This document shows positions 1 through 64,000 of a stretch of DNA of 64,000 nt, in pieces. Origin of the DNA: Croceivirga sp. (GTDB lineage: Bacteria; Bacteroidota; Bacteroidia; Flavobacteriales; Flavobacteriaceae); assembly GCA_050042945.1 (NCBI GenBank), contig JBHJJC010000064.1:4344-68343 (forward strand). The letters are read 5' to 3'. The notes below the pieces were generated by a model that worked only from the letters and a program-made list of their open reading frames with translations, did no database searches and was not told the origin of the DNA. The position numbers and the translations under genes were made by a program. Numbering within the stretch: the stretch's first letter is position 1; each line of letters starts with the position of its first letter.

Positions 1-2
1 AT

Positions 3-1007
3 GTTTTAATTGGGGAAGATCATTTCTTTAATGAAATTCCTGAATTCGTTGAACGCATTACGGATGAAGTTCGATTTGATAATTTCATTTGTGAAGTCGA
101 TCCTTTTTCGATTGAAATTCTTGAAGAAAAAATTGAAAATTTTTCAGAGGAAAGACTAAAGGCATTCAAATCAGATTTTGGTAATACCCTGTCTTTTTTC
201 GCTTTGTATCCTGAATTTCAATTGCTGGAGAAACTTATTAAAAAAAATACCAATATAATCGGCGTGGATCAAATTGTAATGACCACTGATAGGTTTCTTG
301 CCTCTGAACTAAAAAAGATTACGACCAATGGCATGGCGAGAAACATATATGCCGAAATAGAAGAAAATTCAGCAAAGTTTTATCCAGAATTCGTGTCAGG
401 TAATGGAAGTCCCTTCTTTTTCTCAGATTCCTTTAATCAGAAATTGGAAGTCTTGGGGGAAATGGATCTCTCAAAAAAAGAGACTTCAATTATTGAATCG
501 TTAAAACTATCAAAGAAAATTTATGATAACCAAAGTCATTCCCTTCGCATTCAATTGATAAAGCATAATTACCTTGATGCCTTTCAGCAGATTAAAGGGC
601 ACAAAAACTTATATAAATTAGGTGTAATTCATACGGGTAAGGGTGAGAGTTTATTAGGGGGGTTTGACATAGGTAATGTCGCTCACAATATAGCTGACTC
701 TGAGTTTGAAAACTCGCTGCACATTCTAGTTTTAGGGAAGAGCGGAATAAAGGGAAGCCCGATGAAAGGGATGCCAAATACACCATTGGATATATCAAAG
801 GGACCATTGACCTCTTTACGACCATTTTTTGATGTGGTCAAGGGTTCAGAAGATTGGTATGTTTTTGATGTTGGAAACATTTCGAAGGATTTAAATCAGT
901 CCAAGGCCAAAATCAAAATAAGTGATAGAGTGCTCAATAATCTATTGAATGGATATGATTACTTGGTAGTGATACCAGAGGTAACACCCTCAACATTCAT
1001 TTATTAA
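3..1007 (+). CDS. hypothetical protein, 5'-truncated by the window edge
   Basis: The ORF-track entry 204..1007 starts at a TTG, but the same frame stays open back to nt 3 (VLIGEDHFFNEIPEFVERITDEV...). The gene therefore begins upstream of the window. I could not assign any motif. Confidence 0.6.
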   Translation, partial: VLIGEDHFFNEIPEFVERITDEVRFDNFICEVDPFSIEILEEKIENFSEERLKAFKSDFGNTLSFFALYPEFQLLEKLIKKNTNIIGVDQIVMTTDRFLASELKKITTNGMARNIYAEIEENSAKFYPEFVSGNGSPFFFSDSFNQKLEVLGEMDLSKKETSIIESLKLSKKIYDNQSHSLRIQLIKHNYLDAFQQIKGHKNLYKLGVIHTGKGESLLGGFDIGNVAHNIADSEFENSLHILVLGKSGIKGSPMKGMPNTPLDISKGPLTSLRPFFDVVKGSEDWYVFDVGNISKDLNQSKAKIKISDRVLNNLLNGYDYLVVIPEVTPSTFIY

Positions 1008-1702
1008 TTTACCAACCTTTTTAGGTAAGAAATAGTAGGGTTGGTATTTATGGTACCTTAGGTATTCCAAATCCAGAACATGATAGCATTAAGTTGTTAA
1101 GGCTATTGTGGTACCTTCCCTTTTAGTCTTATAGTCTATAAATTTCACATAACACTATTTTTAGAATTCTATAGAACCTCATTATTTAGCTATTGTACAA
1201 GACTCCAAAAAGTCAAATAAGGGCTTTCTGTTCAAAAAGGTTTATAGAAAACCAAAACCTTTTAATCGATAGAATATTTAGATTCTTCAATAAATTCTGG
1301 ATTCAAAAAAAGTTTTCGGTACCGGGTGTTCGTCCATTTGTAGAACCAATACAGTGGTCCCTACTTAATATGTATTTCCGGTAAAAATCATGAATGGGAA
1401 AAAAGCTAAAAATACTTTACGAAGTTTAAGGGATTTTATCATTCAGAACCTAAAACAAATTATAATTGGTCCACTGCTTTGGTTTTGTTATTGTTTGTGT
1501 TTATTTGGGTAGCTTTATCAGTAAGAAGTAAAATTCATTAGTTACTATTTTTAAATAGGTAAGCAGTATAGGGCAGTGGGGAAAAAATTGTTTTCAAAAG
1601 GTAAATACTATGGTTCTAATCCTTGAGTTAATGCTATCTGCTTACCGTAGATTCTAATTATTAAACCAAATACTTTAAGGCTTTAAACAAAAGTATTTCC
1701 CT

Positions 1703-2590
1703 ATGGTGGAGAACGAATACATTTATCGAATCAATAGGGTTATTGATTATATAGAAAAGAGGTTGGAATTTGATTTCAACCTTGACGAGTTGGCTAGTGT
1801 ATCCAATTTTTCAAAGTTTCATTTTGCACGAATTTTTCGAGGGATAACAGGCGAAACACCATTTCAGTTTATTCTTCGTCAACGACTGGAAAAAGCAGCA
1901 TCCTTGTTGATACGGGGAAAAGAACCCATTTCGGCAATTGCTTATGATTGTGGATTTAAAAGTATTCCTGTGTTCTCCAAAAATTTTAAACTGTATTTCA
2001 ATGAATCTGCAAGTTTATTTAGAAGAAAGAATAGCAATTTGAATAAAGTCAATCTGAAAACCTCAGAATATTTTTACGCTCAGTTTGATGGTAAGATTGC
2101 TCCAGAAAACAATGAATTTGTAGAAATAAGGGATATTCAAAAAGAATCGGTGGTCTACATTCGGCATGTTGGTCCGTATGCAAATAATGCCGAGTTGTTC
2201 GGCCGTCTTTTTAACAGATTGTTTTCTTGGGCAAATGCTCTTGAGTCGAATCTTATTTTAGCGTTGAAATCCTTTATCGTCTATCATGATGATTTGGATA
2301 TTGCCGATGAGAACAAATTGAGAACCAGTGTTTGTATATCGGCACCCGAACCCATCAAGCTAGAGAGTGATATGGGAAAGATGATTATTGAAGGCGGTAA
2401 ATATGTAGTAGCGCGATTTAAGTGTAAACCCAATGAGATAAAACTATCATGGGATTGGTTGATGGGTGGTTGGTTCCCCACGAGTGGATATCAACCTGAT
2501 GACAAGGTCTGTTTTGAACAGTATCACGAAGTATCCGTCGACGGGGTAATGACCTTTGATATCTGTGTTCCAGTAAAGCGATTGGAGTGA
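1703..2590 (+). CDS. AraC-family transcriptional regulator with C-terminal GyrI-like effector-binding domain
   Basis: ATG start. The N-terminus is an AraC-type HTH (LDELASVSNFSKFHFARIFRGITGETPFQFILRQRLEKAASLL, ISAIAYDCGFKS). The C-terminal ~150 aa have the GyrI/SOUL-like layout (VVYIRHVGPY... FEQY). Confidence 0.8.
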   Translation: MVENEYIYRINRVIDYIEKRLEFDFNLDELASVSNFSKFHFARIFRGITGETPFQFILRQRLEKAASLLIRGKEPISAIAYDCGFKSIPVFSKNFKLYFNESASLFRRKNSNLNKVNLKTSEYFYAQFDGKIAPENNEFVEIRDIQKESVVYIRHVGPYANNAELFGRLFNRLFSWANALESNLILALKSFIVYHDDLDIADENKLRTSVCISAPEPIKLESDMGKMIIEGGKYVVARFKCKPNEIKLSWDWLMGGWFPTSGYQPDDKVCFEQYHEVSVDGVMTFDICVPVKRLE

Positions 2591-2636
2591 TTACTAAAGT
2601 TGAACAATATGAGTTTTAAATTGAAAAAATAGAAAA

Positions 2637-3155
2637 ATGAAGATTAAATTGATTTTATTGGTTATGGGCATAATTTTAGGTGTTTCGAAAGAGGTTGTAG
2701 AGGAAAAAGTTGACGATTTTATGATAATTGGTGTTTCTGTTGAGACTACAAATCAAGACGGACAGGCTGCACAGGATATGTCCGGATTATGGCAAAAATT
2801 TTTCACTGAAGGGGTGTCCAATAGAATAGCCAACAAAACGTCTGAGGATGTTTTTGTTTTATATACAGATTATGAAAAAGACTATAAGGGTAGATATACC
2901 GCCATAATTGGGCATAAAGTCCACTCAGTGGATGAGGTCCCTGAAGGGCTCATGGGGTGGACATTTCAGGGAGGAAATTATTTGAAGTTGACGGCAAAAG
3001 GAGAAGTACCTGGTTCGGTTGTGAACGTTTGGAATGAGGTTTGGTCGAAAGATGAAGCGTTACATCGTAGATATACCGTTGATTATGAAGTATATGGTCC
3101 GGATTCACAGAAAGGACCAAATTCAGAAGTCAATGTATTTATTGCTGTTGATTAG
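2637..3155 (+). CDS. GyrI-like small-molecule-binding domain protein
   Basis: 172 aa with a hydrophobic N-terminus. The body is typical of stand-alone AraC-effector-binding/GyrI-like proteins (FMIIGVSVETTN...GLWQKFF...VFVLYTDYEKDYKGRYTAIIG...DYEVYG). It lies 46 nt downstream of the AraC/GyrI gene. Confidence 0.65.
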   Translation: MKIKLILLVMGIILGVSKEVVEEKVDDFMIIGVSVETTNQDGQAAQDMSGLWQKFFTEGVSNRIANKTSEDVFVLYTDYEKDYKGRYTAIIGHKVHSVDEVPEGLMGWTFQGGNYLKLTAKGEVPGSVVNVWNEVWSKDEALHRRYTVDYEVYGPDSQKGPNSEVNVFIAVD

Positions 3156-3299
3156 GGTTTTCGCTGGTCGATTGGTTTGATTGTAAAAGAGTGGTGATCA
3201 GAGTTTGCTCCAGTATATTGATTCTTTGTGACGCCAATACCCAAAAGCATAGAAAATACTGTTTTTTATTATTTTGGTGTGGTGATACGCTAGACATCC

Positions 3300-4145
3300 A
3301 TGAATACAGCCTTACAAAACTATTTAAAATCCTATTTTGACTGGGTTCGGCTAAAGGAGGTATTTGGTAATTTTTCACCTGATTTCAAGTTTCTAGCATA
3401 TTTCATTGGTCTATCCTTTTTTTTACTCAGTGTATTTGGTTCTTTCGGACTTTTTAATGCGGGGTTTTGGACTCGAATAACACTTAGTTTTACCTATTCT
3501 TTAGTGTCTTTTTTGGTATTTGGGATTTCACTATCTGCTATCAAGATGCTCTCACATCAATGGAAACCCATATATTGGTTTCCATGGCTGTTGGTTGGGT
3601 TATCTATTACTTCACCCCTGAACCTTTATTTTCATGACCGGGTATTTGGGGAAGAAAAATGGACCATGTTACGTTTGTTCACCATTGGCTATTATCTCCT
3701 TCTTTTATTTGTGGTCTCACTGTGTTCTTACGTATTGATCTTTAAGAGATCTAAATCAAGATATGGTCATCATAAAGAAAATTTAAAACTCAAGATTCTG
3801 GCAGACAACCCTAAGAATAATTTTGTTTTGCCTGTAGATGATTTTTTATTTGCTAGGTCAGCTGGTAACTACGTTGAAGTTCATTATGTTCATAAAAATA
3901 CGCTTTGTACAAAGCTCATTCGTTCTACAATCAAACGTGTAGCGAAACAGTCTGAATCTTATGCGAATGTGATGCAGTGCCATCAGGCATTTGTAATAAA
4001 TTTGGATAAGGCGAGCAAACTGATTGGAAACGCGCAGAGCAGAAATCTTACCCTTAAAGGATATTCCGATTCCATACCGGTATCCAGGCGCTTTGCTCCA
4101 GAAATTAGGGAGGCATTGCACCAAATATCACTAAACCTTACCTAA
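3300..4145 (+). CDS. membrane-anchored LytTR-family DNA-binding protein
   Basis: The N-terminal ~150 aa form several hydrophobic helices. The C-terminal ~100 aa are a LytTR domain (LPVDDFLFARSAGNYVEVHYV...QCHQAFVINLDKA...IPVSRRF). There is no receiver domain. Confidence 0.75.
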   Translation: MNTALQNYLKSYFDWVRLKEVFGNFSPDFKFLAYFIGLSFFLLSVFGSFGLFNAGFWTRITLSFTYSLVSFLVFGISLSAIKMLSHQWKPIYWFPWLLVGLSITSPLNLYFHDRVFGEEKWTMLRLFTIGYYLLLLFVVSLCSYVLIFKRSKSRYGHHKENLKLKILADNPKNNFVLPVDDFLFARSAGNYVEVHYVHKNTLCTKLIRSTIKRVAKQSESYANVMQCHQAFVINLDKASKLIGNAQSRNLTLKGYSDSIPVSRRFAPEIREALHQISLNLT

Positions 4146-4204
4146 TATCCCAATTGCTTGATTTTGCGGTATCAAAACAATAATGTTGTTGGAAAATTCA
4201 AAGA

Positions 4205-5656
4205 ATGAAGCCTAAAATTGTTCTCCTTGTTTTGCTCTTAGTATTCTTCTTGACAAATGGGGAATCACAAACCAATAAAAACCAAGTTGAAACAAAACAG
4301 TTGACATTTGAGGAAATCAGCGACGACTTTTCAATATTAAAAGGAGCACTAACAACCGATTATCCTAGTGCGAACAGATATATATCAACAGACTCGGTAA
4401 ATAAGTTTTGGAACAAGTGGGAGCGAAGACTAAAGTCTATGAATGAAAGGGAATTTTTTAAACTGATAGGTGAGATTACACATAGCTTTCATGATGAGCA
4501 TCTCATTCCCAATATTTCTCAAGACTTTTTTAAAAACCCAAAGCGAAGGTTCCTTCCCTTCACTATCGAACGTCAAAACAATATATTGAGAGTGGCCCAC
4601 GTACACTCCAGTGCAAATAGTCTAAAGGCCGGCGATGAAATTTTATCCATTAATAGACATGACACAGATGAAATCATTGATGAAATTGGAAGAAGAATGC
4701 ACCATGACGGTCACATTAAAACTTTTATTGAAAGGCATTTTGAAGATTTTTCCCCTACCCAGTCGTTCAACTACTTTGATATGTGGTATGCTTTGTTGTA
4801 TGAAGACCGTGCGGATTATTTTGAATTAATGGTAAAGCACCAAGCAGATACAATAGCCATACAGGTCAACTCCTTGGCAAGAAAAGACTACTTGGATTTT
4901 TATTGGTCAAGAATGCCAAGAGACGCTCCGGCAAAATTTAGAATGATTCAAGATGGTGTAGGCTATTTAGAAATCAGTTCGTTTCATGAATGGTATCGAA
5001 ATCAACACAAACAAAATTTTAGACGTTTTTTTGAGCGAACGTTTAAAACTATTGATGAGAAGGGGATTGGAACGCTAATTCTTGATTTGAGAAGATGTGA
5101 AGGGGGTGATGATTCGAACAAATTGTTACTTCAATACCTTATCGATAGACCTTTTACCGTATACCGAGACATGTTTGTTACCTTTTCAGGCAAGCCTCTC
5201 TATACCGATTATTATGATTACCCATCTTTAGAGCTTGATTCCGGATTATTGACAAAGCTTAGTGAAAATTGGTACGCAACCAGTGAATTGGGACGCCAAA
5301 AAATAAATGGACTCACTGAAATGGAACCAAAGAAACAAGTCTTTCAAGGAAAACTTATCGTGTTAATTTCAGGCGCAACAGGTTCAGCTGCAGCGGTAGT
5401 AGCTGCAATGCTCAAAACGTACACTGATGCCATTTTTATCGGAGAAGAAACTGGCGGGACCATTAATGGACCAACAGCGCTCATTGTTCCGTATCTTACA
5501 TTGCCAAATAGTCAAATTCGAGTTGAAGTACCCCTCGTACAAATGCATTTGAATGTTGAAAATCCGAATGGGAGAGGGGTTGTTCCTGATGTTGGTCCGT
5601 TGAAAAAAGTTTTATCAAATGAAGATTTTTTGGAGCTCATTACATTGATTCCGTAG
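4205..5656 (+). CDS. S41-family (tail-specific protease-like) serine peptidase, secreted
   Basis: Signal peptide. The S41 catalytic region is present: LILDLRRCEGGDDS and LIVLISGATGSAAAVVAAML...IGEETGG. Confidence 0.7.
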   Translation: MKPKIVLLVLLLVFFLTNGESQTNKNQVETKQLTFEEISDDFSILKGALTTDYPSANRYISTDSVNKFWNKWERRLKSMNEREFFKLIGEITHSFHDEHLIPNISQDFFKNPKRRFLPFTIERQNNILRVAHVHSSANSLKAGDEILSINRHDTDEIIDEIGRRMHHDGHIKTFIERHFEDFSPTQSFNYFDMWYALLYEDRADYFELMVKHQADTIAIQVNSLARKDYLDFYWSRMPRDAPAKFRMIQDGVGYLEISSFHEWYRNQHKQNFRRFFERTFKTIDEKGIGTLILDLRRCEGGDDSNKLLLQYLIDRPFTVYRDMFVTFSGKPLYTDYYDYPSLELDSGLLTKLSENWYATSELGRQKINGLTEMEPKKQVFQGKLIVLISGATGSAAAVVAAMLKTYTDAIFIGEETGGTINGPTALIVPYLTLPNSQIRVEVPLVQMHLNVENPNGRGVVPDVGPLKKVLSNEDFLELITLIP

Positions 5657-5719
5657 TTTAAAGGTACTTGTGTTCCATACGGACTATTTGAACGATGTAC
5701 ATTATTACCTTTGTTAAGA

Positions 5720-6463
5720 TTATTCGGCTACAAAGTCGTCATAATCCTTATCTTCAATCCAATTGTACTCGATCTCTTTGGCCACTTTTCTGGCAAAGTT
5801 GATGCCATGGTTATCTGCCAAAAAGCCTAAAGCCATATCCATACCGGCACTTACTCCAGAAGAGGTATAGTATTTTCCATCTATGACCCAACGCGCTTTT
5901 TTGTCCCAATCAACATTGCTATTCTGTGAAGAAACCCAAGAAAATGCTCTTTTATTAGATGTAGCCTTTTTACCATCAAGAAGTCCAGTTTTTGCTAGTA
6001 GCGCACTACCTGTACAAACGGTCAGTACATAATCACTGGCCTGAGCCATTTCTTTAATGGTATCAATAAGTACCGTATTGTTCACTTCTTTTCGGGTTCC
6101 CAAGCCACCCGGTATCATAAGGATTTCTGCATCAATGTCCCCTAGCTTTTGTGTCATTACGGGCACTCCATGACGGTTTGAGATAATTCCTCCATTTAGG
6201 GAATAGAATGTGAGGTGGTAGTTGTCGACCAAACGACCAAATATTTCTGCCGGACCAAATACATCTAATGTTTCATAGTCATCAAATAGGATAATGGCGA
6301 TTTCGGTAGTGTTTTTCATTTTTTCCATGTTTTGTGCATTACCTCTATAGATATTCAAAACGATTAAAAATGAAACGAACAAAAAGAACCACTGCTGATT
6401 CGAATGACTTGATATATAGTTTTGATTGAGCATAGACTTATTTTTACTTTTTTGAAATGGCAT
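5720..6463 (-). CDS. DJ-1/PfpI-family protein with N-terminal signal/anchor
   Basis: IAIILFDDYETLDVFGPAEIF, LMIPGGLG, and the nucleophile-elbow Cys in LTVCTGSALLAKTG. An alternative ATG start at 6433 would remove the 20-nt overlap with the upstream gene. Confidence 0.8.
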   Translation of the reverse strand: MPFQKSKNKSMLNQNYISSHSNQQWFFLFVSFLIVLNIYRGNAQNMEKMKNTTEIAIILFDDYETLDVFGPAEIFGRLVDNYHLTFYSLNGGIISNRHGVPVMTQKLGDIDAEILMIPGGLGTRKEVNNTVLIDTIKEMAQASDYVLTVCTGSALLAKTGLLDGKKATSNKRAFSWVSSQNSNVDWDKKARWVIDGKYYTSSGVSAGMDMALGFLADNHGINFARKVAKEIEYNWIEDKDYDDFVAE

Positions 6464-7292
6464 TGTTTACTTCTACATAGTAATCTGTGGCATATCGATT
6501 TATTCCCAATTTGTTCCAATTATTAAATACTTGAAACCCTCGGGCTTTTGCCTTGTTATCAAGATTCCCAATTGTACCGAGAGTAACGGTCATACCATGA
6601 TTTCGAACGCTTTGATAGAATTCTTTCTTCTTGAGGGTTAAACCCGTAAAAACCGAAACTTTTGAGGTGTTGATTTTTGCATTCAATAATTTATTTAAAA
6701 CCTCTTCACTACCTGCCGAAACAGAAAGATTGATTTCCGGATCGTAATCATGTACATATTCAGCATCACTCAGGGAATACGTGATGACCTCGGTTTTTTC
6801 TCTGACCTCGAATTGATTGATAAGGTCCACAACCTGATGAAAAATGGTTTTATCCTTCATATCAAGACTTAAATAAACGTTCTCATTTTGTATCCAGTTA
6901 AAGATTTCCTTGAGTGTTGGAACCTTAAAATTGGTAAGCTCATTGTCTTCATTTAATAAAAAACCGTCTTTAATGGCTTCTAAAGAATAGTCTTTTAAAA
7001 AGCCGGTTAAGTTGGTCGTTCTGTCCAGTTTTTTGTCGTGCATTAGTACCAAAACGCCATCGAATGTTGGAGCTACGTCAATTTCCATCATAATGCCTTT
7101 GACGTTTTTTGAGGTGTTGATTAGGGTTTCCAATGCATTTTCAGGAAAACCCGCAACGGGGCCACCTCTATGCGCGCTGATTCTTACCGATTTTATATTA
7201 GGTTTGGCATCAGCGGTAATCTTAGAAGTACTTCCACATCCAAAAAATGAAATAGCCACTAAAATCAATACACCAATAGATACTTTTTTCAT
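6444..7292 (-). CDS. glycerophosphodiester phosphodiesterase family lipoprotein
   Basis: GDPD motifs are present: ISAHRGG..FPENALETL, MEIDV, LVLMHD. The ORF-track start at 7340 is a TTG. The ATG at 7292 gives MKKVSIGVLILVAISFFGC, which has a lipobox, so I prefer it. Confidence 0.8.
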   Translation of the reverse strand: MKKVSIGVLILVAISFFGCGSTSKITADAKPNIKSVRISAHRGGPVAGFPENALETLINTSKNVKGIMMEIDVAPTFDGVLVLMHDKKLDRTTNLTGFLKDYSLEAIKDGFLLNEDNELTNFKVPTLKEIFNWIQNENVYLSLDMKDKTIFHQVVDLINQFEVREKTEVITYSLSDAEYVHDYDPEINLSVSAGSEEVLNKLLNAKINTSKVSVFTGLTLKKKEFYQSVRNHGMTVTLGTIGNLDNKAKARGFQVFNNWNKLGINRYATDYYVEVNNAISKK

Positions 7293-7530
7293 GAGCTTTT
7301 GCAAATTAAAGATGACATTTTGGATATTTTCACTCCGCAACTAAAATAGACATATAAAAGAAAGAAAATAATACTTCACTTTCAATTTGATATGGTTGTG
7401 GGAAGATTGAATTTTGAACCGAACTTACCTTAAATGACTTTGGTTAATAGTGAAAGCTAGCGGTCTGATGTTGAAAAAAACTGTTACGGTCATTCTTTTT
7501 AGTGCTAGCTTTGATTAAACCATTTTGCTT

Positions 7531-8052
7531 ATGACGATTTTTGTGGATATGGATGAGGTTATCGCGGATACCTATCAAGCTCATATCGATTATTACAATA
7601 CGAAATACGGCACAACCTTCGATAAGAACGATTGTGCAGGTAATGATTTTTGGAAGATGGTACCGGAAGCCCATCAAAATGAAATATGGCAGAATGCCCA
7701 TAGAACGAATTTTTTCAGGGACTTAAAAGTGATGCCCGATAGTCAGGAAGTATTGGAGGCCATGAGTAAGGTCCATAAGGTATACATTGCAAGTGCCGCA
7801 ATGCAGTTTCCTAATTCCTTACGAGAGAAGTCTGATTGGTTGGATGAGTATTTTCCATTTATACCATGGCAAAGGCGCATACTCTGTGGTCATAAGCATA
7901 TTTTGCGGGGTGATGTCTTAATTGATGACAGAAGCTATCATTTAGAAAGATTCACCGGAAGGGGCATTTTGTTCACCTCACCCCATAATACTGAGGAATT
8001 AAATTTTGAGCGCGTATCCTCATGGAAAGAAGTAGCTTCCTTATTTTTATAA
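7531..8052 (+). CDS. 5'(3')-deoxyribonucleotidase (HAD superfamily, NT5C-like)
   Basis: The HAD motif I is FVDMDEV, followed by IDD...SPHN. The track start at 7525 is a TTG; the ATG at 7531 (MTIFVDMDEV) is more likely. The last 56 nt lie inside the left direct repeat. Confidence 0.8.
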   Translation: MTIFVDMDEVIADTYQAHIDYYNTKYGTTFDKNDCAGNDFWKMVPEAHQNEIWQNAHRTNFFRDLKVMPDSQEVLEAMSKVHKVYIASAAMQFPNSLREKSDWLDEYFPFIPWQRRILCGHKHILRGDVLIDDRSYHLERFTGRGILFTSPHNTEELNFERVSSWKEVASLFL

Positions 8053-8136
8053 TATGTCCAGGCCAATAGTCATTCTGTTTTTTTTGGTTTTAATGCAGTC
8101 TTGTGCATCACAGCATAATTTGGTGGAAGGAAGGCA
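7997..8136 (+). repeat. left copy of 140-bp direct repeat bracketing the NRPS island
   Basis: Hand alignment with 32083..32222 gives 136/140 identical bases with no gaps. Mismatches are at 8057/32143, 8062/32148, 8101/32187 and 8116/32202. The repeat covers the nucleotidase 3' end, the TAA stop, a 1-nt spacer and the first 83 nt of an esterase ORF. Confidence 0.95.
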
Positions 8137-8170
8137 GCACTATTACCCCGAATTAGATAAAAGAACATAG
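8054..8170 (+). pseudogene. dead 5' fragment of the esterase gene (duplicate of the 32140.. start)
   Basis: MSRPIVILFFLVLMQSCASQHNLVEGRQ matches MPRPIVILFFLVLMQSCASQHNLVEGRQ of the intact gene at 32140. It then diverges (HYYPELDKRT) and stops after 38 codons. Confidence 0.85.
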
Positions 8171-9056
8171 GAAATTGATGGTATGGAACACCTCGCTCAA
8201 CAATGACCAATAAGTGCCATAGCATTCAGTAAGCCTTTAATGAGTTGTATATAAGATGAATGCCCCTAACAAGACATCAAGCTCTAAAGGTTGGGCAATC
8301 TATAATAATTTCATCAAATGCCTTTAGAATAGTTTCAAAGATGATTATGTCATGGTGTCTTGCTGATCGCTGTTTGCCATATTGCTGTAGGAGCACCCGA
8401 TTTATTTGGTTTTGCAAAAAGAATGCCCGAATTAGAGAATTAATGGGCCAATGTTGTTTCAAGTTTATGAAAAGAAAAAGAAAAAATTAGCATAATTATA
8501 AAAAGGGAAAATAATTTTTCGATAAAATAGGGCTAGCAATCTCCTTCCAATCGGTTTTTTTTGATTGTGGTTATATTTATTTTAAAGAAAAATATTCTTG
8601 AGAAGTATGATTTACAATAGATTTTCACTCAAACAATCCTATTCTTTTTCACTTAATTTTCTTATTGGGCTCAATTCGGAACATCATTAACTTGTATCGA
8701 TTACAACATAAATCGAATATTTATAAGAGTTAAAACTTTTCTTCTGTGTTGGAAGCATTATTATTGCTACTTATATCGGGGGAATACAAAGTAAGGATTA
8801 GAGCGAAACGTAACTAGTAGGTAATTCCTTAAACAGATAAAACCTTGAGTGTTTTTTGGTTAAGAGACAATAATTATACTTAAATCGCATTTTATATTTT
8901 GTTCTATGTAGATCTTCTCATTTTTTCAGAGGGTCTTGGTTCTTAACCAAGCAGTACTAGACCAGTATTTAATTTTAGTAATTTTTAAGTAGATTATGGA
9001 ATCAAATGTTTGACCGATTCTTTGTAAGTATAGTTTAATAAATTGGAATAAAATTA

Positions 9057-10073
9057 ATGGTGTCGGAAATACAAAAGCGGCAGGAATGGAATGCTATTCT
9101 AGCTAGAATTGACAATTATGACTGCTATCATACTTACGAGTATAGCAGAATAAATAGAAAGCTCAATGAGACTCCCATTTTATTGGTTTATGAGGCCAAT
9201 AAAGTTTTAATAGCTTTGCCATTATTAATTCGTGAAATACCTGAAACTTCCTTTTTTGATTGCACTTCAGTATATGGGTATCCTGGACCAGTTTGTAGTA
9301 ATTATGCAGGGTATGAAGATTTTGAGAACTTTCAAGAAGAATTGAAACATTATTTTCATCAAAAGAAAATAATTAGTGTTTTTTCCAGGTTGAATCCATT
9401 TATTGAAAATCAGGAGCAAGCTATATGTAACTTAGGGACAATTAAAAAGTTAAGCTACGTGGTAAGTATAGATTTGACAAAAAAGACTTCACAGCAACGA
9501 CAACTTTTTTCTAGTACTACAAAGAGGTATCTAAATAGGGCTAGACGCTTATTATATGTAAAAAGGATGGAGACGGTAAGTTCAAATGACCTCGATATTT
9601 TTACTAGGATGTATTTTGAAAATATGAAGAGAGTCAATGCTAGGGAGAGTTATTTTTTCGAAAAACAGTACTTTGCTGAAATGGTAACTTCTCAAGAATT
9701 TGAAACGGAGCTCTATTATGCGATTTTAAAAGAGAATCATGAAATTGTTTCAGCTATGCTTATCATAAAATCCGATATGGGAGTTCATTATCACCTCTCA
9801 GGAACAAATGAGATGCATTTGTATCTTTCTCCGGCACGTTTGTTAATCGATGAAGTAAGGCTTGCGCATTCCAATTCAGGATTGAATTTCTTTAATCTGG
9901 GAGGAGGACTAGGTAGCAAAAAAGATAATCTTTTTTACTTTAAGAGTTCATTCTCTGATGATTACAAGAGATTTAAAATTTGGAAGTACATTGTAAATGA
10001 AAAGGTCTATCATGAACTATCTTCCCAAGTTCAAAATCAGAACGATGGTTATTTTCCTGCATATAGAAATTAA
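9057..10073 (+). CDS. FemAB-like / GNAT-fold (aminoacyl-tRNA-dependent-type) transferase
   Basis: 338 aa. The overall pattern matches the FemX/FemAB-related family: W..I......YHTYEY, TSVYGYPGP, FSRLNP, KRYLNRA, HYHLSGT, FNLGGGLG. The call is by family resemblance from memory, not from a catalytic motif. Confidence 0.55.
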   Translation: MVSEIQKRQEWNAILARIDNYDCYHTYEYSRINRKLNETPILLVYEANKVLIALPLLIREIPETSFFDCTSVYGYPGPVCSNYAGYEDFENFQEELKHYFHQKKIISVFSRLNPFIENQEQAICNLGTIKKLSYVVSIDLTKKTSQQRQLFSSTTKRYLNRARRLLYVKRMETVSSNDLDIFTRMYFENMKRVNARESYFFEKQYFAEMVTSQEFETELYYAILKENHEIVSAMLIIKSDMGVHYHLSGTNEMHLYLSPARLLIDEVRLAHSNSGLNFFNLGGGLGSKKDNLFYFKSSFSDDYKRFKIWKYIVNEKVYHELSSQVQNQNDGYFPAYRN

Positions 10074-10082
10074 ATTTACACA

Positions 10083-10838
10083 TTAAATTTTTTCAATGTG
10101 GTCCTTTAATAGGTATACGGTTTCACTGTTATAGAAAGTACGAAAAGCTTTTACCTTTTTATCGGCAGATAGTGCTGCTTTGTAATTTTGTGGAGCCTTT
10201 ATTGCGTATAATTTATGGTCGGTTGCCCATTTAGCCGTCCATTTAACCTCTTTAATATTCACCGGATTCATAGATTCCATACTTACAGAAAAAGAATTAA
10301 GGGGCAAGGATAATCCTTTTCCGATATGTTTGATTACAGCCTCCTTTCTGGTCCATAAACTAAAGAAACCTTCATATCTTTTTAATCTTGGTAATGACTT
10401 TAAGGCGGCTATCTCATCGCCGTAAAAATGGTTTTTGGCAATTTCAAGGATATCAAAATCCGTAGTTATTTTTTCAATATCTGTGCCTAAAGGATGATTT
10501 GCACAAAACCCTAACAATATTTGGTCACCTGAATGGGAAACATTGAAATGCGGAACAGAGGGTCCTTCCATTAAGGGTTTTCCGAATTCATCATATTTAA
10601 AAACAATATTTTGAGACCTCTGATTAGTATATTTTTCCAATAGTATCCTTAAAGCTCCCCTGGCACAAATAAAACTAATTTTGTCTTTTTCAAATCGATA
10701 TTTAGCGGCTCTGTCCCTTTCTTTCTGGCAAAGAATATTGGCAAATAAATCAATATCCTTATTTAAGAAATTATATGAAAAGGCCCATAGGTGAATTTCA
10801 CTGCTGTTAAGCTGAAAAAACTGGGGTTTAAAACTCAT
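10083..10838 (-). CDS. Sfp-type 4'-phosphopantetheinyl transferase
   Basis: FNVSHSGD, GTDIEKI and FSLWTRKEAVIKHIGKGL are present. The track start at 10892 overlaps the GT stop; the internal ATG at 10838 (MSFKPQFF) is plausible. Confidence 0.85.
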   Translation of the reverse strand: MSFKPQFFQLNSSEIHLWAFSYNFLNKDIDLFANILCQKERDRAAKYRFEKDKISFICARGALRILLEKYTNQRSQNIVFKYDEFGKPLMEGPSVPHFNVSHSGDQILLGFCANHPLGTDIEKITTDFDILEIAKNHFYGDEIAALKSLPRLKRYEGFFSLWTRKEAVIKHIGKGLSLPLNSFSVSMESMNPVNIKEVKWTAKWATDHKLYAIKAPQNYKAALSADKKVKAFRTFYNSETVYLLKDHIEKI

Positions 10839-10884
10839 ATTAATCCCTATAGGATTTTTTATTTTAGGATAAATTAACTTTATT

Positions 10885-12225
10885 TTAAGCAAGTAGGGGG
10901 GTCAATTTTCTTTGCCCATACTCTCGGTATTTCCTGTGAAAGAAATTCATTTTTTCTTTAAATGAAGGCTCTTCAAATATACGTTTGATATTTTTACGGA
11001 TTTGTAACGCATCGTCTTTATCCTTATCCCCTCTTATTCCCAGTCCATGATAATGGATTCTAGCGGCACAACCATTTTGGTCGAATTTTTTACCTGAATA
11101 TGCCAACATTGGTACGGAAAAATGGATACATTCATTGACACTGTTGTTGCCTGCATGTGTGATGCAACAATCCGTATGTTCCAACACCTTCATTTGTGGC
11201 ACCCAATAGATTATATGGACATTACTTGATTCTGTTTCCAACCGATTTGGAGGTAGTTTCCCTCCCAAACTAATAATGAGCATCCATTCATCCTTTTCTT
11301 CCACAGCGGAGATTACTTTTTTTAAAAAAGAAAGGTCAGGGTCTAAAAGGCTACTGGCAGCGCAATAAATGAGCTTTTTCCTACTATGTTCTTTAAGCCT
11401 TAAAATGTTATCTAGTAAATTGTTCTCCGTGATATTTAACATCATCTTTCTTTTTTCATGTACCATAGGACCAGCATAGTAAAAGTTTCGTTCGGGCTGA
11501 TGTGGAAAATCCATTTCAGCCATTGTGAATGAGATAAACGGAAGGTTAGTGTATGAAAAGAATATGGGTAAATTAGTAGCGATAAGCGTATCCGTAGGAA
11601 AACCGTTTTCTTTCGCATAGCGCAGTAAAGCAGCTCTTCTATAGCCTTTGAAAGTCAGATTGTTCAAAAATATTCGGAACTGTACTTTTATTTTGATATA
11701 AATCCAGTTAAACAAAATTCCCAGCGCACTTCCTTTTATTCCTTTGTTTGGAATAATGTCGGAACGTAGCGGTGGAAGTTTTGTGCCGTTTCCCATTTTA
11801 TTGGAAAACCATGTGCTCAAAATGGTTGTTGGTATTTTTAATGCGTAACAAACAAATATCAAGTCGTGTAATTCTTTATCGATCAGGACTTTATCGATAT
11901 GTAAATCAGATATGATTTTTTCGTAAACATCCAAGCCCAGCAATTTATTACCATCCTTTATGATTCTTTCCTTATTTTCTAGATGAAAAAGGAATTTCTT
12001 AATCCAGGAAAGGTTTTGTAAGCGACCGAGATTTTCTGTGGAAAGAGAGAGCTTTATCGGTGGTAGCTGAACATATGCCAAATCGTAACGTTCAATTTGT
12101 TCTTTTAAATCCAATACCGATAGACAGGTAATTTTATGTCCTTCGGATTTTAAACGATAAGCGACCTCTAAACTACTGTTCAAATTCCCTGTGAAACCGG
12201 TAAAAATTAGTCCTATGTGCGGCAT
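10885..12225 (-). CDS. GT1-family (MGT/UDP-glycosyltransferase-like) glycosyltransferase
   Basis: The C-terminal nucleotide-sugar signature is WVPQMKVLEHTDCCITHAGNNSVNECIHFSVPMLAYSGKKFDQNGCA. The N-terminus has a G-rich loop (GLIFTGFTGNLN). Confidence 0.8.
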   Translation of the reverse strand: MPHIGLIFTGFTGNLNSSLEVAYRLKSEGHKITCLSVLDLKEQIERYDLAYVQLPPIKLSLSTENLGRLQNLSWIKKFLFHLENKERIIKDGNKLLGLDVYEKIISDLHIDKVLIDKELHDLIFVCYALKIPTTILSTWFSNKMGNGTKLPPLRSDIIPNKGIKGSALGILFNWIYIKIKVQFRIFLNNLTFKGYRRAALLRYAKENGFPTDTLIATNLPIFFSYTNLPFISFTMAEMDFPHQPERNFYYAGPMVHEKRKMMLNITENNLLDNILRLKEHSRKKLIYCAASSLLDPDLSFLKKVISAVEEKDEWMLIISLGGKLPPNRLETESSNVHIIYWVPQMKVLEHTDCCITHAGNNSVNECIHFSVPMLAYSGKKFDQNGCAARIHYHGLGIRGDKDKDDALQIRKNIKRIFEEPSFKEKMNFFHRKYREYGQRKLTPLLA

Positions 12226-12363
12226 TACTGGTTAATTTGCGTTAGCTCTTGTTTGTATGTTTATTTTTGATTTTCTAAAATCCTTTTTCTTTGGGGTGAA
12301 ATCCAGTTTACCTAGTTTGGTAACCATTGACGGAGAACATTCTGGTGTTACATACTTCCCTAC

Positions 12364-14751
12364 TCATTTGTCAGCGATGTTTGCCTCAATTTTTTGAGCC
12401 ATTTCCAAAACATTTCCTTCATTGAAAATGGTATCGTGTCTCCCATTTAAATAAGAGAGGTGAACTTCTTTTTCTGAAATTGCCTGCCATCCCATACGGT
12501 ATTGATCGTTTATAAATTGGGTTTCTTTTTTTGTGAGCAATAAATACGTGTCCGCTATGTTTTTCTTGTTCCATGGATAAGTATTGTAGATGCGGATTAA
12601 ATTATTTTGAACTTTAGCCAAGCGTTTTTCATTTTCATTACCGATAATCATGGTTACGGTAGATTCGACAAAACGCGATAACTTGTTTCTAACAGCAAGT
12701 TTGATGGCTAATACCGGGTTTTGAGCAATTCTTTTAAAGAATCCTTGAATACGGGATTTTAATCGTGCTGTATCATTGAAATTTTCTTGATCGATGATGC
12801 TATCAACTATGAACAGCTTACATTCATGACCCTTCTGTTTGAGATAATGTGCTATTTCTATGCCTACCCCGGTACTAAAGCAATAGGTGATGATATGAAA
12901 TGGTCCGTTTGATTGAACTTTTAAGATTTCGTCCGCATAAGCAAATGCCATTTCTTCTATACTTGTATGCAATTCATTTTCTGAATCTATACCGGCAGGT
13001 TGTAGTGCATAAACAGGTCTATTTTTGTTCATAACACTAGCGAGTGGTTCAAAGAAAAATACATGTCCGCCACCTCCATGAATACAAAAAACAGGAGACT
13101 TGGTCCCACTACCTCTTAAAGGAATCAAATAGTTCCATTTCTTGTCGATATTTTCGTTGCTAATTGCAACGCCAAGCGAAGCGATAGTAGGATTTTCAAA
13201 AAGAACTTGCGGTGGTATTTTAATTCCCAATTTCTGGTCAAAAGCGGAAAATAGCTTTAGGGCATGGAGCGATTTCCCTCCAATGTCAAAGAAATTGTCA
13301 TATATGCTAATGGGTCTTATTTCAAATAGACTTTCCCAGATTTTAAGAAGTTCAAGTTCTGTATTGTTTCTGGCAGACCCAAAATTTTCGTTCCCTTTTT
13401 TTATCGTTGTTTTGTCTTTTTTGATGGAAAAATCCAATCGCTCTATTTGTGAAAGGTTTTCTTCAATGGTTTGGTGACTTTGATTGATAAAAATTTGTAA
13501 TAATTTTTTGAAGTTGCGCAAAAGCCAATCGGCAATTTCGGTCGATATAACTGCGGTATCTGAAATGAGTTGTACGGCAAACCCATCAATGGTCCTAATT
13601 ACCATGGTCACAGGATATGTGGAAGTGACCCCACTTCCAAAGTCTTTTACCAAGACTCCGGCACTTTCAATTTCATTCCAAGGGAAGTTTTCAAAAATGA
13701 ACAGATTATCAAATAAAGGGAGCTTGTTGGACCAGTTAATGAACTGTTCTATTTCGCCCGTGGTAATATGCTCAAATCTTCTGGATTTTATTTGCTGATC
13801 TTGGAGGTTTTTAAAGAAAGATGTAATATCAGTATCAATAGTCCATGAAGTGGTTACCGGAATGACGTTCATGAACATACCGGTCATGTGTTCTATGTTG
13901 ACCAATCCGCTAGACCTACCTGAAACGGTATTCCCAAAGACCATCTGGTTTTTATTGAAGTACTTTCCTAACAGTAAAGACCATATACCCTGTAAAATTG
14001 TATTTTGGGTAACTTTATAGGCCTTGGTCAGGGAAATTAACCCCTCTAAAAGAGCATCTGGGAATATTTCTTCCTGTATTTTATAATTAGAAGAAGTCTT
14101 TCTTGAATCACTATTGAAAATTGAAGGTGACCCAACCGATGCAAATACATTTTTCCAATGATGTTCAACGTCTCGGTGTTCAGTTTGATCGGCTAGTTGG
14201 TCTTGATATGCTTTCTGGGTTGGAATGGATTCTAGTGCAGTTTTTTTCCCTAGTTTGAAGTTTTCGTAAAAGGTGAAGACATCTTTGTAAATGATACTGG
14301 TGGACCATCCATCCAATAATAAATGATGACAGTTCCAGATAAGGAAATACTTGTTTTCCTTGGTTTTTATTAAATGTAAATTCCGTAACGGCCCTTTTTC
14401 AAAATCGATAGCTTGTCTCTTAGGGTTTGATTTGAAATGTTTTAATCTTACTTTGAACTCGTCTGGGTTCTCATTTGACCAATCAATAATTTCCCAATTG
14501 GCACTGATATGTTCATGTACTATTTGGACAGGATTTTTCACTTTTTCCCAATGTACCGTGGTTCTCAATACCTCATGCCTTTTGATAGCCGCATGCCAAG
14601 ATTTTTTGAGAACTTCAATGTCCAGTGGTCCTTCTAACAGGCATTGTACATGCAAAAAGCCTTGATCTGTTTTGTTCATCAAACGATGTAACAGCAGACT
14701 TTTCTGCATTTCCCCCAAAGGGTGTATTGTGACTACTTTTTTCCTTTCCAC
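12364..14751 (-). CDS. NRPS termination module lacking an adenylation domain: C-T-TE
   Basis: GTG start. The C core HHLLLDGWS is at 14302-14328. The carrier motif is FFDIGGKSLHAL, with Ser494 at 13270-13272. The TE region reads FCIHGGGGHVFFF, ITYCFSTGVG, NGRHD. At 795 aa there is no room for an A domain. Confidence 0.9.
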   Translation of the reverse strand: MERKKVVTIHPLGEMQKSLLLHRLMNKTDQGFLHVQCLLEGPLDIEVLKKSWHAAIKRHEVLRTTVHWEKVKNPVQIVHEHISANWEIIDWSNENPDEFKVRLKHFKSNPKRQAIDFEKGPLRNLHLIKTKENKYFLIWNCHHLLLDGWSTSIIYKDVFTFYENFKLGKKTALESIPTQKAYQDQLADQTEHRDVEHHWKNVFASVGSPSIFNSDSRKTSSNYKIQEEIFPDALLEGLISLTKAYKVTQNTILQGIWSLLLGKYFNKNQMVFGNTVSGRSSGLVNIEHMTGMFMNVIPVTTSWTIDTDITSFFKNLQDQQIKSRRFEHITTGEIEQFINWSNKLPLFDNLFIFENFPWNEIESAGVLVKDFGSGVTSTYPVTMVIRTIDGFAVQLISDTAVISTEIADWLLRNFKKLLQIFINQSHQTIEENLSQIERLDFSIKKDKTTIKKGNENFGSARNNTELELLKIWESLFEIRPISIYDNFFDIGGKSLHALKLFSAFDQKLGIKIPPQVLFENPTIASLGVAISNENIDKKWNYLIPLRGSGTKSPVFCIHGGGGHVFFFEPLASVMNKNRPVYALQPAGIDSENELHTSIEEMAFAYADEILKVQSNGPFHIITYCFSTGVGIEIAHYLKQKGHECKLFIVDSIIDQENFNDTARLKSRIQGFFKRIAQNPVLAIKLAVRNKLSRFVESTVTMIIGNENEKRLAKVQNNLIRIYNTYPWNKKNIADTYLLLTKKETQFINDQYRMGWQAISEKEVHLSYLNGRHDTIFNEGNVLEMAQKIEANIADK

Positions 14752-14856
14752 TTGCGGTTATACGGTTTTACTATTTCTAAAAACCCTCTAGGAATATGCC
14801 TGTGTTCCATATGGCCCAAAGAATATTTTCAGTTGCACTACAACATTTCTATTTCC

Positions 14857-17800
14857 TTATTCCAGTGAACCCAATAAATCATCCAGCTCCGTTTGACTCA
14901 GGCCTGCATCAGGGAAATCTGAAGGAGTATACGTCTTTTCCTGAGCATTTGTACAAAAGGACGAAATGCTGCTTAGATTTCCCAATAGATTATCCACTAA
15001 TTTTTTTATGGTATCATGTTTGTGCAATACCCGGCTGTAACTCCATCGCCCATTCAACTCTCCCTTTTCTGAAATCCAAGTATTCACTTCAAACATATAG
15101 GTACGCTCACTTAACGGGTGTCTTACATTGTCCAAAAGGAAATCCAATTCAACCCCTCTTGAAGAAACTTTCATCTGGGAACCGAGATAATTGAATGTAA
15201 CCTGAGGATAATCAACAGTTTCCAATTGATTTTTGATGTACCTTAATATACCATAACCTATCCCTCCGCGAGGAATATTTCTCATGGTTTCTTTTATATT
15301 AATGATATTACTTTTTCTATTCCCTCTATTTTGACCGTTGAACCTTACAGGAAAAAAGGATGTGAACCACCCAGCAGTTCCAGATAAGTCTATATCGGTT
15401 CCCTTGGTTTCGCGTCCGTGTCCTTCAATACCTATGCTTATTTCAGGGATTTTGCTCCATTTGGATAGTGTTTCTAACATGCCTGTAATCAAAAGTTCTA
15501 CTATTTTGGTGCCAAATGCCTCATTGGCACTGTTGAGCAAAATATCTGTTTGTTCCGCATCCATTCGAAAATCAATACTATCGATATCACTTTCATGAAT
15601 CGTATCGCTCTTTTTAATGAAATCAGTAGGCAACGATTTCACCTCCTTGATATGTTCTTTCCAAAAAGGGAGCTCATCCTCTAAATCCAAGTTTACCATA
15701 TAATTACTCCATGTTTGTATTGAAGAAGTTTTTTTAGGCAAGCTTAAAATTTTAGAATGATTGATTTGCTCTGACAGATAGATGAAATCATCGATGATAA
15801 TCTGCCAAGATACAGCGTCTATGACCAAGTGATGCCCCAAAAGTAAACATATCGGTGCGGTACTTTGCCCAGTGTATAGGTAAATACACTTGAACAATGT
15901 ATCTTTTGAAAGGTCTAAATTTTCTTGGGTATCTTTAATTATTTTAGTCAAGTATTTCGTTTGCTCTTGCTTATCGAGGTCGGAGATATTTTTATAGACT
16001 AGGAAGTTGATGCCTTTAGATTGCCCAATCGTAGCCTTCCATTTTTTTTGCTCTTTATAAAAATTAGAGCGCAGGGCATCATGTTGCTTCACTAGAACAC
16101 TCATAATATCCAAAAGCTCTTTTTCTTTCAAGGACGAAAGCCCAATAATCCGGTAACCTTGGTTCCAAAAATGGGGAGCATTTTTATGGGTCTCAAAAAA
16201 CCAATGTTGGATGGGTGTCATAGCGACACTACCCAAGATTATTCCAGTTTCTACTTCACCAATATTTGGGTTTTTTTTGATGGACACACATAGTTCTGCA
16301 ATAGTTTGATTTTCAAAGAGGTGGTTCGCCGTCAATTCGATGCCCTGTTTTCTTGCTTTTGAGATAATTTGTATGCTCAATATGGAATCCCCGCCAATTT
16401 CAAAGAAATTATCATTGAGACCAATTGGGCCCGTTTGTAGGACTTCTTCCCAAATTTGGATGAGCGTTGTTTCTATTGCATCGCGTTTTCCCATATTAGG
16501 CGTAATGACTCTGGAAAGTTCTGAAATGGTCTGGTGTTCGAATAACTGGTCTGCCGATAGTTCAAGGCCTAGTTTTCTTGCTTTTGAGATAATTTGTATG
16601 CTCAATATCGAATCACCACCCATTTCAAAGAAATTATCATCTATCCCAATAGGCGATATGTCGAGAACCTGCTCCCACAAATGGACCAATTGTTGTTCCG
16701 CACTGTCAAAAGTACTTTGATTTTCTTCCCTTGTTTTCACTTGGCCCATGGGAGTTGGCGCCATGGCCCTTAGCGTATTTTTATCCACTTTCCCATTTGG
16801 CAATACCGGGATATTCCCAACAATTTGAATGCTTGAGGGAACCATATAGTTTGGTAGTTGCTCTTTTAAAATGGAAGAGATTTTTAGGACGCTAGCTTCA
16901 TCTGTTTGTAATTTCACATAAGCCACCAATTTTTTTGAGACTTTGGATACTATCATATATATATCAGCATCCCTATTAGTGGCTTCCTCCTCCACCACTA
17001 GAACAACGGCTTGCTCGACCTCTTTTATGGCATGTAAAACATTTTCAATTTCATCAAGTTCGATGCGATGTCCCCGTATTTTCACTTGATCATCCGACCT
17101 TCCTAAAAACTCAAAACTACCATCTTTACGTTGTCTTGCGAAATCACCTGTCCTATATAGTTTTGCATCCCCTGTTTTTTCAAATGGATGGTCGATAAAA
17201 GCAGCTTTGGTCAGCTTTGGTCTGTTGATGTAGGCTTTGGACAAACCAGGACCTCCAATAAACAATTCCCCCGTTTCCCCTTCTGGTACTTGATTCAGGG
17301 CTTCATCCAGAAGTAAGATTTGGGCGTTTGCTACCGCTTTTCCAATAGGGATGGAACGCTCCAAGTCCTGTGGTTCAACTCGATGTGCCATACACCAAAC
17401 AGTTGCTTCAGTAGGGCCATATTCGTTGTATAAAGCTGTCTTAGGCAGAACTTTGAAATGCTTTTCTGCGGTATGTTTAGTGCAAGCCTCTCCTGCAACA
17501 ATAATCGTATTTAAAGACGCAAGGCACGCGACCTGGGCATGGTCCAAAATCACATCATAGAGCGTGGGCAGCATTAAGGTATGGCTTACTTGATGTGTGC
17601 GTATCGTTTCCGTCAATAACTGCATATCCTGTTCTAGCCGTTTTTCGGAAACCACCAAATTACCACCGCTGCACAAAGTCCAGAACAATCCAGCCTTGGA
17701 ACTATCAAATGCAATGGACGATAACAAAAGAAAGGCAGTCGGTTGGTTGGGGTAGAAATCCAAACGACCTCTAGTGGAATTCACGATATTCCCATGGGTA

Positions 17801-19752
17801 ATGGGCACACCCTTGGGTTTTCCAGAACTCCCTGAGGTATAGATGACGTAAGCCAAATGATCTGGCGTAGTTTCGGGGAAAACAACATTGGAATCCGTAC
17901 TGGATGGGGGTATCATGGAAATGTACGCTACCGTATTCGTATTAAAGCGCGATTCATACCCTTCTTCCGTAAGCACAAAATTCACTTCAGCATCTTTTAG
18001 CATATAAGCAATACGGTGCTTGGGGTATTCTGGATCTAAAGGCAAATAAGCGGCTCCAGCTTTTAGTATTGCCAATAATCCAATAACCAAGTCTACCGAA
18101 CGGTCCAAACATAGACCAACGATCTGATTTTCACCCTTGGTTTTTTGAACGATTTTAGTTGCAATAGCTGTTGATCTGTCCAGTAAATCTTGGTAGGTAA
18201 TGGAGGTAGGGCCACAGCTGACCGCCACCTTACTTGGAAACTGAACCGCTATATTATTGATGATCTCATGGATAGCAAAATTTCCTTCATATGCCCAGTT
18301 ATTAGCAGTAACAATTTCTTTTTTGCTAACATCATCGATTTTAAACAATGACGGCGGTCGCACTTCAATTTGGGAAATGTCAACCTGCTGGTCTATAATT
18401 ACCCTTTCAAGTACGGCTTTCAACTGCTCTTGAAATGAAAGGATGGAGTGTTCTTCAAATAAATCTGACATGTACTCTATGGTAGAGGAAATCTGTCCAT
18501 CTTCTTCCGCTATATAAAGGGTTAGGTCAAATTTGGCCACACCGACTTCCGAAGGATGATGCATGACCTTAAGATCTTCTGAAAAGAAAGGTTTTTCAGG
18601 AACTTTGTGATAAATGAACATTACTTGGAAAAATGGATTAATGTTCAGTTTTCGCTTTGGCATTAGTTCTTTGACCAAGATGTTAAAAGGTACATCCTTA
18701 TTTGCAAAAGCCTCTAGCACGACTTCTTTTACTCGGGTTACCAATCGGTCAAAGTTCATTGCCTCTTCAAGTTCGGTCTGAAGTACAATGGTGTCATTAA
18801 AAAACCCCATCAACCCCTCCAATTCCTTTGCATTTCTATTGGCTACAGGGGAACCTACGGCAATAGTCGTTTGTTTGCTTAACTTATGTAAGAGGATGTA
18901 ATATGCTGTCAACATAATTACGTAGGGTGTGGCCTGCATCTTTTTCGCGAGGGCAAGAATATCTTGGGAGAAATCCCATGAATATTTCTGGGTTTGCAGA
19001 CTTCCCCTATACGAAAGGGTAGTGGGTCTTAAGAAATCATGGGGTAATAGCAGGGATTGAACATTTCCTGCTAACCTCTTTTTCCAAAAATCGAGCTGCG
19101 CAATGGGAACTCCGATTTTTTTTTGATGGTAGGCATAATCCACATATTGTATTGATGGCCTCAACTTACTAAGCGGTTTATTGGAACTTAGTTCACTATA
19201 ATATTTGGCCAGATGTTTACGGAAGACCATCATGGACCATTTATCGGTTATGATGTGATTGAGCGTCAAGAAAAGGCGATGTTCATTATGAGAACATTTT
19301 ACTAAAGAGAATTTATACAAAGGGCCTTTTTCCAAAGAAAACGATGTGGATGCATCCTTTAACCCGATGCTTTCAATTTGATGCTCTAAATCTTTTCCTC
19401 TGAGGTTGCTAATATCATGAATAGTCAAATTCAGGGTAAGTGATTCATTAAGTGTCTGTATGATTTCCCCATCTTTTCCAGGGATATAGATGCTTCTAAG
19501 AACATCAAAATCCTTTAGAACATACTCTAATGCCTTTTCAAAAGAGGCGCTGTCCAGTTTCCCTTCAAAATTATAGCATTCACAATAATTGTAAAATGGG
19601 TTGTCAGGATGTAGTTTTTGCAAAAACCATAGCTGCTCTTGCCCATAGGATAGGGGAGCCAATAGCGCTTTGGGCATTTTTCGAATAGCAGCGAAACCAC
19701 TATTGCCGCCAACCTTGTCCCTTCTTTTCCATTGCTCTAGTAAAGATGCCAT
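14857..19752 (-). CDS. NRPS module C-A-T-T-E (tandem carrier domains followed by epimerase)
   Basis: The C domain has the variant core TLNHIITDKWS (19234-19260). The A cores are LAYVIYTSGSSGKPKG, NEYGPTE, YRTGD, GRSDDQVKIRGHRIE, PNGKVDK. T1 is FFEMGGDSILSIQ (Ser1048) and T2 is FFEIGGDSILSIQ (Ser1123). The E cores are PIQHWFF, HHLVIDAVSW, EGHGRE, GWFTSFFP, GIGYG, FNYLG. Confidence 0.92.
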   Translation of the reverse strand: MASLLEQWKRRDKVGGNSGFAAIRKMPKALLAPLSYGQEQLWFLQKLHPDNPFYNYCECYNFEGKLDSASFEKALEYVLKDFDVLRSIYIPGKDGEIIQTLNESLTLNLTIHDISNLRGKDLEHQIESIGLKDASTSFSLEKGPLYKFSLVKCSHNEHRLFLTLNHIITDKWSMMVFRKHLAKYYSELSSNKPLSKLRPSIQYVDYAYHQKKIGVPIAQLDFWKKRLAGNVQSLLLPHDFLRPTTLSYRGSLQTQKYSWDFSQDILALAKKMQATPYVIMLTAYYILLHKLSKQTTIAVGSPVANRNAKELEGLMGFFNDTIVLQTELEEAMNFDRLVTRVKEVVLEAFANKDVPFNILVKELMPKRKLNINPFFQVMFIYHKVPEKPFFSEDLKVMHHPSEVGVAKFDLTLYIAEEDGQISSTIEYMSDLFEEHSILSFQEQLKAVLERVIIDQQVDISQIEVRPPSLFKIDDVSKKEIVTANNWAYEGNFAIHEIINNIAVQFPSKVAVSCGPTSITYQDLLDRSTAIATKIVQKTKGENQIVGLCLDRSVDLVIGLLAILKAGAAYLPLDPEYPKHRIAYMLKDAEVNFVLTEEGYESRFNTNTVAYISMIPPSSTDSNVVFPETTPDHLAYVIYTSGSSGKPKGVPITHGNIVNSTRGRLDFYPNQPTAFLLLSSIAFDSSKAGLFWTLCSGGNLVVSEKRLEQDMQLLTETIRTHQVSHTLMLPTLYDVILDHAQVACLASLNTIIVAGEACTKHTAEKHFKVLPKTALYNEYGPTEATVWCMAHRVEPQDLERSIPIGKAVANAQILLLDEALNQVPEGETGELFIGGPGLSKAYINRPKLTKAAFIDHPFEKTGDAKLYRTGDFARQRKDGSFEFLGRSDDQVKIRGHRIELDEIENVLHAIKEVEQAVVLVVEEEATNRDADIYMIVSKVSKKLVAYVKLQTDEASVLKISSILKEQLPNYMVPSSIQIVGNIPVLPNGKVDKNTLRAMAPTPMGQVKTREENQSTFDSAEQQLVHLWEQVLDISPIGIDDNFFEMGGDSILSIQIISKARKLGLELSADQLFEHQTISELSRVITPNMGKRDAIETTLIQIWEEVLQTGPIGLNDNFFEIGGDSILSIQIISKARKQGIELTANHLFENQTIAELCVSIKKNPNIGEVETGIILGSVAMTPIQHWFFETHKNAPHFWNQGYRIIGLSSLKEKELLDIMSVLVKQHDALRSNFYKEQKKWKATIGQSKGINFLVYKNISDLDKQEQTKYLTKIIKDTQENLDLSKDTLFKCIYLYTGQSTAPICLLLGHHLVIDAVSWQIIIDDFIYLSEQINHSKILSLPKKTSSIQTWSNYMVNLDLEDELPFWKEHIKEVKSLPTDFIKKSDTIHESDIDSIDFRMDAEQTDILLNSANEAFGTKIVELLITGMLETLSKWSKIPEISIGIEGHGRETKGTDIDLSGTAGWFTSFFPVRFNGQNRGNRKSNIINIKETMRNIPRGGIGYGILRYIKNQLETVDYPQVTFNYLGSQMKVSSRGVELDFLLDNVRHPLSERTYMFEVNTWISEKGELNGRWSYSRVLHKHDTIKKLVDNLLGNLSSISSFCTNAQEKTYTPSDFPDAGLSQTELDDLLGSLE
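16273..16701 (-). repeat. tandem duplication encoding two consecutive carrier (T/PCP) domains
   Basis: The phosphopantetheine Ser codons are at 16609-16611 and 16384-16386, exactly 225 nt (75 codons) apart. The surrounding nucleotide strings are near-identical (ttttcttgcttttgagataatttgtatgctcaatat at 16348 and 16573). Confidence 0.9.
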
Positions 19753-19794
19753 TTATATCAATCTTTTTTTATCAAATTCTGCTTAGAAACCTAT

Positions 19795-21033
19795 TTACTT
19801 TAATCCTATAGCAACGGCTAATTTATACAGCCATCTTCTAATCTGATCTTCTACCCCAAGATTAACATCAAAAATTCGTTCAACCATCCAATACGCAGAA
19901 ATTATAATGAGTAGAATACAACCGTAAAAGAAGATTCCCTTGTAAATTTTCTTTTTTCTTAAAAAGAATAAAATAGGGAAAATTCCAGCTATAATAAGAA
20001 CTTGGCCAATTTCAACGCCAATGTTAAAACCAAAAAGAGAATACGTTAGAAAGGTATTCGTTAACCCCAAATCTCCCAAAACACTTGCAAAACCAAAACC
20101 GTGGAATAGTCCAAAGATAAAGGCAATGATCCAGTCCCTTCCTTTGAAAATCGGAATGATATTGTGAAATGCTGCTAGGCCTATGGAAAAAGCTATAATA
20201 GATTCTACCACCCTACTTGGTAAGGTAACGATTTCCAAAGCGGCCAATGACAACGTAATGGTGTGGGCAATAGTGAAGAAGGTAACAATCTTCAAAATAT
20301 ACATAAACGCAGGTTTGAACTTTAGGACCGGATACCATCCAAAAAAGTTACTATTGGTCAATTTAACAGTCGCTTCCTCTTTTCTATACAGTACGGAAGG
20401 TAATATCAAGGCGATTAGAAATAAAATGTGATCAAGTCCAATCCAAATATGCCACACACCTTGTTTTACCATTCCTAAAAAACCTTTCCAAATGGACATA
20501 TCATCTAGAAAAAGGGTGTCTTTAGTTTCTTCTGGAGAAAAATAAAGGGAAATAATGGCTTCGTTATTGACCACACCATCTCTCCAATTTTGCTCTACAA
20601 CCAGAAAACCACGGTGCGTGTCATCAGCCTCAAAAGCTGGATTAAAGAATACATCAATCGATTCTGGGATATCTTTGGAATTCTCCAAATAAAAATAAAG
20701 CTTCACATAGTTTCCATAGTCGATTTCGCGCATTTCAACTTCCTTATAAACAAGTTCATATTGTTGTCCATTGGAAGACAGCGAGGAATGCTCGAGCAGG
20801 TATTTTTTTATTGCAGCAATATGGGGTTGTACTTCATCATATGTTGCATCTTTGGGTAGGTTGAGATTAAAGACTTTGTTAATTTCATTGATATTGAATT
20901 CAAAGCGTCCATGAATGCCATCTTCTTCATAAATATTCAGAAAAATGTAACTACTGTTAATTGCATGGGCGGAAGCAAAAAAAGGTGCCATCAAGGCAAT
21001 TAAAAAAAGTATTTTGAAAAAAGTTTTTTTCAT
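19795..21033 (-). CDS. HupE/UreJ-family membrane protein with large N-terminal extracytoplasmic domain
   Basis: The ATG at 21033 gives the signal peptide MKKTFFKILFLIALMAPFFASA. The C-terminal half is polytopic and carries the family motif GLDHILFLIAL. The gene is first in the minus-strand operon, 42 nt upstream of the C-A-T-T-E gene. Confidence 0.65.
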   Translation of the reverse strand: MKKTFFKILFLIALMAPFFASAHAINSSYIFLNIYEEDGIHGRFEFNINEINKVFNLNLPKDATYDEVQPHIAAIKKYLLEHSSLSSNGQQYELVYKEVEMREIDYGNYVKLYFYLENSKDIPESIDVFFNPAFEADDTHRGFLVVEQNWRDGVVNNEAIISLYFSPEETKDTLFLDDMSIWKGFLGMVKQGVWHIWIGLDHILFLIALILPSVLYRKEEATVKLTNSNFFGWYPVLKFKPAFMYILKIVTFFTIAHTITLSLAALEIVTLPSRVVESIIAFSIGLAAFHNIIPIFKGRDWIIAFIFGLFHGFGFASVLGDLGLTNTFLTYSLFGFNIGVEIGQVLIIAGIFPILFFLRKKKIYKGIFFYGCILLIIISAYWMVERIFDVNLGVEDQIRRWLYKLAVAIGLK

Positions 21034-21462
21034 TTTAATCTCGATTTTCTTGTCTGTTAGACAACAAAAGAACATAACCAGGGGCATTAGTCAAAACGAA
21101 ACTCGTTAAGACCAAACATTAAACGCTAAAGTGGAATATTTGCATTTTAATGGGAACTTTAAAAGTAGTATGCTCTGGTTGGTTATTTTTGAAGTAACAA
21201 TATTCACTACTAAAAAAATTGTTTTATCAATATTAACCCCAATTAATTGTTATTTTTCGATGAATTTCACTTAATCAAGATAACTTTCGCAAGGGTAGAC
21301 GATAAAATTTCTGAAATTATGGAATTCAAGGTGCCTAAACAACCTGAATTTTTCTGCTTTAACTTTAAAATTCCCACTTCAACGAACTTTTTAAAACATC
21401 TACAGGAATATGCGGTTCTTTTGTAATATCCATTCTACCGTTTCATTAAATTTAAAGTGCAT

Positions 21463-22614
21463 ATGGATTTTTCTATTCCACGAGAACTTTTAGACTACAA
21501 AAAGAGCGTTGTAGAGTTTGCCCAATCCAATTTGAATTCCTCTTTTGTGGAAGATGACAAAGCATGCAGGTTCAATCGGAAGGATTGGAACAAATGTGCT
21601 TTTTTCGGCATTCAAGGATTGGCCGCTCCCAAGAACTTCAATAAAGACAACGCGGACATAGATATGGTCAGGGCCACATTAGCTATGGAAGGCTTAGGAT
21701 ATGGCTACAAGGACAACGGCTTACCCCTTGCACTCAGTGCACAAATGTGGACGGTTCAATTACCACTTGTGGATTTTGGTACGGAAGCACAGAAGAACGC
21801 CTATTTGCCCAATTTGGTATCAGGAAATTGGATAGCCTCACACGCCCTTACGGAACCGCATGCGGGTTCGGATGTATTCAGCATGCAAACTATGGCCGAG
21901 AAGGTAACGGGAGGATACGTGCTCAATGGAAAAAAATGCTTGATAAGTCTAGCCCCAATATCCGATGTTTTTCTTGTTTTTGCCAATACCAATCCAAAAT
22001 TGGGCAAATGGGGAATTACGGCATTTTTAGTGGAAAGGGGAACCAAAGGATTTACCACATCACCAAATAAAGAAAAAATGGGCCTGCGCACCGTCCCCAT
22101 TGGGGATATGGTATTCAAAGACTGTTTTGTGCCTGCATCCAGCGTTCTGGGTAAAGAAGGAGCAGGGATGTCCATTGCCAATCACTCCCTGGAATATGAC
22201 AGATGTAGTATCCTTGCTTGCCAACTTGGGGCCATGGAAAGACAGCTGGAAGAAACGATACAATTTGCGAAAACTAGAAAACAATTTGGAAAAAGCATTG
22301 GGAATTTTCAGGCGGTGTCCCATAGAATTGCCGATATGAAATTGCGATTGGAAACCTCTAGGTTACTCTTGTATAAAGTAGCGTGGTTAAAGAGTAAGGG
22401 CAAATCCGCAATGATGGAAGCTGCGCTCCTAAAACTACAATTAAGCGAATGTTTTGTGGCATCAAGTTTGGATGCGGTTCGTACCCATGGAGGGGCTGGA
22501 TATTTAACAGAAAATGAAGTGGAACGTAATTTGCGCGATGCCGTAGGCGGTCTTATTTACGCGGGAACCTCTGATATCCAACGGAATATTATTGCAAGTC
22601 TGTTGGGCGTTTAA
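21463..22614 (+). CDS. acyl-CoA dehydrogenase-fold flavoprotein (probable acyl/aminoacyl-carrier-protein dehydrogenase)
   Basis: The ACAD fold is visible throughout (ASHALTEPHAGSD, GWGITAF, FGKSIGNFQAV, GGAGY). The MCAD-type catalytic Glu is replaced (LIYAGTSDIQ). I prefer the ATG at 21463 over the GTG at 21457. Confidence 0.8.
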   Translation: MDFSIPRELLDYKKSVVEFAQSNLNSSFVEDDKACRFNRKDWNKCAFFGIQGLAAPKNFNKDNADIDMVRATLAMEGLGYGYKDNGLPLALSAQMWTVQLPLVDFGTEAQKNAYLPNLVSGNWIASHALTEPHAGSDVFSMQTMAEKVTGGYVLNGKKCLISLAPISDVFLVFANTNPKLGKWGITAFLVERGTKGFTTSPNKEKMGLRTVPIGDMVFKDCFVPASSVLGKEGAGMSIANHSLEYDRCSILACQLGAMERQLEETIQFAKTRKQFGKSIGNFQAVSHRIADMKLRLETSRLLLYKVAWLKSKGKSAMMEAALLKLQLSECFVASSLDAVRTHGGAGYLTENEVERNLRDAVGGLIYAGTSDIQRNIIASLLGV

Positions 22615-22627
22615 ACCAAGTGTTGCT

Positions 22628-24202
22628 ATGATCTTTTCCTTAGTAGATATCGTATCCCTTAATTCCCGAAAATTCCCCGGGAAGGATGCTTTTCGATTCC
22701 TATCTAGTGCCCTAACCCATTCAGAACTGGAAGAGAAGTCCAATAAACTGGCCAAACATTTAAAAGATAAGGGGGTAAAACGCGGTTTCAGGGTTGGCAT
22801 CTATATGAATCGTTGTTTGGAATCTGCCATTGCGGTTTATGGTATTCTAAAAGCTGGAGGATGCTATGTGCCTTTAGATCCCGCTGCTCCAATAGAAAGG
22901 TCACGTTTTGTTTTGAAAGATTGCAACATTAAGCATCTTGTCACCACCAAAAACCAAAGCAGGAAAATAAAAAAACTCCTAGCCACAACTACCGAAGTTG
23001 ATTGTCTTATCGGCTGTGAACTAGAGGATATGCCCTGGAGTTTTTCATGGGAGGATATTTTCAAACTATCCTTAAAAGACTATCTTGCTTTGCAAATCAT
23101 GGAACAGGATTTAGCCTATATTTTGTACACTTCGGGAAGCACAGGAACGCCAAAGGGTATCATGCATACCCATTATAGTGCATTAAATTATGCCAAATTG
23201 GTAGTAGATCAATACCAATTTGATACGAGTGACGTTTTGGGGTCCACCGCCCCCCTTCATTTTGACATGTCGACTTTTGGTTACTTTGCGGCTCCTTTGG
23301 CCGGAGCAACCTGCACCCTTATTTCAGATATGCACCTAAAAATGCCGACTAGTTTGGTTGATTTCTTGAAAAAATCCAAAATAACGGCATGGTATTCTGT
23401 TCCGTTGATTTTGATACAACTCCTACAAACGGGATTGTTGAAAAATGAGGATTTTGATACCTTGAAATGGGTGTTGTTTGCCGGGGAGGTCTTTCCAACA
23501 AAACATCTTCGAAGCCTAATGGGTATTTGGAAAGGAAAAACCTTCGGCAATGTTTATGGCCCTACGGAAGTAAATCAATGTACTTTTTATAATTTAAGGA
23601 CAGCTCCAAAATCAGATGCGCCCATACCCATCGGAAGAGTTTGGAAAAATACGGAATACAAAATATTGGATGAAAATGACAAAGAAGTGAGCGAGGGTCA
23701 GCCCGGGCTTTTGGTTATAAGGTCTGGCACCATGATGAAGGGCTATTGGAACAATCCCGAACTGACCAAGGCTTTGTTATATCAAGAGACTATTGTTCCC
23801 GGTGCGAATGCCGTGTATTACAGAACTGGAGATTTGGTACAATTAAACACACAAGGTGAGCTCTTGTTTTTAGGCAGGAAAGATCGCCAAATTAAGATTC
23901 GGGGATTTCGGATTGAAATCGACGAGGTTGAAAACACCTTGTTAAGAATAGCAGATGTGGCCGAAGTAGCTGTAGTTGTTAACCAAAATAATGATGAAAA
24001 AGTATTGATGGCCACGGTCTTGCCAAGAGACAATAGGGCCCTAGACGTTGGAGAAATATATTTGTTTTGCAAACTACACTTGCCTCCCTATGCCGTTCCA
24101 GAGCAGATTGAAATCTGGAAGGAGTTTCCAAGAACAGGAACTGGGAAAATTGATCGAAAAGCCATTGCGCATAAATTAACCTTTAGTAAGTATGAACGAT
24201 AA
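22628..24202 (+). CDS. free-standing adenylation enzyme (NRPS A-domain / DltA-like)
   Basis: LAYILYTSGSTGTPKG, FAGEVFP, VYGPTE, YRTGD, GRKDRQIKIRGFRIE and GTGKIDRK are present. The ATG at 22628 (MIFSLVDIV) lies 13 nt after the ACAD stop. Confidence 0.88.
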   Translation: MIFSLVDIVSLNSRKFPGKDAFRFLSSALTHSELEEKSNKLAKHLKDKGVKRGFRVGIYMNRCLESAIAVYGILKAGGCYVPLDPAAPIERSRFVLKDCNIKHLVTTKNQSRKIKKLLATTTEVDCLIGCELEDMPWSFSWEDIFKLSLKDYLALQIMEQDLAYILYTSGSTGTPKGIMHTHYSALNYAKLVVDQYQFDTSDVLGSTAPLHFDMSTFGYFAAPLAGATCTLISDMHLKMPTSLVDFLKKSKITAWYSVPLILIQLLQTGLLKNEDFDTLKWVLFAGEVFPTKHLRSLMGIWKGKTFGNVYGPTEVNQCTFYNLRTAPKSDAPIPIGRVWKNTEYKILDENDKEVSEGQPGLLVIRSGTMMKGYWNNPELTKALLYQETIVPGANAVYYRTGDLVQLNTQGELLFLGRKDRQIKIRGFRIEIDEVENTLLRIADVAEVAVVVNQNNDEKVLMATVLPRDNRALDVGEIYLFCKLHLPPYAVPEQIEIWKEFPRTGTGKIDRKAIAHKLTFSKYER

Positions 24203-24428
24203 AATAATAGCGTATATAACGGATAACCTGCTGTATGAGCAATTGGACGACCCATTAACGGCAGATGAAAACCTACTGGAGAGTGGTTTGATAGACTCTT
24301 TGGGAATCATGAAATTAGTGGTATTTATTGAAAGTGAATTTGAAGTAGCCATACCTCCTGAAGATATGACTATTGAGAATTTTATGACAGTCAATCATAT
24401 CAAAGAATATCTGATGTTAGGGAAGTAG
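24192..24428 (+). CDS. stand-alone carrier protein (ACP/PCP)
   Basis: 78 aa with LLESGLIDSLGIMKLV; Ser36 is at 24297-24299. The start overlaps the A-gene stop by 11 nt. Confidence 0.85.
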   Translation: MNDKIIAYITDNLLYEQLDDPLTADENLLESGLIDSLGIMKLVVFIESEFEVAIPPEDMTIENFMTVNHIKEYLMLGK

Positions 24429-24489
24429 AATTTCTTTGTTAACTATCAAAAAACAACTTCAATTTTTTAGCCAAATATTTCTTCTATCA

Positions 24490-25566
24490 ATGAGGTTTAT
24501 AAAATTAGACGGTTTGCGCGGTATTTTTAGTTTAATGATAGTATTATATCATTACCTCCAGGAGTTTTTACCTATATATTTTTATCGTTTTTTTATTATC
24601 CGAGAATCATATGCATTTGTGGATTTCTTTTTTGTTTTGAGTGGTTTTGTAATTTCACATAATTACAATCAGATAGGGTCAAGGGAACAGTTTTTTACAT
24701 ATGTTAAAAAAAGATTCATTAGGCTGTACCCTTTGCTTTTTTATACTGTAATGATTTATTTTTTGTTTAGATTACTGGCATTAAACCTATTTCCTGATGT
24801 AATAGATTCGAGTGTGTCCTTTGATGCAATGCTAATCAAAACTTTGGACGCTCTACTTTTCACTAACTCAACGGTTATTTTAGGGGGAGAAAACGGTGGT
24901 ATGAATTCTCCTTCTTGGTCAATATCTGCCGAAATGATTACCTATATTCTATTTGGTTTGGTTGTTGGACTAACAGGAGAAAAAAAAATAGTTAAGTCAG
25001 TAATTTTTGGTTTGGTAATAGGTTTTGCCAGTATTATTTTGATTTATGAAGGTAGTTTATTTAAAATGTCAGACTATGGATATTTAAGAAGCTTTATCTC
25101 TTTTTTAATGGGTTACTTTGTATGGAAATTAAATCCTAAAAAAATAAAAATCAAGAAGAATCTTGAGCTTTTGTTCCCTTTAATTATTATACTCATGCTT
25201 TATTTTTTGCATAACTATAAGAATACAGATTTAAAATTCTATTTTGAATTTTTGGTTCCCCCTGTATTTGCTATGTTTATCTATTTTTTATTGGTGTCCA
25301 AAGGGTTGTTGACCTCTATGTTGGAAAGTAAACCAATTCAATACTTAGGAAAGATATCGTATTCTATTTATTTGAATCATTTTCTCATATTGATGATTCT
25401 ACCCAAAGCGTCTTTTATATTGTTAAAATTGGAAAATAGTAATGCAAACCAACTTTTAATACTAATTTTCACAATGATTCTGATAATAATATATTCTCAT
25501 GTAACGCATCAAATTATTGAGCTGAGAGGAGGCCGGTTTTTAAAAAGAATATTATTGAAATCATAA
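24490..25566 (+). CDS. acyltransferase family 3 (integral-membrane O-acyltransferase)
   Basis: MRFIKLDGLRGIFSLMIVLYH is followed by about 10 hydrophobic helices, and SWSISAEM is present. I prefer the ATG at 24490 over the TTG at 24436. Confidence 0.8.
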   Translation: MRFIKLDGLRGIFSLMIVLYHYLQEFLPIYFYRFFIIRESYAFVDFFFVLSGFVISHNYNQIGSREQFFTYVKKRFIRLYPLLFYTVMIYFLFRLLALNLFPDVIDSSVSFDAMLIKTLDALLFTNSTVILGGENGGMNSPSWSISAEMITYILFGLVVGLTGEKKIVKSVIFGLVIGFASIILIYEGSLFKMSDYGYLRSFISFLMGYFVWKLNPKKIKIKKNLELLFPLIIILMLYFLHNYKNTDLKFYFEFLVPPVFAMFIYFLLVSKGLLTSMLESKPIQYLGKISYSIYLNHFLILMILPKASFILLKLENSNANQLLILIFTMILIIIYSHVTHQIIELRGGRFLKRILLKS

Positions 25567-25586
25567 AGAGGAGGAACGATTCTATA

Positions 25587-28500
25587 CTAACCTTCTTCCA
25601 TCAAACGAATTAATATACTTTCCACATATTTCCCATATGTCTTGGCTGTAGGATACTTAAAAATATCTGCAAGTGTTAAAACATTTAATTCAAAAGATTC
25701 CTTTAACCTTGATGTAATAACCATGGCATTCAGGGAGTTACCTCCAATTTGAATGAAGTCATCGTCAATGCTTATTTGAGCTACTTTAAGGACCTCTTTC
25801 CAAACTTCTACAATGATTTCCTCAAATTCGTTGCTGGGTCCCATATAGGTTCTTTTATCTTCTAGGGCCTGGAGAGTAATATTTGGAAGCTTTTTTCTAT
25901 TGATTTTTCCACTTGAAAGAAATTCAAAAGTATCTAAATGAACATAATAGGAGGGCACCATATATTTGGGTAAATATATTTCAAGAGCAATTCTTAAATC
26001 ACGTTCCTCAATTGTGTTTCCACTATAATAGGAAGCTAAATATTCTTGTTCGTTTTGATGAATGACCTTAACCACTGCTTGATTAACGCCCGGATAGCTT
26101 TCTAACGACTTTTCAATTTCGCCAAGCTCTATGCGTAACCCTCTTAATTTGATTTGGGTATCAGTCCTTCCCATGTATTCAATAGCACCATCCATTCGAT
26201 ATCTAGCCAAATCACCAGTTTTGTACAATTTCGAATCAGAATTATTAGAAAATGAATCTTCTAAAAAACGCTTTCTGGTCAACTGATCTTTGTTCAGATA
26301 CCCATGGGCCACTTGAACTCCGGCAATATAAAGTTCACCCACAACTCCAATAGGAACAGGATTTAGGTCGTGGTCCAGAATATATATTTTGGTATTAGCA
26401 ACGGGATGACCAATGGGTACGCCATTTAAATAATCCCCTTTTTTACAATGCCAGCTCGTTACATCAACTGATGCTTCTGTGGGGCCGTAAAGATTGTACA
26501 ATTCAGCATAAAGTTTCTCATGGGTATTTTTAACTGTGCTCATTGCCAAGGCTTCTCCACTACAGAATATTCTTTTCAAACTTGCACCTCGGTATTCTAC
26601 ATCCCTTGTACTAATAAATATATTTAGCATAGATGGCACGAAATGTATAATGTTAACATTATGGGTAGCTATAGCACTAAGAAGGCTATCTTGATCCAAG
26701 TGTTCACCAGGTTGCGCAATGACCAATTTGGCCCCGACTTGCAAAGGCCAAAAAAGCTCCCATACCGAAACATCAAAAGTAAACGGTGTTTTCTGCAGAA
26801 AAACGGTTTTTTCAGTAACTGGATAATCGTTGTTCATCCAATTCAATCGGTTACAGATTCCCTTGTGATGGCATATAACCCCTTTTGGTTCCCCAGTGCT
26901 TCCTGAGGTGTAAATAACATATGCCATATCATCCGGCTGAACATTTACTCTAGGTTGTGTTTCAGGGAAGGTTTCTAAAGTATCCGTCAGAGAACGAATG
27001 TTATAGGAGCTTGTAATTCCCGTATCCATATTATTCCAATCTGTATTGTGATGGAAAAAGACTTTGGCTTGGGAATTTTTTAAGATGTATTCTGCCCTTT
27101 TCTTAGGTGTTGCAGTGTCCAAGGGCAAATAGGCCGCTCCTGCTTTCAAGATACCGTATAAAAAAAACATCATCTCAAAAGATCTGTCCAAGCAGAGCGC
27201 AACAATGTGGTTTTGCCCAACACCTTGCTGTTTTAGAAAATGGGCTACCTGATTTGTTTTCTTGCTAAATGAAAGATAACTCATGGACATCTCACCAAAA
27301 ACAAGGGCTGTATTTTTAGGATTCTCAAGAACCTGCGCTTCAAATTTATCAAGCAAGGTTTCACCAGATTCATAAACTACGGTTGTATTGTTCCAAGTTG
27401 CTATTTTTTTAATTTCTTGAGGCGTTATTATCGATACATCTTGTATTTTTTGATTTTTATTGGCTACGAATGCATCCAGTATTGCCATAAAATGTTGGCC
27501 AATGGAATCATACTGCTCTTTAGAAAAAATGGCATTGTTCAGATCAAATTGAAGTTGGTAATCTCCTTCGTTATTGAAATCATGTACTTGAAGTCGAATA
27601 TGGTGGTTGGAATCAATATGATCGGCCAACAACCAATTACATTTGGTGGGGATTCCTGCAAAATCATGGTAGATCGCAGGAATAAAATTGAAGAGCACAT
27701 TATACGTTTTCATCAATTCTATTGGCGCTCGGGAAATCATGGCATTCTTTAGAACGTCCAAGGACTCCCGTTGTATTTTTTTAAAGATGTCTATAAAACT
27801 ATCTTCGGTATTTATAGCTATATTCAAGGGCAGCAACTCCATAAAAAGCCCGATTGTCTTTTTATCTTTTGGACTACTTCTATTATGATTAGCCATCCCA
27901 ATGGAAAACTTCTCTAGATTACCAATCTTATAAATCAACGTGCAGATGACCGTTAAAAAAATGTTGGATAGCGCTAATTCCATCGTGAGTCCTTTGATAT
28001 CCTTTTCGTAAGAAAATGCTTTTAATTTTTCAGTTCTATCCTTTCCTAATTTAAAATTAACCCTTGTCGAGTCTGTTTTTACTTGATTCCGCTTTACCCC
28101 ATATAGCTGGGGTTTTTCAAGCGTATTTCTAAGTTTTGCTTTCCAATATGGAGAATTCTCCAATTCATGTTGGAATGGATTCTTATTGGCATATGCTTCA
28201 AATGTCAAAAATTCATTTTCATCGGTAGTCACCTCGCCAATGGCATTTATATAATATCTCTCCAGTTGATCATAAAGCAGCTTTACGCTCCAACCGTCTG
28301 TAATCAAATGATGCTGATTCAAATAGAAAACGAATTGATTTTCGCCTAATTTGAAGAGGACTGCACGATATAAAAGGGTACTTAAATCAAAAGGTATTTT
28401 TTTATCCCCATTTAACCATTCTCTACAAGCGAGTTTTGGTTTTTTTTTATCTACAAAATCCAAGAACTGTAATGGACTTTCTACTTTTTCCTTAAATACT

Positions 28501-28715
28501 TGAATGGGTATATCCTCCTCAATTGCTATATACAGTCTTAGCGAATCGTTAGAATCAACAAGCCTTTGAAAAGCCAATTTAAAACAGCCAACATCAATTT
28601 TCCCCTTAATTTCAAAAGTGAGGGGCATATTGTACATCGGGTTATTGGAATCTATTTCCTGCCCCATCCAAATCATCATTTGGCTGTGGGTCATTGGAGC
28701 TGTCTTCATGGTCAT
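25587..28715 (-). CDS. NRPS module C-A-T (A-domain code reads as serine)
   Basis: The C core QHHLITDGWS is at 28287-28313. The A cores are MAYVIYTSGSTGEPKG, NLYGPTE, YKTGD, GRTDTQIKLRGLRIE, SSGKINRK. The T motif is FIQIGGNSLNAM, with Ser995 at 25734-25736. My hand-extracted specificity residues are D-V-W-H-F-S-L-V-D-K. The track start at 28718 is a TTG; there is an ATG at 28715. Confidence 0.92.
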   Translation of the reverse strand: MTMKTAPMTHSQMMIWMGQEIDSNNPMYNMPLTFEIKGKIDVGCFKLAFQRLVDSNDSLRLYIAIEEDIPIQVFKEKVESPLQFLDFVDKKKPKLACREWLNGDKKIPFDLSTLLYRAVLFKLGENQFVFYLNQHHLITDGWSVKLLYDQLERYYINAIGEVTTDENEFLTFEAYANKNPFQHELENSPYWKAKLRNTLEKPQLYGVKRNQVKTDSTRVNFKLGKDRTEKLKAFSYEKDIKGLTMELALSNIFLTVICTLIYKIGNLEKFSIGMANHNRSSPKDKKTIGLFMELLPLNIAINTEDSFIDIFKKIQRESLDVLKNAMISRAPIELMKTYNVLFNFIPAIYHDFAGIPTKCNWLLADHIDSNHHIRLQVHDFNNEGDYQLQFDLNNAIFSKEQYDSIGQHFMAILDAFVANKNQKIQDVSIITPQEIKKIATWNNTTVVYESGETLLDKFEAQVLENPKNTALVFGEMSMSYLSFSKKTNQVAHFLKQQGVGQNHIVALCLDRSFEMMFFLYGILKAGAAYLPLDTATPKKRAEYILKNSQAKVFFHHNTDWNNMDTGITSSYNIRSLTDTLETFPETQPRVNVQPDDMAYVIYTSGSTGEPKGVICHHKGICNRLNWMNNDYPVTEKTVFLQKTPFTFDVSVWELFWPLQVGAKLVIAQPGEHLDQDSLLSAIATHNVNIIHFVPSMLNIFISTRDVEYRGASLKRIFCSGEALAMSTVKNTHEKLYAELYNLYGPTEASVDVTSWHCKKGDYLNGVPIGHPVANTKIYILDHDLNPVPIGVVGELYIAGVQVAHGYLNKDQLTRKRFLEDSFSNNSDSKLYKTGDLARYRMDGAIEYMGRTDTQIKLRGLRIELGEIEKSLESYPGVNQAVVKVIHQNEQEYLASYYSGNTIEERDLRIALEIYLPKYMVPSYYVHLDTFEFLSSGKINRKKLPNITLQALEDKRTYMGPSNEFEEIIVEVWKEVLKVAQISIDDDFIQIGGNSLNAMVITSRLKESFELNVLTLADIFKYPTAKTYGKYVESILIRLMEEG

Positions 28716-29007
28716 CAAAAAAATTAATACTATCGTAACACCCGAAGACCTTATGCCTTTGCAATGTGTTCTTCTGTGTTTTTAAATGTAGCGCTAATTT
28801 CCATAATCTTTACTGATAAGAACCAACGCCAATTAAAATTTCATTAAAACAATGGCTTCTAACTATAGAATGTCCCTCTCAACCCCCATATTTCCCACTT
28901 AACAGGTTTTTTTTGGGTTGGCACCTTAAAAACTTTTGATTTAACCTTTGTTTATGTAATAAACCATAAGCAATATAGGATTGTTGGGTTCCATGCATTA
29001 GAGTTAA

Positions 29008-29481
29008 GTGAAACGTAAAAAGAATAATAAAAATAAGTCTTTTATCCTTGTCTTTATGACTGTGGGAGTGAGCACCCTTTATGTTCTTGCCCCCCTACAC
29101 GAAGAAATTCGGGAGGTTGGCCATAACATCGCACATTATATTGAAGCACCCATTTCTTTTTTGGAGCACACTACCTATAGGAGTACGGAATTTCACACAG
29201 CACACGAACATATAGAAGCTGATCATGGGCATGAACACCTTTTCATTGACTTTTTAGGCGCCTTTTTGGAAAAGTCTTCATCGGAAAAAAGTCCAATGAA
29301 AAATTCTTCTTTAAAGTTGAAAGTAGATAAACACATTATTTCTGAACAAAAGTTTAAAAGGTATGTTGACGTTACTTGTGCTCCTGCCGTAACGATATGG
29401 AAATATATAATAGAGGTGTTACTAGGCTATCGCACCATAATTTATGTGCCTCCCCAAAACATTGATACCTGTAATGTGTAA
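29008..29481 (+). CDS. small membrane-anchored histidine-rich protein
   Basis: GTG start, then a Lys-rich N-terminus and one hydrophobic helix. There are 10 His in residues 31-77 (...HNIAHYIEAPISFLEHTTYRSTEFHTAHEHIEADHGHEH). An alternative ATG lies at 29056. I recognised no family. Confidence 0.5.
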   Translation: MKRKKNNKNKSFILVFMTVGVSTLYVLAPLHEEIREVGHNIAHYIEAPISFLEHTTYRSTEFHTAHEHIEADHGHEHLFIDFLGAFLEKSSSEKSPMKNSSLKLKVDKHIISEQKFKRYVDVTCAPAVTIWKYIIEVLLGYRTIIYVPPQNIDTCNV

Positions 29482-29628
29482 TGCTTAATCCAAATAGGAT
29501 TAGGTACGAAAAGTTGGGCAAGTTCATGCCCAACCATAATTCCATAAACAATACAAAAGCAGCACTTCTTATTGGAAGGGCATCACTTTTATTTGCTTGA
29601 CCAGAAGGTTGCCATTAAATAACAAATA

Positions 29629-31866
29629 ATGAAAAATTATATTTATATTCTCTACTTATTTTTTGTAATTGGAACAATACATGCGCACGATTTAAAAGGA
29701 ACTATTGTGGATGAATCAGGAGTTCCTGTTGAAGGAGTATCCATTGTTAACCAAACCACTAGGGGTTACACCTTCTCAAACGTCTCTGGTTATTTTGAAC
29801 TCGACGACATTTCTATTGGGGATGAAGTCGTTATAAATAGTCTAGGCTTTAGAACCCAACGGTTAACAATCGTTGAAAGTCAATTGGACGCGACCATCAA
29901 AATTATTTTGTTGGGGGAAGCAGTATCGTTAAATCAAGTTACGCTCCTTTCCAAAACAAATCCATTGACAGAATTAGCTAATGTCGATGTTCAAATAAAT
30001 CCGGTAAAATCTTCACAAGAGATTATGCGCAAAGTACCAGGACTTATTATTGGTCAACATGCCGGTGGTGGAAAAGCAGAACAGATTTTTTTAAGGGGTT
30101 TTGATATTGACCATGGTACCGATATTGCGATCAATGTAGACGGATTACCAGTAAATTTACCTTCACACGCACATGGTCAAGGTTATTCTGACCTACATTT
30201 TCTAATACCGGAAATCATTGATAACATCGATTTTGGAAAAGGGCTATATTACGCCGATAAAGGAAATTTTAATACAGCTGGTTATCTTGATTTGAACATT
30301 AAGGATAAGATTGACAACAGTTCCATTGTTGTTGAAGCAGGTCAGTTCAACACGTTGAGGGCAGTTGGTCTTTTAAAAGTGTCTGAAGGGGAATACAGCA
30401 ATGCCTATATTGCCTCTGAAGCTGTTCTGACCGATGGGGTCTTTGATGCTTCACAAAATTTTAACCGGTTGAACATTCTTGGCCGTTATAACTACAATAA
30501 CTATGAAGATGAGCAACTGACCCTTTCTATTTCACATTTTCAAAGTCGTTGGGATGCTTCGGGGCAAATTCCTCAGCGAGCGGTGGACCAAGGTTTGATT
30601 TCGCGATTTGGTGCTATTGATAGCACAGAAGGGGGTAATACAAGCCGTTCTAACATCTGGTTAAAACATATGAAACAGCTGGACGAACATCAACGTATTC
30701 GTACGAACGCTTATTTATCAAAATACGATTTTGAATTGTTTTCAAACTTTACCTTTTTCCTGAACAACCCGGTTGACGGAGATCAAATACAACAGGTAGA
30801 GAGTCGGACCATTATAGGTGCCGAAACCGCTTATGATGTGAATTTCCACACCGATAACCATAATGAGCAATTAAGTTTGACCTCTGGATTGGGCTTTCGA
30901 TATGACGATGTTGACAACAATCAACTATCCCGAACCAGAAACCGAACAGAAATTTTAGAACGGTTGGCCTTTGGTGATGTAGACGAACTGAACGGTTACG
31001 CCTACTCTAGTTTGACCTACAAAACCAAGAATTGGACATTTATTCCTGGTGTTCGTTTAGACTATTTTAGCTTTGGATATAATGATTTCCTTCAACCGAC
31101 CTTCTCTAGTTTACGGGAAAATGATGTTATTGTAAGTCCAAAATTCAATGCCATTTATAGCCCAGGTGAGAACTTCCAAATATATGGCAAAGCCGGATTT
31201 GGTTTCCACTCTAATGATAGCAGGGTTGTCAACGCCCAGAATGCTACCGAAGAAACGTTACCTTCTGCCTTTGGTGCTGATATCGGTACGGTGTTCAAAC
31301 CTTTATCAAACTTAATTATCAATGCTGCTCTATGGGGGCTGAGTCTAGAGCAGGAATTTGTATATGTTGGTGATGAGGCTGTGGTGGAACCCAGTGGAAG
31401 GTCAAGGAGATATGGTGTTGATTTCGGTCTGAGATATCAATTGACCGATTGGTTGTTTGCAAATGCCGATGTTAATTACACCTTAGCCAGAAGTATTGAC
31501 GAAGCCGATGGGGAAGATTTTATCCCATTAGCTCCTGATTTTACATCTGCCGGTGGTCTTACAGTGCGTAACTTGGGTAAATTTTTAGGGAGTCTAAATT
31601 ACCGCTATGTAGATGACAGGCCCGCAAATGAGAATAATTCAATTGTTGCAATTGGCTATTTTGTTACGGATATGAACATTAACTACAACTTCAATAAAAA
31701 TTGGTCGTTTGGTCTTATTGTTGAAAACCTGTTTGATACCGAATGGAATGAAACCCAATTTGCTACAGAGACAAGACTCTTTAATGAAGTGAATCCAATA
31801 GAAGAAATAACATTTACTCCAGGGACGCCCTTTTTCCTTAGGGGGCGTTTAACGGTAAGCTTTTAA
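29629..31866 (+). CDS. TonB-dependent outer-membrane receptor with CarboxypepD_reg-like N-domain
   Basis: Signal peptide, then GTIVDESGVPVEGVSIVN...SNVSGYFEL (Bacteroidota-type N-domain). The plug region reads IFLRGFD, followed by a long beta-barrel that ends in a terminal Phe (RLTVSF). Confidence 0.88.
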   Translation: MKNYIYILYLFFVIGTIHAHDLKGTIVDESGVPVEGVSIVNQTTRGYTFSNVSGYFELDDISIGDEVVINSLGFRTQRLTIVESQLDATIKIILLGEAVSLNQVTLLSKTNPLTELANVDVQINPVKSSQEIMRKVPGLIIGQHAGGGKAEQIFLRGFDIDHGTDIAINVDGLPVNLPSHAHGQGYSDLHFLIPEIIDNIDFGKGLYYADKGNFNTAGYLDLNIKDKIDNSSIVVEAGQFNTLRAVGLLKVSEGEYSNAYIASEAVLTDGVFDASQNFNRLNILGRYNYNNYEDEQLTLSISHFQSRWDASGQIPQRAVDQGLISRFGAIDSTEGGNTSRSNIWLKHMKQLDEHQRIRTNAYLSKYDFELFSNFTFFLNNPVDGDQIQQVESRTIIGAETAYDVNFHTDNHNEQLSLTSGLGFRYDDVDNNQLSRTRNRTEILERLAFGDVDELNGYAYSSLTYKTKNWTFIPGVRLDYFSFGYNDFLQPTFSSLRENDVIVSPKFNAIYSPGENFQIYGKAGFGFHSNDSRVVNAQNATEETLPSAFGADIGTVFKPLSNLIINAALWGLSLEQEFVYVGDEAVVEPSGRSRRYGVDFGLRYQLTDWLFANADVNYTLARSIDEADGEDFIPLAPDFTSAGGLTVRNLGKFLGSLNYRYVDDRPANENNSIVAIGYFVTDMNINYNFNKNWSFGLIVENLFDTEWNETQFATETRLFNEVNPIEEITFTPGTPFFLRGRLTVSF

Positions 31867-31923
31867 ATGAATTAGTGCATTACATTCTACCTAAGAAAAG
31901 ATAGGTGGTATTTTAGATTACTG

Positions 31924-31961
31924 GTAAACCCTATAACCCTAAACTGGATTATAGGGTTTAC
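31924..31961 (+). terminator. rho-independent terminator candidate after the receptor gene
   Basis: A perfect 13-bp stem, gtaaaccctataa / ttatagggtttac, encloses a 12-nt loop and is followed by tttgtt. Confidence 0.6.
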
Positions 31962-32082
31962 TTTGTTAATTATAAACCAATTTCAAAAGTTGTTTCTTAT
32001 TGAAAAGAATGGTAAGATTTTCCAATTTGGAAAGAATATTCGAGTGGTGTGGAAGTTATTCTATTTGAAAAAGAATTTTTTC

Positions 32083-32222
32083 AATTAAATTTTGAGCGCG
32101 TATCCTCATGGAAAGAAGTAGCTTCCTTATTTTTATAATATGCCCAGACCAATAGTCATTCTGTTTTTTTTGGTTTTAATGCAGTCGTGTGCATCACAGC
32201 ACAATTTGGTGGAAGGAAGGCA
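32083..32222 (+). repeat. right copy of 140-bp direct repeat bracketing the NRPS island
   Basis: See 7997..8136. This copy contains a start-less stub ending ...QLNFERVSSWKEVASLFL* (identical to the nucleotidase C-terminus) plus the genuine 5' end of the esterase gene. Confidence 0.95.
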
Positions 32223-32853
32223 ACAGGTCGAACTTTCGGAAAATTTGCAGTACTACCTATATCTGCCCGATAACTACTTTTCAGAAGAGAATAAAGATTT
32301 TGGATTACTGCTCTTTTTACATGGTGGAGGGGAATCGGGCCGTCAGCTCAATGAATTGACCAAGAACGGACCGCCTAAAATGATGGCAGATGGATATCCT
32401 TTTCCCTTCTTGGTATTGGCCCCCCAAAATCCGTATGAGAAACAATGGTGGGATGTAAGGGCGGTCAATCAGCTGTTGGATTACATCATAGACGATTACC
32501 GTGTGGATAAAAAACGAATTTACCTAACAGGATTGAGTAGGGGAGGAAGCGCTGCATGGGAAATGGCAGTTCAATATCCTGATAAATTTGCAGCATTGGC
32601 GGTTGTCTGCGGCATGGCACCATTACCGTACGCGCATTGGATGAACAAAGAAATGCCCATATGGGTATTTCATGGGGCAGAGGATAAGGTCATTCCCGTT
32701 TCAGAATCTGACCAAATGGTTTCGAAACTTACGGAAATTGGGTTTGATGTCCGTTATGACCGTTATGAAGGGGTAGGGCACAATTCTTGGGGTCGCGCTT
32801 ACGCCCTTGATAGCTTATATGCATGGTTTAACAAACAAAAATTGATAGAATAA
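32140..32853 (+). CDS. alpha/beta-hydrolase esterase (phospholipase/carboxylesterase-like) lipoprotein
   Basis: Lipobox LMQSC. The catalytic signatures are LLFLHGGGESG, the nucleophile elbow GLSRGGSAAW, VFHGAEDKVIP and GVGHNSW. Confidence 0.8.
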   Translation: MPRPIVILFFLVLMQSCASQHNLVEGRQQVELSENLQYYLYLPDNYFSEENKDFGLLLFLHGGGESGRQLNELTKNGPPKMMADGYPFPFLVLAPQNPYEKQWWDVRAVNQLLDYIIDDYRVDKKRIYLTGLSRGGSAAWEMAVQYPDKFAALAVVCGMAPLPYAHWMNKEMPIWVFHGAEDKVIPVSESDQMVSKLTEIGFDVRYDRYEGVGHNSWGRAYALDSLYAWFNKQKLIE

Positions 32854-33722
32854 TGAATAGGCTTTTGAAAAAAGGAGTATGCATAGGCGTTTTGTTTTTG
32901 GTCGCTATAGCGAACGGACAAAATGAAGCATCACTTAAAGTCACTTACCCAAATAATGGAAGTCTCATCATAGCAGGAGGGGGTGCTTTACCAGAGGAAA
33001 TCATTAAGACTTTCATTGATCTGGCAGGAGGTGCTGATGCCCCCATTGTAGTGGTGCCTACAGCAGCGGGCCTTAAGGAATATGATGATAATTGGGGGAA
33101 AATCATATCAGACCAAGGGGCCTCAAATGTGGTTGTACTCCATACGGACAGTAAAAAAGAGGCCAACTCCAAAAAGTTTGTTCAACCCCTTAAAAATGCT
33201 ACCGGCGTCTGGTTTGTCGGTGGAAGACAATGGCGACTGGCAGATTCTTATTTAGACACAGCGACAGAAAAAGCGTTTTGGGATGTATTGGATAGAGGGG
33301 GTGTCATAGGGGGAACTTCGGCAGGGGCCACTATACAAGGCTCTTATTTGGTAAGGGGCGATACCAAAACCAATCAAATAATGATGGGTGACCATGAAAA
33401 AGGTTTTGCTTTTTTGGACAATGTGGCCATCGACCAACATGTATTGGCTAGAAACAGACAGTTCGATATTCTTTCCATTCTGGAGAAGAAACCCCATCTT
33501 TTGGGAATCGGGATTGATGAAAGTACCGCAATTGTTGTTCAAGAGGGAACTTTTAAAGTATTGGGAAAAAGCTATGTGCTCATGTATGATGGTACTTTTT
33601 GGTCTAGGGAAGGTACTGAATACAAAACCCCAATGGAAACCAATGGAAAAACATTTTATTTTCTTGAAGCGGGGGATCGCTATGACTTGAAGACCAAAAA
33701 AGTTATTGATGAAAAAAAATAA
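32853..33722 (+). CDS. cyanophycinase-like S51 peptidase
   Basis: IAGGGALPEEI...PIVVVPTAA and GGTSAGATIQG are present. The ATG overlaps the upstream TAA (taATG). Confidence 0.75.
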   Translation: MNRLLKKGVCIGVLFLVAIANGQNEASLKVTYPNNGSLIIAGGGALPEEIIKTFIDLAGGADAPIVVVPTAAGLKEYDDNWGKIISDQGASNVVVLHTDSKKEANSKKFVQPLKNATGVWFVGGRQWRLADSYLDTATEKAFWDVLDRGGVIGGTSAGATIQGSYLVRGDTKTNQIMMGDHEKGFAFLDNVAIDQHVLARNRQFDILSILEKKPHLLGIGIDESTAIVVQEGTFKVLGKSYVLMYDGTFWSREGTEYKTPMETNGKTFYFLEAGDRYDLKTKKVIDEKK

Positions 33723-34488
33723 CCTAAATATACGTTTTTGGCAAATTCGGTTACTCACCAAAATGGTGTATGGCTTTTTATTGGGGTTAGTAGGTTGCTT
33801 CCTTATTGGGTGCAGGCACCAAAAGCAACATGAGATTACCCCGCGTGCTAATAATACTGACACGATTTCAGTAGTGCAGAAGATAATGCCTCCAGATAGC
33901 ACCCAAAAAGAAATTCCCATGAAGTCTTTTGAAGGTATTGCCGACACCACTTTTGTTCGATTGGCCGATTTCAGTGAAGATTTCGTTTACGATTTACGTT
34001 ATGCCACCAAAAACAACTTTTTAAAGGAAAAGGTCTACGATTGCGCAGAGTGTTACGTAAGGGCAAAGACGGCCAAGGCACTGATTGCCGTAAATAAAGT
34101 TTTTATGGATGAAGGCCATAGGATAAAGTTTTTTGATTGTTACCGACCTAATTCCGTGCAACACAAGATGTGGAAGATTCTTCCCAATCCGCAATATGTT
34201 GCAAATCCGGTGAAAGGGTCGATTCACAATAAAGGAGGTGCGGTCGATGTCACTTTAGTGGATAGTGAAGGAAATGAATTGGATATGGGTACTGAATTTG
34301 ATTTTTTTGGTAAACGTGCCTATCACGACTACACCGATTTGCCCCAAGAGATTCTAGACAATCGAAGATTACTTAAAGAGACCTTGGAGGCCAATGGTTT
34401 TTGGGGAATTCGAACCGAATGGTGGCATTATAATCTTTCAGGTGGGAGTAGGTTCACAGTGGAAGATTTTGTCTGGGAGTGCAATTAA
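33709..34488 (+). CDS. M15 D-Ala-D-Ala dipeptidase (VanX/DdpX-like) lipoprotein
   Basis: DLRYATKNNF, CYRP, GSIHNKGGAVDVTLVD and EWWHY are present, with the lipoprotein-like signal LVGCFLIGC. The ATG at 33709 immediately follows the TTG at 33706. Confidence 0.82.
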   Translation: MKKNNLNIRFWQIRLLTKMVYGFLLGLVGCFLIGCRHQKQHEITPRANNTDTISVVQKIMPPDSTQKEIPMKSFEGIADTTFVRLADFSEDFVYDLRYATKNNFLKEKVYDCAECYVRAKTAKALIAVNKVFMDEGHRIKFFDCYRPNSVQHKMWKILPNPQYVANPVKGSIHNKGGAVDVTLVDSEGNELDMGTEFDFFGKRAYHDYTDLPQEILDNRRLLKETLEANGFWGIRTEWWHYNLSGGSRFTVEDFVWECN

Positions 34489-34501
34489 AAAAGATATAAA
34501 A

Positions 34502-34527
34502 ACGGTCCAAGCTTCAGCTTGGACCGT
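34502..34527. terminator. bidirectional terminator hairpin between convergent genes
   Basis: The stem acggtccaagc / gcttggaccgt (11 bp) has a 4-nt loop. It is flanked by an A-run upstream and tttttattt downstream. Confidence 0.8.
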
Positions 34528-34559
34528 TTTTATTTGAAATAGGATGATTGCCTTCTTTT

Positions 34560-36140
34560 TTACTTGTAATATATGTTTAAACTGGCATTGCCAGGAAATT
34601 CATTCGAAACGATTAATAAGGTTCTTCCGTTAGGACTGTCTTCTGGACTGACCACCAATAACCCTTCAGGAGAAGTATTCCGTAATCTTTGAACAAATCG
34701 AGGATTAAAAATGTCGTTGATATTGTACACCAATACATCCCCACTTCTTTCCAATCCGATAATAGCAAAGGTGTCAGTTCCATCGGAATATGTAGTTACG
34801 GCCTCGGGCTCTGTTCCTTTGTCATCCGATCTGTTTTCAGGATAATTTCCATAATCAAAGAGTCCCATCAATGTGAATTCGTTACCTGAATCGAAAAGCA
34901 ATTCTCCCGAAGTTGACCAAATGGAGAAGGACCGTGCACCATAACCGTAAATCTGATCAATATCACCGTCACCGTCAGTATCGCCATTGGCCGTAGTAAC
35001 CTTTAAACGTCCTAGGTTTTCTGGCAATTGCAAGCTTGTGGCATCCGGATACGCGGTTGGATCTAGGGTTAAATCGTCACCTCGCTCTTCTTCTGAATAC
35101 CCATCGTAATCGCGTGCATCGCCTTCGTTGGCAGTGATGATATAGCCAGTTCCGCCTATTTCAAAATAATCAATCGCATCTGGCTGATAGAAACTTAAGA
35201 CAGGCCAAGTCTGCAAATTACCGATTATTCCATCTTCATCACTTAAATCAAAAGCTATCTCCGAATAGTCTTTTGTTCCCAAAGGGTAGATATCGGTAAT
35301 GGTTTTAGAAGCGATATCCAACTTAGCGATACCATTGTTTTCTTGTAGTGCAATAAAAGCAGTTTGAGAATCGGATGAAACCGTTATGTATTCGGGCTCC
35401 ACATCGGTACTTAAATCTGCCCCAGGTCCAAATACACGAAAACCTTCTGCCTCGAGTGCCTCTTCATTTGTATTAAAACTGTCGAAGAAAACTTGCGTAG
35501 GTGTCATGGTTTCTACTTCAATAACGGTAATTGAGCCTATGGGATCTATAGTATATTCATCATTTGGTTCTCCTTCATTGGCTGCCAATATGTAGGTGCC
35601 ATCTGGAGTAAATGTTACCATGTCCGGTAGGGCACCGGCAGTAATTTGTGCCATGGGTGTAGTAAGATTTGTTGTTTCAAAGACAACAATAGAGCCATTG
35701 TCAGTAGCCGTAGCCGCCTCAACTGCAATGGCCAGCATACCATTTTTACAAGCAACACTGTTTACATTACCTCCAAAAGCAGTAATATCGATGGCCATCA
35801 TAAGTTCTGGGTTGCCGGGATCTGAAATATCGATAACATCAACCTCTGCCGCATCTGAATTTGTAGAGAAAACTTGTTGTGTATTGGCATCATAAGCCGA
35901 AATTTCTGGTACACCATCACCTAAACTTATTTGGGATAAGGTGGAAAAGAACGTTAACCCTTCACCATCAATTCCGTCCGTTCCATCTGCACCTTCTATA
36001 CCGTCTATTCCGTTAGCACCATCCGCGCCATCAACTCCGTTCATGCCATCCATGCCGTCTTCGCCATCGCAGGATACCATTATTATCAAAGCTCCCAAAA
36101 AGAGCGCTCTAAAAACATTTATTTTTTTCGTGATTTTCAT
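34560..36140 (-). CDS. secreted lipoprotein, choice-of-anchor-I / phytase-like beta-propeller family, with N-terminal collagen-like G-x-D repeats
   Basis: The ATG at 36140 gives MKITKK...LIIMVSC, which has a lipobox. The body has repeated blade-like segments, YQPDAIDYF, and ITANEGDARDY. The family call is from memory of similar proteins. The track start at 36149 is a TTG. Confidence 0.55.
   Translation of the reverse strand: MKITKKINVFRALFLGALIIMVSCDGEDGMDGMNGVDGADGANGIDGIEGADGTDGIDGEGLTFFSTLSQISLGDGVPEISAYDANTQQVFSTNSDAAEVDVIDISDPGNPELMMAIDITAFGGNVNSVACKNGMLAIAVEAATATDNGSIVVFETTNLTTPMAQITAGALPDMVTFTPDGTYILAANEGEPNDEYTIDPIGSITVIEVETMTPTQVFFDSFNTNEEALEAEGFRVFGPGADLSTDVEPEYITVSSDSQTAFIALQENNGIAKLDIASKTITDIYPLGTKDYSEIAFDLSDEDGIIGNLQTWPVLSFYQPDAIDYFEIGGTGYIITANEGDARDYDGYSEEERGDDLTLDPTAYPDATSLQLPENLGRLKVTTANGDTDGDGDIDQIYGYGARSFSIWSTSGELLFDSGNEFTLMGLFDYGNYPENRSDDKGTEPEAVTTYSDGTDTFAIIGLERSGDVLVYNINDIFNPRFVQRLRNTSPEGLLVVSPEDSPNGRTLLIVSNEFPGNASLNIYYK
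35958..36065 (-). repeat. 12 consecutive Gly-X-(Asp/Asn/Glu) triplets
   Basis: The stretch GEDGMDGMNGVDGADGANGIDGIEGADGTDGIDGEG follows directly after the lipobox Cys. Confidence 0.9.
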
Positions 36141-36267
36141 TGTGTTCAATTTAGATTAAGCAGTAAAGGTCAAACTCGAAATCAAAGTGGGGATTAAGGG
36201 AATAGGATTGTTATGTTAACAAACAACGGCTATTGGTGGTCAAGTTTAATTTGACGTAAGTTTTATG

Positions 36268-37449
36268 TTATAAAACTTTGATACAGCGCAATATTATGCG
36301 CTTGCCATCTGCTACAGTAGTAAAAAATAGATAGGTTTCACCGCCTTCTTTAAGTCTGTATTTTTTACGAAGGTCTGCAACGGATTCAGGAAAGTTGCGA
36401 ACGGTAATGTTGGCCTTATTAATGCCTAGGGCCCTTATTGCTTTTTTGTTGTAAGGCACTGCATCTTGAACTTTTAAAATACGGCCAGGAAAGCCTTTTA
36501 AAACCTTTGAGGTATATAAGTGGGTGTTGGGGTGTAGTTTTTTGAGTTGATAGGTCTTGCCAACAAATCTAAATGCGCCGGCCTTTAAAATAGCAGCGTT
36601 TGGTTCATATAAGTATTGTTCAACGGCTCCAATAGCAGATAATGCAGAGCTTTCTTCTTCTCGAAAGAATTCAAACGTTTCTTTTTTATCACCCTTTAGG
36701 TTGATGGTTTTTATGAGGACATCCCCGATAAAATCCTTTTCTAAAAAAAACAAGAGTTCTTTTACCTCATTTTTTACCGCGACGACATGAACTTCTTTTA
36801 CAAACGTTAATTCAGAAATACCTTGGGTGATGTCCAAAAGGGGAGACGCTTTTAAAAGCAGGTTATTGGTTTTTAAAAAAATCGTATCCAGAAGTTGGGG
36901 TGTATTGGGTTCACATTCGGCTAATTTAAAGACACGTGATTGGGATGAATCACGACGTGAAGGGTCGATATAAACCCAATCAAAATGTCGTGGGGTCTCT
37001 TTTAGGAATTCGATACCATCTTGAGCACTTGACAAGATATTGGTCACTTCTAAGACCTTAAAATTATGGGCTGCGATTTCGGATAGGTCCTTATTCTTTT
37101 CACAATGCCAAACACGGTCAACTTTTTTTGAAAAAAAATAGCTATCTACTCCAAAACCTCCTGTCATGTCCAGAAGGTTTTCACCTGATACCAATTGGCT
37201 TTTATACGCTGCTGATCGTTCCGAACTGGCCTGCTCAATATTGAGCTTGTTGGGGTAGTATATATTTTGTGTGCCAAACCAGGTTGGAAGCTTTTGACTA
37301 CTCTTTTTTTTACCTTCTAGCTGCTGAGCTAGTTCTTTTTGGGTAATGCCTTGAAATTGTGGTTTTTGTAGTAAAACTGACATGATGTCAGTATCCCATT
37401 TTTTTTCTATAAAACTTTGAGGACCAATATTTAAAATATTTTTATTCAA
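36268..37449 (-). CDS. class I SAM-dependent methyltransferase (THUMP-like C-terminal region)
   Basis: The SAM motif I region is LLDMTGGFGVDSYFF, followed by VYIDPSRR. The first in-frame start is a TTG. Confidence 0.6.
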   Translation of the reverse strand: MNKNILNIGPQSFIEKKWDTDIMSVLLQKPQFQGITQKELAQQLEGKKKSSQKLPTWFGTQNIYYPNKLNIEQASSERSAAYKSQLVSGENLLDMTGGFGVDSYFFSKKVDRVWHCEKNKDLSEIAAHNFKVLEVTNILSSAQDGIEFLKETPRHFDWVYIDPSRRDSSQSRVFKLAECEPNTPQLLDTIFLKTNNLLLKASPLLDITQGISELTFVKEVHVVAVKNEVKELLFFLEKDFIGDVLIKTINLKGDKKETFEFFREEESSALSAIGAVEQYLYEPNAAILKAGAFRFVGKTYQLKKLHPNTHLYTSKVLKGFPGRILKVQDAVPYNKKAIRALGINKANITVRNFPESVADLRKKYRLKEGGETYLFFTTVADGKRIILRCIKVL

Positions 37450-37456
37450 AGTGACA

Positions 37457-38563
37457 CTATAGATTTTTGGTCAACTTTTTTACAATGCTGTTTTCACTTA
37501 AAAATTCCTTTAGAATAACTTTAATGGCGGTATAGCCTGGTACTGCAATGACCATTCCGACCACACCGAAAAGTAATCCGGCAATGATAATAATCAAGAA
37601 GATTTCCAACGGATGCGATTTGACTGAATTCGAAAATATGAAGGGTTGGGAAAAGAAATTATCCACTAATTGACCAATGCATAATCCGATAAAAACGTAA
37701 AGTGCTTTCGGTAAAATAACAGCACTAAAATCTGCACCTAAATAACTTGTCATCGTAAGTGTAATCATAATGACCCCTCCTATGATTGGCCCGACATAAG
37801 GTATGATGTTGAACAAGGCACAGAGAAAAGCGATAACGATGGCATTTTCAACCCCAACGATTAATAAGGTTACGGTGTAAATAACGAAGAGGATAAAGAG
37901 TTGCAATAGTATTCCGCCAAAATATCTTGAAAGCAAATTATTTATCGTATCAATAGACTTTACCATATTACCTTCTTTTGCATCCGGGATAAACGTCAAT
38001 AATCCGTTTTGCATTAATTTACTATCCTTCAAAAAGAAAAACGAGATAAAAAGAACAGAAAATAAACCGATACTAAAGTTGCTAAGAATATTAAGGAAAG
38101 AATTCAAAAAGTTTGGAATGAAATTTAGATTGAGTCCGTCAAGAACATTTTTCTCCAAATCGGAGTCTCTAATCATTTCATTCACATTACTGGTAGTCAA
38201 TCCGAAGTATTCAACAATCTCCAAATAGAGCGTATTAAGGTTCTCTTTCAGGTCTTGTATGTTCAATAGCGAAAGATTTCTGCTTTGCTCATTGATTAAT
38301 GGAATGAACAATGCCAATATGCCTATGAAGATGCCCAAGAGCAATAGCATCGTAAAGACTACCGCCAATGTATTGGGAAATTTCACCTTTCTTCTCAGAA
38401 AAAGAACAATTGGCCTACCCAATAATGCGATTACGGCCGCCATCGCTAGATAGGCCAAAACCGAACGAATGAGATATAAAAAGTAGCAGGCGAAGACGAT
38501 GGCCACGATGATACCTACAGCCCTTAAAATACCACCAGCAATGGTCTTTGCATCTGATTTCAT
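37457..38563 (-). CDS. AI-2E (PerM/UPF0118) family transporter
   Basis: 368 aa and polytopic, with the family-typical ending ...IPYVGPIIGG...LLFGVVGMVIAVP. The start overlaps the upstream stop (ATGA). Confidence 0.75.
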   Translation of the reverse strand: MKSDAKTIAGGILRAVGIIVAIVFACYFLYLIRSVLAYLAMAAVIALLGRPIVLFLRRKVKFPNTLAVVFTMLLLLGIFIGILALFIPLINEQSRNLSLLNIQDLKENLNTLYLEIVEYFGLTTSNVNEMIRDSDLEKNVLDGLNLNFIPNFLNSFLNILSNFSIGLFSVLFISFFFLKDSKLMQNGLLTFIPDAKEGNMVKSIDTINNLLSRYFGGILLQLFILFVIYTVTLLIVGVENAIVIAFLCALFNIIPYVGPIIGGVIMITLTMTSYLGADFSAVILPKALYVFIGLCIGQLVDNFFSQPFIFSNSVKSHPLEIFLIIIIAGLLFGVVGMVIAVPGYTAIKVILKEFLSENSIVKKLTKNL

Positions 38564-39210
38564 GAAGAAAATGCGTATTGAATGATGTTTGCGCCCATCT
38601 GAAGCGCTTGAATTCGTATGGCTTCCGGGTCATTGTGTACTGAGGGGTCTTCCCAACCATCACCCAAATCACTTTCAAAGGTAAAAAGCAATAACAGCCT
38701 ACCTTCATGGAATATTCCCAAAGCTTGCGGGCGTTCTCCGTCGTGCTCATGTATTTTGGGCAACCCATTTTCGAAACGGTACTTTTGGTTGAATATGGGA
38801 TGATCTTTTCCCAATTCCTCCAACTCCTTTTCTGGAAAGACTTTTTTTAATTCCCTTCGTAAATAAGGTTCCATACCATAATTGTCGTCAACATGTAGAA
38901 ATCCTCCGCTCATCAAATACAATCTTAAAATATCGGCTTCGTCATTAGTAAAGAAGACATTGCCATGCCCCGTCATGTGAATGTATGGATAGGAGAAAAG
39001 GTCTTCACTTCCTGTTTCCACCGTTTCGGGTTTTGGAGCAATTCGTGTATTGATGTTCTGATTGCAAAAAGCAATAAGATTCGGTAAAGCTGTTGGATTG
39101 GAATACCAATCACCTGCACCACCATATTTTAAAACGGCTATTTCTTGCGAAAACCCATAAGGAATCACAAAAAAAGTTAAAAAGCCCATCAGCACTGTAA
39201 GCTGTTTCAT
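38560..39210 (-). CDS. DUF4159-domain protein (secreted)
   Basis: LKYGGAGDWYSNPTALPNL, PYIHMTGHGNVFF and GGFLHVDDNYG are present. The ATG at 39210 gives the signal peptide MKQLTVLMGFLTFFVIPYGFSQ. The track start is at 39246. Confidence 0.6.
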   Translation of the reverse strand: MKQLTVLMGFLTFFVIPYGFSQEIAVLKYGGAGDWYSNPTALPNLIAFCNQNINTRIAPKPETVETGSEDLFSYPYIHMTGHGNVFFTNDEADILRLYLMSGGFLHVDDNYGMEPYLRRELKKVFPEKELEELGKDHPIFNQKYRFENGLPKIHEHDGERPQALGIFHEGRLLLLFTFESDLGDGWEDPSVHNDPEAIRIQALQMGANIIQYAFSS

Positions 39211-39251
39211 GTATCTACGAATAAACGATAGAATCAAAGTTAGCATAAATC

Positions 39252-40016
39252 ATGATTAAGAAAATTTTAATCTTAAGTGGACTTTTTTTAGCGTTGGGCT
39301 CTTTGGCCATTTTTCAAGCTTCGCGATTGAAAAATACAGCCACCTTAAAAGGAAGTTATGATCCTATTGTGGTTTTGGAGCTTTTTACTTCCCAAGGTTG
39401 TTCAAGCTGCCCACCGGCCGATGTTTTGCTTGATAAGGCCAAGCGACAACATCCAGATGAGGTTTTTGCCCTATCGTACCATGTTGACTATTGGAATTAT
39501 ATTGGTTGGGAAGACCCATTTAGTAAATCGCAATTCACTAAGAAACAAAGGGAGTACAACACTAAGTTTCAATATTCGAGCAATTATACCCCTGAGTTGG
39601 TCATCAACGGAAAGGAACATTTGGTTGGTTCAAATGCAACAAAATTGAATGCGAAAATAAAAGAATATGGTACAATTAAGGCCTCGAATCATATTACATT
39701 GAGAGCAATTGACAGAGAAAAACAGACTGTCTCTTTTGAATATAAAATTCAAGGCACCCTTGAAAATAAGGTATTGCGAGCCGTTTTGGTTCTGAACGAA
39801 AAAATAACGGTGGTAAAGCGAGGCGAAAACAGAAATCGAACACTAAAGAATTCAAATATTGTTATAGCAGAAAAGTATATTCCTGTCGATACGTTTGAGG
39901 GAAGTACAAGTATCGCGCTTTCATCTAAGTTTCAATTAGAAAAAGATTTGAAACTGATTGTGCTATTAGAAAATTCTAATCTTGATATTACTGCGGCTGC
40001 TAAAGCTTCTTTGTAA
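39252..40016 (+). CDS. DUF1223-domain protein
   Basis: ELFTSQGCSSCPPAD and SYHVDYWNYIGWEDPF are present. Confidence 0.75.
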   Translation: MIKKILILSGLFLALGSLAIFQASRLKNTATLKGSYDPIVVLELFTSQGCSSCPPADVLLDKAKRQHPDEVFALSYHVDYWNYIGWEDPFSKSQFTKKQREYNTKFQYSSNYTPELVINGKEHLVGSNATKLNAKIKEYGTIKASNHITLRAIDREKQTVSFEYKIQGTLENKVLRAVLVLNEKITVVKRGENRNRTLKNSNIVIAEKYIPVDTFEGSTSIALSSKFQLEKDLKLIVLLENSNLDITAAAKASL

Positions 40017-40017
40017 C

Positions 40018-40722
40018 TTAAGAATTCATCATGGCAACCGTACTACAGGCTACTATTCCAGCCGTTTCAGTACGCAAACGGTTTCTACCCAGTGAAATGG
40101 GGCGATAACCATTATCGATAGCTAGGGTTACTTCACTTTTTGAAAAATCGCCTTCAGGGCCTATTAAAACAAGAACATCTTTATCGGCTTGGGTGCGGCG
40201 TTTCAAGTCTAGTTTTTCACCTTCGTGGCAATGTGCAATAAATTGCAGTTCTCCCTTGGCCGACGAAATGAATTGTTCAAAAGACGTAAGGGGATTTAAC
40301 TTTGGTAGATAGGTTTGTAGCGACTGTTTCATGGCAGATTGCAATACCCGTTCAAGGCGTTCGGGTTTTATGGTTTTTCGCTCTGAATGCTTACAAAGTA
40401 TCGGGGTAATTTCATTGATGCCTATTTCAGTAGCTTTCTCTAAAAACCATTCAAAACGGTCGTTCATTTTTGTTGGGGCGATGGCAATATGAAGTGAGTG
40501 TAATCTGTTAATGGTTCGTTCTTCAGCAATGATTTGGGCCTTACACTTTTTTGGGTTCGCTTCCAGTAGTTGAGCCTCGAACAAAGATCCCCGGCCATTG
40601 GTAATATGCAATAGGTCTCCTTCAGCTTTTCGAAGCACCTTTATGATATGTTTGCTTTCTTCAGGGGTAAAAAAGAACTGTTTGAAGCTATTGTCTAACG
40701 AAGGATTGTAAAAAAGTTGCAT
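40018..40722 (-). CDS. rsmE: 16S rRNA (uracil1498-N3)-methyltransferase
   Basis: MQLFY...EESKHIIKVLR and LIGPEGDFSKSE are present, and the size is typical of the family. Confidence 0.85.
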   Translation of the reverse strand: MQLFYNPSLDNSFKQFFFTPEESKHIIKVLRKAEGDLLHITNGRGSLFEAQLLEANPKKCKAQIIAEERTINRLHSLHIAIAPTKMNDRFEWFLEKATEIGINEITPILCKHSERKTIKPERLERVLQSAMKQSLQTYLPKLNPLTSFEQFISSAKGELQFIAHCHEGEKLDLKRRTQADKDVLVLIGPEGDFSKSEVTLAIDNGYRPISLGRNRLRTETAGIVACSTVAMMNS

Positions 40723-41054
40723 TATTCTCCGAGTTTTAATTTTGCGTGTTCAAGTCCTAGCTCAACCCAAGCGAGCAGTTGTTCTTCACTGTGATACCCT
40801 TCTTCTGACACAAAAATGAACTCCTTCATGGGTGTTCCGGTAAAATCCATGGGGCGTACTGATTTCTTCTCCAGTTGTGTCTGCATCTTTTCACTTATCA
40901 CCCGAACCATAAGGTCTTGGTTTATTGCGCCAATGGCCATCTTACCCTTGTATAGAAATGCAATGCCACCGAACATTTTCTTTTGGGTAAACTGTTCTTG
41001 AAATAAGTCCAAGCATATCCCAATACGCTTTGCCAAATCAATATTATAAGCCAT
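40722..41054 (-). CDS. TfoX/Sxy N-terminal-domain protein
   Basis: KKMFGGIAFLYKGKMAIG...LMVRV. Confidence 0.7.
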   Translation of the reverse strand: MAYNIDLAKRIGICLDLFQEQFTQKKMFGGIAFLYKGKMAIGAINQDLMVRVISEKMQTQLEKKSVRPMDFTGTPMKEFIFVSEEGYHSEEQLLAWVELGLEHAKLKLGE

Positions 41055-41055
41055 T

Positions 41056-42078
41056 TTACAGAAGGTATCGTGCTTTCGCAGCTATATCAGCCTGCACAAA
41101 ATCTTTTTTAAGATATTTAAAATATCCAACAATACCTATCATTGCTGCGTTGTCAGTACAATACTCGAATTTGGGAATAAACGTTTTCCAGTCCAACTCG
41201 TTTTCACATGCTTTAATGCGCTGACGAATTTCTGAGTTTGCAGAAACTCCACCACCAATGGCAACTTGTTTGATTTTTGTTTCCATTGAGGCAGTTTGTA
41301 ATTTGTCCATTAAAATTTCAACGATGGTATGCTGAATAGAAGCACAAATATCTTCAAGATGAGTTTTGACAAAATCTGGATTTGACTTCTTATTTCTTTC
41401 AATAAAATAGCGGATACTGGTCTTTAGACCACTAAAGCTGAAATTAAGACCCTCAACTTTTGGCTTTGGAAACTTAAACGCCGTTGGATTTCCCTTTTTG
41501 GCATATTTATCTATCAATGGACCGCCAGGATAAGGTAATCCTAAAAGCTTCGCGCTCTTATCAAAGGCTTCACCCACGGCATCGTCTAAACTTTCGCCTA
41601 GAATATCCATATCAAATGGGCTATTGACTTTTACGATTTGGGTATGCCCGCCACTAATCGTCATCGCTAAAAAAGGAAATGTAGGTGGGTTTTCGTGCTC
41701 ATGATTAATAAAATGGGCAAGAATATGCGCTTGCATGTGGTTGACCTCGATGAGTGGAATACCTAACCCCATAGCCAATGATTTGGCAAATGACGTGCCC
41801 ACCAATAGCGAACCCAGTAGCCCTGGACCTCTCGTAAAGGCTATGGCGGAGAGTTGTTTTTTATCGATATTTGCGCTGGCTAGTGCCTGGTGCACCACAG
41901 GTACTATATTTTGTTGATGTGCCCTTGACGCAAGTTCTGGAACCACGCCGCCATATTGCTCATGAATTTCTTGTGTGGCCACAATATTGCTGAGTACATT
42001 GTTGTTACAAAGTACGGCCGCCGCGGTATCATCACAAGACGATTCAATGGCCAAAATATATTTTTTGGAAGAATTCAA
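41056..42078 (-). CDS. tsaD: tRNA N6-adenosine threonylcarbamoyltransferase
   Basis: ILAIESSCDDTAAAV, VNHMQAHIL, ISGGHT and GGVSAN are present. The only start codon upstream of the conserved N-terminus is the TTG at 42078. Confidence 0.95.
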   Translation of the reverse strand: MNSSKKYILAIESSCDDTAAAVLCNNNVLSNIVATQEIHEQYGGVVPELASRAHQQNIVPVVHQALASANIDKKQLSAIAFTRGPGLLGSLLVGTSFAKSLAMGLGIPLIEVNHMQAHILAHFINHEHENPPTFPFLAMTISGGHTQIVKVNSPFDMDILGESLDDAVGEAFDKSAKLLGLPYPGGPLIDKYAKKGNPTAFKFPKPKVEGLNFSFSGLKTSIRYFIERNKKSNPDFVKTHLEDICASIQHTIVEILMDKLQTASMETKIKQVAIGGGVSANSEIRQRIKACENELDWKTFIPKFEYCTDNAAMIGIVGYFKYLKKDFVQADIAAKARYLL

Positions 42079-42170
42079 TTGCTTTGGAACAAAATTTGTC
42101 CTGCAAAGATAAAAGGTAACGCGCTATCGGAAAACTAAGGAAAATAGGACTCAGGATCTTACTTCTTCTA

Positions 42171-43691
42171 TTGTTGGTAGGAGTGCTGGCGACCTTGGTT
42201 TTTTCGCTTCCTGTTGTGCAGACCAAATTGGCCCTCTATGCCACAGAGACATTGAATGAGGAGTTTGGAACCAATATTACCATCGAACGTCTTCATTTTT
42301 CTCCTTTCACCCTAGGGGCCACTATTAAAGATATTTACGTAGAGGATTATCGTCAAGACACCCTGATTCATATCGAAAAATTATCAACATCTATTCTTGA
42401 TTTAGGAAATATGGTCAATGGAGATTTGGAATTTAGCGAGATGGATGTTGATGGTCTTTTCTTCAACATGAAGACATATAAGGGTGAAACTGAGACCAAT
42501 CTTGATGTTTTTGTAGATAAGTTGGATGATGGCAAACCTAGGGACCCGGGCACCCCTCCTTTCCTTATGTCATCTAGCGAGATTACTATAGAAAATAGTA
42601 GATATCGACTGAGTGACGATAACGTCGAAAAACCGAGAATTCTTGACTTTAAGAATTTAGAGATTGCTTCAACCGATTTTGAAATACTTGGGCCAGAAGT
42701 ATCGGTTCAGATTGATGCATTGTCGCTTACCAGTGAAAGGGGGATCGATGTCAAAAACTTATCGACACGGTTCAAGTACACCAAACAGCAAATGCGGTTT
42801 GATTCCTTAGCAATTCAAACACCAGAATCAAAAATTAGTGGGTTACTTGTCTTTGATTACAATCGTAAGGATTTTGCCGATTTTTTGAACAAGGTTCGAA
42901 TTTCAGCATCGTTTAAAGACGCCGAGGTCGCTTTTAACGAAGTTAATACATATTTTAATGAGTTTGGAAAAAATAGAACAGCATTATTTTCAACATCAGT
43001 GAGTGGTGTTTTGAACGATTTACAGTTTAATGAATTGTTTTTGGTGTCTGATAATACGGGGATTCGAGGTGACTTTGGTTTAAGAAACATGTTCAATGAT
43101 GCGGAACCCTTTAAAATCGATGCACAGATGGAAAATGTTACGTCAAACTACTACCAATTACGTGCAATTTTACCTAATATACTGAGTCAGAATATTTTAC
43201 CAACATCCTTTAAAAAGTTCGGGCAATTTACCATTCGAGGGGATGCACAGATCACGGAATCTTCCATAGATGCAAAAATCAATTTGAACACGGCCATCGG
43301 CAGTAGTTACTCCGATCTTCAAATGACCAATATCAATGATATTGATGACGCCTCTTATCTTGGTTTTATTTCATTGATAGATTTTGATTTAGGCGATTTT
43401 ATTGAAGACCCAAAATTTGGTAAAACCACGTTGGATGTAAATGTCGAAGGCCGTGGTTTTATCGCGGAATACCTGAATACCGAAGCCATAGGCGACATTT
43501 ATTCCATAACGTTCAATGGTTATGAATATAAAGATGTCAAGGTTTCAGGTATCATTAAAGAAGAACTTTTTGACGGGTCATTGATAAGCAACGATGAGAA
43601 TTTAAAACTAAACTTTACGGGTCTTGCCGATTTTAGTCAAGAAGAAAATAATTTCAACTTTATCGCTTCAGTTGATTATGCCGACCTATAA
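42171..43691 (+). CDS. tamB: TamB-like translocation/assembly module protein, N-terminal fragment (ends at an in-frame TAA)
   Basis: TTG start inside an N-terminal hydrophobic anchor. The long beta-rich repetitive sequence continues in the same frame after the TAA at 43689-43691. Confidence 0.75.
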   Translation: MLVGVLATLVFSLPVVQTKLALYATETLNEEFGTNITIERLHFSPFTLGATIKDIYVEDYRQDTLIHIEKLSTSILDLGNMVNGDLEFSEMDVDGLFFNMKTYKGETETNLDVFVDKLDDGKPRDPGTPPFLMSSSEITIENSRYRLSDDNVEKPRILDFKNLEIASTDFEILGPEVSVQIDALSLTSERGIDVKNLSTRFKYTKQQMRFDSLAIQTPESKISGLLVFDYNRKDFADFLNKVRISASFKDAEVAFNEVNTYFNEFGKNRTALFSTSVSGVLNDLQFNELFLVSDNTGIRGDFGLRNMFNDAEPFKIDAQMENVTSNYYQLRAILPNILSQNILPTSFKKFGQFTIRGDAQITESSIDAKINLNTAIGSSYSDLQMTNINDIDDASYLGFISLIDFDLGDFIEDPKFGKTTLDVNVEGRGFIAEYLNTEAIGDIYSITFNGYEYKDVKVSGIIKEELFDGSLISNDENLKLNFTGLADFSQEENNFNFIASVDYADL

Positions 43692-43742
43692 ACCCTGATT
43701 TTTATTCGTGATGAGGTCTCCATTTTTAAAGGGGATGTTCGT

Positions 43743-46583
43743 ATGGATATTGTCGGAAATACTTTGGATAATATCGTGGGTGCTATTCGATTTTCGAATA
43801 CCCAGTTTCAAAATCAAAACGATAGTTATCGTTTTGATGATTTTGCAATTTCTTCCACTTTTGAAAAAGATAGTTTGCGCAATATTCAAATCATTTCCCC
43901 TGATATTATTACTGGATACATGAAGGGAAATTTTAAGGTAAGGGAGTTGGGTAAACTATTGCAGAATTCCGTAGGAAGCATCTATACCAATTACCGACCT
44001 TATGAGATTTCAAAAGGCCAAAACCTCGATTTCAATTTTCGCATCTACAACAAAATAGTGGATGTCTTTTTTCCGGAAGTTAATTTCGGGCCCGACACGT
44101 TCATTCGCGGAAAAATAAAGTCGGATGGAGGTGATTTTAAACTCACATTTAAATCCCCCAATATTGAAGCGTTCAAAAACAAATTTAACACGGTAGAATT
44201 GGTCATTGACAATAAGAACCCGCTGTTCAATACCTTCTTGACAGTTGAGGATATGTCAACGGTTTATTATGATGTAAAAGATTTTAATCTTATCAATACC
44301 ACATTAAAAGATACCTTGTTTTTTAGAACAGAGTTTAAAGGAGGCAGCCAATTGAACGATAGTTATAATTTGAACTTCTACCATACTTTCAATGAAGAGA
44401 ATAAATCAGTTATTGGGTTAAAGACTTCTGATGTCAATTTCAAGGGCAATAAATGGGTATTGAATAAGGCAGGTGATAAAAAGAACAAGGTCATCATAAA
44501 TCGTACGCTTGATAGTATTAAAATTGATGAGGTCGTTATGGATAACAACAATCGAGAACAGATACAGCTGAGAGGTGAGTTGGCCGATTCTACCTATAAA
44601 GACCTAGAGCTTCGATTTAAAATTGTTTCCCTAGATAAAATCACACCATCTATCGATAGCTTGCAGCTTGATGGACAGGTGAACGGATTCTTAAATATTC
44701 TTCAAAAAGATGGTAAATATTTACCTTCTTCCAGTATGCTGATCAATGACTTTTCCATTAACGAGATGGTGATGGGCGATATGGAGTTGGTCATCTTTGG
44801 CAATAATAATCTTACGCAATTCGGTGTAAATTCTTGGATAAATCAAGGAGGGGCTGAAAAGTTTAGCCTTAATGGTAACATTAATAATGGCGCGAATGCT
44901 ACCACATTAGACCTTATGGCTTCTTTCGATGATTTTGATCTCGCGCCATTTGCGCCTTTGGGAGAAGATGTCATTTCAAATATTCGTGGCTACATTGATG
45001 GCAATGCCAGAATTACAGGCAACGCTAGGAATCCTGATATTGATGGTATACTAAGCTTGAACAATGCTGGGCTGGGCATCCCGTATTTAAATGTCGACTA
45101 CGATTTCGCTCCACTTTCTCGTGTTCGACTTTTTGATCAATCCTTTTATTTTGAAACCATTCAATTGACCGATGTGACGGAAGGTACAACCGCGTCTCTC
45201 GATGGTACCATATCGCATACTGGTTTTGATGATTGGACATTGGATCTCGAAGTGGATACCAAGGCCGATCGTTTTTTGATTTTAAATACAGGGTATGACG
45301 AAGAAGCACTGTATTACGGAGCTGGCTTCGTCAATGGAAAAGGCTCCATTTTTGGTCCCACTACTGCCTTAAACATTGAGTTCGAAGGTGCCACGGCCAG
45401 AGGTACTTCCTTAAAGATTCCTCTAAGTGATGTGACCAGCGTTGGCGATTATTCATTTATCAACTTTATTGAAAAGAACGATGGTGAAACCGTTAGCGTG
45501 GAGAGGGTTTTAGATGATTATGAAGGTCTTGAAATGACTTTTGATTTAGAAGTCACTCCAGAGGCAGAAGTTGAGATTGTTGTCGACCAAGAAAATCAAA
45601 GTTCATTGAAAGGTACGGGTGAGGGGTTGTTGTTAATGGAAATCAATACCAACGGAAAGTTTAATATGTTTGGTGAGTTTGTTGCCGTAACGGGAGAATA
45701 TCGCTTTAGAAGGGCAGGACTTATAGACAAAACATTTACTGTAAGGCCTGGGGGTACCATTCGTTGGGAAGGTGATCCTTTAGCTGCTGTTTTGGGAATG
45801 GAAGCCATCTATTCCCTCACGGCAAATCCCGCACCATTGTTGGACAATCCAGGGAATACGAGGCGAATACCTACCGATGTAGTCGTTCGACTCGAGGGTG
45901 AAGTGGAAAGTCCGACCATTGATTTTGATATTGAATTTCCGGGTACGAACTCGGTGGTGAAGTCAGAGCTTGAGTATCGACTTCAAGATCCGACAACGGA
46001 AAGTGATAATGCATTCTTTCTGCTGGCCCAAGGTACTTTTTACAACAATCAAACTGGGCTAACAGAACAGGCCGTCACGGGTAACTTAATCCAAACGGCT
46101 TCGGGACTTTTGAATTCTGTACTGGCCGGTGATAATGATAAATTGAATTTTGGACTCTCTTACGAACAAGGTTTTCAAGATGCGACGACAAGTACTGAAG
46201 ACCGAATTGGGGTAACAGTTTCGACGCAGATTTCTGACCGAGTTTTGGTCAATGGTAGGGTAGGAGTGCCTGTTGGGGGCGTATCAGAAACGGTAGTAGC
46301 CGGTGATGTTGAAGTACAGGTGCTGTTGAATGAAGAAGGTACCTTAAGTGCGAAAATTTTTAATAGAGAGAATGTCATCGAGCAATTGTTGGCTGAGCAG
46401 GGGTATACCCAGGGTATTGGACTTTCATATCAAGTCGATTTCAACAACTTCAAAGAGCTACTGGCCAAAATCTTTAGGCCCAATAAGAAAAAGAAGACGG
46501 TCGATGTTCGTGCATCGCCAACGACAATGGGTACCGATAGTTTGATTCGATTTCAATCAAAAGCAGCATCTTACCGTAATTAA
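43743..46583 (+). CDS. tamB: TamB-like protein, C-terminal fragment (DUF490 region)
   Basis: This is in the same reading frame as 42171..43691, and the 17 codons between them are open. The combined length of about 1470 aa is typical for Bacteroidota TamB. The C-terminus reads ...GIGLSYQVDF. Confidence 0.75.
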   Translation: MDIVGNTLDNIVGAIRFSNTQFQNQNDSYRFDDFAISSTFEKDSLRNIQIISPDIITGYMKGNFKVRELGKLLQNSVGSIYTNYRPYEISKGQNLDFNFRIYNKIVDVFFPEVNFGPDTFIRGKIKSDGGDFKLTFKSPNIEAFKNKFNTVELVIDNKNPLFNTFLTVEDMSTVYYDVKDFNLINTTLKDTLFFRTEFKGGSQLNDSYNLNFYHTFNEENKSVIGLKTSDVNFKGNKWVLNKAGDKKNKVIINRTLDSIKIDEVVMDNNNREQIQLRGELADSTYKDLELRFKIVSLDKITPSIDSLQLDGQVNGFLNILQKDGKYLPSSSMLINDFSINEMVMGDMELVIFGNNNLTQFGVNSWINQGGAEKFSLNGNINNGANATTLDLMASFDDFDLAPFAPLGEDVISNIRGYIDGNARITGNARNPDIDGILSLNNAGLGIPYLNVDYDFAPLSRVRLFDQSFYFETIQLTDVTEGTTASLDGTISHTGFDDWTLDLEVDTKADRFLILNTGYDEEALYYGAGFVNGKGSIFGPTTALNIEFEGATARGTSLKIPLSDVTSVGDYSFINFIEKNDGETVSVERVLDDYEGLEMTFDLEVTPEAEVEIVVDQENQSSLKGTGEGLLLMEINTNGKFNMFGEFVAVTGEYRFRRAGLIDKTFTVRPGGTIRWEGDPLAAVLGMEAIYSLTANPAPLLDNPGNTRRIPTDVVVRLEGEVESPTIDFDIEFPGTNSVVKSELEYRLQDPTTESDNAFFLLAQGTFYNNQTGLTEQAVTGNLIQTASGLLNSVLAGDNDKLNFGLSYEQGFQDATTSTEDRIGVTVSTQISDRVLVNGRVGVPVGGVSETVVAGDVEVQVLLNEEGTLSAKIFNRENVIEQLLAEQGYTQGIGLSYQVDFNNFKELLAKIFRPNKKKKTVDVRASPTTMGTDSLIRFQSKAASYRN

Positions 46584-46715
46584 AGGTGATATTTTGACAT
46601 TTTTTTCTTGATTTCTTTTACGAAAACGTTTGAAAATTTATTCTTCAAGCGAAGTATGATAATGCTCGTTTTTTTATTGAAGGAAGTTTGCTAGTTTTGA
46701 CGCTCAATATAGAAA

Positions 46716-48723
<2,008 letters not shown>

Positions 48724-48740
48724 GATCTAAAGCACATAAC

Positions 48741-48785
48741 ATATTCCTGAAGATACGGTGTAAAAAACCCTATTTTCAGGAATAT
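48741..48785 (+). terminator. terminator candidate after gap
   Basis: An 11-bp stem, atattcctgaa / ttcaggaatat, encloses a 23-nt loop and is followed by ttatttt. Confidence 0.45.
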
Positions 48786-48799
48786 TTATTTTAGTGAAA

Positions 48800-49651
48800 A
48801 TGATATTGATTGTAGATAGTGGGGCGACAAAATCGGATTGGATTGCCTTAGATTCCAAGGGAGAACAGCTTTTCGTAACCCAAACATTGGGTTTGAGTCC
48901 TGAAGTGTTGACCAGAGAGGTGATAGAAGACCGATAGGCAAACAACTTTGAACTTTCAAAGAACAAAGCAAGTGTGCATCAACTCTATTTTTATGGGGCA
49001 GGGTGCGGCACAGATCGAATGAAGAAATTCTTGAAAGAAATTTTCAGTGAGTTTTTCCCGAATGCAAAGGCAGAAGTTCGTGAAGATACTTACGCGGCGA
49101 TTTACTCAACTACTAAAATAGGTCACCAAGGTATAGTCTGTATTTTGGGTACTGGCTCAAATTGCAGTTATTACGATGGCCATCAGCTCTTTCAAAAGGT
49201 AACGTCATTGGGTTATATTTTGATGGATGATGGCAGTGGTAATTTTTTCGGAAGAAAGCTGCTTCGAGATTATTATTTTCACAAAATGCCACAAGATTTG
49301 GGGATAAAGTTTGCTAAAGAATATGAACTGGAAGCTGATGTCATCAAGCATTACCTCTACAAGCAACCCAACCCGAACACCTATCTAGCTACCTTTGCCC
49401 GGTTTATCATAGAAAACAAGAATGATCCTTACTGCCGAGGCGTAATTGACAAAGGCTTTCAACAGTTTGTAAATAATTATATCATGCAATTTGAACTGGC
49501 TACGAAAGTACCTATTCATTTCGTTGGTAGTATTGCCCATTTTCTTAAGGAAGAATTGGCAACCGTAATCGAACGAAATGACTTAATTCTCGGTGTTGTT
49601 CGAAGAAGGCCTATCGATGGCTTGGTTGAATTTCACCAGAATACGATTTAA
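48800..49651 (+). pseudogene. BadF/BadG/BcrA/BcrD-type ATPase (N-acetylglucosamine-kinase-like) interrupted by an in-frame TAG
   Basis: The ATG at 48800 gives MILIVDSGATKSDWIALD... (sugar-kinase phosphate-1 motif) for 45 codons, then TAG at 48935-48937. The same frame continues ANNFELSKNKASVHQLYFYGAGCGT... into ORF 48974..49651. Confidence 0.8.
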
Positions 49652-49699
49652 TTGAGCTAAGTCATTCCAAAGAGCTGTAATTCGTTACGATAAACCTTT

Positions 49700-50083
49700 T
49701 CAGCCTTTAACGGCAATCATAGAAATTTCTACATTTACAAACATCGGTAAATTGGCTACTTCGATAGTTTCTCTGGCTGGGGCCGTATCGGCATTGAAAT
49801 GACTACCATAAACTTCATTCACTTGTGAAAATTGGTGCATATCCTTAAGAAATATGGATGTTTTGACCACATTTTCAAAAGTCATATCAGCTGCTTCTAA
49901 AATTGCTTTAAGGTTTTGCATACATTGTTCCGCTTCTGCTTTCACATCACCTTCAACCAATTTTCCTGTATTTGGTACAATAGGGGTTTGACCTGAAATA
50001 TAAAGCGTATCCTTAATAAGAATGGCTTGGTTATATGGGCCTATAGGTGCCGGGGCATTGGTAGTAGTAATAATTTTTTTCAT
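49700..50083 (-). CDS. RidA/YjgF-family reactive-intermediate deaminase
   Basis: APAPIGPYNQA, YISGQ and PARETIEVANLP are present. Confidence 0.9.
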   Translation of the reverse strand: MKKIITTTNAPAPIGPYNQAILIKDTLYISGQTPIVPNTGKLVEGDVKAEAEQCMQNLKAILEAADMTFENVVKTSIFLKDMHQFSQVNEVYGSHFNADTAPARETIEVANLPMFVNVEISMIAVKG

Positions 50084-50193
50084 CTCTATTTTAGTTTAAT
50101 CCGCATTAAAAGTAGGTATTTTTCAACCTAAGTAGGGTCTGTACAAGAGGTTAACATTTTAAAATATTTGGTATCTAAATTGCAAAGAACACC

Positions 50194-52998
50194 CTATCTA
50201 GGTCTAATGTTTTGACTGCGTTGCTCCCATTTCAAATCGCTTAGAATGGAACTGCTAATTCCTATAAAAAAGTCCCAACGTTCATTACGGCCGAAAGGCA
50301 CCCAATTGAAACGTAGGTCAAAGCTTTTCAGGTTTCGACGAAAGCGCAACTGTGTTTGGGCAAAGCCCTTTTGCACAAAGTCATAGCCCGACGAGAGTCC
50401 AACGTCCCACCGTGGCGAGAGTTGCACATCTCCACCGAACATTAATGAGGCATTATTGACTTCGTTTTGCCGATTTGAGTTCAAATAGCCTAAAGCAAGT
50501 TGAATATTAAGGCTCCATGGTATAGTAGTACCATAAATAGGGTTTTCAATATCGGCGTCATCTTTACCCTCATAACTAGCACGTTCATCAAAACCTGCAC
50601 CGAATAGATTATCGGTACGCCCTCCACTTTGAGCGCGGTATTGATCGCTCGCTTCTCGCGCATCATCTTCTGGCTCCCCTGTTTTTTTAAAGGTCTCATT
50701 GCTCAATGAATACCTTAAGTTCAATGTGGCCCTGGTGAGTCGCAGCAGACCGCCTCCATTTTCGATGTTAAAGGTGTTGATTCGTCTACCGTTATTATCA
50801 ATCGTGTAGGGGTCTAGGCTTCCATTAAAGTTGACGCTCATCTTGTTATCAAGTAAAGAGGTCCCTCCATTGAAACCAATGGGTGCCAGTTTTAGCGAGT
50901 CAGCCTCAAAATTATAGGCTGTTGAAAAGTTGAGATTGCTTAGAATAGGTATTTTTTTTGGTTCTATTACCGTTGAATCTTTGTCCCTGACCTTGGCCTC
51001 AATGGTATTTTGAAGGGAAAAAGAAATCGAATTTGAGCGATTTAAAGTGGGAGCACCATTCAATGTACCTTCAAATCTACTGTACTGAACTTCCTCACCA
51101 TCATTGTCTAAGTAGGTATCGTAGAATTGCTCGAAAGATGGGGTGATGCCCCAACCAATTTGTGGTCGCATTACATGACGAATGGCCTGTATTTTTTTGT
51201 CTTCCCCAAAATTAAAGGTTCCATAGAGTGTTGTACCAATACTGGCACTGAATCCATAGCGATTGAATCGGTCAAATCCACTAATCGTATCTAAAACAAC
51301 TTCCCTATTACTTTCGGGGTCTTCCGGGTCAAGTCCTCGTTGAAATGTTTCAAAGGCCCACACATCTTCATAATTTCCTCCGACCGAAATACTGAAATAT
51401 TTTGCCACTTTAAAGTTGGTGTTGAAAGGCAAAGTGTGCCTCGCTCCCATTCGCGCATTCTCGAACATACGGCCGGTCAGAAAATCTTCGTCATTGGTGG
51501 TGATGCGATTCTCCGCCCGCATTTGGTATTGAAAGTTAAAGTTCTTTATAAGACCGCGCTTGATACCATCGCGGGGCGCAAAAGGAAAGATACGCTCCAT
51601 ACTGGCCTGTAAGGTTGGTAATGTCAATGAAATATTATCAGCATCGGGATCTCGGTTTGAACTGGTATTTTGATTGTGCGATGCGGTTAGGTTTAAATTT
51701 ACGGAAGGGTACTCAGGAAATGTTTTTGAATAGGTAATTGAAGAGGATAAATTATTGTTCTGTGTATTCTGAACATTGACTTGATTAAAAGAATTTGTAA
51801 AAAATTCGCTACTCCCTAGGTTCACACTGGCCGAAAATCTAGAATTTGGATTGGCTTTTGCATCTTGTGAATGGGAAATTTGGATATTGTACACTGTGGT
51901 GCGACTAAAATCATCGAAACCCTTTTGACTAAAAATCTGATTTTCAAATCGAAAATTTATATTTCCTCGAAAGCGATATCGCTTAGAATAAATCGATTGT
52001 GTACGAAAAGCGTAGCTACCATTGGTAAAAAAGTCGCCCATAATACTAAAGTCGACATAGTCGCTAATCGGTAGATAATACCCCCCATTCTGGATAGCGA
52101 AACCCCTTCTGGGGTCTTGGGTGAATGTTGGAAATATTAGGCCTGCAGTTCTTCCCTTGCTTAACGGAAAATAAGCAAAAGGCAACGCAATCGGTGTGGG
52201 CACATCCACCAGGTACATATTGCTATAGCCAGCAATTATCTTTTTCCCAGGAACAAACTTTGCCTTTCTGATTCTAATGTAGTAATCTGGATCTAAAGTG
52301 TCTTTGGAAGTGGTCAGTTTACCATCCTTCATGAAGTAAACCGAATCGTTTTCTTTTTTGGTGACCTCGGCCAGCACCTTCATTGAATCCGAGCCTAACG
52401 AACCGGCACCTGCATTTTGTTCGGTTCTCGAATTCCATATCAATGCTTTTTGGGTATCAAAATTGAATCGGATCGAATCGGGGATTACAATTTGATCACC
52501 TTGTTTGAAATAGGGTAATTGTGTATATGTTCCCGTAGAGTCTTTTATTCTACCTGCATATACCTCGTTTTTGACATAATCCATGACAATGACACCGGCC
52601 TTTAATTCCGTGTCTTGGTAATAGATTTCAGCTTCATCATACAGATAGATTTTCTGGTCTTTTTGGCTCAACTTTACATAATCTTTGGCTTTGTATTTTA
52701 TCGTCCCCAATAACAGTTTTTTCTTCGGAGCGGTAGAATCGATTGCCATAGAATCGACCAAAATGGAATCTCCCGTAATGGTTGCAGGTGGCAAAGGAGC
52801 CACAATGGAGTCTTGAATACGCTTTACGGGTAGAGGCACAATACGGTCTTCTTGGGCCAAAACCATTTGGCCCATCAGTACCAAAAACAATAGGATAAGG
52901 AAATGGGGTTTGTTTGTTTGCAAAGCGATAAATCCTATTTTTGTAAAGGTTTGGCGTACTTTTTGGTGGTCAAACTTACATATATTTTTCGTTCCCAT
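50194..52998 (-). CDS. large outer-membrane protein, LptD/OstA-like (putative LPS-assembly protein)
   Basis: 934 aa with a signal-like LILLFLVLMGQMVLAQ. The long beta-strand-rich body resembles the Bacteroidota 'putative LptD' family. It is divergent from the amidase gene. The call is by resemblance only. Confidence 0.5.
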   Translation of the reverse strand: MGTKNICKFDHQKVRQTFTKIGFIALQTNKPHFLILLFLVLMGQMVLAQEDRIVPLPVKRIQDSIVAPLPPATITGDSILVDSMAIDSTAPKKKLLLGTIKYKAKDYVKLSQKDQKIYLYDEAEIYYQDTELKAGVIVMDYVKNEVYAGRIKDSTGTYTQLPYFKQGDQIVIPDSIRFNFDTQKALIWNSRTEQNAGAGSLGSDSMKVLAEVTKKENDSVYFMKDGKLTTSKDTLDPDYYIRIRKAKFVPGKKIIAGYSNMYLVDVPTPIALPFAYFPLSKGRTAGLIFPTFTQDPRRGFAIQNGGYYLPISDYVDFSIMGDFFTNGSYAFRTQSIYSKRYRFRGNINFRFENQIFSQKGFDDFSRTTVYNIQISHSQDAKANPNSRFSASVNLGSSEFFTNSFNQVNVQNTQNNNLSSSITYSKTFPEYPSVNLNLTASHNQNTSSNRDPDADNISLTLPTLQASMERIFPFAPRDGIKRGLIKNFNFQYQMRAENRITTNDEDFLTGRMFENARMGARHTLPFNTNFKVAKYFSISVGGNYEDVWAFETFQRGLDPEDPESNREVVLDTISGFDRFNRYGFSASIGTTLYGTFNFGEDKKIQAIRHVMRPQIGWGITPSFEQFYDTYLDNDGEEVQYSRFEGTLNGAPTLNRSNSISFSLQNTIEAKVRDKDSTVIEPKKIPILSNLNFSTAYNFEADSLKLAPIGFNGGTSLLDNKMSVNFNGSLDPYTIDNNGRRINTFNIENGGGLLRLTRATLNLRYSLSNETFKKTGEPEDDAREASDQYRAQSGGRTDNLFGAGFDERASYEGKDDADIENPIYGTTIPWSLNIQLALGYLNSNRQNEVNNASLMFGGDVQLSPRWDVGLSSGYDFVQKGFAQTQLRFRRNLKSFDLRFNWVPFGRNERWDFFIGISSSILSDLKWEQRSQNIRPR

Positions 52999-53055
52999 GG
53001 TGTGGCCTTACCATAAATTTAACCCATTGGGAAAGCCCAAAAATGACTCGTTTTC

Positions 53056-54318
53056 ATGATTAAAAGCCGAACATATTTTTCCGTTTTACTTGGTCTGGTT
53101 TGTGTTCTTTTTTCCTTCCGCAAGAATGAGACCAAACCTTCGCCAAAAGAAAAATTCATTGTGGTATTGGATGCCGGTCATGGGGGGCACGATCCGGGGA
53201 ATCTTGGGAATGGCTATTTAGAGAAAAACATTGCTCTTAATGTAGTCTTAAAGGTGGGCAAACTACTAGGGGGTAAAAACAATATTGAGGTCATTTACAC
53301 GCGTGATAATGATACTTTCGTCGACCTTTTTGAAAGAGGTAAAATTGCCAATCAGGCCAACGCTGACCTTTTTGTTTCTGTGCATTGCAATGCCCATAAA
53401 TCAGAGGCCAATGGGGCCGAGACCTTTGTTTTGGGTCTCAATGGAAATACAAAAAACATGGAGGTGGCCAAAAAAGAGAATTCGGTGATTTACCTTGAAG
53501 ATAACTATGAAGAAAAATATAGCGACTACGATATAAATGCCCCAGAGTTTGTCATTGGTTCGACTATTCTGCAAGAAGAGTTTCTAGATCAAAGCATTTC
53601 ACTGGCCAAAATGGTGCAAGAAAATTTTGTCAAGAAGCTGGGTAGAAAAGATAGAAAGGTGAAACAGGCGGCCTTTATCGTATTACATCAAACTTTTATG
53701 CCCAGTGTTCTGGTGGAGCTAGGTTTCTTGACCAATAAGAGTGAAGGCTCTTATCTCAACTCAGAGAAGGGCCAGAAAGAAATGAGCACGGCAATAGCCA
53801 ATGCCATTTTAACCTATAAAGATGGGGTAGATGCCAATCTTATAGCGGTGGAAGCCATTCAAGACGCTCCCCTGTTAAGCAAAGAAGAAGTAATAGTAGG
53901 TCAAGCTAACGTGGACCAGAAAACAGAACCTAAAAAGGAACCTACTAAAACCTTCTCCAAAGAACAACCCAAGGAAGAATTGCGGTCCATAACCCAAACC
54001 CAAAAGGCCGAAAAAGAAACTAGTACTCAAGGGTCTTCAGATAAGCCGTCTAACATAACTTTTAAAGTACAGCTATTGGCCAGTTCAAGAGTTATTCCAC
54101 TACAACCTGAGAATTTTAATGGACTGAGGCAACTTACCTCTGAGCCCTACAGTAATATGTATCGCTATTTATACGGAGAGGCAACAAGTTATAAAGTGGC
54201 CAAGCAACTAAAAGCCGAAGCGGATACGAAAGGGTATACGACCTCTTACATTGTTGCGTATAAGAATGGCACACGGATTGACCTCAAAGAAGCTTTAAAA
54301 TCCCAATCGACGCAGTAA
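53056..54318 (+). CDS. N-acetylmuramoyl-L-alanine amidase (Amidase_3) with C-terminal SPOR-like domain
   Basis: VVLDAGHGGHDPGN, SVHCNA and GFLTN are present. A low-complexity linker is followed by a SPOR-like region (FKVQLLAS...YRYLYGE...). Confidence 0.88.
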   Translation: MIKSRTYFSVLLGLVCVLFSFRKNETKPSPKEKFIVVLDAGHGGHDPGNLGNGYLEKNIALNVVLKVGKLLGGKNNIEVIYTRDNDTFVDLFERGKIANQANADLFVSVHCNAHKSEANGAETFVLGLNGNTKNMEVAKKENSVIYLEDNYEEKYSDYDINAPEFVIGSTILQEEFLDQSISLAKMVQENFVKKLGRKDRKVKQAAFIVLHQTFMPSVLVELGFLTNKSEGSYLNSEKGQKEMSTAIANAILTYKDGVDANLIAVEAIQDAPLLSKEEVIVGQANVDQKTEPKKEPTKTFSKEQPKEELRSITQTQKAEKETSTQGSSDKPSNITFKVQLLASSRVIPLQPENFNGLRQLTSEPYSNMYRYLYGEATSYKVAKQLKAEADTKGYTTSYIVAYKNGTRIDLKEALKSQSTQ

Positions 54319-54367
54319 GTCTCTAAAAAATATTCCTAATTTTGTTAGAAACTGAAAATCACGTCAA

Positions 54368-55327
54368 TTGAAGTTATCTAGGGAAGTTAAGACCGGAATT
54401 TTAGTCTTATTGGGCATTCTTGCTGTCATCATGGGCTTTAGTTATTTGAAGTCTTCCTCAATTTTTGACAACTCCCGAACATTCTATGCGATTTACGACC
54501 ATGTTGGCGGGTTGCAAACGGGTACCCAAGTATCGTTGAACGGATTGGTAGTGGGTAATGTCAGTAGTATTCGCTTTAAAGATGGTTCGGGCAAACTTCT
54601 GGTCACGTTTGTGGTAAATAATGATTTTGAGTTCTCAAAGAACAGTAAGGTTGAACTCTTTGATACCGGAATCATCGGTGGTAAAGGACTACAATTGATT
54701 CCTGCTTTCGATCGTGGGCCAAACGCCCAATCGGGTGACACTTTACAAACTAGCACAAAACCGGGTCTCACTGAATTGGTACAACAGAATCTGACACCAC
54801 TACAGCAAAGTCTTGAAAGTACGTTTTCTGATGCAGACACCTTATTGACCAATATAAATTCAGTTCTTGATAGTAGAACAAAGATGGAATTGCAACGGAG
54901 TATTGCAGGGTTAAATGAGTTAATCAGCACTTTTCAAGGTACAGCCACCAAAATGAATCGTCTTCTCGCTGACAATGGCGGCCAATTGGATAGTACATTG
55001 AAAAGCGTAAATACCATTACTCAAAATTTTTCTCAAATATCCGATTCGTTGGCAAAGGCTGGTTTGGGCAAAACAGTTGCCGATTTTCAAAATACCGTTA
55101 CCAGTCTTAACAAAGTGTTGGCAAAAATAGAACGGGGAGAAGGTACTTTGGGCAAAATGGCGAATGACAACGACCTCTACAATAATTTGGCCGAGGTTTC
55201 AAGGGAATTGGATTTATTACTTCAAGATTTCCGTTTAAATCCTAAGCGCTACGTCAATGTTTCCGTCTTTGGGAAAAAACAAAAGGATTATGAACTACCA
55301 GAAGAAGATCCTGCCAGTAACAATTAA
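54368..55327 (+). CDS. MlaD/MCE-family protein
   Basis: KLSREVKTGILVLLGILAVIMGF is an N-terminal anchor, followed by the MCE domain (GLQTGTQVSLNGLVVGNVSSI). The only start before the anchor is the TTG at 54368. A TAatTTTG box lies at 54337-54344. Confidence 0.85.
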   Translation: MKLSREVKTGILVLLGILAVIMGFSYLKSSSIFDNSRTFYAIYDHVGGLQTGTQVSLNGLVVGNVSSIRFKDGSGKLLVTFVVNNDFEFSKNSKVELFDTGIIGGKGLQLIPAFDRGPNAQSGDTLQTSTKPGLTELVQQNLTPLQQSLESTFSDADTLLTNINSVLDSRTKMELQRSIAGLNELISTFQGTATKMNRLLADNGGQLDSTLKSVNTITQNFSQISDSLAKAGLGKTVADFQNTVTSLNKVLAKIERGEGTLGKMANDNDLYNNLAEVSRELDLLLQDFRLNPKRYVNVSVFGKKQKDYELPEEDPASNN

Positions 55328-55340
55328 ATCACTATAGTTC

Positions 55341-55374
55341 ACAAAATTTATTATGCATGCATAATAAATTTTGT
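55341..55374. terminator. perfect 34-nt AT-rich palindrome (terminator or operator)
   Basis: The sequence acaaaatttattatgcatgcataataaattttgt is fully self-complementary. It sits 14 nt after the mlaD-like stop and 23 nt before the next ATG. Confidence 0.5.
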
Positions 55375-55397
55375 AATTTTGAAGTTTAATTGAAGCC

Positions 55398-56726
55398 ATG
55401 ACGACATATATCCCCAATATTCTTTTTGCCTGTGCTTTAGCTCTAGGGACTGGATACTTCTCCCTGAATATAAAAAAGCTGATCAGAAACATAAAGCTAG
55501 GTCGTGATGTTGAAGTAAATGACCAAAAAGGGCAACGTTGGAAAAACATGGCCAGGATTGCTTTAGGGCAATCCAAAATGGTCGTTCGCCCAATCGCAGG
55601 ACTCATGCATATTATTGTCTATGTTGGTTTTGTAATCATCAATATTGAAGTGCTTGAAATCATAATTGACGGCCTTATCGGTACCCATAGAATTTTTTCG
55701 TTAATGGGCGGGTTCTACGATTTTTTGATTGGCTCTTTTGAGGTATTGGCTTTTTTGGTCATCGCGGCGGTAATCGTTTTTTGGTTACGCAGAAATGTTG
55801 CTCGATTACAGCGTTTTATAAAACCAGAGATGGAAGGATGGCCTAAAAAAGACGGTAATCTTATACTTTATATCGAATTGGTATTAATGTTTTTGTTCTT
55901 GACCATGAATGCTACTGATTTTCAGCTACAGCAAATGGGGTCAGAGCATTATTCCAAAGCGGGAGCTTTCCCAATAAGTCAATTTATGGCGCCCTTGTTC
56001 GAAGGGATGTCTGAAAGCACATTGATATTTGTTGAGAGAACTGCCTGGTGGCTGCATATTTTAGGGATACTGTTCTTTTTGAATTACCTCTATTTCTCTA
56101 AGCATTTGCATATTCTTTTGGCTTTTCCCAACACGTACTATGGTAAACTAAGCCCTCAAGGACAATTTTCCAATTTAGAATCCGTCACGAATGAGGTAAA
56201 GCTCATGATGGATCCCTCAGCTGACCCCTTTGCAGCTGCTCCGGAAAGCGATACCGAAGAACCGGAAAAATTTGGGGCTTCCGATGTTATGGACTTAAAT
56301 TGGGTGCAATTGATGAACGCCTATACCTGCACCGAATGTGGCCGCTGCACTTCAGAATGTCCGGCAAATCAAACGGGTAAAAAACTGTCTCCACGAAAAA
56401 TATTGATGAATACCCGTGATAGACTTGAAGAAGTAGGGAAAAATATTGATGATAATAAAGGAGATTTTGTTCCTGACGGAAAACAATTGTTGGACTATTA
56501 TTATTCAAAGGAGGAACTTTGGGCCTGTACTACCTGTAATGCCTGTGTCGAGGCTTGTCCGGTAAGTATTGACCCGTTGTCGATTATTATGGAGATGCGA
56601 CGTTTTCTGGTGATGGAACAGTCTGCCGCGCCTACCGAGTTGAACAGTATGATGTCGAACATAGAAAATAACGGTGCACCTTGGCCTTATAACCAAATGG
56701 ACCGTTTAAACTGGGTGAACGAGTAA
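55398..56726 (+). CDS. membrane-bound 4Fe-4S dicluster protein (heterodisulfide-reductase-related)
   Basis: The N-terminal half has hydrophobic helices. The C-terminal half has CTECGRCTSECP and CTTCNACVEACP. Confidence 0.8.
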   Translation: MTTYIPNILFACALALGTGYFSLNIKKLIRNIKLGRDVEVNDQKGQRWKNMARIALGQSKMVVRPIAGLMHIIVYVGFVIINIEVLEIIIDGLIGTHRIFSLMGGFYDFLIGSFEVLAFLVIAAVIVFWLRRNVARLQRFIKPEMEGWPKKDGNLILYIELVLMFLFLTMNATDFQLQQMGSEHYSKAGAFPISQFMAPLFEGMSESTLIFVERTAWWLHILGILFFLNYLYFSKHLHILLAFPNTYYGKLSPQGQFSNLESVTNEVKLMMDPSADPFAAAPESDTEEPEKFGASDVMDLNWVQLMNAYTCTECGRCTSECPANQTGKKLSPRKILMNTRDRLEEVGKNIDDNKGDFVPDGKQLLDYYYSKEELWACTTCNACVEACPVSIDPLSIIMEMRRFLVMEQSAAPTELNSMMSNIENNGAPWPYNQMDRLNWVNE

Positions 56727-56737
56727 AGCAAGCAAAA

Positions 56738-57523
56738 ATGAGTGAAGTACTTGTAGTAAAAACCATGGAGGAATTTACGGCAGAAGGGAAACAACCTGAA
56801 GTGTTGTTTTGGGTAGGTTCTGCCGGTAGCTATGATGATCGGGCCAAAAAAATTTCAAGGGCTTTTGCTAAAATCTTGAACAAGGCCAATGTTGATTTTG
56901 CGGTTTTAGGGCCTGAAGAAAGCTGTACAGGTGATGTGGCCAAACGCGCAGGGAATGAATTTTTATTCCAGATGCAAGCCATGATGAACATAGAAGTATT
57001 GAATGGTTATGAAATTAAACGTATCGTTACCTGTGACCCCCACTCCTTTAATACGCTAAAAAATGAATACCCTAATTTAGGAGGTCATTATGAGGTGGTT
57101 CACCATACCCAGTTTATACAAGAGCTAATAGAAAATGGTCGATTGTCCGTCACCGGTGAAACGTACAAAGATAAACGTATCACATTTCACGATCCATGTT
57201 ACCTTGGTAGGGCCAACTCAGTCTTCGATGCTCCAAGGGAAGTCTTGCAGCGCACAAACGCCTCTCTGGTAGAGATGAAACGGCATAAAAAAAATGCCCT
57301 ATGTTGTGGTGCAGGAGGTGCTCAAATGTTCAAGGAGCCCGAAAAAGGGGATATTGATATCAATGTAATGCGAACGAAAGACGCTTTGGAAACCAATCCG
57401 AATATTATTGCGACCGGTTGCCCGTATTGCAATACCATGATGACCGATGGGGTAAAGGCCCATGAGAAAGAAGATAGTGTTACCGTTTTGGATGTAGCCG
57501 AACTTATAGCCAATTCTCTTTAA
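56738..57523 (+). CDS. (Fe-S)-binding protein with CCG cysteine-rich domains (HdrB/GlpC-like)
   Basis: VTCDPH, DPCYLGR, LCCGAGG and TGCPYC are present. Confidence 0.8.
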   Translation: MSEVLVVKTMEEFTAEGKQPEVLFWVGSAGSYDDRAKKISRAFAKILNKANVDFAVLGPEESCTGDVAKRAGNEFLFQMQAMMNIEVLNGYEIKRIVTCDPHSFNTLKNEYPNLGGHYEVVHHTQFIQELIENGRLSVTGETYKDKRITFHDPCYLGRANSVFDAPREVLQRTNASLVEMKRHKKNALCCGAGGAQMFKEPEKGDIDINVMRTKDALETNPNIIATGCPYCNTMMTDGVKAHEKEDSVTVLDVAELIANSL

Positions 57524-57524
57524 A

Positions 57525-58007
57525 ATGTTAGTTGATTTTAATGTATTGCCGGATATCGCACGACTTTGGATTTACCAATGTAATCGTTCTTTTTCAGCGG
57601 ATGAGTTATCGCAAATACAAGCATCGATTAAAACTTTTTTGGTACAATGGACCGCACATGGAGCGCAACTGAAGGCAGGGTATGAAATACCATATAACCG
57701 TTTTATAGTGATTGGACTGGACCAAACCCATAATGGCGCTTCAGGTTGCTCCATTGATGCTTCAGTCCGTTTTATTCAAAATCTTGAACGACAATTTGAA
57801 GTGGATTTATTGGATAAAATGAACGTCTCCTACAAACAAGGCGAGTTCGTGGCTTATAAACCATTGAAAGACTTCAAGAAAATGGCTAAAGCGCGAGCAG
57901 TTTCCAAAAAAACCATAGTCTTCAATAATTTGGTCGCTACGAAGCAAGAGTATTTGGAACATTGGGAGGTGCCCGCTTCAGAGAGCTGGCATGCACGTTT
58001 TATGTAA
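57525..58007 (+). CDS. conserved hypothetical protein
   Basis: 160 aa, with its start 1 nt after the upstream stop. I can assign no catalytic motif. I recall similar sequences in Bacteroidota beside this Fe-S gene pair. Confidence 0.6.
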   Translation: MLVDFNVLPDIARLWIYQCNRSFSADELSQIQASIKTFLVQWTAHGAQLKAGYEIPYNRFIVIGLDQTHNGASGCSIDASVRFIQNLERQFEVDLLDKMNVSYKQGEFVAYKPLKDFKKMAKARAVSKKTIVFNNLVATKQEYLEHWEVPASESWHARFM

Positions 58008-58099
58008 TTTCATTAGTTAAAAATACGCTTACACCACATTTTTAGGGCAGTTCTCGACCAAATGCATATTTTTGGTACTTACCTTGAGCTCATTTTTTT

Positions 58100-61015
58100 A
58101 TGATTCAAAAATTCGCTTGCTTTTTCCTTCTGTATTTTATAATGTGTTTTTCATTCGGTCAAAATAGCCCATTGGTGACCAGTGATACTTTGGCACAGAC
58201 AAAATGGGTAGATGCAGTTTATGACAGTATGAGTGATGACGAGAGGGTTGGTCAACTTTTTATGGTAAGCTTGTCTTCCAACCAAAGTCAAAATGCCATT
58301 GTAGGTATTCAAAAACTGGTATCACAAGAACATTTAGGGGGAATTATATTCTCAAAGGGAGGCCCTGTCCGTCAGGCGAAATTGACCAATAGGTTACAAG
58401 CAGCTTCCAAGTTTCCCTTGTTGATAGGAATGGATGCGGAATGGGGCCTGGCCATGCGCTTGGATTCAACCTATGCCTTTCCATGGAATATGACCTTAGG
58501 GGCTATACAAAACGATTCCATTGTAGAAGAAGTGGGTTACCGAATAGGAATGCATGCAAAAAGGTTGGGTGTCCATATCAATTTTGCCCCAGATATAGAT
58601 GTCAATATTAATCCGAAGAACCCTATCATCGGGAACCGCTCCTTTGGGGAAGATGTGGATAATGTTGTCAATAAGGGCGTTGCCTTTATGAACGGAATGC
58701 ATAGGGCAGAAGTACTCTCGTCTGCAAAACATTTTCCAGGCCACGGTGATACGGCTACTGATTCGCACCATGCGCTTCCATATTTGGATTTTACCAAAGA
58801 GCGCTTGGATAGTGTGGAGCTGAAACCCTATCGAAAATTGATTTCTGAAGGCGTTTCAAGCATAATGGTCGGTCATTTGGATATTCCCAGTTTGGAACCC
58901 AAACCAGGACATCCCTCCTCCCTATCAAAAAGTATCATAACCGATGTATTGAAAAAGGAATTTGATTTTAAGGGATTGGTTTTTACGGATGCATTAAACA
59001 TGAAAGCTGTTTCTGAATTTGCCTCTGAAGGTGAGGTAGAGCTTTCCGCTTTCAAGGCAGGAAACGATATGTTATTGATGCCTACAAACGTAGCCAATGC
59101 TAAAAGGAAAATATTGGAAGCATTGGAGATGGGCACAATATCTGCAGCCCGGTTGGAAACTTCGGTGAAGAAAATATTACAAGCAAAATACAAGTTAGGG
59201 TTACATACCTATGAACCGGTCAAAGTTGATGCCCTAATTGACGATTTGAATACTGTCGAAGATGATTTGATTTATGAAAGAGCCATTGAGAGTGCAATTA
59301 CGGTGGTCAAGAATCGATTTTCATTGATTCCGATTCGAAAATTAGATAATAAGAAGATTGCATACGTCAAGTTTGGTGAAGATAGTGGAGAACACTTTGT
59401 AAAAACCTTGAAAAGGTTTGGCGATGTTACTGAGATTAACGCAAAAGAAATGGCCGAGTATCGCGATAAAATCAGGCAATACAATTTGGTCATCATTGGC
59501 TTACATAAAAGTAATGACAGCCCTTGGAAAGGGCATCGCTTCTCTGAAAACGAACGGTTTTGGTTACAGGAAATCGCTCGGATGCGCACCCACAATACCT
59601 TGCTTACTGTTTTTACCAAGCCATATGCGCTTCTTGATATTGTTAACTTTGATGCTATTGATGGTGTAGTTGTTTCGTACCAAAATAGTAAGATGGCCCA
59701 AGAGAAAACGGCGGAATTACTTTTCGGTGCCATAGGGGCAACTGGTAAACTGCCCGTTACTGCAAATTCAATATTTCCAGTGAATATGGGAATCACTACT
59801 AAGGCGATTTCACGATTAGGTTACAGTATCCCTGAACGGGTTGGGCTAGATTCCCGTAAGTTGGCCCAAGTTGATACTTTGGTAAGGCATGGATTGGATT
59901 CGTTGATGTTTCCTGGGGCTCAGGTATTGGTCGCGAAAAAAGGAAGAGTGGTATATCATAAGAGTTTCGGCAAACCAACTTATGATTCCAACGATAGCAT
60001 ATCAGAGAACCATATATATGATTTGGCCTCGGTAACCAAAATTTTGGGAACACTGCCATTGGTCATGAAAATGGAAGAAGAAGGTAAATTGAAATTAAAT
60101 GATACATTTCAAGATTTAGTGCCTGAATATCAAAAGTCTGAATTGAAGGACGTAACCGTGTTAAAGGCATTGTCGCATTATGGTCGTTTGCCCGCTTGGA
60201 TTGCATTTTACATCGATACGTTAAACGAAAGTCGAAAACCCTCTGAATTGTTTTACAAGCGTTTTCCCACAGATGACTATTCCGTTAAAGTCATCGACGG
60301 CATGTATTTAGCCAATTTTTATAAAGATTCCATATATAATCGGATTGGCCGTCAAGAATTGAAATCAAACCGTTACCGCTACAGTGATGTTTCGTATTAC
60401 GTAATGAAAAAATATATCGAAGATTATTACGGTAAAACATTAGACATATTACTGAACGATTTCTTGTTGAAACCTATGGGAACTGTACGTTTGTTGTATA
60501 ATCCAACCGATAAATTCGACAAAAAAGAGATAGTGCCTTCCGAAGAAGATAATTATTATCGTTATCAAACGGTTCAAGGCTATGTTCATGATATGGGTGC
60601 CGCTATGCAAGGCGGTGTAGGGGGGCATGCTGGCCTGTTTGGTACGGCAAACGATGTCGCAAAGATCATGCAGATGTACTTGCAAGGGGGTTATTATGGA
60701 GGCAAGAGATATCTGGACTCCCGAACGGTGAAAAAATTTAACACCTGCTATTTTTGTGATAAGAAAGTTCGAAGGGGAGTTGGTTTCGATAAGCCTCAAT
60801 TAGAGGAACAAGGCCCGACTTGTGGGTGTGTTTCGAGGGAGAGTTTTGGCCATAGTGGATTTACGGGAACGTATACTTGGGCCGATCCGGAAGAAGAACT
60901 GGTTTATGTATTTCTTTCCAACAGAACCTATCCAACGATGAACAATACGCTTTTGGTAAAATCGGGTTTGCGCACCCGGATTCAACAAGCTATTTATGAT
61001 TCCATTATCAATTAG
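58100..61015 (+). CDS. fusion protein: GH3 beta-N-acetylhexosaminidase-like domain + class-C beta-lactamase/serine hydrolase domain
   Basis: The N-terminal part has KHFPGHGDTATDSH and FTDAL. The C-terminal part has the SxxK motif (LASVTKILG), YSD and HSGFTG. Confidence 0.85.
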   Translation: MIQKFACFFLLYFIMCFSFGQNSPLVTSDTLAQTKWVDAVYDSMSDDERVGQLFMVSLSSNQSQNAIVGIQKLVSQEHLGGIIFSKGGPVRQAKLTNRLQAASKFPLLIGMDAEWGLAMRLDSTYAFPWNMTLGAIQNDSIVEEVGYRIGMHAKRLGVHINFAPDIDVNINPKNPIIGNRSFGEDVDNVVNKGVAFMNGMHRAEVLSSAKHFPGHGDTATDSHHALPYLDFTKERLDSVELKPYRKLISEGVSSIMVGHLDIPSLEPKPGHPSSLSKSIITDVLKKEFDFKGLVFTDALNMKAVSEFASEGEVELSAFKAGNDMLLMPTNVANAKRKILEALEMGTISAARLETSVKKILQAKYKLGLHTYEPVKVDALIDDLNTVEDDLIYERAIESAITVVKNRFSLIPIRKLDNKKIAYVKFGEDSGEHFVKTLKRFGDVTEINAKEMAEYRDKIRQYNLVIIGLHKSNDSPWKGHRFSENERFWLQEIARMRTHNTLLTVFTKPYALLDIVNFDAIDGVVVSYQNSKMAQEKTAELLFGAIGATGKLPVTANSIFPVNMGITTKAISRLGYSIPERVGLDSRKLAQVDTLVRHGLDSLMFPGAQVLVAKKGRVVYHKSFGKPTYDSNDSISENHIYDLASVTKILGTLPLVMKMEEEGKLKLNDTFQDLVPEYQKSELKDVTVLKALSHYGRLPAWIAFYIDTLNESRKPSELFYKRFPTDDYSVKVIDGMYLANFYKDSIYNRIGRQELKSNRYRYSDVSYYVMKKYIEDYYGKTLDILLNDFLLKPMGTVRLLYNPTDKFDKKEIVPSEEDNYYRYQTVQGYVHDMGAAMQGGVGGHAGLFGTANDVAKIMQMYLQGGYYGGKRYLDSRTVKKFNTCYFCDKKVRRGVGFDKPQLEEQGPTCGCVSRESFGHSGFTGTYTWADPEEELVYVFLSNRTYPTMNNTLLVKSGLRTRIQQAIYDSIIN

Positions 61016-61043
61016 CTTTGAAATATTGCGCTACATTTAGACC

Positions 61044-62186
61044 ATGAAGATTGCAATTGTATGTTACCCTACCTTTGGGGGTAGTGGGGTGGTGGCCACT
61101 GAACTTGGTATTGCTTTGGCCGAAAGAGGGCATGAAGTCCATTTTGTTACGTATCAACAACCTGTGCGATTAGGGCTTTTGAACAATAACATTCACTTTC
61201 ACGAGGTTCATGTGCCCGAATACCCTTTGTTTCGATATCAACCTTATGAATTGGCACTATCCAGTAAATTGGTGGATACTATTAAACATTTTGGCATTGA
61301 ACTTTTACATGTGCACTATGCGATTCCGCATGCTTATGCAGGGTATATGGCCAAAAAAATGCTTCTCGAAGAGGATATCTATATTCCTATGATTACAACC
61401 CTTCATGGCACTGATATCACCCTTGTCGGTAATCATCCATTTTACAAATCAGCGGTTACTTTTAGCATAAATAAGTCAGATGTTGTGACCTCGGTTTCGA
61501 GTGATCTTAAACAGAAAACACTTGAAATTTTTGATGTTCATAAAGAGATAGAGGTGATACCCAACTTTATCGAGCCAAAAAAGTATAGCAATGCTTTTAC
61601 AGATTGTCAACGATCCTTAATGGCCTCTGATGATGAAAAGATCATTACGCATATCAGTAATTTCAGAAAAGTAAAGCGTATTGCTGATGTGGTTGCCATT
61701 TTCCATGAGGTTCAAAAAGAGATTCCCTCTAAGTTGATAATGGTGGGAGAAGGTCCTGAGAAAGAAAAAGCAGAGCTACAGTGCGAGCGGCTGGGAATTG
61801 AAGACAAAGTTCTTTTTCTAGGAAACAGTAATGAAATCGATAGGATTCTCTGTTTCTCCGATTTGTTTCTACTACCATCTGAGACAGAAAGCTTTGGATT
61901 GGCCGCCCTTGAGGCAATGGCCAACAAGGTAGCGGTGATATCAAGTAATGCAGGAGGTATTCCTGAAGTAAACAAACATGGTGAGAGCGGACTTCTAAGT
62001 GATGTTGGAGATATTGATGACATGGCCAAAAACGCCATATATCTTCTCTCTGACGAGAATAGATTGGAAACTTTTAAGGCCAATGCGAAAAAACTATCCA
62101 AAGAATTTGAGATGAAAAACATCTTGCCTTTGTATGAAGAGGTTTATGCAAAAGCTTATAGTTCAAGGTTCAAAAACTCGTATTGA
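61044..62186 (+). CDS. bshA: N-acetyl-alpha-D-glucosaminyl L-malate synthase (bacillithiol biosynthesis)
   Basis: MKIAIVCYPTFGGSGVVATELG, TLHGTDI and ESFGLAALEAMA are present, and the size is typical. Confidence 0.85.
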   Translation: MKIAIVCYPTFGGSGVVATELGIALAERGHEVHFVTYQQPVRLGLLNNNIHFHEVHVPEYPLFRYQPYELALSSKLVDTIKHFGIELLHVHYAIPHAYAGYMAKKMLLEEDIYIPMITTLHGTDITLVGNHPFYKSAVTFSINKSDVVTSVSSDLKQKTLEIFDVHKEIEVIPNFIEPKKYSNAFTDCQRSLMASDDEKIITHISNFRKVKRIADVVAIFHEVQKEIPSKLIMVGEGPEKEKAELQCERLGIEDKVLFLGNSNEIDRILCFSDLFLLPSETESFGLAALEAMANKVAVISSNAGGIPEVNKHGESGLLSDVGDIDDMAKNAIYLLSDENRLETFKANAKKLSKEFEMKNILPLYEEVYAKAYSSRFKNSY

Positions 62187-62690
62187 TGAGGTACTTCCTC
62201 TTTTGTTTAGTCCGCAATTGCATTGGTCTTGCAAAAGTAAAAAACAAGGAATGTTAAGTGATAATCAACTTGAATTATAGATACAAGAGAGATGTTTCTA
62301 ACTGAAAACCCACAATTGTTGAATGTATTCCGAGAAGGAACTCGGGACCTTATATTCGAAAACCAATCCCACAAGAAAACCCGGTTAGTCCAACCCCATT
62401 TGTGCTACACTAAAACTTTTGGTGTACTTTCACAACCTCCAGCCTAATATATTTATACTTGATTAAAAAGGAACTCGAGGTAGTCAAAGCCTCCAATTTA
62501 GGAACTCCAGTCAGTAAAATTTTTTATTTGGTATATAATAGGACAACTATTTAGTAAGGGGTTGGAGCTATTTAACGATCAACCACTGAAGACTAAAATA
62601 AGGGCTTTGCTCTTATTATCGTTAGCTACATTTTATCTTGAAAAGAGGGAACCGTATTGGGTAAACACTGAAATTTCTAAAAAAAGTCGT

Positions 62691-63473
62691 TTACTTGATT
62701 GAGGTAAAAATCTTTTGCATTTTTTCCAATTCTTCGTCGGCGAGTGTTGGGTCTACCAAAATCCTTCCACTGTGCTCGTCAGTAATAATTTTTTTTCGGG
62801 AAGCAATTTCAACTTGAACCTGAGGGGGAATAGTGAAGAATGATCCCCCTGAAGCACCACGCTCAATCGGCACAACGGCCAGCCCATTTTTTACACTACC
62901 TCTGATTCTTTTGTATGCTTTGACCAAACGCACTTCTATCTTCTCTTCATACTCCTCTGATTTCTTTAGAAGTGTAGATTCCTCTTTTTCAGTCTCTGCC
63001 ATGATGGCATCAAGTTCTCCTTTTTTGTGCTTTAGATGTGTCTCACGTTCCGAAAGGTTTTCCTTGGTCTGAGAAATAACCTCTTTCTTTTGTTCGATTT
63101 GCCCTTTGAATTCTTTGATGTGCTTTTCAGCGAGTTGAATTTCCAATTCTTGGAACTCTACCTCTTTGCTCAATGAATTGAACTCTCTACTGTTTCGAAC
63201 ATTTTTTTGCTGCTCAGCGTATTTTTTGATTAAAACCTTAGACTCTTCAATAAGATTTTTCTTGGCGGTAATTTCAAAATTTATGGTCTCTACATCAGAC
63301 TTTAACTTGTCGATTCGGGTCTTCAGTCCAAGAACCTCATCTTCTAAGTCTTCCACTTCCAAAGGAAGTTCACCTCTTACATTGCGTATTTCATCAACTC
63401 TGGAATCAATTAACTGAAGGTCATATATCGCCCTAAACTTTTCTTCGACAGTTCTTTCTTTCTTTTTGGCCAT
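62691..63473 (-). CDS. COG1579-type coiled-coil protein (normally 'zinc-ribbon domain' protein), cysteine-free variant
   Basis: A long heptad-rich coiled coil ends in AVVPIERGASGGSFFTIPPQ...IITDEHSGRILV. It is co-oriented with, and 3 nt from, the Nif3 gene. Confidence 0.7.
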   Translation of the reverse strand: MAKKKERTVEEKFRAIYDLQLIDSRVDEIRNVRGELPLEVEDLEDEVLGLKTRIDKLKSDVETINFEITAKKNLIEESKVLIKKYAEQQKNVRNSREFNSLSKEVEFQELEIQLAEKHIKEFKGQIEQKKEVISQTKENLSERETHLKHKKGELDAIMAETEKEESTLLKKSEEYEEKIEVRLVKAYKRIRGSVKNGLAVVPIERGASGGSFFTIPPQVQVEIASRKKIITDEHSGRILVDPTLADEELEKMQKIFTSIK

Positions 63474-63476
63474 AAA

Positions 63477-64000
63477 TTAAAAATACTTGATTGGATTAGT
63501 AATACTTTCCGATAAAGTGACGGCAAAATTAGGAATTTTTTCCTTAAGAAAATCAACCAAAAGGTTTTTTGTAAACTGCTCTGTTTCAAAGTGTCCGATA
63601 TCTGCAATGACCATGCTGTTTTCAGCTTCATAAAATTGGTGATATTTGATATCAGCAGTTACAAATATATCAGCACCAGCGTTTCTGGCCGTTGCAATGG
63701 CGAAAGCGCCGCTACCCCCTAAAACGGCTACTTTTTCAATATTTTTTCCCAATAGAGGGCTATGCCTTACAATTTCGGCGTTCATTCTTTGTTTGAGCAT
63801 TGCTAAAAAGTCCATTTCACTTTTCGGATGGGCTAACTTACCTATCATACCCATACCAATTTGCTGATTTACATTGTCAAGGGTGGTAACTTCATAGGCG
63901 ACTTCTTCATAAGGATGTATCTCGAACAATACTTTTAAAATGCGTTTCTCTATTGAAGCTGAAAAAGTAATAGTGAGCTGTATTTCATCCTCAAAATGGG
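63477..64000 (-). CDS. Nif3-like dinuclear-metal-centre protein (GTP cyclohydrolase I type 2 homologue), N-terminus beyond the window
   Basis: VAVLGGSGAF, ADIFVTADIKYHQF and IADIGHFETE are present. The track start at 63929 is a TTG, but the frame stays open to nt 64000 (...HFEDEIQLTITFSASIEKRILKV-). Confidence 0.85.
   Translation of the reverse strand, partial: HFEDEIQLTITFSASIEKRILKVLFEIHPYEEVAYEVTTLDNVNQQIGMGMIGKLAHPKSEMDFLAMLKQRMNAEIVRHSPLLGKNIEKVAVLGGSGAFAIATARNAGADIFVTADIKYHQFYEAENSMVIADIGHFETEQFTKNLLVDFLKEKIPNFAVTLSESITNPIKYF

Follow-up and report, generated by a model that had tools for sequence, protein, structure and literature searches.

The yersiniabactin HPI at asn-tRNA is an integrase-mediated island, a class in which att repeats are typically ~15–30 bp long and lie at tRNAs or the ends of conserved genes. 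Direct repeats that contain and restore a gene's 3' end are a hallmark of such islands. The microcin H47 genomic island was reportedly studied by Azpiroz, Bascuas and Lavina in 2011. It illustrates that recombinase-less islands with long direct repeats are already known: this 13-kb island of E. coli has extensive imperfect direct repeats and no site-specific recombinase, relies on host functions for mobility, and its excision and integration, shown experimentally, are RecA-independent (Azpiroz and Lavina 2017, PMC5426353). Circular plasmids with shortened homology, introduced into E. coli, integrate by a single crossover that leaves direct duplications of 109–950 bp around the insert (PMC3240628).

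The locus described here shares features with each of these systems. It lies in a 64-kb stretch of flavobacterial DNA (the window, to which all positions refer), in which a 23.9-kb block (8137–32082, the island) is found between two copies of a 140-nt direct repeat. Like the microcin H47 island, it is a chromosomal island for an antibacterial or secondary metabolite, with long imperfect flanking repeats and no recombinase (PMC5426353). The H47 island, however, encodes a ribosomal microcin in Enterobacteriaceae, whereas here a 24-kb NRPS cluster is carried by a flavobacterium, and the repeats are demonstrably a duplicated gene–gene junction. Mobility is experimental there, while its counterpart here is a low-coverage candidate empty site (contig L088, 1.18x). 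As in Campbell-type suicide-plasmid integration, a direct duplication brackets the insert, so that each interrupted unit is present once in full and once truncated (PMC3240628), but the laboratory integrants have designed homology and a plasmid backbone, and this island has no backbone. Siderophore-type NRPS cargo with a receptor, and repeats that rebuild the 3' end of the target, recall integrase islands, ICEs and CIMEs such as the yersiniabactin HPI. Those elements carry an integrase at one end, whereas this island has neither an integrase nor a tRNA, its 140-nt repeat also spans the 5' end of the next gene, and its composition is non-deviant. The island is a clean yet fairly ordinary case of a genomic island without an integration enzyme of its own. 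Its features and those of its flanks are as follows.

7531–8052, + strand: NT5C, the 5'(3')-deoxyribonucleotidase gene, intact; 173 aa with the ATG at 7531 (PF06941, 184 bits)
7997–8136, + strand: left copy of the 140-nt direct repeat (alignment, repeat finder, outgroup comparison)
8054–8170, + strand: dead 38-codon esterase stub (ORF list, outgroup comparison)
8137–9056, no strand: left island end, non-coding and AT-rich over 920 nt
9057–10073, + strand: FemX/FemAB-like GNAT acyltransferase (PF13480; NF047883 weak)
10083–10892, − strand: Sfp-type 4'-phosphopantetheinyl transferase (PF01648, PF22624)
10885–12225, − strand: macrolide-glycosyltransferase-family (MGT) glycosyltransferase (PF06722, PF00201; TIGR01426 97 bits, below cutoff)
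12364–14751, − strand: NRPS termination protein C-T-TE, without its own adenylation domain (Pfam Condensation, PP-binding, Thioesterase)
14857–19752, − strand: NRPS C-A-T-T-(C/E), with a tandem pair of carrier domains, plus a second domain of the condensation family bearing the TIGR01720 signature
19795–21087, − strand: HupE/UreJ_2 membrane protein, metal-transporter-like (PF13795, 151 bits)
21457–22614, + strand: PigA/RedW-like L-prolyl-PCP dehydrogenase (NF053553 389 bits, NF045652 369 bits, both below equivalog cutoffs)
22592–24202, + strand: stand-alone adenylation enzyme, started at 22628 by gene callers (TIGR01733 352 bits; PF00501)
24192–24428, + strand: stand-alone peptidyl carrier protein, 78 aa (PF00550; a called gene in L082)
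24436–25566, + strand: membrane acyltransferase, Acyl_transf_3 (PF01757)
25587–28718, − strand: NRPS module C-A-T
29008–29481, + strand: hypothetical protein conserved beside the receptor (47% identical in L087)
29629–31866, + strand: TonB-dependent receptor, last gene of the island (PF00593, PF07715, PF13715; TIGR01783 weak)
31924–31961, + strand: hairpin with a 16-nt stem followed by T-rich sequence (inverted repeat I2, 94% complementary)
31987–32079, + strand: three imperfect direct repeats of 24–27 nt, palindromic in their cores; the last stops 3 nt short of the right copy
32083–32222, + strand: right copy of the 140-nt direct repeat (alignment, repeat finder, outgroup comparison)
32083–32138, + strand: start-less stub of the NT5C tail (18 codons, then TAA), with the same sequence as the functional tail
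32140–32853, + strand: intact esterase/lipoprotein gene, 237 aa (Pfam alpha/beta-hydrolase families)

The two repeat copies are identical at 136 of 140 positions. An earlier sequence-only reading had claimed this ungapped direct repeat, and both alignment and a repeat finder recovered it. The span given by these programs was slightly longer (7997–8139 versus 32083–32225, 138 of 143 nt identical, with mismatches at 8057, 8062, 8101, 8116 and 8137); 140 nt is the better boundary because 8137 lies outside the duplication in the empty site of an outgroup congener (L086) and in all left copies. The repeat is the sole long-range direct repeat in the window, has sharp edges and holds a 60-nt stretch of perfect identity. 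Searches with blastn and tblastn detected no homology beyond its edges, at the DNA or protein level, and no offset or extra partial copies inside either end of the island. The faint resemblance reported by the sequence-only reading upstream of the right stub, GVEVILFEKEFFQL versus GRGILFTSPHNTEEL, was not significant in these searches and is noise.

The content of the copies was as that reading had described it: each comprises the last 56 nt of NT5C including its TAA, then one spacer base, then 83 nt from the start of the esterase gene (in the left copy, TAA is 8050–8052 and the spacer base 8053). The left copy completes the nucleotidase and leaves the dead esterase stub, in agreement with the ORF list; this stub keeps the signal-peptide/lipobox part and then continues into island DNA. 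The right copy begins the intact 237-aa esterase at 32140, after the start-less nucleotidase stub. NT5C thus retains its own 3' end, and the esterase gene its own start together with 56 nt of native upstream sequence. An upstream TTG is present for NT5C at 7525, the 173-aa form being the one recorded in the protein collection, and non-conspecific homologues of the esterase reach up to 79% identity.

A 49-nt core of the repeat occurs exactly twice in the window, compared with no occurrence in 100 shuffles, and across 104 fetched loci it was confined to these junctions. The possibility that the 140-mer is a dispersed, REP/MITE-like element, which had been raised as a check on the insertion reading, was rejected on these grounds. 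An assembly artefact was also rejected: both junctions recur in an independent 61.9-kb ENA contig with 99.9% identity, and the copies differ from each other. All four differences within the 140 nt fall in the esterase part and none in the NT5C-tail part. Comparison with the outgroup (L086) identified the left-stub variants (T8057, G8062, T8101 and T8116) as the derived state; the differences at 8057, 8062 and 8116 are common to the window and L084, which diverge most among the island carriers. The repeat is species-specific, the outgroup differing from it at ~20 of 140 positions.

NT5C and the esterase gene adjoin in 36 of 80 species-level loci from several genera, with gaps of −16 to +24 nt, and none of the 36 relatives that have the junction carries an insert there. 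The congener L086 (81% nucleotide identity) has the same TAA–1 nt–ATG junction as an empty site. Adjacency in relatives, which had been proposed as a check, was therefore found, and it supports the earlier claim of an insertion between two once-adjacent genes. Within the species, a metagenome contig (L088) matches the predicted empty site at 881 of 885 positions, but its coverage is 1.18x and it may have been assembled chimerically across the repeat. Each of the three long contigs from the same species has the island, bounded by the same junctions. Homologous clusters in other flavobacteria (L087 and L092) lie in unrelated genomic contexts, and the block is therefore transferable as a unit. 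In Maribacter sp. R77961 (L042), a 61-nt duplication of the NT5C tail brackets a 2.2-kb insert with a TPR gene; six Maribacter species show the empty site of this insert, and the left edge of the repeat falls within ~4 nt of the homologous NT5C position. At another locus (L027), a 1.4-kb insert lies between copies of a 67-nt repeat.

All genes of the island belong to the biosynthetic cluster. We infer its product and function as follows: the cargo appears to be a pyrrole-2-carboxyl/NRPS cluster plus a TonB-dependent receptor, of antibiotic or metal-chelator type. The hallmark of a pyrrole-2-carboxyl starter is present, namely an adjacent stand-alone A domain, PCP and PigA/RedW-type dehydrogenase, although the dehydrogenase scores below the equivalog cutoffs (389 bits versus a cutoff of 500 bits). 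In described starter pathways (PigI/PigG/PigA, RedM/RedO/RedW and PltF/PltL/PltE), the A enzyme, carrier protein and flavin dehydrogenase lie side by side, as they do here. The downstream assembly line (C-A-T, C-A-T-T-C/E and C-T-TE), together with the glycosyltransferase, FemX-like GNAT, HupE-like protein and TonB receptor, matched no characterised pathway that we could identify. The tandem T domains of the C-A-T-T-(C/E) protein correspond to DNA repeat D1 (16292–16460 and 16517–16685). In L092 the FemX/FemAB-like GNAT is syntenic with the genes for PPTase and NRPS, which makes it a member of the cluster family.

Pfam searches detected no integrase or transposase domain in the island genes or in any sizeable ORF of the window, and Pfam marks revealed no recombinase domain in called genes within 10 kb on either side on conspecific contigs. 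Neither a tRNA gene nor an Rfam match was found within the 64 kb; the earlier statement that no integrase, transposase or tRNA was visible therefore held. No terminal inverted repeats were found between the island ends. A transposon or IS was rejected: there are no terminal inverted repeats and no transposase, and the duplication is 140 nt long as against the short 2–15 bp. The left end (8137–9056) contained no gene remnant in a six-frame Pfam search, matched no plasmid or phage, and had no homologous counterpart in the related clusters L087 or L092. At the right end, the hairpin is likely the terminator of the receptor gene, as judged from its stem and T-rich tract; the motif of the three direct repeats beside the right copy is not enriched elsewhere in the window (6 matches versus 3 expected). 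The comparison of island with flanks, another check suggested at the outset, revealed no distinction: GC content was 37.0% versus 36.4–40.1% in the flanks, tetranucleotide correlations were 0.957–0.971 between island and flanks versus 0.96–0.976 between flanks, and the composition of the island does not deviate.

These data support a single event in which the 23.9-kb block inserted between NT5C and the esterase gene, duplicating the 140-nt junction. Each copy holds an uninterrupted tail–TAA–N–ATG–head junction, the layout of the relatives, so contiguity of the two genes predates the island. Because the island occupies precisely the novel joint, with no extra partial copies, duplication and insertion were one event; and because it encodes no recombinase, the joining would have been the work of host recombination functions. 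As for the route, a single crossover of Campbell type ranks highest, ahead of an illegitimate insertion (staggered or inter-sister) and, in third place, an integrase that was lost or acted in trans.

The Campbell-type route, the simplest one, which we favour tentatively and give somewhat less than an even chance, would use host recombination and a circular donor. A non-replicating circle carrying the cluster and one copy of the 140-nt junction segment would undergo a single crossover with the chromosomal NT5C–esterase junction, leaving each intact gene beside a dead stub of the other. Vertical inheritance and homologous recombination among conspecifics would follow, and recombination between the copies could later delete the island or release it as a circle with one repeat copy. 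A circular intermediate, a role for host RecA and an ability to excise would thus all be part of this route. The insert lies exactly between the copies, and the duplicated segment is a contiguous stretch of the uninterrupted target; this exact-joint topology is what a single crossover produces. Judged by established minimal pairing lengths, homologous recombination can work with 140 nt that include a 60-nt perfect stretch, and the E. coli plasmid integrations (PMC3240628) are an experimental precedent with duplications in this size range. The pattern of differences between the copies fits a donor allele on one side of the crossover at least as well as later decay. Against a crossover, the source of a circle already carrying the species' own junction is unexplained; since the repeat is species-specific, the donor would have to have been a conspecific with the island already beside the junction, which shifts the first event back. 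The island also has no plasmid or replicon backbone, and its non-coding ends no plasmid or phage similarity; no circular or tandem form of it was observed.

A possible though unlikely alternative to the crossover is duplicative insertion in situ, with both 140-nt copies derived from the same chromosome. Incoming DNA without homology would have been joined illegitimately by its ends at 8136 and 7997, either on two sister chromatids at a replication fork (unequal inter-chromatid integration) or by a template switch out of the chromosome and back into it, with re-entry 140 nt upstream of the point of exit (MMBIR/FoSTeS-like). Such an insertion would explain a near-identical, species-specific repeat without a pre-existing circle, and would place the island exactly at the joint. 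The derived changes in the dead left stub by outgroup comparison are those predicted by decay, and neutral decay after an in-situ duplication explains them equally well, in a sample of 4 differences in 140 nt; the distribution is, however, slightly uneven (0 changes in 56 nt of the right stub versus 4 in 83 nt of the left, Fisher-type p ~0.06). Relatives contain recombinase-free inserts with duplications of varied length, 61 nt in Maribacter (L042) and 67 nt in L027. Inter-chromatid integration yields duplications in S. pneumoniae transformation and offers a precedent, although homologous repeats are used there (PMC3784515). Illegitimate joining of a 24-kb fragment at both its ends is nevertheless expected to be extremely rare. 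We know of no experimental precedent for it in Flavobacteriaceae, and no donor sequence was found in which to look for microhomology at the joints.

Site-specific integration, with the repeats as attL and attR and an integrase later deleted or supplied in trans (CIME/IME-like, cis-mobilisable), is doubtful. The repeats include and rebuild the 3' end of a gene, as in integrase-mediated islands, and the locus has flanking direct repeats with NT5C and the esterase gene both intact; an element-encoded recombinase, a tRNA or hotspot site and deviant composition are missing. The 920-nt non-coding left end could be the relic of a deleted recombination module, the 24–27-nt repeats by the right copy could be protein-binding sites, and in Maribacter L042 a left repeat edge within ~4 nt of the homologous NT5C position hints at some site preference. 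However, no recombinase was found in the island, its six-frame-translated ends, the 64 kb or the 10-kb surroundings on conspecific contigs, every island gene is part of the biosynthetic cluster, and the junction is uninterrupted in all 36 relatives that have it. Nor would a transferable element be expected to carry a 140-nt repeat of fast-evolving, species-specific coding sequence (signal peptide, third-codon positions).

A two-step origin, in which a neutral 140-nt tandem duplication came first and the cluster landed inside it later, is very improbable: small tandem duplications are frequent in bacteria, and one here would have kept both genes intact and made a neutral landing pad, but a random later insertion should leave an offset partial copy, and none exists at the island ends. 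The reading without any insertion (an ancestral cluster lost in relatives, or a dispersed or artefactual repeat) could draw on the matching composition of island and flanks and on the presence of the island in all long conspecific contigs, but is effectively refuted, and has next to no chance of being right, given adjacency of the genes in 36 species of several genera, the outgroup comparison, copies that are each a fossil of the uninterrupted junction and so place contiguity first, a core restricted to the two junctions, agreement between independent assemblies and differences between the copies.

More broadly, and we regard this as an improbable reading, the repeat would be the footprint of a general, recombinase-free and junction-duplicating mode of gene gain in Flavobacteriaceae, in which host repair or recombination creates target duplications of 60–140 nt. 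Candidate processes may include template switching, inter-chromatid joining and the kind of RecA-independent recombination between repeats known from the H47 island, and the reading may link the 140-nt case with the 61-nt case of Maribacter sp. R77961 and possibly the 67-nt case of Flagellimonas sp. 389. If true, new genes could land between tightly packed or overlapping genes with neither being damaged. The locus itself is an unusually clean natural case in which a pathway and its uptake receptor were gained without a mobility gene, while two genes separated by a single base both stayed undamaged. Owing to the flanking repeat, the insertion event is datable and the island potentially reversible, by deletion or circle formation through repeat recombination. 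The limits of the transferred unit are known with single-nucleotide precision, an advantage for cloning the cluster or expressing it heterologously. Prediction tools keyed to integrases, tRNAs and composition, all three of which this island fails, would miss such a route; if the footprint is common in Flavobacteriaceae, it would represent an under-appreciated, host-mediated route of gene gain.

Ungapped alignment and a repeat finder agreed on a direct repeat of 7997-8139 with 32083-32225 (138/143 identical), the only long-range direct repeat pair in the 64-kb window; its 49-nucleotide core occurs exactly twice in the window and not once in 100 shuffles. The copies mismatch at 8057, 8062, 8101, 8116 and 8137. 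The base at 8137 is G in all left copies, and A in the right copy and in two empty sites (NT5C–esterase junctions without the island); this position hence belongs to the island, and the duplication proper is 7997-8136, 140 nucleotides long and 136/140 identical. Each copy comprises 56 nucleotides of the deoxyribonucleotidase gene NT5C including its TAA, one spacer base and the first 83 nucleotides of the esterase gene. The left copy completes NT5C and starts a dead esterase stub of 38 codons (8054-8170), while the right copy is a start-less NT5C tail followed by the opening of the intact esterase gene (237 amino acids). Alignment, repeat finder and the states of 8137 thus agree with the repeat (7997-8136 and 32083-32222) and the gene content described in the sequence-only reading. 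That reading had also seen a faint resemblance to NT5C upstream of the right stub, but blastn and tblastn comparisons of the two regions with each other, and of the two proteins with the whole window, detected no homology past the repeat edges, and the resemblance is therefore noise.

The junction was then sought in relatives. A scan with NT5C, one genome per species, gave 80 loci (best match 72% identity), including Croceivirga, Flagellimonas/Muricauda, Croceitalea, Maribacter and others. The esterase gene directly follows NT5C in 36 of these species-level loci, at an estimated distance of -16 to +24 nucleotides, and is itself usually followed by an M15 dipeptidase gene and then by the next gene of the window. 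A more closely related congener (L086; GCA_964400025.1, contig CAYNUM010000426.1; ~81% nucleotide identity) has the order NT5C, one base, esterase, S51, M15, with the same TAA-N-ATG junction as the window. Adjacency of the two genes in relatives, on which the proposed insertion hinged, was thus observed. The repeat copies are fossils of the uninterrupted junction, so that contiguity of the two genes is older than the island. Taken together, these data support insertion of the island between two once-adjacent genes.

Other gene gains mark this neighbourhood. The S51 (cyanophycinase-like) peptidase gene (32853-33722) lies between the esterase and M15 genes, and stop and start codons overlap at each of its two borders. 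Both the window and the congener L086 contain it, and tblastn detected it in 0/80 species-level loci, including the 36 with the esterase–M15 pair; it represents a second gain at this locus, an older one that lacks a flanking duplication. Another variable slot lies between the M15 gene and a THUMP-like gene, where 34560-36149 encodes a protein that has a choice-of-anchor I domain and whose N-terminus is collagen-like; among relatives it was seen only in the Croceivirga MAG L010 (84% amino acid identity). In Croceivirga thetidis DJ-13 (L020:5273-9859), NRPS and PPTase genes are located immediately upstream of NT5C. This NRPS is a different one, 27-28% identical to that of the window, and biosynthetic clusters have therefore landed beside NT5C at least twice.

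Between the copies (8137-32082), a non-coding left end is followed by 13 genes, all of one biosynthetic cluster:

8137-32082, first part: non-coding left end, 920 nucleotides
Cluster genes 1-3: FemX-like GNAT; Sfp-type PPTase; MGT-family glycosyltransferase
Cluster genes 4-6: NRPS C-T-TE; NRPS C-A-T-T-(C/E); HupE/UreJ_2 membrane protein
Cluster genes 7-9: PigA/RedW-like prolyl-carrier-protein dehydrogenase; stand-alone adenylation enzyme; 78-amino-acid carrier protein
Cluster genes 10-13: Acyl_transf_3 acyltransferase; NRPS C-A-T; small hypothetical protein; TonB-dependent receptor
31924-31961: hairpin (likely terminator), 3' of the receptor gene
31987-32079: three imperfect direct repeats of 24-27 nucleotides, each with a palindromic core (e.g. 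TTTCCAATTTGGAAAG)

The trio of dehydrogenase, adenylation enzyme and carrier protein is the signature of a pyrrole-2-carboxyl starter unit, and the receptor together with the HupE-like protein suggests that the product may be a metallophore. Within the large NRPS gene, a 169-nucleotide tandem repeat (16292-16685; 75% identity, spacing 225 nucleotides) represents two consecutive carrier (T) domains, at amino acids ~1022-1078 and ~1097-1153, after which comes a condensation-family domain with the TIGR01720 signature. The neighbouring C-T-TE protein is without an adenylation domain of its own.

The three short repeats occupy the final 95 nucleotides of the island, ending 3 nucleotides short of the right copy. 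A regulator or a protein involved in recombination could bind to them; the 24-nucleotide motif showed no enrichment in the cluster or elsewhere in the window. The Bacteroidetes -7 promoter box (TAnnTTTG) was not found between the receptor and esterase genes. A six-frame Pfam search of the non-coding left end found no integrase or gene remnants, and plasmid and phage collections held nothing similar to it. Both non-coding ends of the island are unique, homology between related clusters and the window being confined to coding regions.

Pfam searches revealed no integrase, transposase or other recombinase domain in the island genes or the larger ORFs of the window, and Pfam marks showed no recombinase among the called genes of conspecific contigs; searches of the window for tRNA, tmRNA and Rfam families were likewise negative. 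The earlier remark that no integrase, transposase or tRNA is to be seen therefore holds. The island is flanked by housekeeping genes, e.g. TamB, PFK, GAPDH, LptD and TsaD, and is compositionally indistinct from these flanks in GC content (37.0%, compared with 36.4% in the left flank and 39.8-40.1% in the right) and in tetranucleotides, island–flank correlations (0.957-0.971) overlapping those between flanks (0.96-0.976). By the defining test of each class, the island is neither an integrase-mediated island nor a transposon. At 8 kb downstream of the island there is a TfoX_N-domain gene (40722-41054). Competence is regulated by the TfoX family in some Proteobacteria; the gene matters here solely because taking up free DNA is one way in which the island could conceivably have entered.

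Homologous clusters were found on two flavobacterial contigs, in contexts unrelated to the window. In L087 the cluster core genes are 88-94% identical at the protein level, other NRPS modules occur, and giant Kelch/PKD proteins follow; in L092 the GNAT, PPTase and HupE proteins are 57%, 48% and 60% identical, and hydrolase and collagen-like genes precede. PLSDB contained no close plasmid-borne homologue, the nearest plasmid-borne HupE homologues being ≤36% identical. Occurrence in unrelated contexts argues that the block is a transferable unit within the Flavobacteriaceae, which also accounts for the unremarkable composition of the island.

The differences between the copies bear on their history. 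When L086 serves as outgroup, the right copy proves to be ancestral at 8057, 8062 and 8101, the changes having occurred in the dead left stub. Changes at 8057, 8062 and 8116 are common to the window and L084, a 2.2-kb conspecific contig from another study. Neighbouring island DNA marks the window and L084 as the most diverged of the island carriers, and the changes are therefore old. The NT5C-tail part of the repeat (60 nucleotides) shows no difference between copies. Although 4/5 differences are synonymous, the idea of two functional alleles was dropped, since comparison with the outgroup assigns the derived states to the dead stub and so few differences carry too little weight. On a 99%-identical contig (L085:1291-1433, corresponding to 7997-8139), the left copy carries right-copy bases at 8057, 8062, 8101 and 8116, contradicting the tree from adjacent island DNA. 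These states could reflect gene conversion between the copies, but collapse of the copies by the assembler is at least as likely at the 2.4x coverage of this contig.

Exact-protein searches with the 237-amino-acid esterase and the TTG-start NT5C gave no matches, and conspecific assemblies were reached instead through members of 90% protein clusters. One of these, P0128 (55 amino acids, JGI), proved spurious and pointed to unrelated contigs (L089-L091). All three long conspecific contigs with the esterase gene carry the island; a 61.9-kb ENA contig (L081, L082) is 99.9% identical and contains both island junctions. Occupied left junctions were also present in L085 and L084. The latter is mostly 96-100% identical to the window, but identity falls to 77-88% in two stretches of the GDPD gene (6542-6700 and 7100-7199). 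Such a mosaic is what homologous recombination with a diverged allele typically produces. A recombination breakpoint between GDPD and NT5C, considered earlier, was withdrawn when a finer profile resolved two diverged patches within GDPD. The Logan contig L083 stops 30 nucleotides into the right repeat, where a k=31 graph is expected to break. The empty site predicted from the sequence was matched by one contig (L088; ERZ1740049 NODE_7624, 885 nucleotides), which joins 7508-7996 to 32083-32478 through a single repeat copy and is identical at 881/885 positions without gaps. Its k-mer coverage is 1.18, however, and at this depth an assembler may cross a 140-nucleotide repeat, competing edges never having been sampled. 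The predicted structure thus has a close match, which we lean only slightly towards regarding as a genuine empty site. An empty-site pattern scan of JGI metagenomes, a collection apparently without this species, gave no matches, and a TonB receptor scan of metagenomes returned only relatives at ≤30% identity.

We also asked whether any of the 80 loci contains its own NT5C junction twice. In Maribacter sp. R77961 (NZ_CP138991.1; L042:10462-12820), the last 61-62 nucleotides of NT5C recur in direct orientation 2.2 kb downstream with 92% identity, enclosing a single gene for a 685-amino-acid TPR protein and no recombinase. The empty site is seen in six other Maribacter species, where NT5C converges with the next gene and the two overlap at their tails; here too, therefore, an insertion entered a junction with zero space and was made harmless by duplication. 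The left edge of this repeat falls within about 4 nucleotides of the position homologous to the edge in the window, a match that may be coincidental. When all 1.65 Mb of fetched sequence were scanned for such repeats, only two more emerged, L027 and L038. In Flagellimonas sp. 389 (L027:16911-18476), a 67-nucleotide direct repeat (94% identity) surrounds a 1.4-kb insert with a gene for a 368-amino-acid lipoprotein-like protein between TfoX_N and TsaD. In the window (41054/41056), as in several relatives, these two genes abut; the 67-nucleotide repeat did not originate from a coding junction. The footprint of an insert bracketed by a duplication is rare but recurrent.

No offset partial copy of the repeat was found inside either end of the island, which places the island exactly at the novel joint of the duplication. 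Duplication and insertion were therefore one event, and duplication first with later insertion is ruled out by the same position. We consider it highly probable that the structure arose by a one-step duplicative insertion without a recombinase in cis. This narrows the mechanism to a single host-mediated duplicative event, with the exact route lying between three candidates. The simplest, which we tentatively place first while giving it somewhat less than an even chance, would be a Campbell-type single crossover, in which the chromosomal junction recombined with a circle bearing the cluster and one 140-nucleotide copy. It has direct experimental precedent: E. coli plasmids with shortened homology integrated as circles, leaving duplications of 109-950 bp (PMC3240628). 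However, the island has no replicon backbone, and the incoming circle would already need this species' own junction sequence, so that the crossover explains spread or re-integration better than the very first event. Insertion in situ, with two joints made illegitimately on sister chromatids or with a template switch away from the chromosome and back to it, would account for the species-specific near-identity without a special donor and fits the finding that the stub variants are derived. Duplications arising from inter-chromatid integration have been documented, though with homologous repeats (PMC3784515). For 24 kb, an event of this kind should be very rare, and no donor sequence whose joints might show microhomology was found; we regard this route as possible but rather unlikely. 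A site-specific recombinase, since deleted or supplied in trans, with the repeats as att sites, is improbable, as no such enzyme was found in the window or among the called genes of conspecific contigs, the segment of identity is long and made of fast-evolving coding sequence, and 0/36 relatives have any insert at the NT5C–esterase junction.

Among described systems, the microcin H47 genomic island of E. coli comes nearest: a biosynthetic island of 13 kb that lacks a recombinase and is flanked by extensive, imperfect direct repeats. Its excision and integration are carried out by host functions that do not depend on RecA and are still unidentified (PMC5426353). Biosynthetic cargo, imperfect flanking direct repeats and the lack of a recombinase are common to both. 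The present island, in contrast, is found in another phylum, carries an NRPS cluster with a receptor, and has repeats that are demonstrably a duplicated gene–gene junction; movement is established for the microcin island and putative for the present one. To a specialist the island will not be surprising. Its value lies in a nucleotide-precise, integrase-free acquisition of a biosynthetic gene cluster, a case that standard island finders would miss.

Follow-up and report, generated by a model that had tools for sequence, protein, structure and literature searches.

The 64,000-nucleotide stretch of Croceivirga sp. DNA analysed here (the window) carries a genuine peptide-synthetase gene cluster, which is uncharacterised and recurs in numerous genomes of marine Flavobacteriaceae as well as in contigs of marine metagenomes. 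We read it, with somewhat better than even confidence and on the basis of its sequence, as a hybrid type II/type I NRPS line that would produce a short N-capped peptide, most likely a nitrogen-donor metallophore. The initial annotation had described the region as an orphan NRPS island. This was right insofar as no characterised counterpart was found in the literature and database comparison, and no described cluster with this combination can be named. However, it is not a lone or one-off locus: more than 100 Flavobacteriaceae or marine-metagenome loci carry the starter cassette and a His module alongside genes for a TonB receptor, a HupE/UreJ permease and a small protein rich in His, and the cluster is part of a large, conserved, mosaic family of marine Flavobacteriaceae. 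Furthermore, GC across the island (0.32-0.42) does not differ from the flanks, hence base composition gives no sign that the island is foreign DNA. What is new is the family with its transport partners; the enzymology is of known kinds.

The domains, motifs, specificity codes, C/E typing and family-wide conservation could be established directly. Pfam and NCBIfam reproduced every domain call of the earlier inventory, i.e. the C-A-T, C-A-T-T-E and C-T-TE synthetases together with a free ACAD-fold flavoprotein, a free A enzyme and a 78-aa carrier, and thereby also the count of three A domains for five carrier domains.

By its sequence, the trio of free proteins, all encoded on the plus strand, is a prolyl-carrier-protein dehydrogenase cassette. 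The top PDB matches of the FAD-dependent enzyme with ACAD fold (21457..22614, likely start ATG 21463) are all prolyl-carrier-protein dehydrogenases (AnaB 4IRN, 392 bits; PigA 5ZW0, 286 bits), and it scores 389 and 369 bits with the NCBIfam models of PigA and RedW, which is below their equivalog cutoffs of 500 and 650, respectively. Its IVD-type catalytic Glu246 is invariant (alignment A1), and the protein is 58-94% identical across more than 100 loci. The stand-alone adenylation enzyme with a proline-type pocket (22592..24202; TIGR01733 352 bits, cutoff 317) had been correctly called, but its start was revised and is probably the ATG at 22628. Two solved L-Pro--PCP ligases are by far the best matches for its pocket segment A4-A5 (PltF 6O6E, 1e-27; 7THN, 7e-16), followed by DltA (2e-10). 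Because its code DMFYLAVQCK shares 5 of 10 positions with DLLYLALVCK of PltF and differs at the other five, with Gln330 in place of Val, a proline analogue is a possible substrate. The type II peptidyl carrier protein of 78 aa (24192..24428; PP-binding 34 bits, Pfam) has a DSLG serine that is kept in orthologues, and in many related loci an ornithine-cyclodeaminase gene (proline supply) adjoins the cassette.

These matches support the earlier proposal that synthesis initiates from the free carrier protein. The A enzyme would load L-proline onto the carrier, and the flavoenzyme would oxidise the bound proline, most likely to pyrrole-2-carbonyl-S-PCP. Given the type of cassette, the starter unit is probably pyrrole-2-carbonyl; a two-electron pyrroline product as with AnaB is possible, and the choice between pyrrole and pyrroline is beyond sequence to decide. 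Cassettes of the same three parts (free-standing A enzyme, carrier protein of about 80 aa, flavoenzyme with ACAD fold) are used for pyoluteorin (PltF/PltL/PltE), prodiginines (PigI/PigG/PigA and RedM/RedO/RedW) and, as the two-electron variant, anatoxin-a (AnaC/AnaD/AnaB). In contrast to these systems, the starter would here pass to an NRPS C domain and be capped onto Ser/Asn-His with no hand-off to a PKS or halogenase, and the host belongs to the Bacteroidota.

The C domain that would join the pyrrole cap to Ser belongs to module 1, C-A(Ser)-T (minus strand), whose ORF ends at 28718 (25587..28718) and not at 28715 as first annotated (C 27402-28706, A 25881-27344, T 25626-25817; in Pfam, Condensation 5-439, AMP-binding 459-808 and PP-binding 968-1031). 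This C domain is divergent, with a top PDB match of only 73 bits. By its A code DVWHFSLVDK, which is the EntF-type Ser code, module 1 activates Ser, and the protein aligns end to end with the NCBIfam EntF model (482 bits). Moreover, as in the EntF/FepA system of enterobactin, the donor that its C domain has to accept is a carrier-bound (hetero)aryl unit, and the cluster encodes a TonB receptor and also a GT1 enzyme that may be compared to IroB. These features could also suggest a classical enterobactin-like Fe(III) siderophore, with the TE domain oligomerising an aryl-capped Ser unit. We consider this very unlikely. The cluster contains no genes for catechol (DHB), hydroxamate or hydroxy-acid ligands, the Ser module has no TE domain, further His modules are present, the importer is HupE-type instead of a siderophore ABC system, and the predicted nitrogen donors should suit Cu, Ni, Co and Zn better than Fe(III). 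In addition, the specificity of module 1 varies between Asn and Ser across the family; Asn is found in most members, therefore ester oligomerisation cannot be the family logic.

Module 2, C-A(His)-T-T-E (14857..19752, minus strand; C 18361-19659, A 16789-18249, T2a 16507-16695, T2b 16282-16470, E 14860-16245), shows two Condensation stretches, AMP-binding at residues 502-841 and two PP-binding stretches in Pfam as well as TIGR01720 at residues 1482-1626 (116 bits, cutoff 74). The classical E motifs PIQHWF, HHLVIDAVSW, EGHGRE, GWFTSFFP and FNYLG are all present in the translation, and the A code DSALIAEVWK is an exact match to a published His signature (PMC12283262). Judged by code and motifs, module 2 activates His and epimerises it. 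The approximately 37 module-2 A domains of the family all read DS[AVT]x[IMV]AEVWK, and such an invariant His code next to a variable module 1 is the pattern expected if His is an essential ligand. The two carriers share the motif GGDSILSIQ and 64% identity; His would be added on either of them and converted to D-His.

The terminal module C(DCL)-T-TE (12364..14751, minus strand; C 13459-14727, T 13174-13350, TE 12388-13095; in Pfam, Condensation 9-431, PP-binding 468-526, Thioesterase 553-788) would couple the D-His peptide to the amino acid on the last carrier, T3, and its TE domain would release the finished peptide. The C domain scores much higher with D-peptidyl-accepting C domains (McyB 214, BacC 205, PvdL 176, SrfA-C 161 and TycB 148 bits) than with the LCL domain of TycC (69 bits) and, by this comparison, is of the DCL type. 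There is no cryptic A domain in this protein: no AMP-binding match was obtained at E<=0.01, no unassigned stretch has room for an A domain, and the A3 motif was found in 0 of 120 homologues. All its other parts are intact, with HHLLLDG in C, GGKS in T and Ser, Asp and His in TE, and are conserved among the homologues (HHxxxDG in 120/120, the T serine in 117/120, and the three TE residues). Hence one A domain must serve an additional carrier, twice or in trans, as had been postulated, and a fourth A domain is absent from every cluster variant among the related loci.

The missing A domain, together with the C motif NHIITDKWS of module 2, in which the first His is changed to Asn, might also be taken as a sign of decay, the A-less module being a relic and the cluster non-functional. 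This we find hardly credible, as every ORF is intact, the catalytic second His of that C motif is retained, and the A-less C-T-TE protein is the majority termination state across loci. Furthermore, about 120 homologues with 35-46% identity retain the catalytic residues of the terminal C, T3 and TE, a sign of purifying selection. A-less modules charged by an adjacent A domain are already described, which makes the architecture by itself less surprising. In yersiniabactin synthesis, one Cys A domain of HMWP2/HMWP1 charges three carriers in cis and in trans, VioA charges VioI in the viomycin pathway, and fungal ferrichrome synthetases contain A-less T-C repeats. The cluster resembles these systems in having more carriers than A domains and an A-less module with intact C and T; it differs in that its terminal module stands on a protein of its own and follows an E domain, two copies of the carrier precede that E domain, and the trans-charging is putative.

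The His A domain is the most likely enzyme to charge T3, in analogy to HMWP2, since one related locus (L135) fuses C-T-TE in cis to the His module: C-A(His)-T-C-T-TE lies on one polypeptide with a single AMP-binding domain, a cis form of the arrangement within this family. Moreover, 5 of the first 8 relatives have their His A domain on a C-A protein that lacks a carrier, so that it already acts in trans. Nevertheless, the core motif of T3 is GGKSL, different from GGDSILSIQ in the His-loaded carriers, and one cannot take for granted that the His A domain recognises it. The sequence is silent on which A domain serves T3. It is possible, though not probable, that within the same assembly line T3 receives its amino acid from the A domain of module 1 (Ser) or from the free proline enzyme, which is a trans-acting loader by nature, and that the product ends in Ser or Pro. 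Against Ser, C-T-TE protein similarity is independent of whether module 1 uses Ser or Asn, and against Pro, A enzymes of the type II systems, PltF among them, are known to be specific for their own carrier protein; against both, only the His A domain stands beside T3 in the L135 fusion.

With His on T3 as the preferred reading, the line would yield pyrrolyl-Ser-D-His-His. We infer the product, the T3-loading enzyme, the metal and the transport route from these sequence features, and the more general prediction is pyrrolyl-Ser-D-His-Xaa, possibly glycosylated or acylated. Its cap-Xaa-His part would offer the pyrrole N, two amide N and an imidazole N as donors in 5,5,6 chelate rings, the geometry of ATCUN. 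The ATCUN motif (H2N-Xaa-Xaa-His) is a Cu(II)/Ni(II) peptide motif, and staphylopine and pseudopaline are His-derived opine metallophores. As in ATCUN, the His is invariant and the middle residue variable, and the target metals of all of these overlap with those suggested by HupE. In contrast, the pyrrole N would replace the free amine, metal binding is here predicted, and the peptide would be made by an NRPS, with neither ribosome nor opine synthase. To our knowledge, an unmodified pyrrole N-H has no established role as a ligand in metallophores, which counts against the metallophore reading. Chalkophomycin (chm) of Streptomyces sp. CB00271 binds Cu(II) as a chalkophore and contains an N-hydroxypyrrole ligand derived from proline (PMC10849742, PMC11085572). 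There, too, a proline/carrier/ACAD cassette feeds an NRPS and the compound binds metal via a pyrrole-derived ligand, which is predicted in our case. However, chm uses two ACAD-like enzymes (N-oxygenase and dehydrogenase), a hydrolase, a re-loading A enzyme, graminine and a PKS, whereas the cluster has one ACAD, presumed direct transfer and no diazeniumdiolate genes; N-hydroxypyrrole formation requires two ACADs (PMC10849742).

The transport genes are conserved cluster members and no bystanders. The HupE_UreJ_2 permease with an N-terminal extra domain (19795..21087, minus strand; PF13795 151 bits and a weak DUF6702 match, Pfam) was rightly named before, with its start now revised to probably 21033. 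It adjoins the module 2 gene on the upstream side, is 54-88% identical in relatives and occurs in nearly all related loci extending that far. HupE_UreJ_2 is an uncharacterised branch within the HupE/UreJ family. HupE/UreJ proteins are Ni/Co secondary transporters (PMC4284471). The small, membrane-anchored His-rich protein (29008..29481, plus strand; no Pfam family), which the initial annotation already listed as His-rich, is a conserved partner of the receptor; exhaustive searching gave its family 139 representatives at E<=0.001. Its His39, 43, 54, 63, 68, 74, 76 and 109 are found in at least 70% of the aligned sequences, six of them in at least 90%, and fall in HxxxH, HxH and DKH motifs. Its gene adjoins that of the TonB-dependent outer-membrane receptor (29629..31866, plus strand; Plug, beta-barrel and CarboxypepD_reg, Pfam) in L060-L063 and others. 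The receptor had no specific or substrate-defined family match in NCBIfam or the PDB, is 62-84% identical in relatives, a higher conservation than that of the NRPSs, and is followed 3' of its stop codon by a terminator-like hairpin (31887-31908). The metal-loaded peptide would re-enter via this receptor, and the periplasm-facing His-rich protein and the permease may then carry the metal inward. In our best reading, the family would comprise uncharacterised N-donor metallophores for Ni, Cu or Co rather than Fe.

An unlikely alternative is that the product serves as a signal, an antibiotic or a glycopeptide that modifies the surface, and that the receptor, HupE and the His-rich protein form a separate metal-uptake unit travelling along. 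Known chelator-biosynthesis genes are indeed absent, a search for a metal-responsive regulator, riboswitch or conserved operator found none, the tailoring enzymes (GT1, acyltransferase-3, FemAB-like) are also compatible with cell-envelope chemistry, and TonB receptors are found in non-metallophore clusters too (10.64898/2026.08.03.742642). However, the three transport genes remain linked to the cassette in the related loci despite many rearrangements and domain swaps, the HupE gene immediately precedes the module 2 gene in the same orientation, and His is invariant in the predicted peptide. As noted earlier, neither an exporter nor a pathway regulator lies inside the island, which is true for this window; 18 related loci have an ABC exporter beside HupE, and together with the same receptor this is the classic secrete-and-retrieve pairing.

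Among the accessory genes, the Sfp/HetI-type 4'-phosphopantetheinyl transferase (10083..10892, minus strand; ACPS and AASDHPPT_N in Pfam, HetI model 124 bits) recurs in relatives whose retrieved stretch extends past the NRPS genes (12 loci). Its assignment was confirmed, as were those of the permease, the receptor and two tailoring enzymes. The latter are the GT1 natural-product glycosyltransferase (10885..12225, minus strand; EryCIII-like_C and UDPGT in Pfam, MGT family 97 bits), which matches OleI, OleD and YjiC in the PDB with its C-terminal half only and is common in related loci, and the membrane acyltransferase-3 (24436..25566, plus strand; PF01757 104 bits), also present in L061 and L142. 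Together with a third enzyme (9057..10073, plus strand) they may decorate the peptide. The earlier label FemAB-like for this third enzyme is weakly supported, with an Acetyltransf_6 match of 28 bits (PF13480), a score of 30 bits with the NCBIfam FemX model (cutoff 500) and no match in the PDB; L060, the closest relative, is the only one with a homologue (43% identity).

The value of the nonribosomal peptide synthetase (NRPS) island at 9057-31866 is that it belongs to a family of flavobacterial clusters that is widespread and uncharacterised and whose predicted product, a HupE-linked metallophore of the type pyrrole-Xaa-His, can be tested. The domain inventory of the initial annotation was reproduced almost to the base by ORF listing and profile searches, i.e. 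a C-A-T protein (module 1; 25587-28718, minus strand), a C-A-T-T-E protein (module 2; 14857-19752, minus strand) and a C-T-TE protein (12364-14751, minus strand). The three A domains score 428, 421 and 352 bits with TIGR01733 (cutoff 317) and carry Asp235 and Lys517, five carriers possess the GGxS serine, and the count of 3 A domains versus 5 carriers holds. The catalytic His of the HHxxxDG motif is present in the C domains of module 1 (HHLITDGWS) and of the C-T-TE protein (HHLLLDGWS), while module 2 reads NHIITDKWS with the second His retained (family consensus HHIITDKWS). The E domain of module 2 scores above cutoff with TIGR01720 and shows the epimerase motifs PIQHWF, HHLVIDAVSW, EGHGRE and FNYLG in the translation. 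A Cy domain is absent from the cluster ORFs. The Ser/Asp/His triad of the TE domain is conserved. Genes between the synthetases encode a protein of ACAD fold, a free-standing A enzyme and a carrier of 78 aa, and the GT1, acyltransferase-3, Sfp-type PPTase, HupE_UreJ_2 and TonB receptor genes proved to be correctly named. The remaining transferase is FemAB-like on weak scores only and had no match in the PDB. The base composition does not distinguish the island from its flanks.

The C-T-TE protein breaks collinearity, i.e. the rule of one A domain per elongating module. It lacks any AMP-binding match and has no room for one: all of its 795 residues are assigned to Condensation (9-431), PP-binding (468-526) and Thioesterase (553-788), which rules out a cryptic A domain within 12364-14751, and the A3 motif occurs in none of 120 homologues. 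Overall, the interpretation as non-collinear NRPS logic is supported, and the architecture by itself is an already known kind of such non-collinearity.

The starter unit can be approached through the cassette of the ACAD (21457-22614, plus strand), the free A enzyme (22592-24202, plus strand) and the small PP-binding carrier (24192-24428, plus strand), which belongs to a class of ~80 aa and keeps its place after the A gene across loci. The top matches of the ACAD are prolyl-carrier-protein dehydrogenases (in the PDB, AnaB with 392 bits and PigA with 286 bits), and its catalytic Glu246 is invariant in the alignment of ACAD homologues. In NCBIfam it reaches 389 bits with the PigA model and 369 bits with RedW, both below the respective equivalog cutoffs of 500 and 650. 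When the pocket segment of the free A enzyme was searched alone, two solved L-proline--carrier ligases came out on top (PltF with 1e-27, then 7e-16), followed by the next match at 2e-10; its code DMFYLAVQCK has 5 of 10 positions in common with DLLYLALVCK of PltF. Moreover, ornithine cyclodeaminase, a proline-forming enzyme, adjoins the cassette in many related loci. From the best matches of the ACAD, the pocket ranking of the free A enzyme and this neighbouring gene, the starter appears to come from proline and is most likely pyrrole-2-carbonyl. A pyrroline cap, made by 2-electron instead of 4-electron oxidation, is a possible alternative; AnaB (2-electron) and PigA (4-electron) both match the window ACAD, and we know of no sequence feature that separates the two types of prolyl-PCP oxidation. 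An N-hydroxypyrrole starter was discarded as unlikely, because its formation requires a second ACAD-like N-oxygenase (PMC10849742) and the cluster has only one ACAD.

Starting from a pyrrole cap, the building blocks of modules 1 and 2 may be read from their A domains. The module 1 code DVWHFSLVDK is an EntF-type Ser code, and the module 2 code DSALIAEVWK is identical to a signature published for A domains that activate His (PMC12283262). The tandem carriers of module 2 are 64% identical to each other and both contain GGDSILSIQ. This motif is the signature of carriers serving E domains. The C domain of the C-T-TE protein scores 148-214 bits on C domains accepting D-configured donors (McyB, BacC, PvdL, SrfA-C, TycB) versus 69 bits on the LCL domain of TycC; this typing as a putative D-donor acceptor matches its place after the E domain. 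The C domain of module 1 is divergent (best PDB match 73 bits), as would be expected if its acyl cap is delivered by a type II carrier. The simplest ordering, and hence our predicted product, would lead from pyrrolyl-S-PCP to C-A-T (Ser), C-A-T-T-E (D-His) and finally C-T-TE, where an Xaa residue would be added and the chain released. The product is a prediction, and so are the loader of the last carrier, how far the cap is oxidised, where tailoring takes place, which metal is bound and in which direction HupE transports.

How the carrier of the A-less C-T-TE protein is loaded has to be considered across the family. Of the loci in which the assembly line can be followed to its end, more close with the A-less C-T-TE (the window and L056, L057, L058, L061, L063, L064/L065, L081, L088 and L098) than with T-TE directly (L060, L062, L071 and L142). 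Among the C-T-TE homologues, HHxxxDG is found in 120 of 120 and the carrier serine in 117 of 120, and the Ser, Asp and His of the TE are conserved; judged from this conservation, the catalytic residues of the protein are under selection. A fourth A domain was found in no cluster variant among the labelled related loci. In locus L135 the order C-A(His)-T-C-T-TE is fused in a single 1887-aa protein with one AMP-binding domain, which we take to be the HMWP2 arrangement. Furthermore, five of the first eight relatives have the His A domain on a carrier-free C-A protein (~977 aa), which would therefore already charge carriers in trans, and the similarity of the C-T-TE proteins does not track the Ser/Asn switch of module 1. 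These three observations, i.e. the fusion, the carrier-free C-A proteins and the pattern of C-T-TE similarity, would speak for loading by the His A domain. However, the core motif of the terminal carrier, GGKSL, is unlike the GGDSILSIQ of the His carriers, which counts against easy recognition. Loading by the FemAB-like enzyme was rejected, since among the surveyed loci its gene is present only here and in L060, which is without C-T-TE.

The family is large. At least 120 full-length C-T-TE homologues share the same architecture at 35-46% identity, nearly all of them from marine Flavobacteriaceae, and well over 100 proteins match the ACAD with 58-94% identity. Candidates for a cultivable carrier of the cluster include Maribacter sp. 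2210JD10-5, Algibacter luteus, Hyunsoonleella jejuensis, Arenibacter palladensis and Spongiimicrobium salis. A metagenome scan with the ACAD alignment yielded 386 confirmed relatives, from which 80 loci were kept; all 80 were labelled by BLAST against the window domains, and gene context was also read in eight genome loci. A scan of genome contigs with the C-T-TE protein as query returned only distant NRPSs. The recurrent core has seven parts: the ACAD/A/PCP cassette, the first module, the His module, HupE_UreJ_2 (immediately upstream of the latter), the TonB receptor, the His-rich protein (~155 aa) and the PPTase. Ornithine cyclodeaminase, GT1, a methyltransferase, PhyH, a sulfotransferase, acyltransferase-3 and an ABC exporter are variable extras. 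All of the approximately 37 module 2 A domains read DS[AVT]x[IMV]AEVWK, and module 1 is either Asn (DLTKIGEVGK, ~34 instances) or Ser.

Both modules also vary in their build. Many relatives have a divided His module: after approximately residue 940 (window protein numbering), close to the C-terminus of the A domain, it separates into a C-A protein of ~977 aa and a separate gene with the rest of the A domain C-terminus plus T(-T)-E (L058, 4032-9981; also L056, L061, L062, L063, L066, L072, L079 and L098). In several loci a free-standing methyltransferase gene (~262 aa) lies exactly in this gap, with a 4-nt overlap between its stop and the following start in L058. The split point presumably corresponds to the A8/A9 site, the usual place of methyltransferase insertion. 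The His module of the window is contiguous. The Asn-type first modules are often ~1385 aa long due to a ~340-aa insertion within the A domain (L062, 12990-17144, residues ~900-1230; also L056, L064-L066, L070, L075, L078 and others), which matches the QueC/adenine-nucleotide alpha-hydrolase family of Pfam with 27 bits (cutoff 22) and is absent from the window. QueC converts a carboxylate via the amide to a nitrile, and it is conceivable that the QueC-like insertion modifies the Asp/Asn side chain on the assembly line.

The comparison with the closest relative, L060 (ACAD 94% identical), gives a mosaic picture. The DNA of both loci is 82% identical over 7.8 kb (window 16574-24388; blastn) and 72% identical over the His-rich and receptor genes. 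L060 carries a simple C-A-T-TE where the window has T-E plus C-T-TE, and one breakpoint (window 16574) falls within the first carrier of module 2, just after its serine. Moreover, an Asn module on the opposite strand, only 31% identical, replaces acyltransferase-3 and the Ser module (window 24388-28874). On this alignment evidence, the differences are recent cassette swaps rather than decay. The divergent intergenic region between HupE and ACAD (~370 nt; window 21088-21456, L060 9622-9994) lies inside the 7.8-kb block (82% identical overall); compared by eye it looks highly similar, to a degree that is high for non-coding DNA. A gene caller placed a 55-aa ORF in the L060 region, and no riboswitch or known RNA matched it.

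Through all rearrangements the receptor (29629-31866, plus strand), the His-rich protein (29008-29481, plus strand) and HupE_UreJ_2 (19795-21087, minus strand) remain with the biosynthetic genes. The receptor is 62-84% identical among relatives, i.e. above the synthetases, and matched no substrate-defined family. The His-rich protein has an N-terminal membrane anchor, and ~8 His positions are conserved in at least 70% of 139 representatives, six of them in at least 90%; a word-index search found only the protein itself, and a single-sequence AlphaFold model reached a pLDDT of 39.9. HupE/UreJ permeases are Ni/Co secondary transporters (PMC4284471); a Ni/Co role of the window protein is putative by analogy, its _2 branch being uncharacterised. 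As cluster importer it would be unusual in kind, neither ABC nor MFS. The initial annotation had seen no exporter in the island, and there is indeed no ABC exporter anywhere in the 64-kb window; one adjoins HupE in 18 related loci (ABC_membrane plus ABC_tran; L105, 1614-3455, and 17 others), between HupE and receptor/ACAD. A ~550-aa polytopic membrane protein without Pfam family is likewise encoded there in ten loci (L102, 218-1906, and 9 others), and the 64-kb window has no homologue of it.

Secretion together with a dedicated receptor is metallophore logic, and a dedicated TonB receptor plus an inner-membrane uptake component are present in the cluster and conserved together with its synthetases. 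The ORFs of 9057-31866 include no recognised chelator genes (catechol, hydroxamate, beta-hydroxy-Asp/His, thiazoline/oxazoline, graminine), and PhyH is present in some relatives only. The predicted peptide would offer nitrogen donors only, and its cap-Xaa-His sequence would correspond to the 5,5,6 chelate pattern of ATCUN, a Cu(II)/Ni(II) motif. By this analogy, an invariant His with a variable middle residue across the family is what the motif would predict. Based on exporter/receptor logic, the N-donor peptide and the invariant-His pattern, a Ni/Cu/Co-type metallophore would be favoured over an Fe(III) siderophore. Going further, the family may tentatively be regarded as an unrecognised class of N-donor metallophores, a reading that we consider possible rather than probable: ATCUN-mimicking pyrrolyl-Xaa-His(-His) peptides, often glycosylated, would scavenge Ni, Cu or Co from seawater and return via the TonB receptor, the membrane-anchored His-rich protein and the HupE/UreJ-type permease, without a siderophore-type ABC importer.

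No regulator, riboswitch or operator backing metal control was found by Rfam over the 64 kb or by k-mers in 66 loci. Rfam gave nothing at gathering score over the 64 kb, with one sub-threshold chance match inside the island, and therefore no B12 or NiCo riboswitch; the k-mer count upstream of ACAD recovered just the start codon context. The scan for sigma-70 promoters and terminators gave matches no more than in shuffled sequence, with a hairpin after the receptor gene as the sole noted feature. Another hairpin separates the His-rich gene from the receptor gene (GTTGGGCAAGTTCATGCCCAAC at window 29506-29530; TTGGACAATTTCCTGTCCAA at L060 16790-16812), where the stem is kept despite changes on both sides; it matches no Rfam family and could be an attenuator or processing site. 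Copper-efflux genes adjoin two relatives, a weak hint at the metal.

Each single mechanism has precedent: type II pyrrole cassettes for the ACAD/A/PCP starter, chalkophomycin for a pyrrole-derived ligand, yersiniabactin and viomycin for shared A domains as proposed for the terminal carrier, and also the E then DCL logic. A characterised cluster or compound with the same combination was not found in the literature, including a survey of BGCs in 2,680 Flavobacteriaceae genomes (PMC10734526); neither a preprint on a sponge halogenase nor a paper on a copper TBDT turned out to be related. Current metallophore mining rules appear to miss this family, because the checked chelator genes are absent and the peptide-metallophore mining and rule-set paper makes no mention of pyrrole or of Bacteroidota (PMC12971057). 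Should the metallophore reading be right, it would show a blind spot in present cluster detection rules and link the cycling of Ni, Cu or Co to a specific molecule and its route of uptake. In the ocean, Flavobacteriaceae play a major part in breaking down algal organic matter, and to our knowledge almost nothing is known of their trace-metal acquisition beyond NRPS-independent hydroxamate siderophores; if true, abundant marine members would have a dedicated acquisition system for non-iron trace metals. The family is also a natural experiment in NRPS enzymology, where the same core tolerates changes of modules, carriers, splitting and termination, i.e. Ser/Asn first modules, duplicated carriers, a split module 2 and three termination designs including A-less ones in cis and trans, with recombination breakpoints mappable to the carrier domain.

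The three genes directly after the receptor (32140-34488) encode an esterase resembling PHB depolymerases, an S51 peptidase resembling cyanophycinase (TIGR02069, 127 bits, right at the cutoff) and a D-Ala-D-Ala dipeptidase of the M15 family. These genes were excluded as cluster members, as they are not conserved in relatives; the M15 dipeptidase, near a D-His peptide cluster, might act in recycling. Approximately 5 kb upstream of the cluster (1703-4145), an AraC/GyrI-like regulator, a stand-alone GyrI-like/Cass2 effector-binding protein and a LytTR-domain protein are encoded.

Follow-up and report, generated by a model that had tools for sequence, protein, structure and literature searches.

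The DNA considered here is a window of 64,000 nt from Croceivirga sp., in which the open reading frames of 204-8052 and 9057-37449 were scanned; our analysis concerns the region 10083-31866 within it. This region carries three peptide synthetase (NRPS) genes, a set of starter and tailoring genes, a HupE/UreJ-2 permease gene (HupE below), and genes for a His-rich protein and an outer-membrane receptor. The features are as follows.

10083..10892, minus strand: 4'-phosphopantetheinyl transferase (PPTase), last gene of the HupE-NRPS operon (Pfam ACPS and AASDHPPT_N)
10885..12225, minus strand: macrolide-type glycosyltransferase, tailoring (Pfam UDPGT/EryCIII-like_C and TIGR01426)
12364..14751, minus strand: NRPS C-T-TE, terminal module without A domain (Pfam Condensation, PP-binding and Thioesterase; HHLLLDG motif)
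14857..19752, minus strand: NRPS C-A(His)-T-T-E (Pfam domains and PDB matches)
19795..21036, minus strand: HupE/UreJ-2 permease, first gene of the operon (PF13795, signal peptide, N-terminal His1 and periplasmic beta-sandwich)
21037..21456, no strand: divergent intergenic (promoter) region between the HupE start (ATG 21036) and the dehydrogenase gene
21457..22614, plus strand: putative L-prolyl-carrier-protein dehydrogenase, PigA/RedW/AnaB type (NCBIfam and PDB matches)
22592..24202, plus strand: stand-alone adenylation enzyme, probably proline-specific (Pfam AMP-binding)
24192..24428, plus strand: stand-alone peptidyl carrier protein, PCP (GLIDSLG motif; PF00550, E 4.3e-8)
24436..25566, plus strand: membrane acyltransferase (Acyl_transf_3), tailoring (Pfam, E 1.3e-29)
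25587..28718, minus strand: NRPS C-A(Ser)-T, first elongation module (Pfam domains; code DVWHFSLVDK)
29008..29481, plus strand: small membrane-anchored His-rich protein (10 His in 47 residues)
29629..31866, plus strand: TonB-dependent outer-membrane receptor (Pfam CarbopepD_reg_2, Plug and TonB barrel)
31887..31908, plus strand: terminator-like hairpin after the receptor gene (consensus scan only)

An earlier note on this DNA had placed HupE at the head of the minus-strand synthetase operon, 42 nt ahead of the C-A-T-T-E gene, and had remarked on its GLDHILFLIAL motif. Both observations were borne out: the motif lies in the open reading frame 19795-21087 (minus strand), and the NRPS gene starts 42 nt past the HupE stop, across a gap that contains no terminator-like hairpin. 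Like its counterparts in 25 homologues, HupE almost certainly begins with the ATG of 21036 (MKKTFFK...), which gives a protein of 413 residues.

The permease and its N-terminal domain

The HupE reading frame matches PF13795 (HupE_UreJ_2) over residues 207-379 with 151 bits against a gathering cut-off of 24.5 (Pfam, E 2.7e-44), which places the protein in that family. The canonical HupE/UreJ proteins (PF04955) are the nickel permeases, and in cyanobacteria the cobalt permeases, of hydrogenase and urease clusters. The earlier assignment to the HupE/UreJ type therefore stands, but its link to such clusters does not, the protein being of the PF13795 ("anglerase") type. The canonical family was rejected because only PF13795 was reported and the reading frames of 204-8052 and 9057-37449 contain no hyp, hup or ure gene. 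Like the canonical HupE of R. leguminosarum, the protein is a small permease with H-x5-DH in its first helix, an FHG motif, a signal peptide and a mature N-terminal His; unlike the canonical proteins, it bears an extra periplasmic domain of 170 residues.

In the alignment of homologues H141, H196, D202, H203, H258, H291, H312 and E342 are invariant, and the membrane domain retains an invariant H-x5-DH, the FHG motif and other His and Glu residues. The AF2 model gives this domain about six helices (182-388) followed by a C-terminal helix. Such a small permease, with the His, Asp and Glu typical of ion-conducting HupE/UreJ proteins and with characterised relatives that are metal permeases, makes it very improbable that what HupE moves is the peptide itself, exported as such or imported as the complex, and not a bare ion. 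That role would fit with HupE being always first in the synthetase operon and with the lack of any dedicated exporter gene in the window's cluster; nevertheless, in some variants of the cluster an ABC exporter precedes HupE, and HupE is retained.

At the other end of the protein an invariant His directly follows the signal-peptide cleavage site inferred from the sequence (between FASA and HA), with A/S/G-H at that site in 25 homologues from databases and in 20 genome loci. The N-terminal domain is modelled as strands over residues 28-176 (AF2, pLDDT 80-92). Its fold matches in Foldseek are modest (E 1e-4 to 6e-4, TM 0.54-0.58) and comprise the Zn-bound ZrgA (8f1b, the best match, E 1.3e-4) and the Cu-bound Ang-1 (9gce, RbAng-1a; E 5.9e-4, prob 1.00, TM(target) 0.57). 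Sequence similarity between the domain and the Ang fold was not detectable, and Pfam gives a weak match to DUF6702 (E 0.0028). Ang-1 and Ang-2, which are fused to HupE/UreJ-2, bind Cu at 62-74 nM, Ang-1 binds Ni too, and DUF6702 binds Ni with pM affinity (PMC12537917). Two hallmarks of the anglerase architecture, a mature His1 (deduced from the sequence) and an N-terminal non-cytoplasmic beta-sandwich of the Ang fold, are present in HupE. The model thus suggests a beta-sandwich resembling both Ang-1, the "anglerase" that binds Cu, and ZrgA, which binds Zn, and we predict a metal-binding domain of the His-brace type.

HupE shares with the anglerase-HupE/UreJ-2 fusions (Ang-1 of Pseudomonadota and Ang-2 of Actinomycetota; PMC12537917) the succession of signal peptide, mature N-terminal His, periplasmic beta-sandwich, linker and PF13795 domain. 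It differs from Ang-1 in belonging to a Bacteroidota clade, in its 13% identity over the structural alignment and in its weakly DUF6702-like N-domain. It differs from both in being part of an NRPS operon that is accompanied by a TonB receptor; no such setting has been reported for Ang-1 or Ang-2, next to which lie genes for DUF4198, indigoidine-A-like proteins, kinases and metallophosphatases (PMC12537917). The zinc uptake system ZrgABCDE of Vibrio cholerae (PMC9820375) offers, besides the fold match of ZrgA, a small protein with a single TM segment (ZrgD) and flexible stretches rich in His. However, ZrgA is free in the periplasm and supplies an ABC transporter, the Zrg system has neither an NRPS nor a receptor, and the identity of ZrgA to the HupE N-domain is only 11-15% over the structural alignment.

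The synthetase genes and their predicted product

In the NRPS gene behind HupE the GGDSI carrier motif occurs twice and HHLVIDA, of the E type, is present; its A domain has the code DSALIAEVWK, a signature listed for His-activating A domains (PMC12283262). The code DSxL[IMV]AEVWK was found in every complete copy read, that of the window and 31 others (20 + 10 + 1). This gene is accordingly predicted to activate His in all cases, and His would be the one invariant building block. The partner module specifies either Ser or Asn, and the Pro-derived pyrrol(in)e-2-carboxyl starter is optional among the relatives. The C-A(Ser)-T module of the window, which is inverted relative to most relatives, is only 31% identical to the Asn-type module of the closest relative (L107) and 52% identical to the Ser-type module of Maribacter sp. 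2210JD10-5 (L108). The tailoring genes are sporadic: the glycosyltransferase occurs in some relatives only (37-63% identity in L003, L004, L009, L011, L012, L015, L018, L029 and L107), and the acyltransferase in few, among them L108 (51% identity). The PPTase gene lies at the same cluster end in all loci with enough flank.

The best-scoring NCBIfam families for the dehydrogenase are PigA (E 2.7e-116) and RedW (E 2.1e-110), though the scores of 388.8 and 369.1 lie below the equivalog cut-offs of 500 and 650; the top PDB match is the prolyl-ACP dehydrogenase 4irn (E 3.7e-116). The plain label of acyl-CoA dehydrogenase was replaced on these grounds. We regard the enzyme not as an equivalog but as one that probably works like a prolyl-carrier-protein dehydrogenase, its A and PCP partners being present. 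The stand-alone adenylation enzyme has PltF (6o6e, L-proline-[carrier protein] ligase) among its top PDB matches (E 1.4e-71) and is always paired in the relatives with the dehydrogenase and the PCP, the latter at the same position in L025, L026, L107 and L108. Relatives of the cluster also include an added ornithine cyclodeaminase, as a proline supply. The trio of adenylation enzyme, free carrier and FAD dehydrogenase recalls PltF/PltL/PltE, PigI/PigG/PigA and AnaC/AnaD/AnaB; unlike these, it primes a two- or three-module NRPS ending in His and not a polyketide or prodiginine, with an AnaB-like pyrroline or a pyrrole as its product.

From these genes a biosynthetic route can be proposed. The free carrier protein would be charged with proline, whose oxidation would yield the pyrrol(in)e-2-carboxyl starter; C-A(Ser)-T, then C-A(His)-T-T-E and then C-T-TE would extend this starter if the modules act in the order assumed, and the glycosyltransferase, the acyltransferase and the PPTase would complete the set. 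The putative product core, pyrrole-2-carbonyl-Ser-His, would have the ATCUN donor geometry of Xaa-Xaa-His, consisting of the residue 1 N, two amide N and the imidazole of His3. The ATCUN geometry favours Cu(II) and Ni(II). The argument from this presumed resemblance hinges on the assumed module order and would not apply directly to the variants without pyrrole genes.

Linkage across genomes, the receptor and regulation

The association of HupE with these NRPS genes is not due to chance. The same genes lie beside HupE homologues in 29/29 loci at identities of at least 50% and in 9/10 at 40-50% (38/39 at 40% or more), across more than 12 genera of Flavobacteriaceae, one Cyclobacteriaceae MAG and metagenome contigs, and the gene order varies between loci; the cultured carriers include Maribacter, Winogradskyella, Algibacter, Arenibacter and Hyunsoonleella. 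The exception (L043) has a HupE homologue at 43% identity with no NRPS within 2-3 kb, and below about 37% identity the linkage is gone. The earlier note had held that a HupE-like gene kept at this position in genomes without the NRPS genes would speak against its reading; these counts show the reverse. No gene of the cluster is more conserved than that of the receptor (59-89% identity in relatives), which falls into no known substrate class. Set against the synthetases (30-48%), the receptor (62-89%) and HupE show much the higher conservation, and they are unchanged whether residue 2 is Ser or Asn.

The anchored protein that the earlier note had described, with 10 His in 47 residues (nt 29098-29238) and a TonB-dependent receptor after it, was recovered in the reading frame 29008-29481 (plus strand), and the receptor in 29629-31866 (plus strand). 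The His-rich gene probably starts with the GTG at 29008, since no other start gives the product both the complete TM helix and the basic N-terminus that its orthologues possess. The gene is divergent from the C-A-T gene, as had been stated; this position results from the local inversion of the C-A-T gene, and the relatives have the His-rich and receptor genes directly downstream of the first NRPS module, in the same orientation as that module. The His-rich protein has no Pfam or NCBIfam match and represents a new family, found only in these clusters. The positions of its His residues are conserved beyond chance: its orthologues in 14 genome loci share only 20-29% overall identity, yet H23, H27, H38, H61, H93, DKH and PP (numbered from the ATG at 29056) are invariant in the 14 sequences and the pattern recurs in database homologues. 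The AF2 model is mostly disordered. One divergent clade lacks the protein; there an HxHTN cluster has been added to the N-terminus of the receptor instead.

Regulatory signals are sparse. No Fur or Zur consensus with up to 3 mismatches was found in 21037-21456 or 28719-29007, in agreement with the earlier failure to see a Fur box there by eye; a Zur-like match with 3 mismatches lies at 29610-29624, just 5' of the receptor gene, the consensus in both cases being not Bacteroidota-specific. Rfam gave no match, riboswitches included, in the promoter regions. An EM search of 20 orthologous upstream regions returned a weak TCGA-centred motif (LLR 186 against 157-163 in shuffles when unconstrained, 156 against 138-141 when palindromic), with one copy at 21254-21264 (minus strand) in 21037..21456.

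This lack of a metal-regulation signal in the Fur/Zur and Rfam scans is compatible with the peptide being an antibiotic, a signal or a protease inhibitor, and with HupE, the His-rich protein and the receptor forming a separate, co-travelling metal-uptake module or supplying metal for the peptide's activity. Short pyrrole- or His-containing NRPS products can show other bioactivities, and the residue-2 module and the tailoring genes are often swapped, as in competitive secondary metabolism. We nonetheless judge this explanation unlikely: the linkage survives many rearrangements over a wide range of divergence, HupE heads the synthetase operon across its short terminator-free gap, the His-rich and receptor genes directly follow an NRPS gene in relatives, and only His is constant in the peptide.

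A second alternative is that of an ordinary iron siderophore cluster, with a peptide that binds Fe(III) or Fe(II), a receptor of the siderophore kind, and a HupE that is incidental or moves Fe(II). The best, if weak, receptor matches are indeed siderophore-type models and Fiu, the receptor orthologues are annotated "Fe transport" in the sources, DSALIAEVWK is also found in beta-OH-His modules, and in two relatives a PhyH dioxygenase beside HupE could make the beta-hydroxy residues typical of iron siderophores. Still, the receptor exceeds the cut-off of no NCBIfam receptor class (56.5 bits against 223.5 for TIGR01783), and no Fur box was seen in the promoters scanned. Among the Pfam/NCBIfam matches of the cluster genes there are no catechol, hydroxamate, salicylate, carboxylate, beta-OH-Asp/His or graminine chelator genes, and the scanned reading frames of the window (204-8052 and 9057-37449) include no beta-hydroxylase, siderophore-type ABC importer or reductase. 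The predicted N-ligand donors would suit Fe(III) poorly, and the metals bound by the HupE family and by the relatives of its N-domain are Ni, Co, Cu or Zn. An iron siderophore is thus, in our estimation, improbable. Detection of NRP metallophores by antiSMASH relies on recognised chelator-group genes and transporter genes (PMC12971057); judged from the Pfam/NCBIfam matches, the former are absent, and the receptor, in the window and its relatives, supplies the latter.

A candidate non-iron metallophore pathway

We lean, without great firmness, towards reading 10083-31866 as a single unit of biosynthesis and transport, in which a secreted short His-containing peptide scavenges a divalent transition metal other than iron, most likely Cu(II) or Ni(II), with Zn or Co possible. 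The suggestion of the earlier note, a metallophore for a metal that may not be iron, with dedicated re-uptake, was supported in every part that could be addressed in silico, and further support comes from the His A domain, the HupE N-domain, the order of the His-rich and receptor genes, and the absence of iron-type chelator genes and of a Fur/Zur box. Its candidate metals, Ni, Co and Zn, are kept, but the list was incomplete; Cu must be added, and Cu and Ni are now the leading guess.

The cluster's TonB-dependent receptor would admit the metal-peptide complex; once in the periplasm, the metal might be handed to the His-rich anchor protein, to the His-brace domain of HupE, or to both, and the HupE/UreJ-2 channel would then carry the bare ion across the inner membrane. 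This hand-over route, periplasmic stripping followed by bare-ion entry, would be new, undescribed for any metallophore, a view that we advance only tentatively. Staphylopine and pseudopaline (Cnt), yersiniabactin (with its use of Zn, Cu and Ni) and methanobactin with MbnT likewise combine a secreted chelator with a dedicated cluster that includes a TonB-dependent receptor for re-uptake, and the opine metallophores have His-derived N donors, as in the peptide predicted here. The latter differs, as far as the genes foretell it, in being an NRPS pyrrolyl-X-His peptide and not an opine, a thiazoline or a RiPP, and where those systems import the complex by an ABC or MFS transporter, the inner-membrane step here would rely on an ion permease that bears a His-brace domain, together with the His-rich anchor protein. 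Homologues of Cnt or Mbn proteins were not seen.

In many marine Flavobacteriaceae, then, a small peptide-synthetase cluster in which His is apparently always built in is tied to a metal-ion permease, a His-rich periplasmic protein and a receptor, which points to an undescribed non-iron scavenging system, probably for Cu or Ni; we found no description of such a system in the literature. That these bacteria harbour a novel class of metallophores for Cu(II)/Ni(II) is a more speculative proposal, which we consider possible but doubtful: these would be ATCUN-like pyrrole-2-carbonyl-X-His peptides, from which the His-rich anchor and the His-brace "anglerase" domain would strip the metal in the periplasm before its entry as a bare ion via HupE/UreJ-2. 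Such peptides would be one biological origin of the strong Cu/Ni-binding ligands observed in seawater. To our knowledge, only a few metallophores for metals other than iron have been described, none of them from Bacteroidota. The cluster would be missed by current genome-mining rules of the antiSMASH style because, judged from its gene content, it has no recognised chelator gene. If our reading is true, it would be a widespread candidate source of strong Cu- or Ni-binding organic ligands in coastal seawater. It would also provide a new His-rich family and predict the substrate of a receptor subfamily, and would give the newly described anglerase-HupE/UreJ-2 permeases a physiological context, as the inner-membrane end of a metallophore pathway.

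Gene set and linkage of HupE to the synthetase genes

Pfam, NCBIfam and PDB sequence searches delimit a single coherent gene set that spans 10083-31866, and the genes that flank it are housekeeping or regulatory and unrelated. Its members are as follows, the first five in minus-strand order.

19795-21087, minus: HupE/UreJ-2 permease (HupE), most likely real start ATG at 21036
14857-19752, minus: nonribosomal peptide synthetase (NRPS), C-A-T-T-E
12364-14751, minus: NRPS, C-T-TE
10885-12225, minus: glycosyltransferase
10083-10892, minus: 4'-phosphopantetheinyl transferase (PPTase), last of this strand's series
21457-22614, plus: prolyl-carrier-protein dehydrogenase, divergent from HupE; best families PigA/RedW, top PDB match 4irn (prolyl-ACP dehydrogenase)
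22592-24202, plus: stand-alone adenylation (A) enzyme, PltF among its top PDB matches
24192-24428, plus: free carrier protein (PCP)
24436-25566, plus: Acyl_transf_3 membrane acyltransferase
25587-28718, minus: NRPS, C-A-T
29008-29481, plus: small His-rich protein
29629-31866, plus: TonB-dependent receptor, followed by a terminator-like hairpin

The PCP had been overlooked in the earlier note. Its other readings of these genes hold: 42 nt, in which a scan found no terminator, separate the HupE stop from the NRPS start, the GLDHILFLIAL motif is found in HupE, and a count confirms 10 His per 47 residues in the small protein. In the first condensation domain of the 14857-19752 product, NHIITDK (residues about 160-172) replaces the canonical HHxxxDG, and the last module's TE shows CFSTG in place of GxSxG. 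An esterase, an S51 peptidase and an M15 D-Ala-D-Ala-type dipeptidase (32140-34488, on the receptor strand) were weighed as cluster members and rejected; they are probably unrelated, since they adjoin the cluster in no related locus. The upstream GNAT-like gene (9057-10073) was also excluded, as its recurrence only in L107, the closest related locus (45% identity, beyond the PPTase), gives too little support.

The earlier note held that its metallophore proposal would be refuted by a HupE-like gene conserved at this position in genomes without the NRPS genes, and the linkage withstands that check. A genome scan matched the window's HupE protein to 22 Bacteroidota loci, from Maribacter, Flaviramulus, Algibacter, Hyunsoonleella, Hwangdonia, Kriegella, Arenibacter, Pseudozobellia, Gelatiniphilus, Aureicoccus, Flavobacteriaceae MAGs and one Cyclobacteriaceae MAG; further look-ups brought in Winogradskyella, Leptobacterium and another Maribacter. 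Cultured carriers include Maribacter sp. 2210JD10-5, Winogradskyella sp. R77965, Algibacter luteus and Hyunsoonleella jejuensis. In every genome-scan locus with usable flank an NRPS gene lies directly behind HupE, and on its opposite side are the first NRPS module, the His-rich gene and the receptor, a divergent clade typified by locus L021 being without the His-rich gene. A metagenome scan, with the HupE alignment as query, sampled homologues down to 28% identity. When full-length matches flanked by 3 kb or more are pooled, in a set that includes near-duplicates (e.g. L011/L012), NRPS or prolyl-dehydrogenase genes adjoin HupE in 29/29 loci at 50% identity or more, in 9/10 at 40-50%, in 5/12 at 35-40% and in 0/5 below 35%. 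One locus at 43% identity (L043) has no NRPS genes within its short contig, and we count it against the model. The association survives rearrangement, as the gene order in the 37-46% identity group is changed to HupE, dehydrogenase, A enzyme, NRPS.

The whole two-domain HupE family comprises 1,015 clusters at 50% identity (E<=1e-30), and the NRPS-linked clade makes up no more than its top slice. Distant homologues without NRPS genes lie behind a TPR protein, in conjugative elements or in other unrelated contexts, and these neighborhoods yielded no clue to the metal. In eight of them (L059, L062, L065, L067, L069-L071 and L073; 30-38% identity; e.g. L062:6706-9065), HupE follows an abutting, co-oriented ORF of about 375-430 aa, which is a TPR protein in all four that were scanned (L062, L067, L070, L073); the pair looks like a two-gene operon.

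Mosaic structure and the predicted peptide

Most relatives share a canonical layout of two divergent operons. The first runs from the dehydrogenase, sometimes preceded by an ornithine cyclodeaminase, through the A enzyme, the PCP and the C-A-T gene to the His-rich gene and the receptor; the second leads from HupE to a C-A(His)-T... synthetase, in some loci a glycosyltransferase, and the PPTase. The His-rich gene and the receptor are thus normally co-oriented with, and directly downstream of, an NRPS gene. The window departs from this layout in that its C-A-T gene (25587-28718) is inverted and the acyltransferase (24436-25566) inserted, an arrangement that it has in common with Maribacter sp. 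2210JD10-5 (locus L108). Between the window and L107 the receptor (89% identity), dehydrogenase (94%), A enzyme (92%) and HupE (88%) are all highly similar; the C-A-T module is only 31% identical, and its specificity code is Ser in the window and Asn in L107. The cluster is therefore a mosaic. To judge from these comparisons, its transport and pyrrole genes are stable and the residue-2 module and tailoring genes are exchanged. Against the Maribacter strain, the window's receptor is 84% identical and its HupE only 59%.

Stachelhaus codes were extracted with the window's A domain as alignment reference and positions anchored on the FDxS, GGE, NxYGPTE and GK motifs. In the window, L003, L005, L021, L022 and L108 the module not linked to HupE carries DVWHFSLVDK or DVWHFSLIDK, the classic Ser code. 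Most remaining loci have the Asn-type DLTKIGEVGK or close variants (DLSKIGEVG, DLTVIGEVG), a type of code mentioned in the Asp/Asn section of a published paper (PMC12283262); L025 deviates with DITIIIFIGK. For the A domain encoded behind HupE the code is DSALIAEVWK in the window, a listed His signature (PMC12283262), and DSxL[IMV]AEVW(K) in 20/20 genome loci, 10/10 metagenome loci and L107. Across the loci read, histidine is the sole invariant building block predicted. In many loci, among them most relatives of the Asn type (e.g. L010:5271-9422, L026:1-3927), the Asn-coded A domain contains, between its core and sub-domain, an insertion of roughly 400 aa with a weak match to QueC (PP-loop/nitrile-synthase type); this may be an embedded amide-modifying domain, such as one that turns Asn into beta-cyanoalanine.

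The dehydrogenase, A enzyme and PCP match the known route from proline to a pyrrol(in)e-2-carboxyl unit, at least in their predicted functions, and we read the ornithine cyclodeaminase of the relatives as a proline supply. Following the canonical gene order, the minimal L107 product would be pyrrol(in)e-2-carbonyl-Asn-His, TE-released and probably glycosylated. For the window, the predicted product is pyrrol(in)e-2-carbonyl-Ser-(D-)His, extended by anything that the A-less C-T-TE module may contribute; it may be O-acylated and glycosylated as well.

Other variants have further tailoring genes. In L002, L025 and L026 the His module is split: its C-A(His) and T-C parts are separate genes, and a PF27704 methyltransferase of 261-266 aa (L002:14135-14926, L025:14212-15012, L026:14258-15043) stands between the two. 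Several of these loci also have a conserved membrane protein of roughly 540 aa, with no Pfam match, between the dehydrogenase and cyclodeaminase genes. Immediately upstream of HupE, L005 (9111-9899) and L108 (562-1344) encode a PhyH-family Fe(II)/2-oxoglutarate dioxygenase that may hydroxylate a peptide residue. It could yield beta-hydroxy residues, and with them iron affinity, in those variants, and we count this against a non-iron model.

Candidate metal-binding proteins and regulation

The AF2 model of HupE (mean pLDDT 75; N-domain 80-92) has a beta-sandwich (residues 28-176), then about six membrane-domain helices and a C-terminal helix. Signal-peptide cleavage at the predicted site would leave His as the first residue in 25/25 homologues and 20/20 genome loci, and the membrane-domain motifs WH-x5-DH, AHTIT, HN, FHGFGF and GVE-GQ are invariant in the 25 homologues. 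A PDB search by sequence gave nothing significant for HupE; by fold, the sole Foldseek matches of the N-domain at E<=0.001 were ZrgA, the zinc-binding protein of Vibrio cholerae (8f1b, Zn-bound; 8ezw, apo), and the Ang-1 domain of a HupE/UreJ-2 protein (9gce, Cu-bound). In fold, the domain resembles two periplasmic metal binders established by experiment. Domains of this type, with an N-terminal His and fused to PF13795 permeases, bind Cu with a Kd of 62-74 nM, and Ang-1 binds Ni as well; the related DUF6702, which occurs mostly in Bacteroidota, has pM affinity for Ni. These findings are from the 2025 "signal-strapping" paper, which proposed that the N-terminal domain "fishes" ions into the permease (PMC12537917). 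That paper reported Ang-1 from Pseudomonadota only and Ang-2 from Actinomycetota only, and no NRPS neighborhood for these permeases (PMC12537917).

The His-rich protein has no match in Pfam or NCBIfam, and its AF2 model is mostly disordered (pLDDT 48.8). Its orthologues are only 20-29% identical, yet all retain a basic N-terminus and a single TM helix, and five His are invariant among them; a short helix is immediately preceded by HxH, and DKH and a C-terminal PP are also kept. A word-limited profile search of 5.8 billion proteins found at least 14 members, a lower bound for that reason; all are unnamed proteins without a Pfam domain, and those sources that are named belong to cluster-carrying genera. 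In the divergent clade without a separate His-rich gene (L021, L031, L032, L041) the receptor has an N-terminal H-x-H-T-N cluster (L021:6040-8319, L031:3600-5807, L032:3523-5739, L041:3468-5723) that is missing from the window receptor. This complementary distribution suggests an equivalent role for the two elements.

The receptor is the best-conserved protein of the cluster. Its identity does not depend on whether residue 2 is Ser or Asn, and this speaks for recognition of a feature common to both predicted types of product. Every NCBIfam family fell below cut-off, so that no curated subfamily fits, and in the PDB only Fiu and BtuB gave weak matches.

Regulatory evidence counts against the metallophore model, since no metal-responsive operator or riboswitch was found. 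The earlier note had seen no convincing Fur-box-like palindrome by eye. Consensus scans gave no Fur or Zur sites in 21037-21456 or 28719-29007, and total counts in the window are at or below shuffle expectation. Searched against Rfam, the whole window gave no match at the gathering threshold, nor did 20900-29700 at E<=1, and k-mer enrichment in 20 orthologous upstream regions revealed nothing above shuffles; a sigma-70 promoter scan is uninformative for Bacteroidota. The only motif obtained, by unconstrained and palindromic searches, is a weak, TCGA-centred and roughly palindromic tTtnATCGAnaAa, 90-230 nt upstream of the HupE start in about 16/20 loci (21254-21264, minus strand, in the window), whose EM log-likelihood exceeds that of shuffled controls by about 15-25 nats. 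The window shows no enrichment of the exact core, with 3 occurrences against 1.4 expected, and to our knowledge the motif resembles no known regulator's site. We regard it as a lead only.

A possible route for the metal and known counterparts

Gene content, domain order, His specificity code, conserved linkage, conserved candidate metal-binding residues and the fold similarity of the N-domain are direct observations, and with these in hand we lean modestly towards a non-iron metallophore system. The peptide would be secreted, chelate a divalent metal and re-enter via the TonB-dependent receptor; in the periplasm the metal would be handed to the His-rich anchor protein and/or to His1 of HupE, and the bare ion would cross the inner membrane via HupE. 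An ABC exporter (ABC_membrane + ABC_tran) directly precedes HupE in the L021/L031/L032/L041 clade, but the window cluster has no exporter gene, which we count against the model. The arrangement pyrrole-N/amide-N/amide-N/His3-imidazole reproduces the chelate ring pattern of ATCUN Xaa-Xaa-His. Taken with the preference for Cu/Ni seen in Ang-1 and DUF6702 and with the Ni/Co record of HupE/UreJ proteins, this likeness puts Cu(II) or Ni(II) first among the candidate metals; Zn is kept in play by the ZrgA similarity and the His-rich segments. The joint specific reading, an ATCUN-like Cu/Ni metallophore with periplasmic hand-over, is a tentative one that we think less likely than not.

The closest known pieces are the anglerase-HupE/UreJ-2 permeases, which window HupE resembles, the prolyl-PCP oxidation trio, comparable to the dehydrogenase, A enzyme and PCP, and NRPS or opine metallophore clusters that encode a TonB receptor of their own. 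The papers searched on HupE/UreJ-NRPS in Flavobacteriaceae/Bacteroidota, chalkophores/nickelophores and pyrrole-type proline codes yielded no description of the cluster; nor was its combination of parts found in the searched literature, including a large Flavobacteriaceae BGC survey and an NRP-metallophore genome-mining paper. It also falls outside the chelator-gene criterion of automatic metallophore detection. What is combined here, as predicted from the genes, is a His-specific short NRPS, an operon-leading ion permease with a His-brace domain, a new His-rich family and a dedicated receptor, and by a narrow preference we class the whole as a metallophore biosynthesis-and-uptake cluster.
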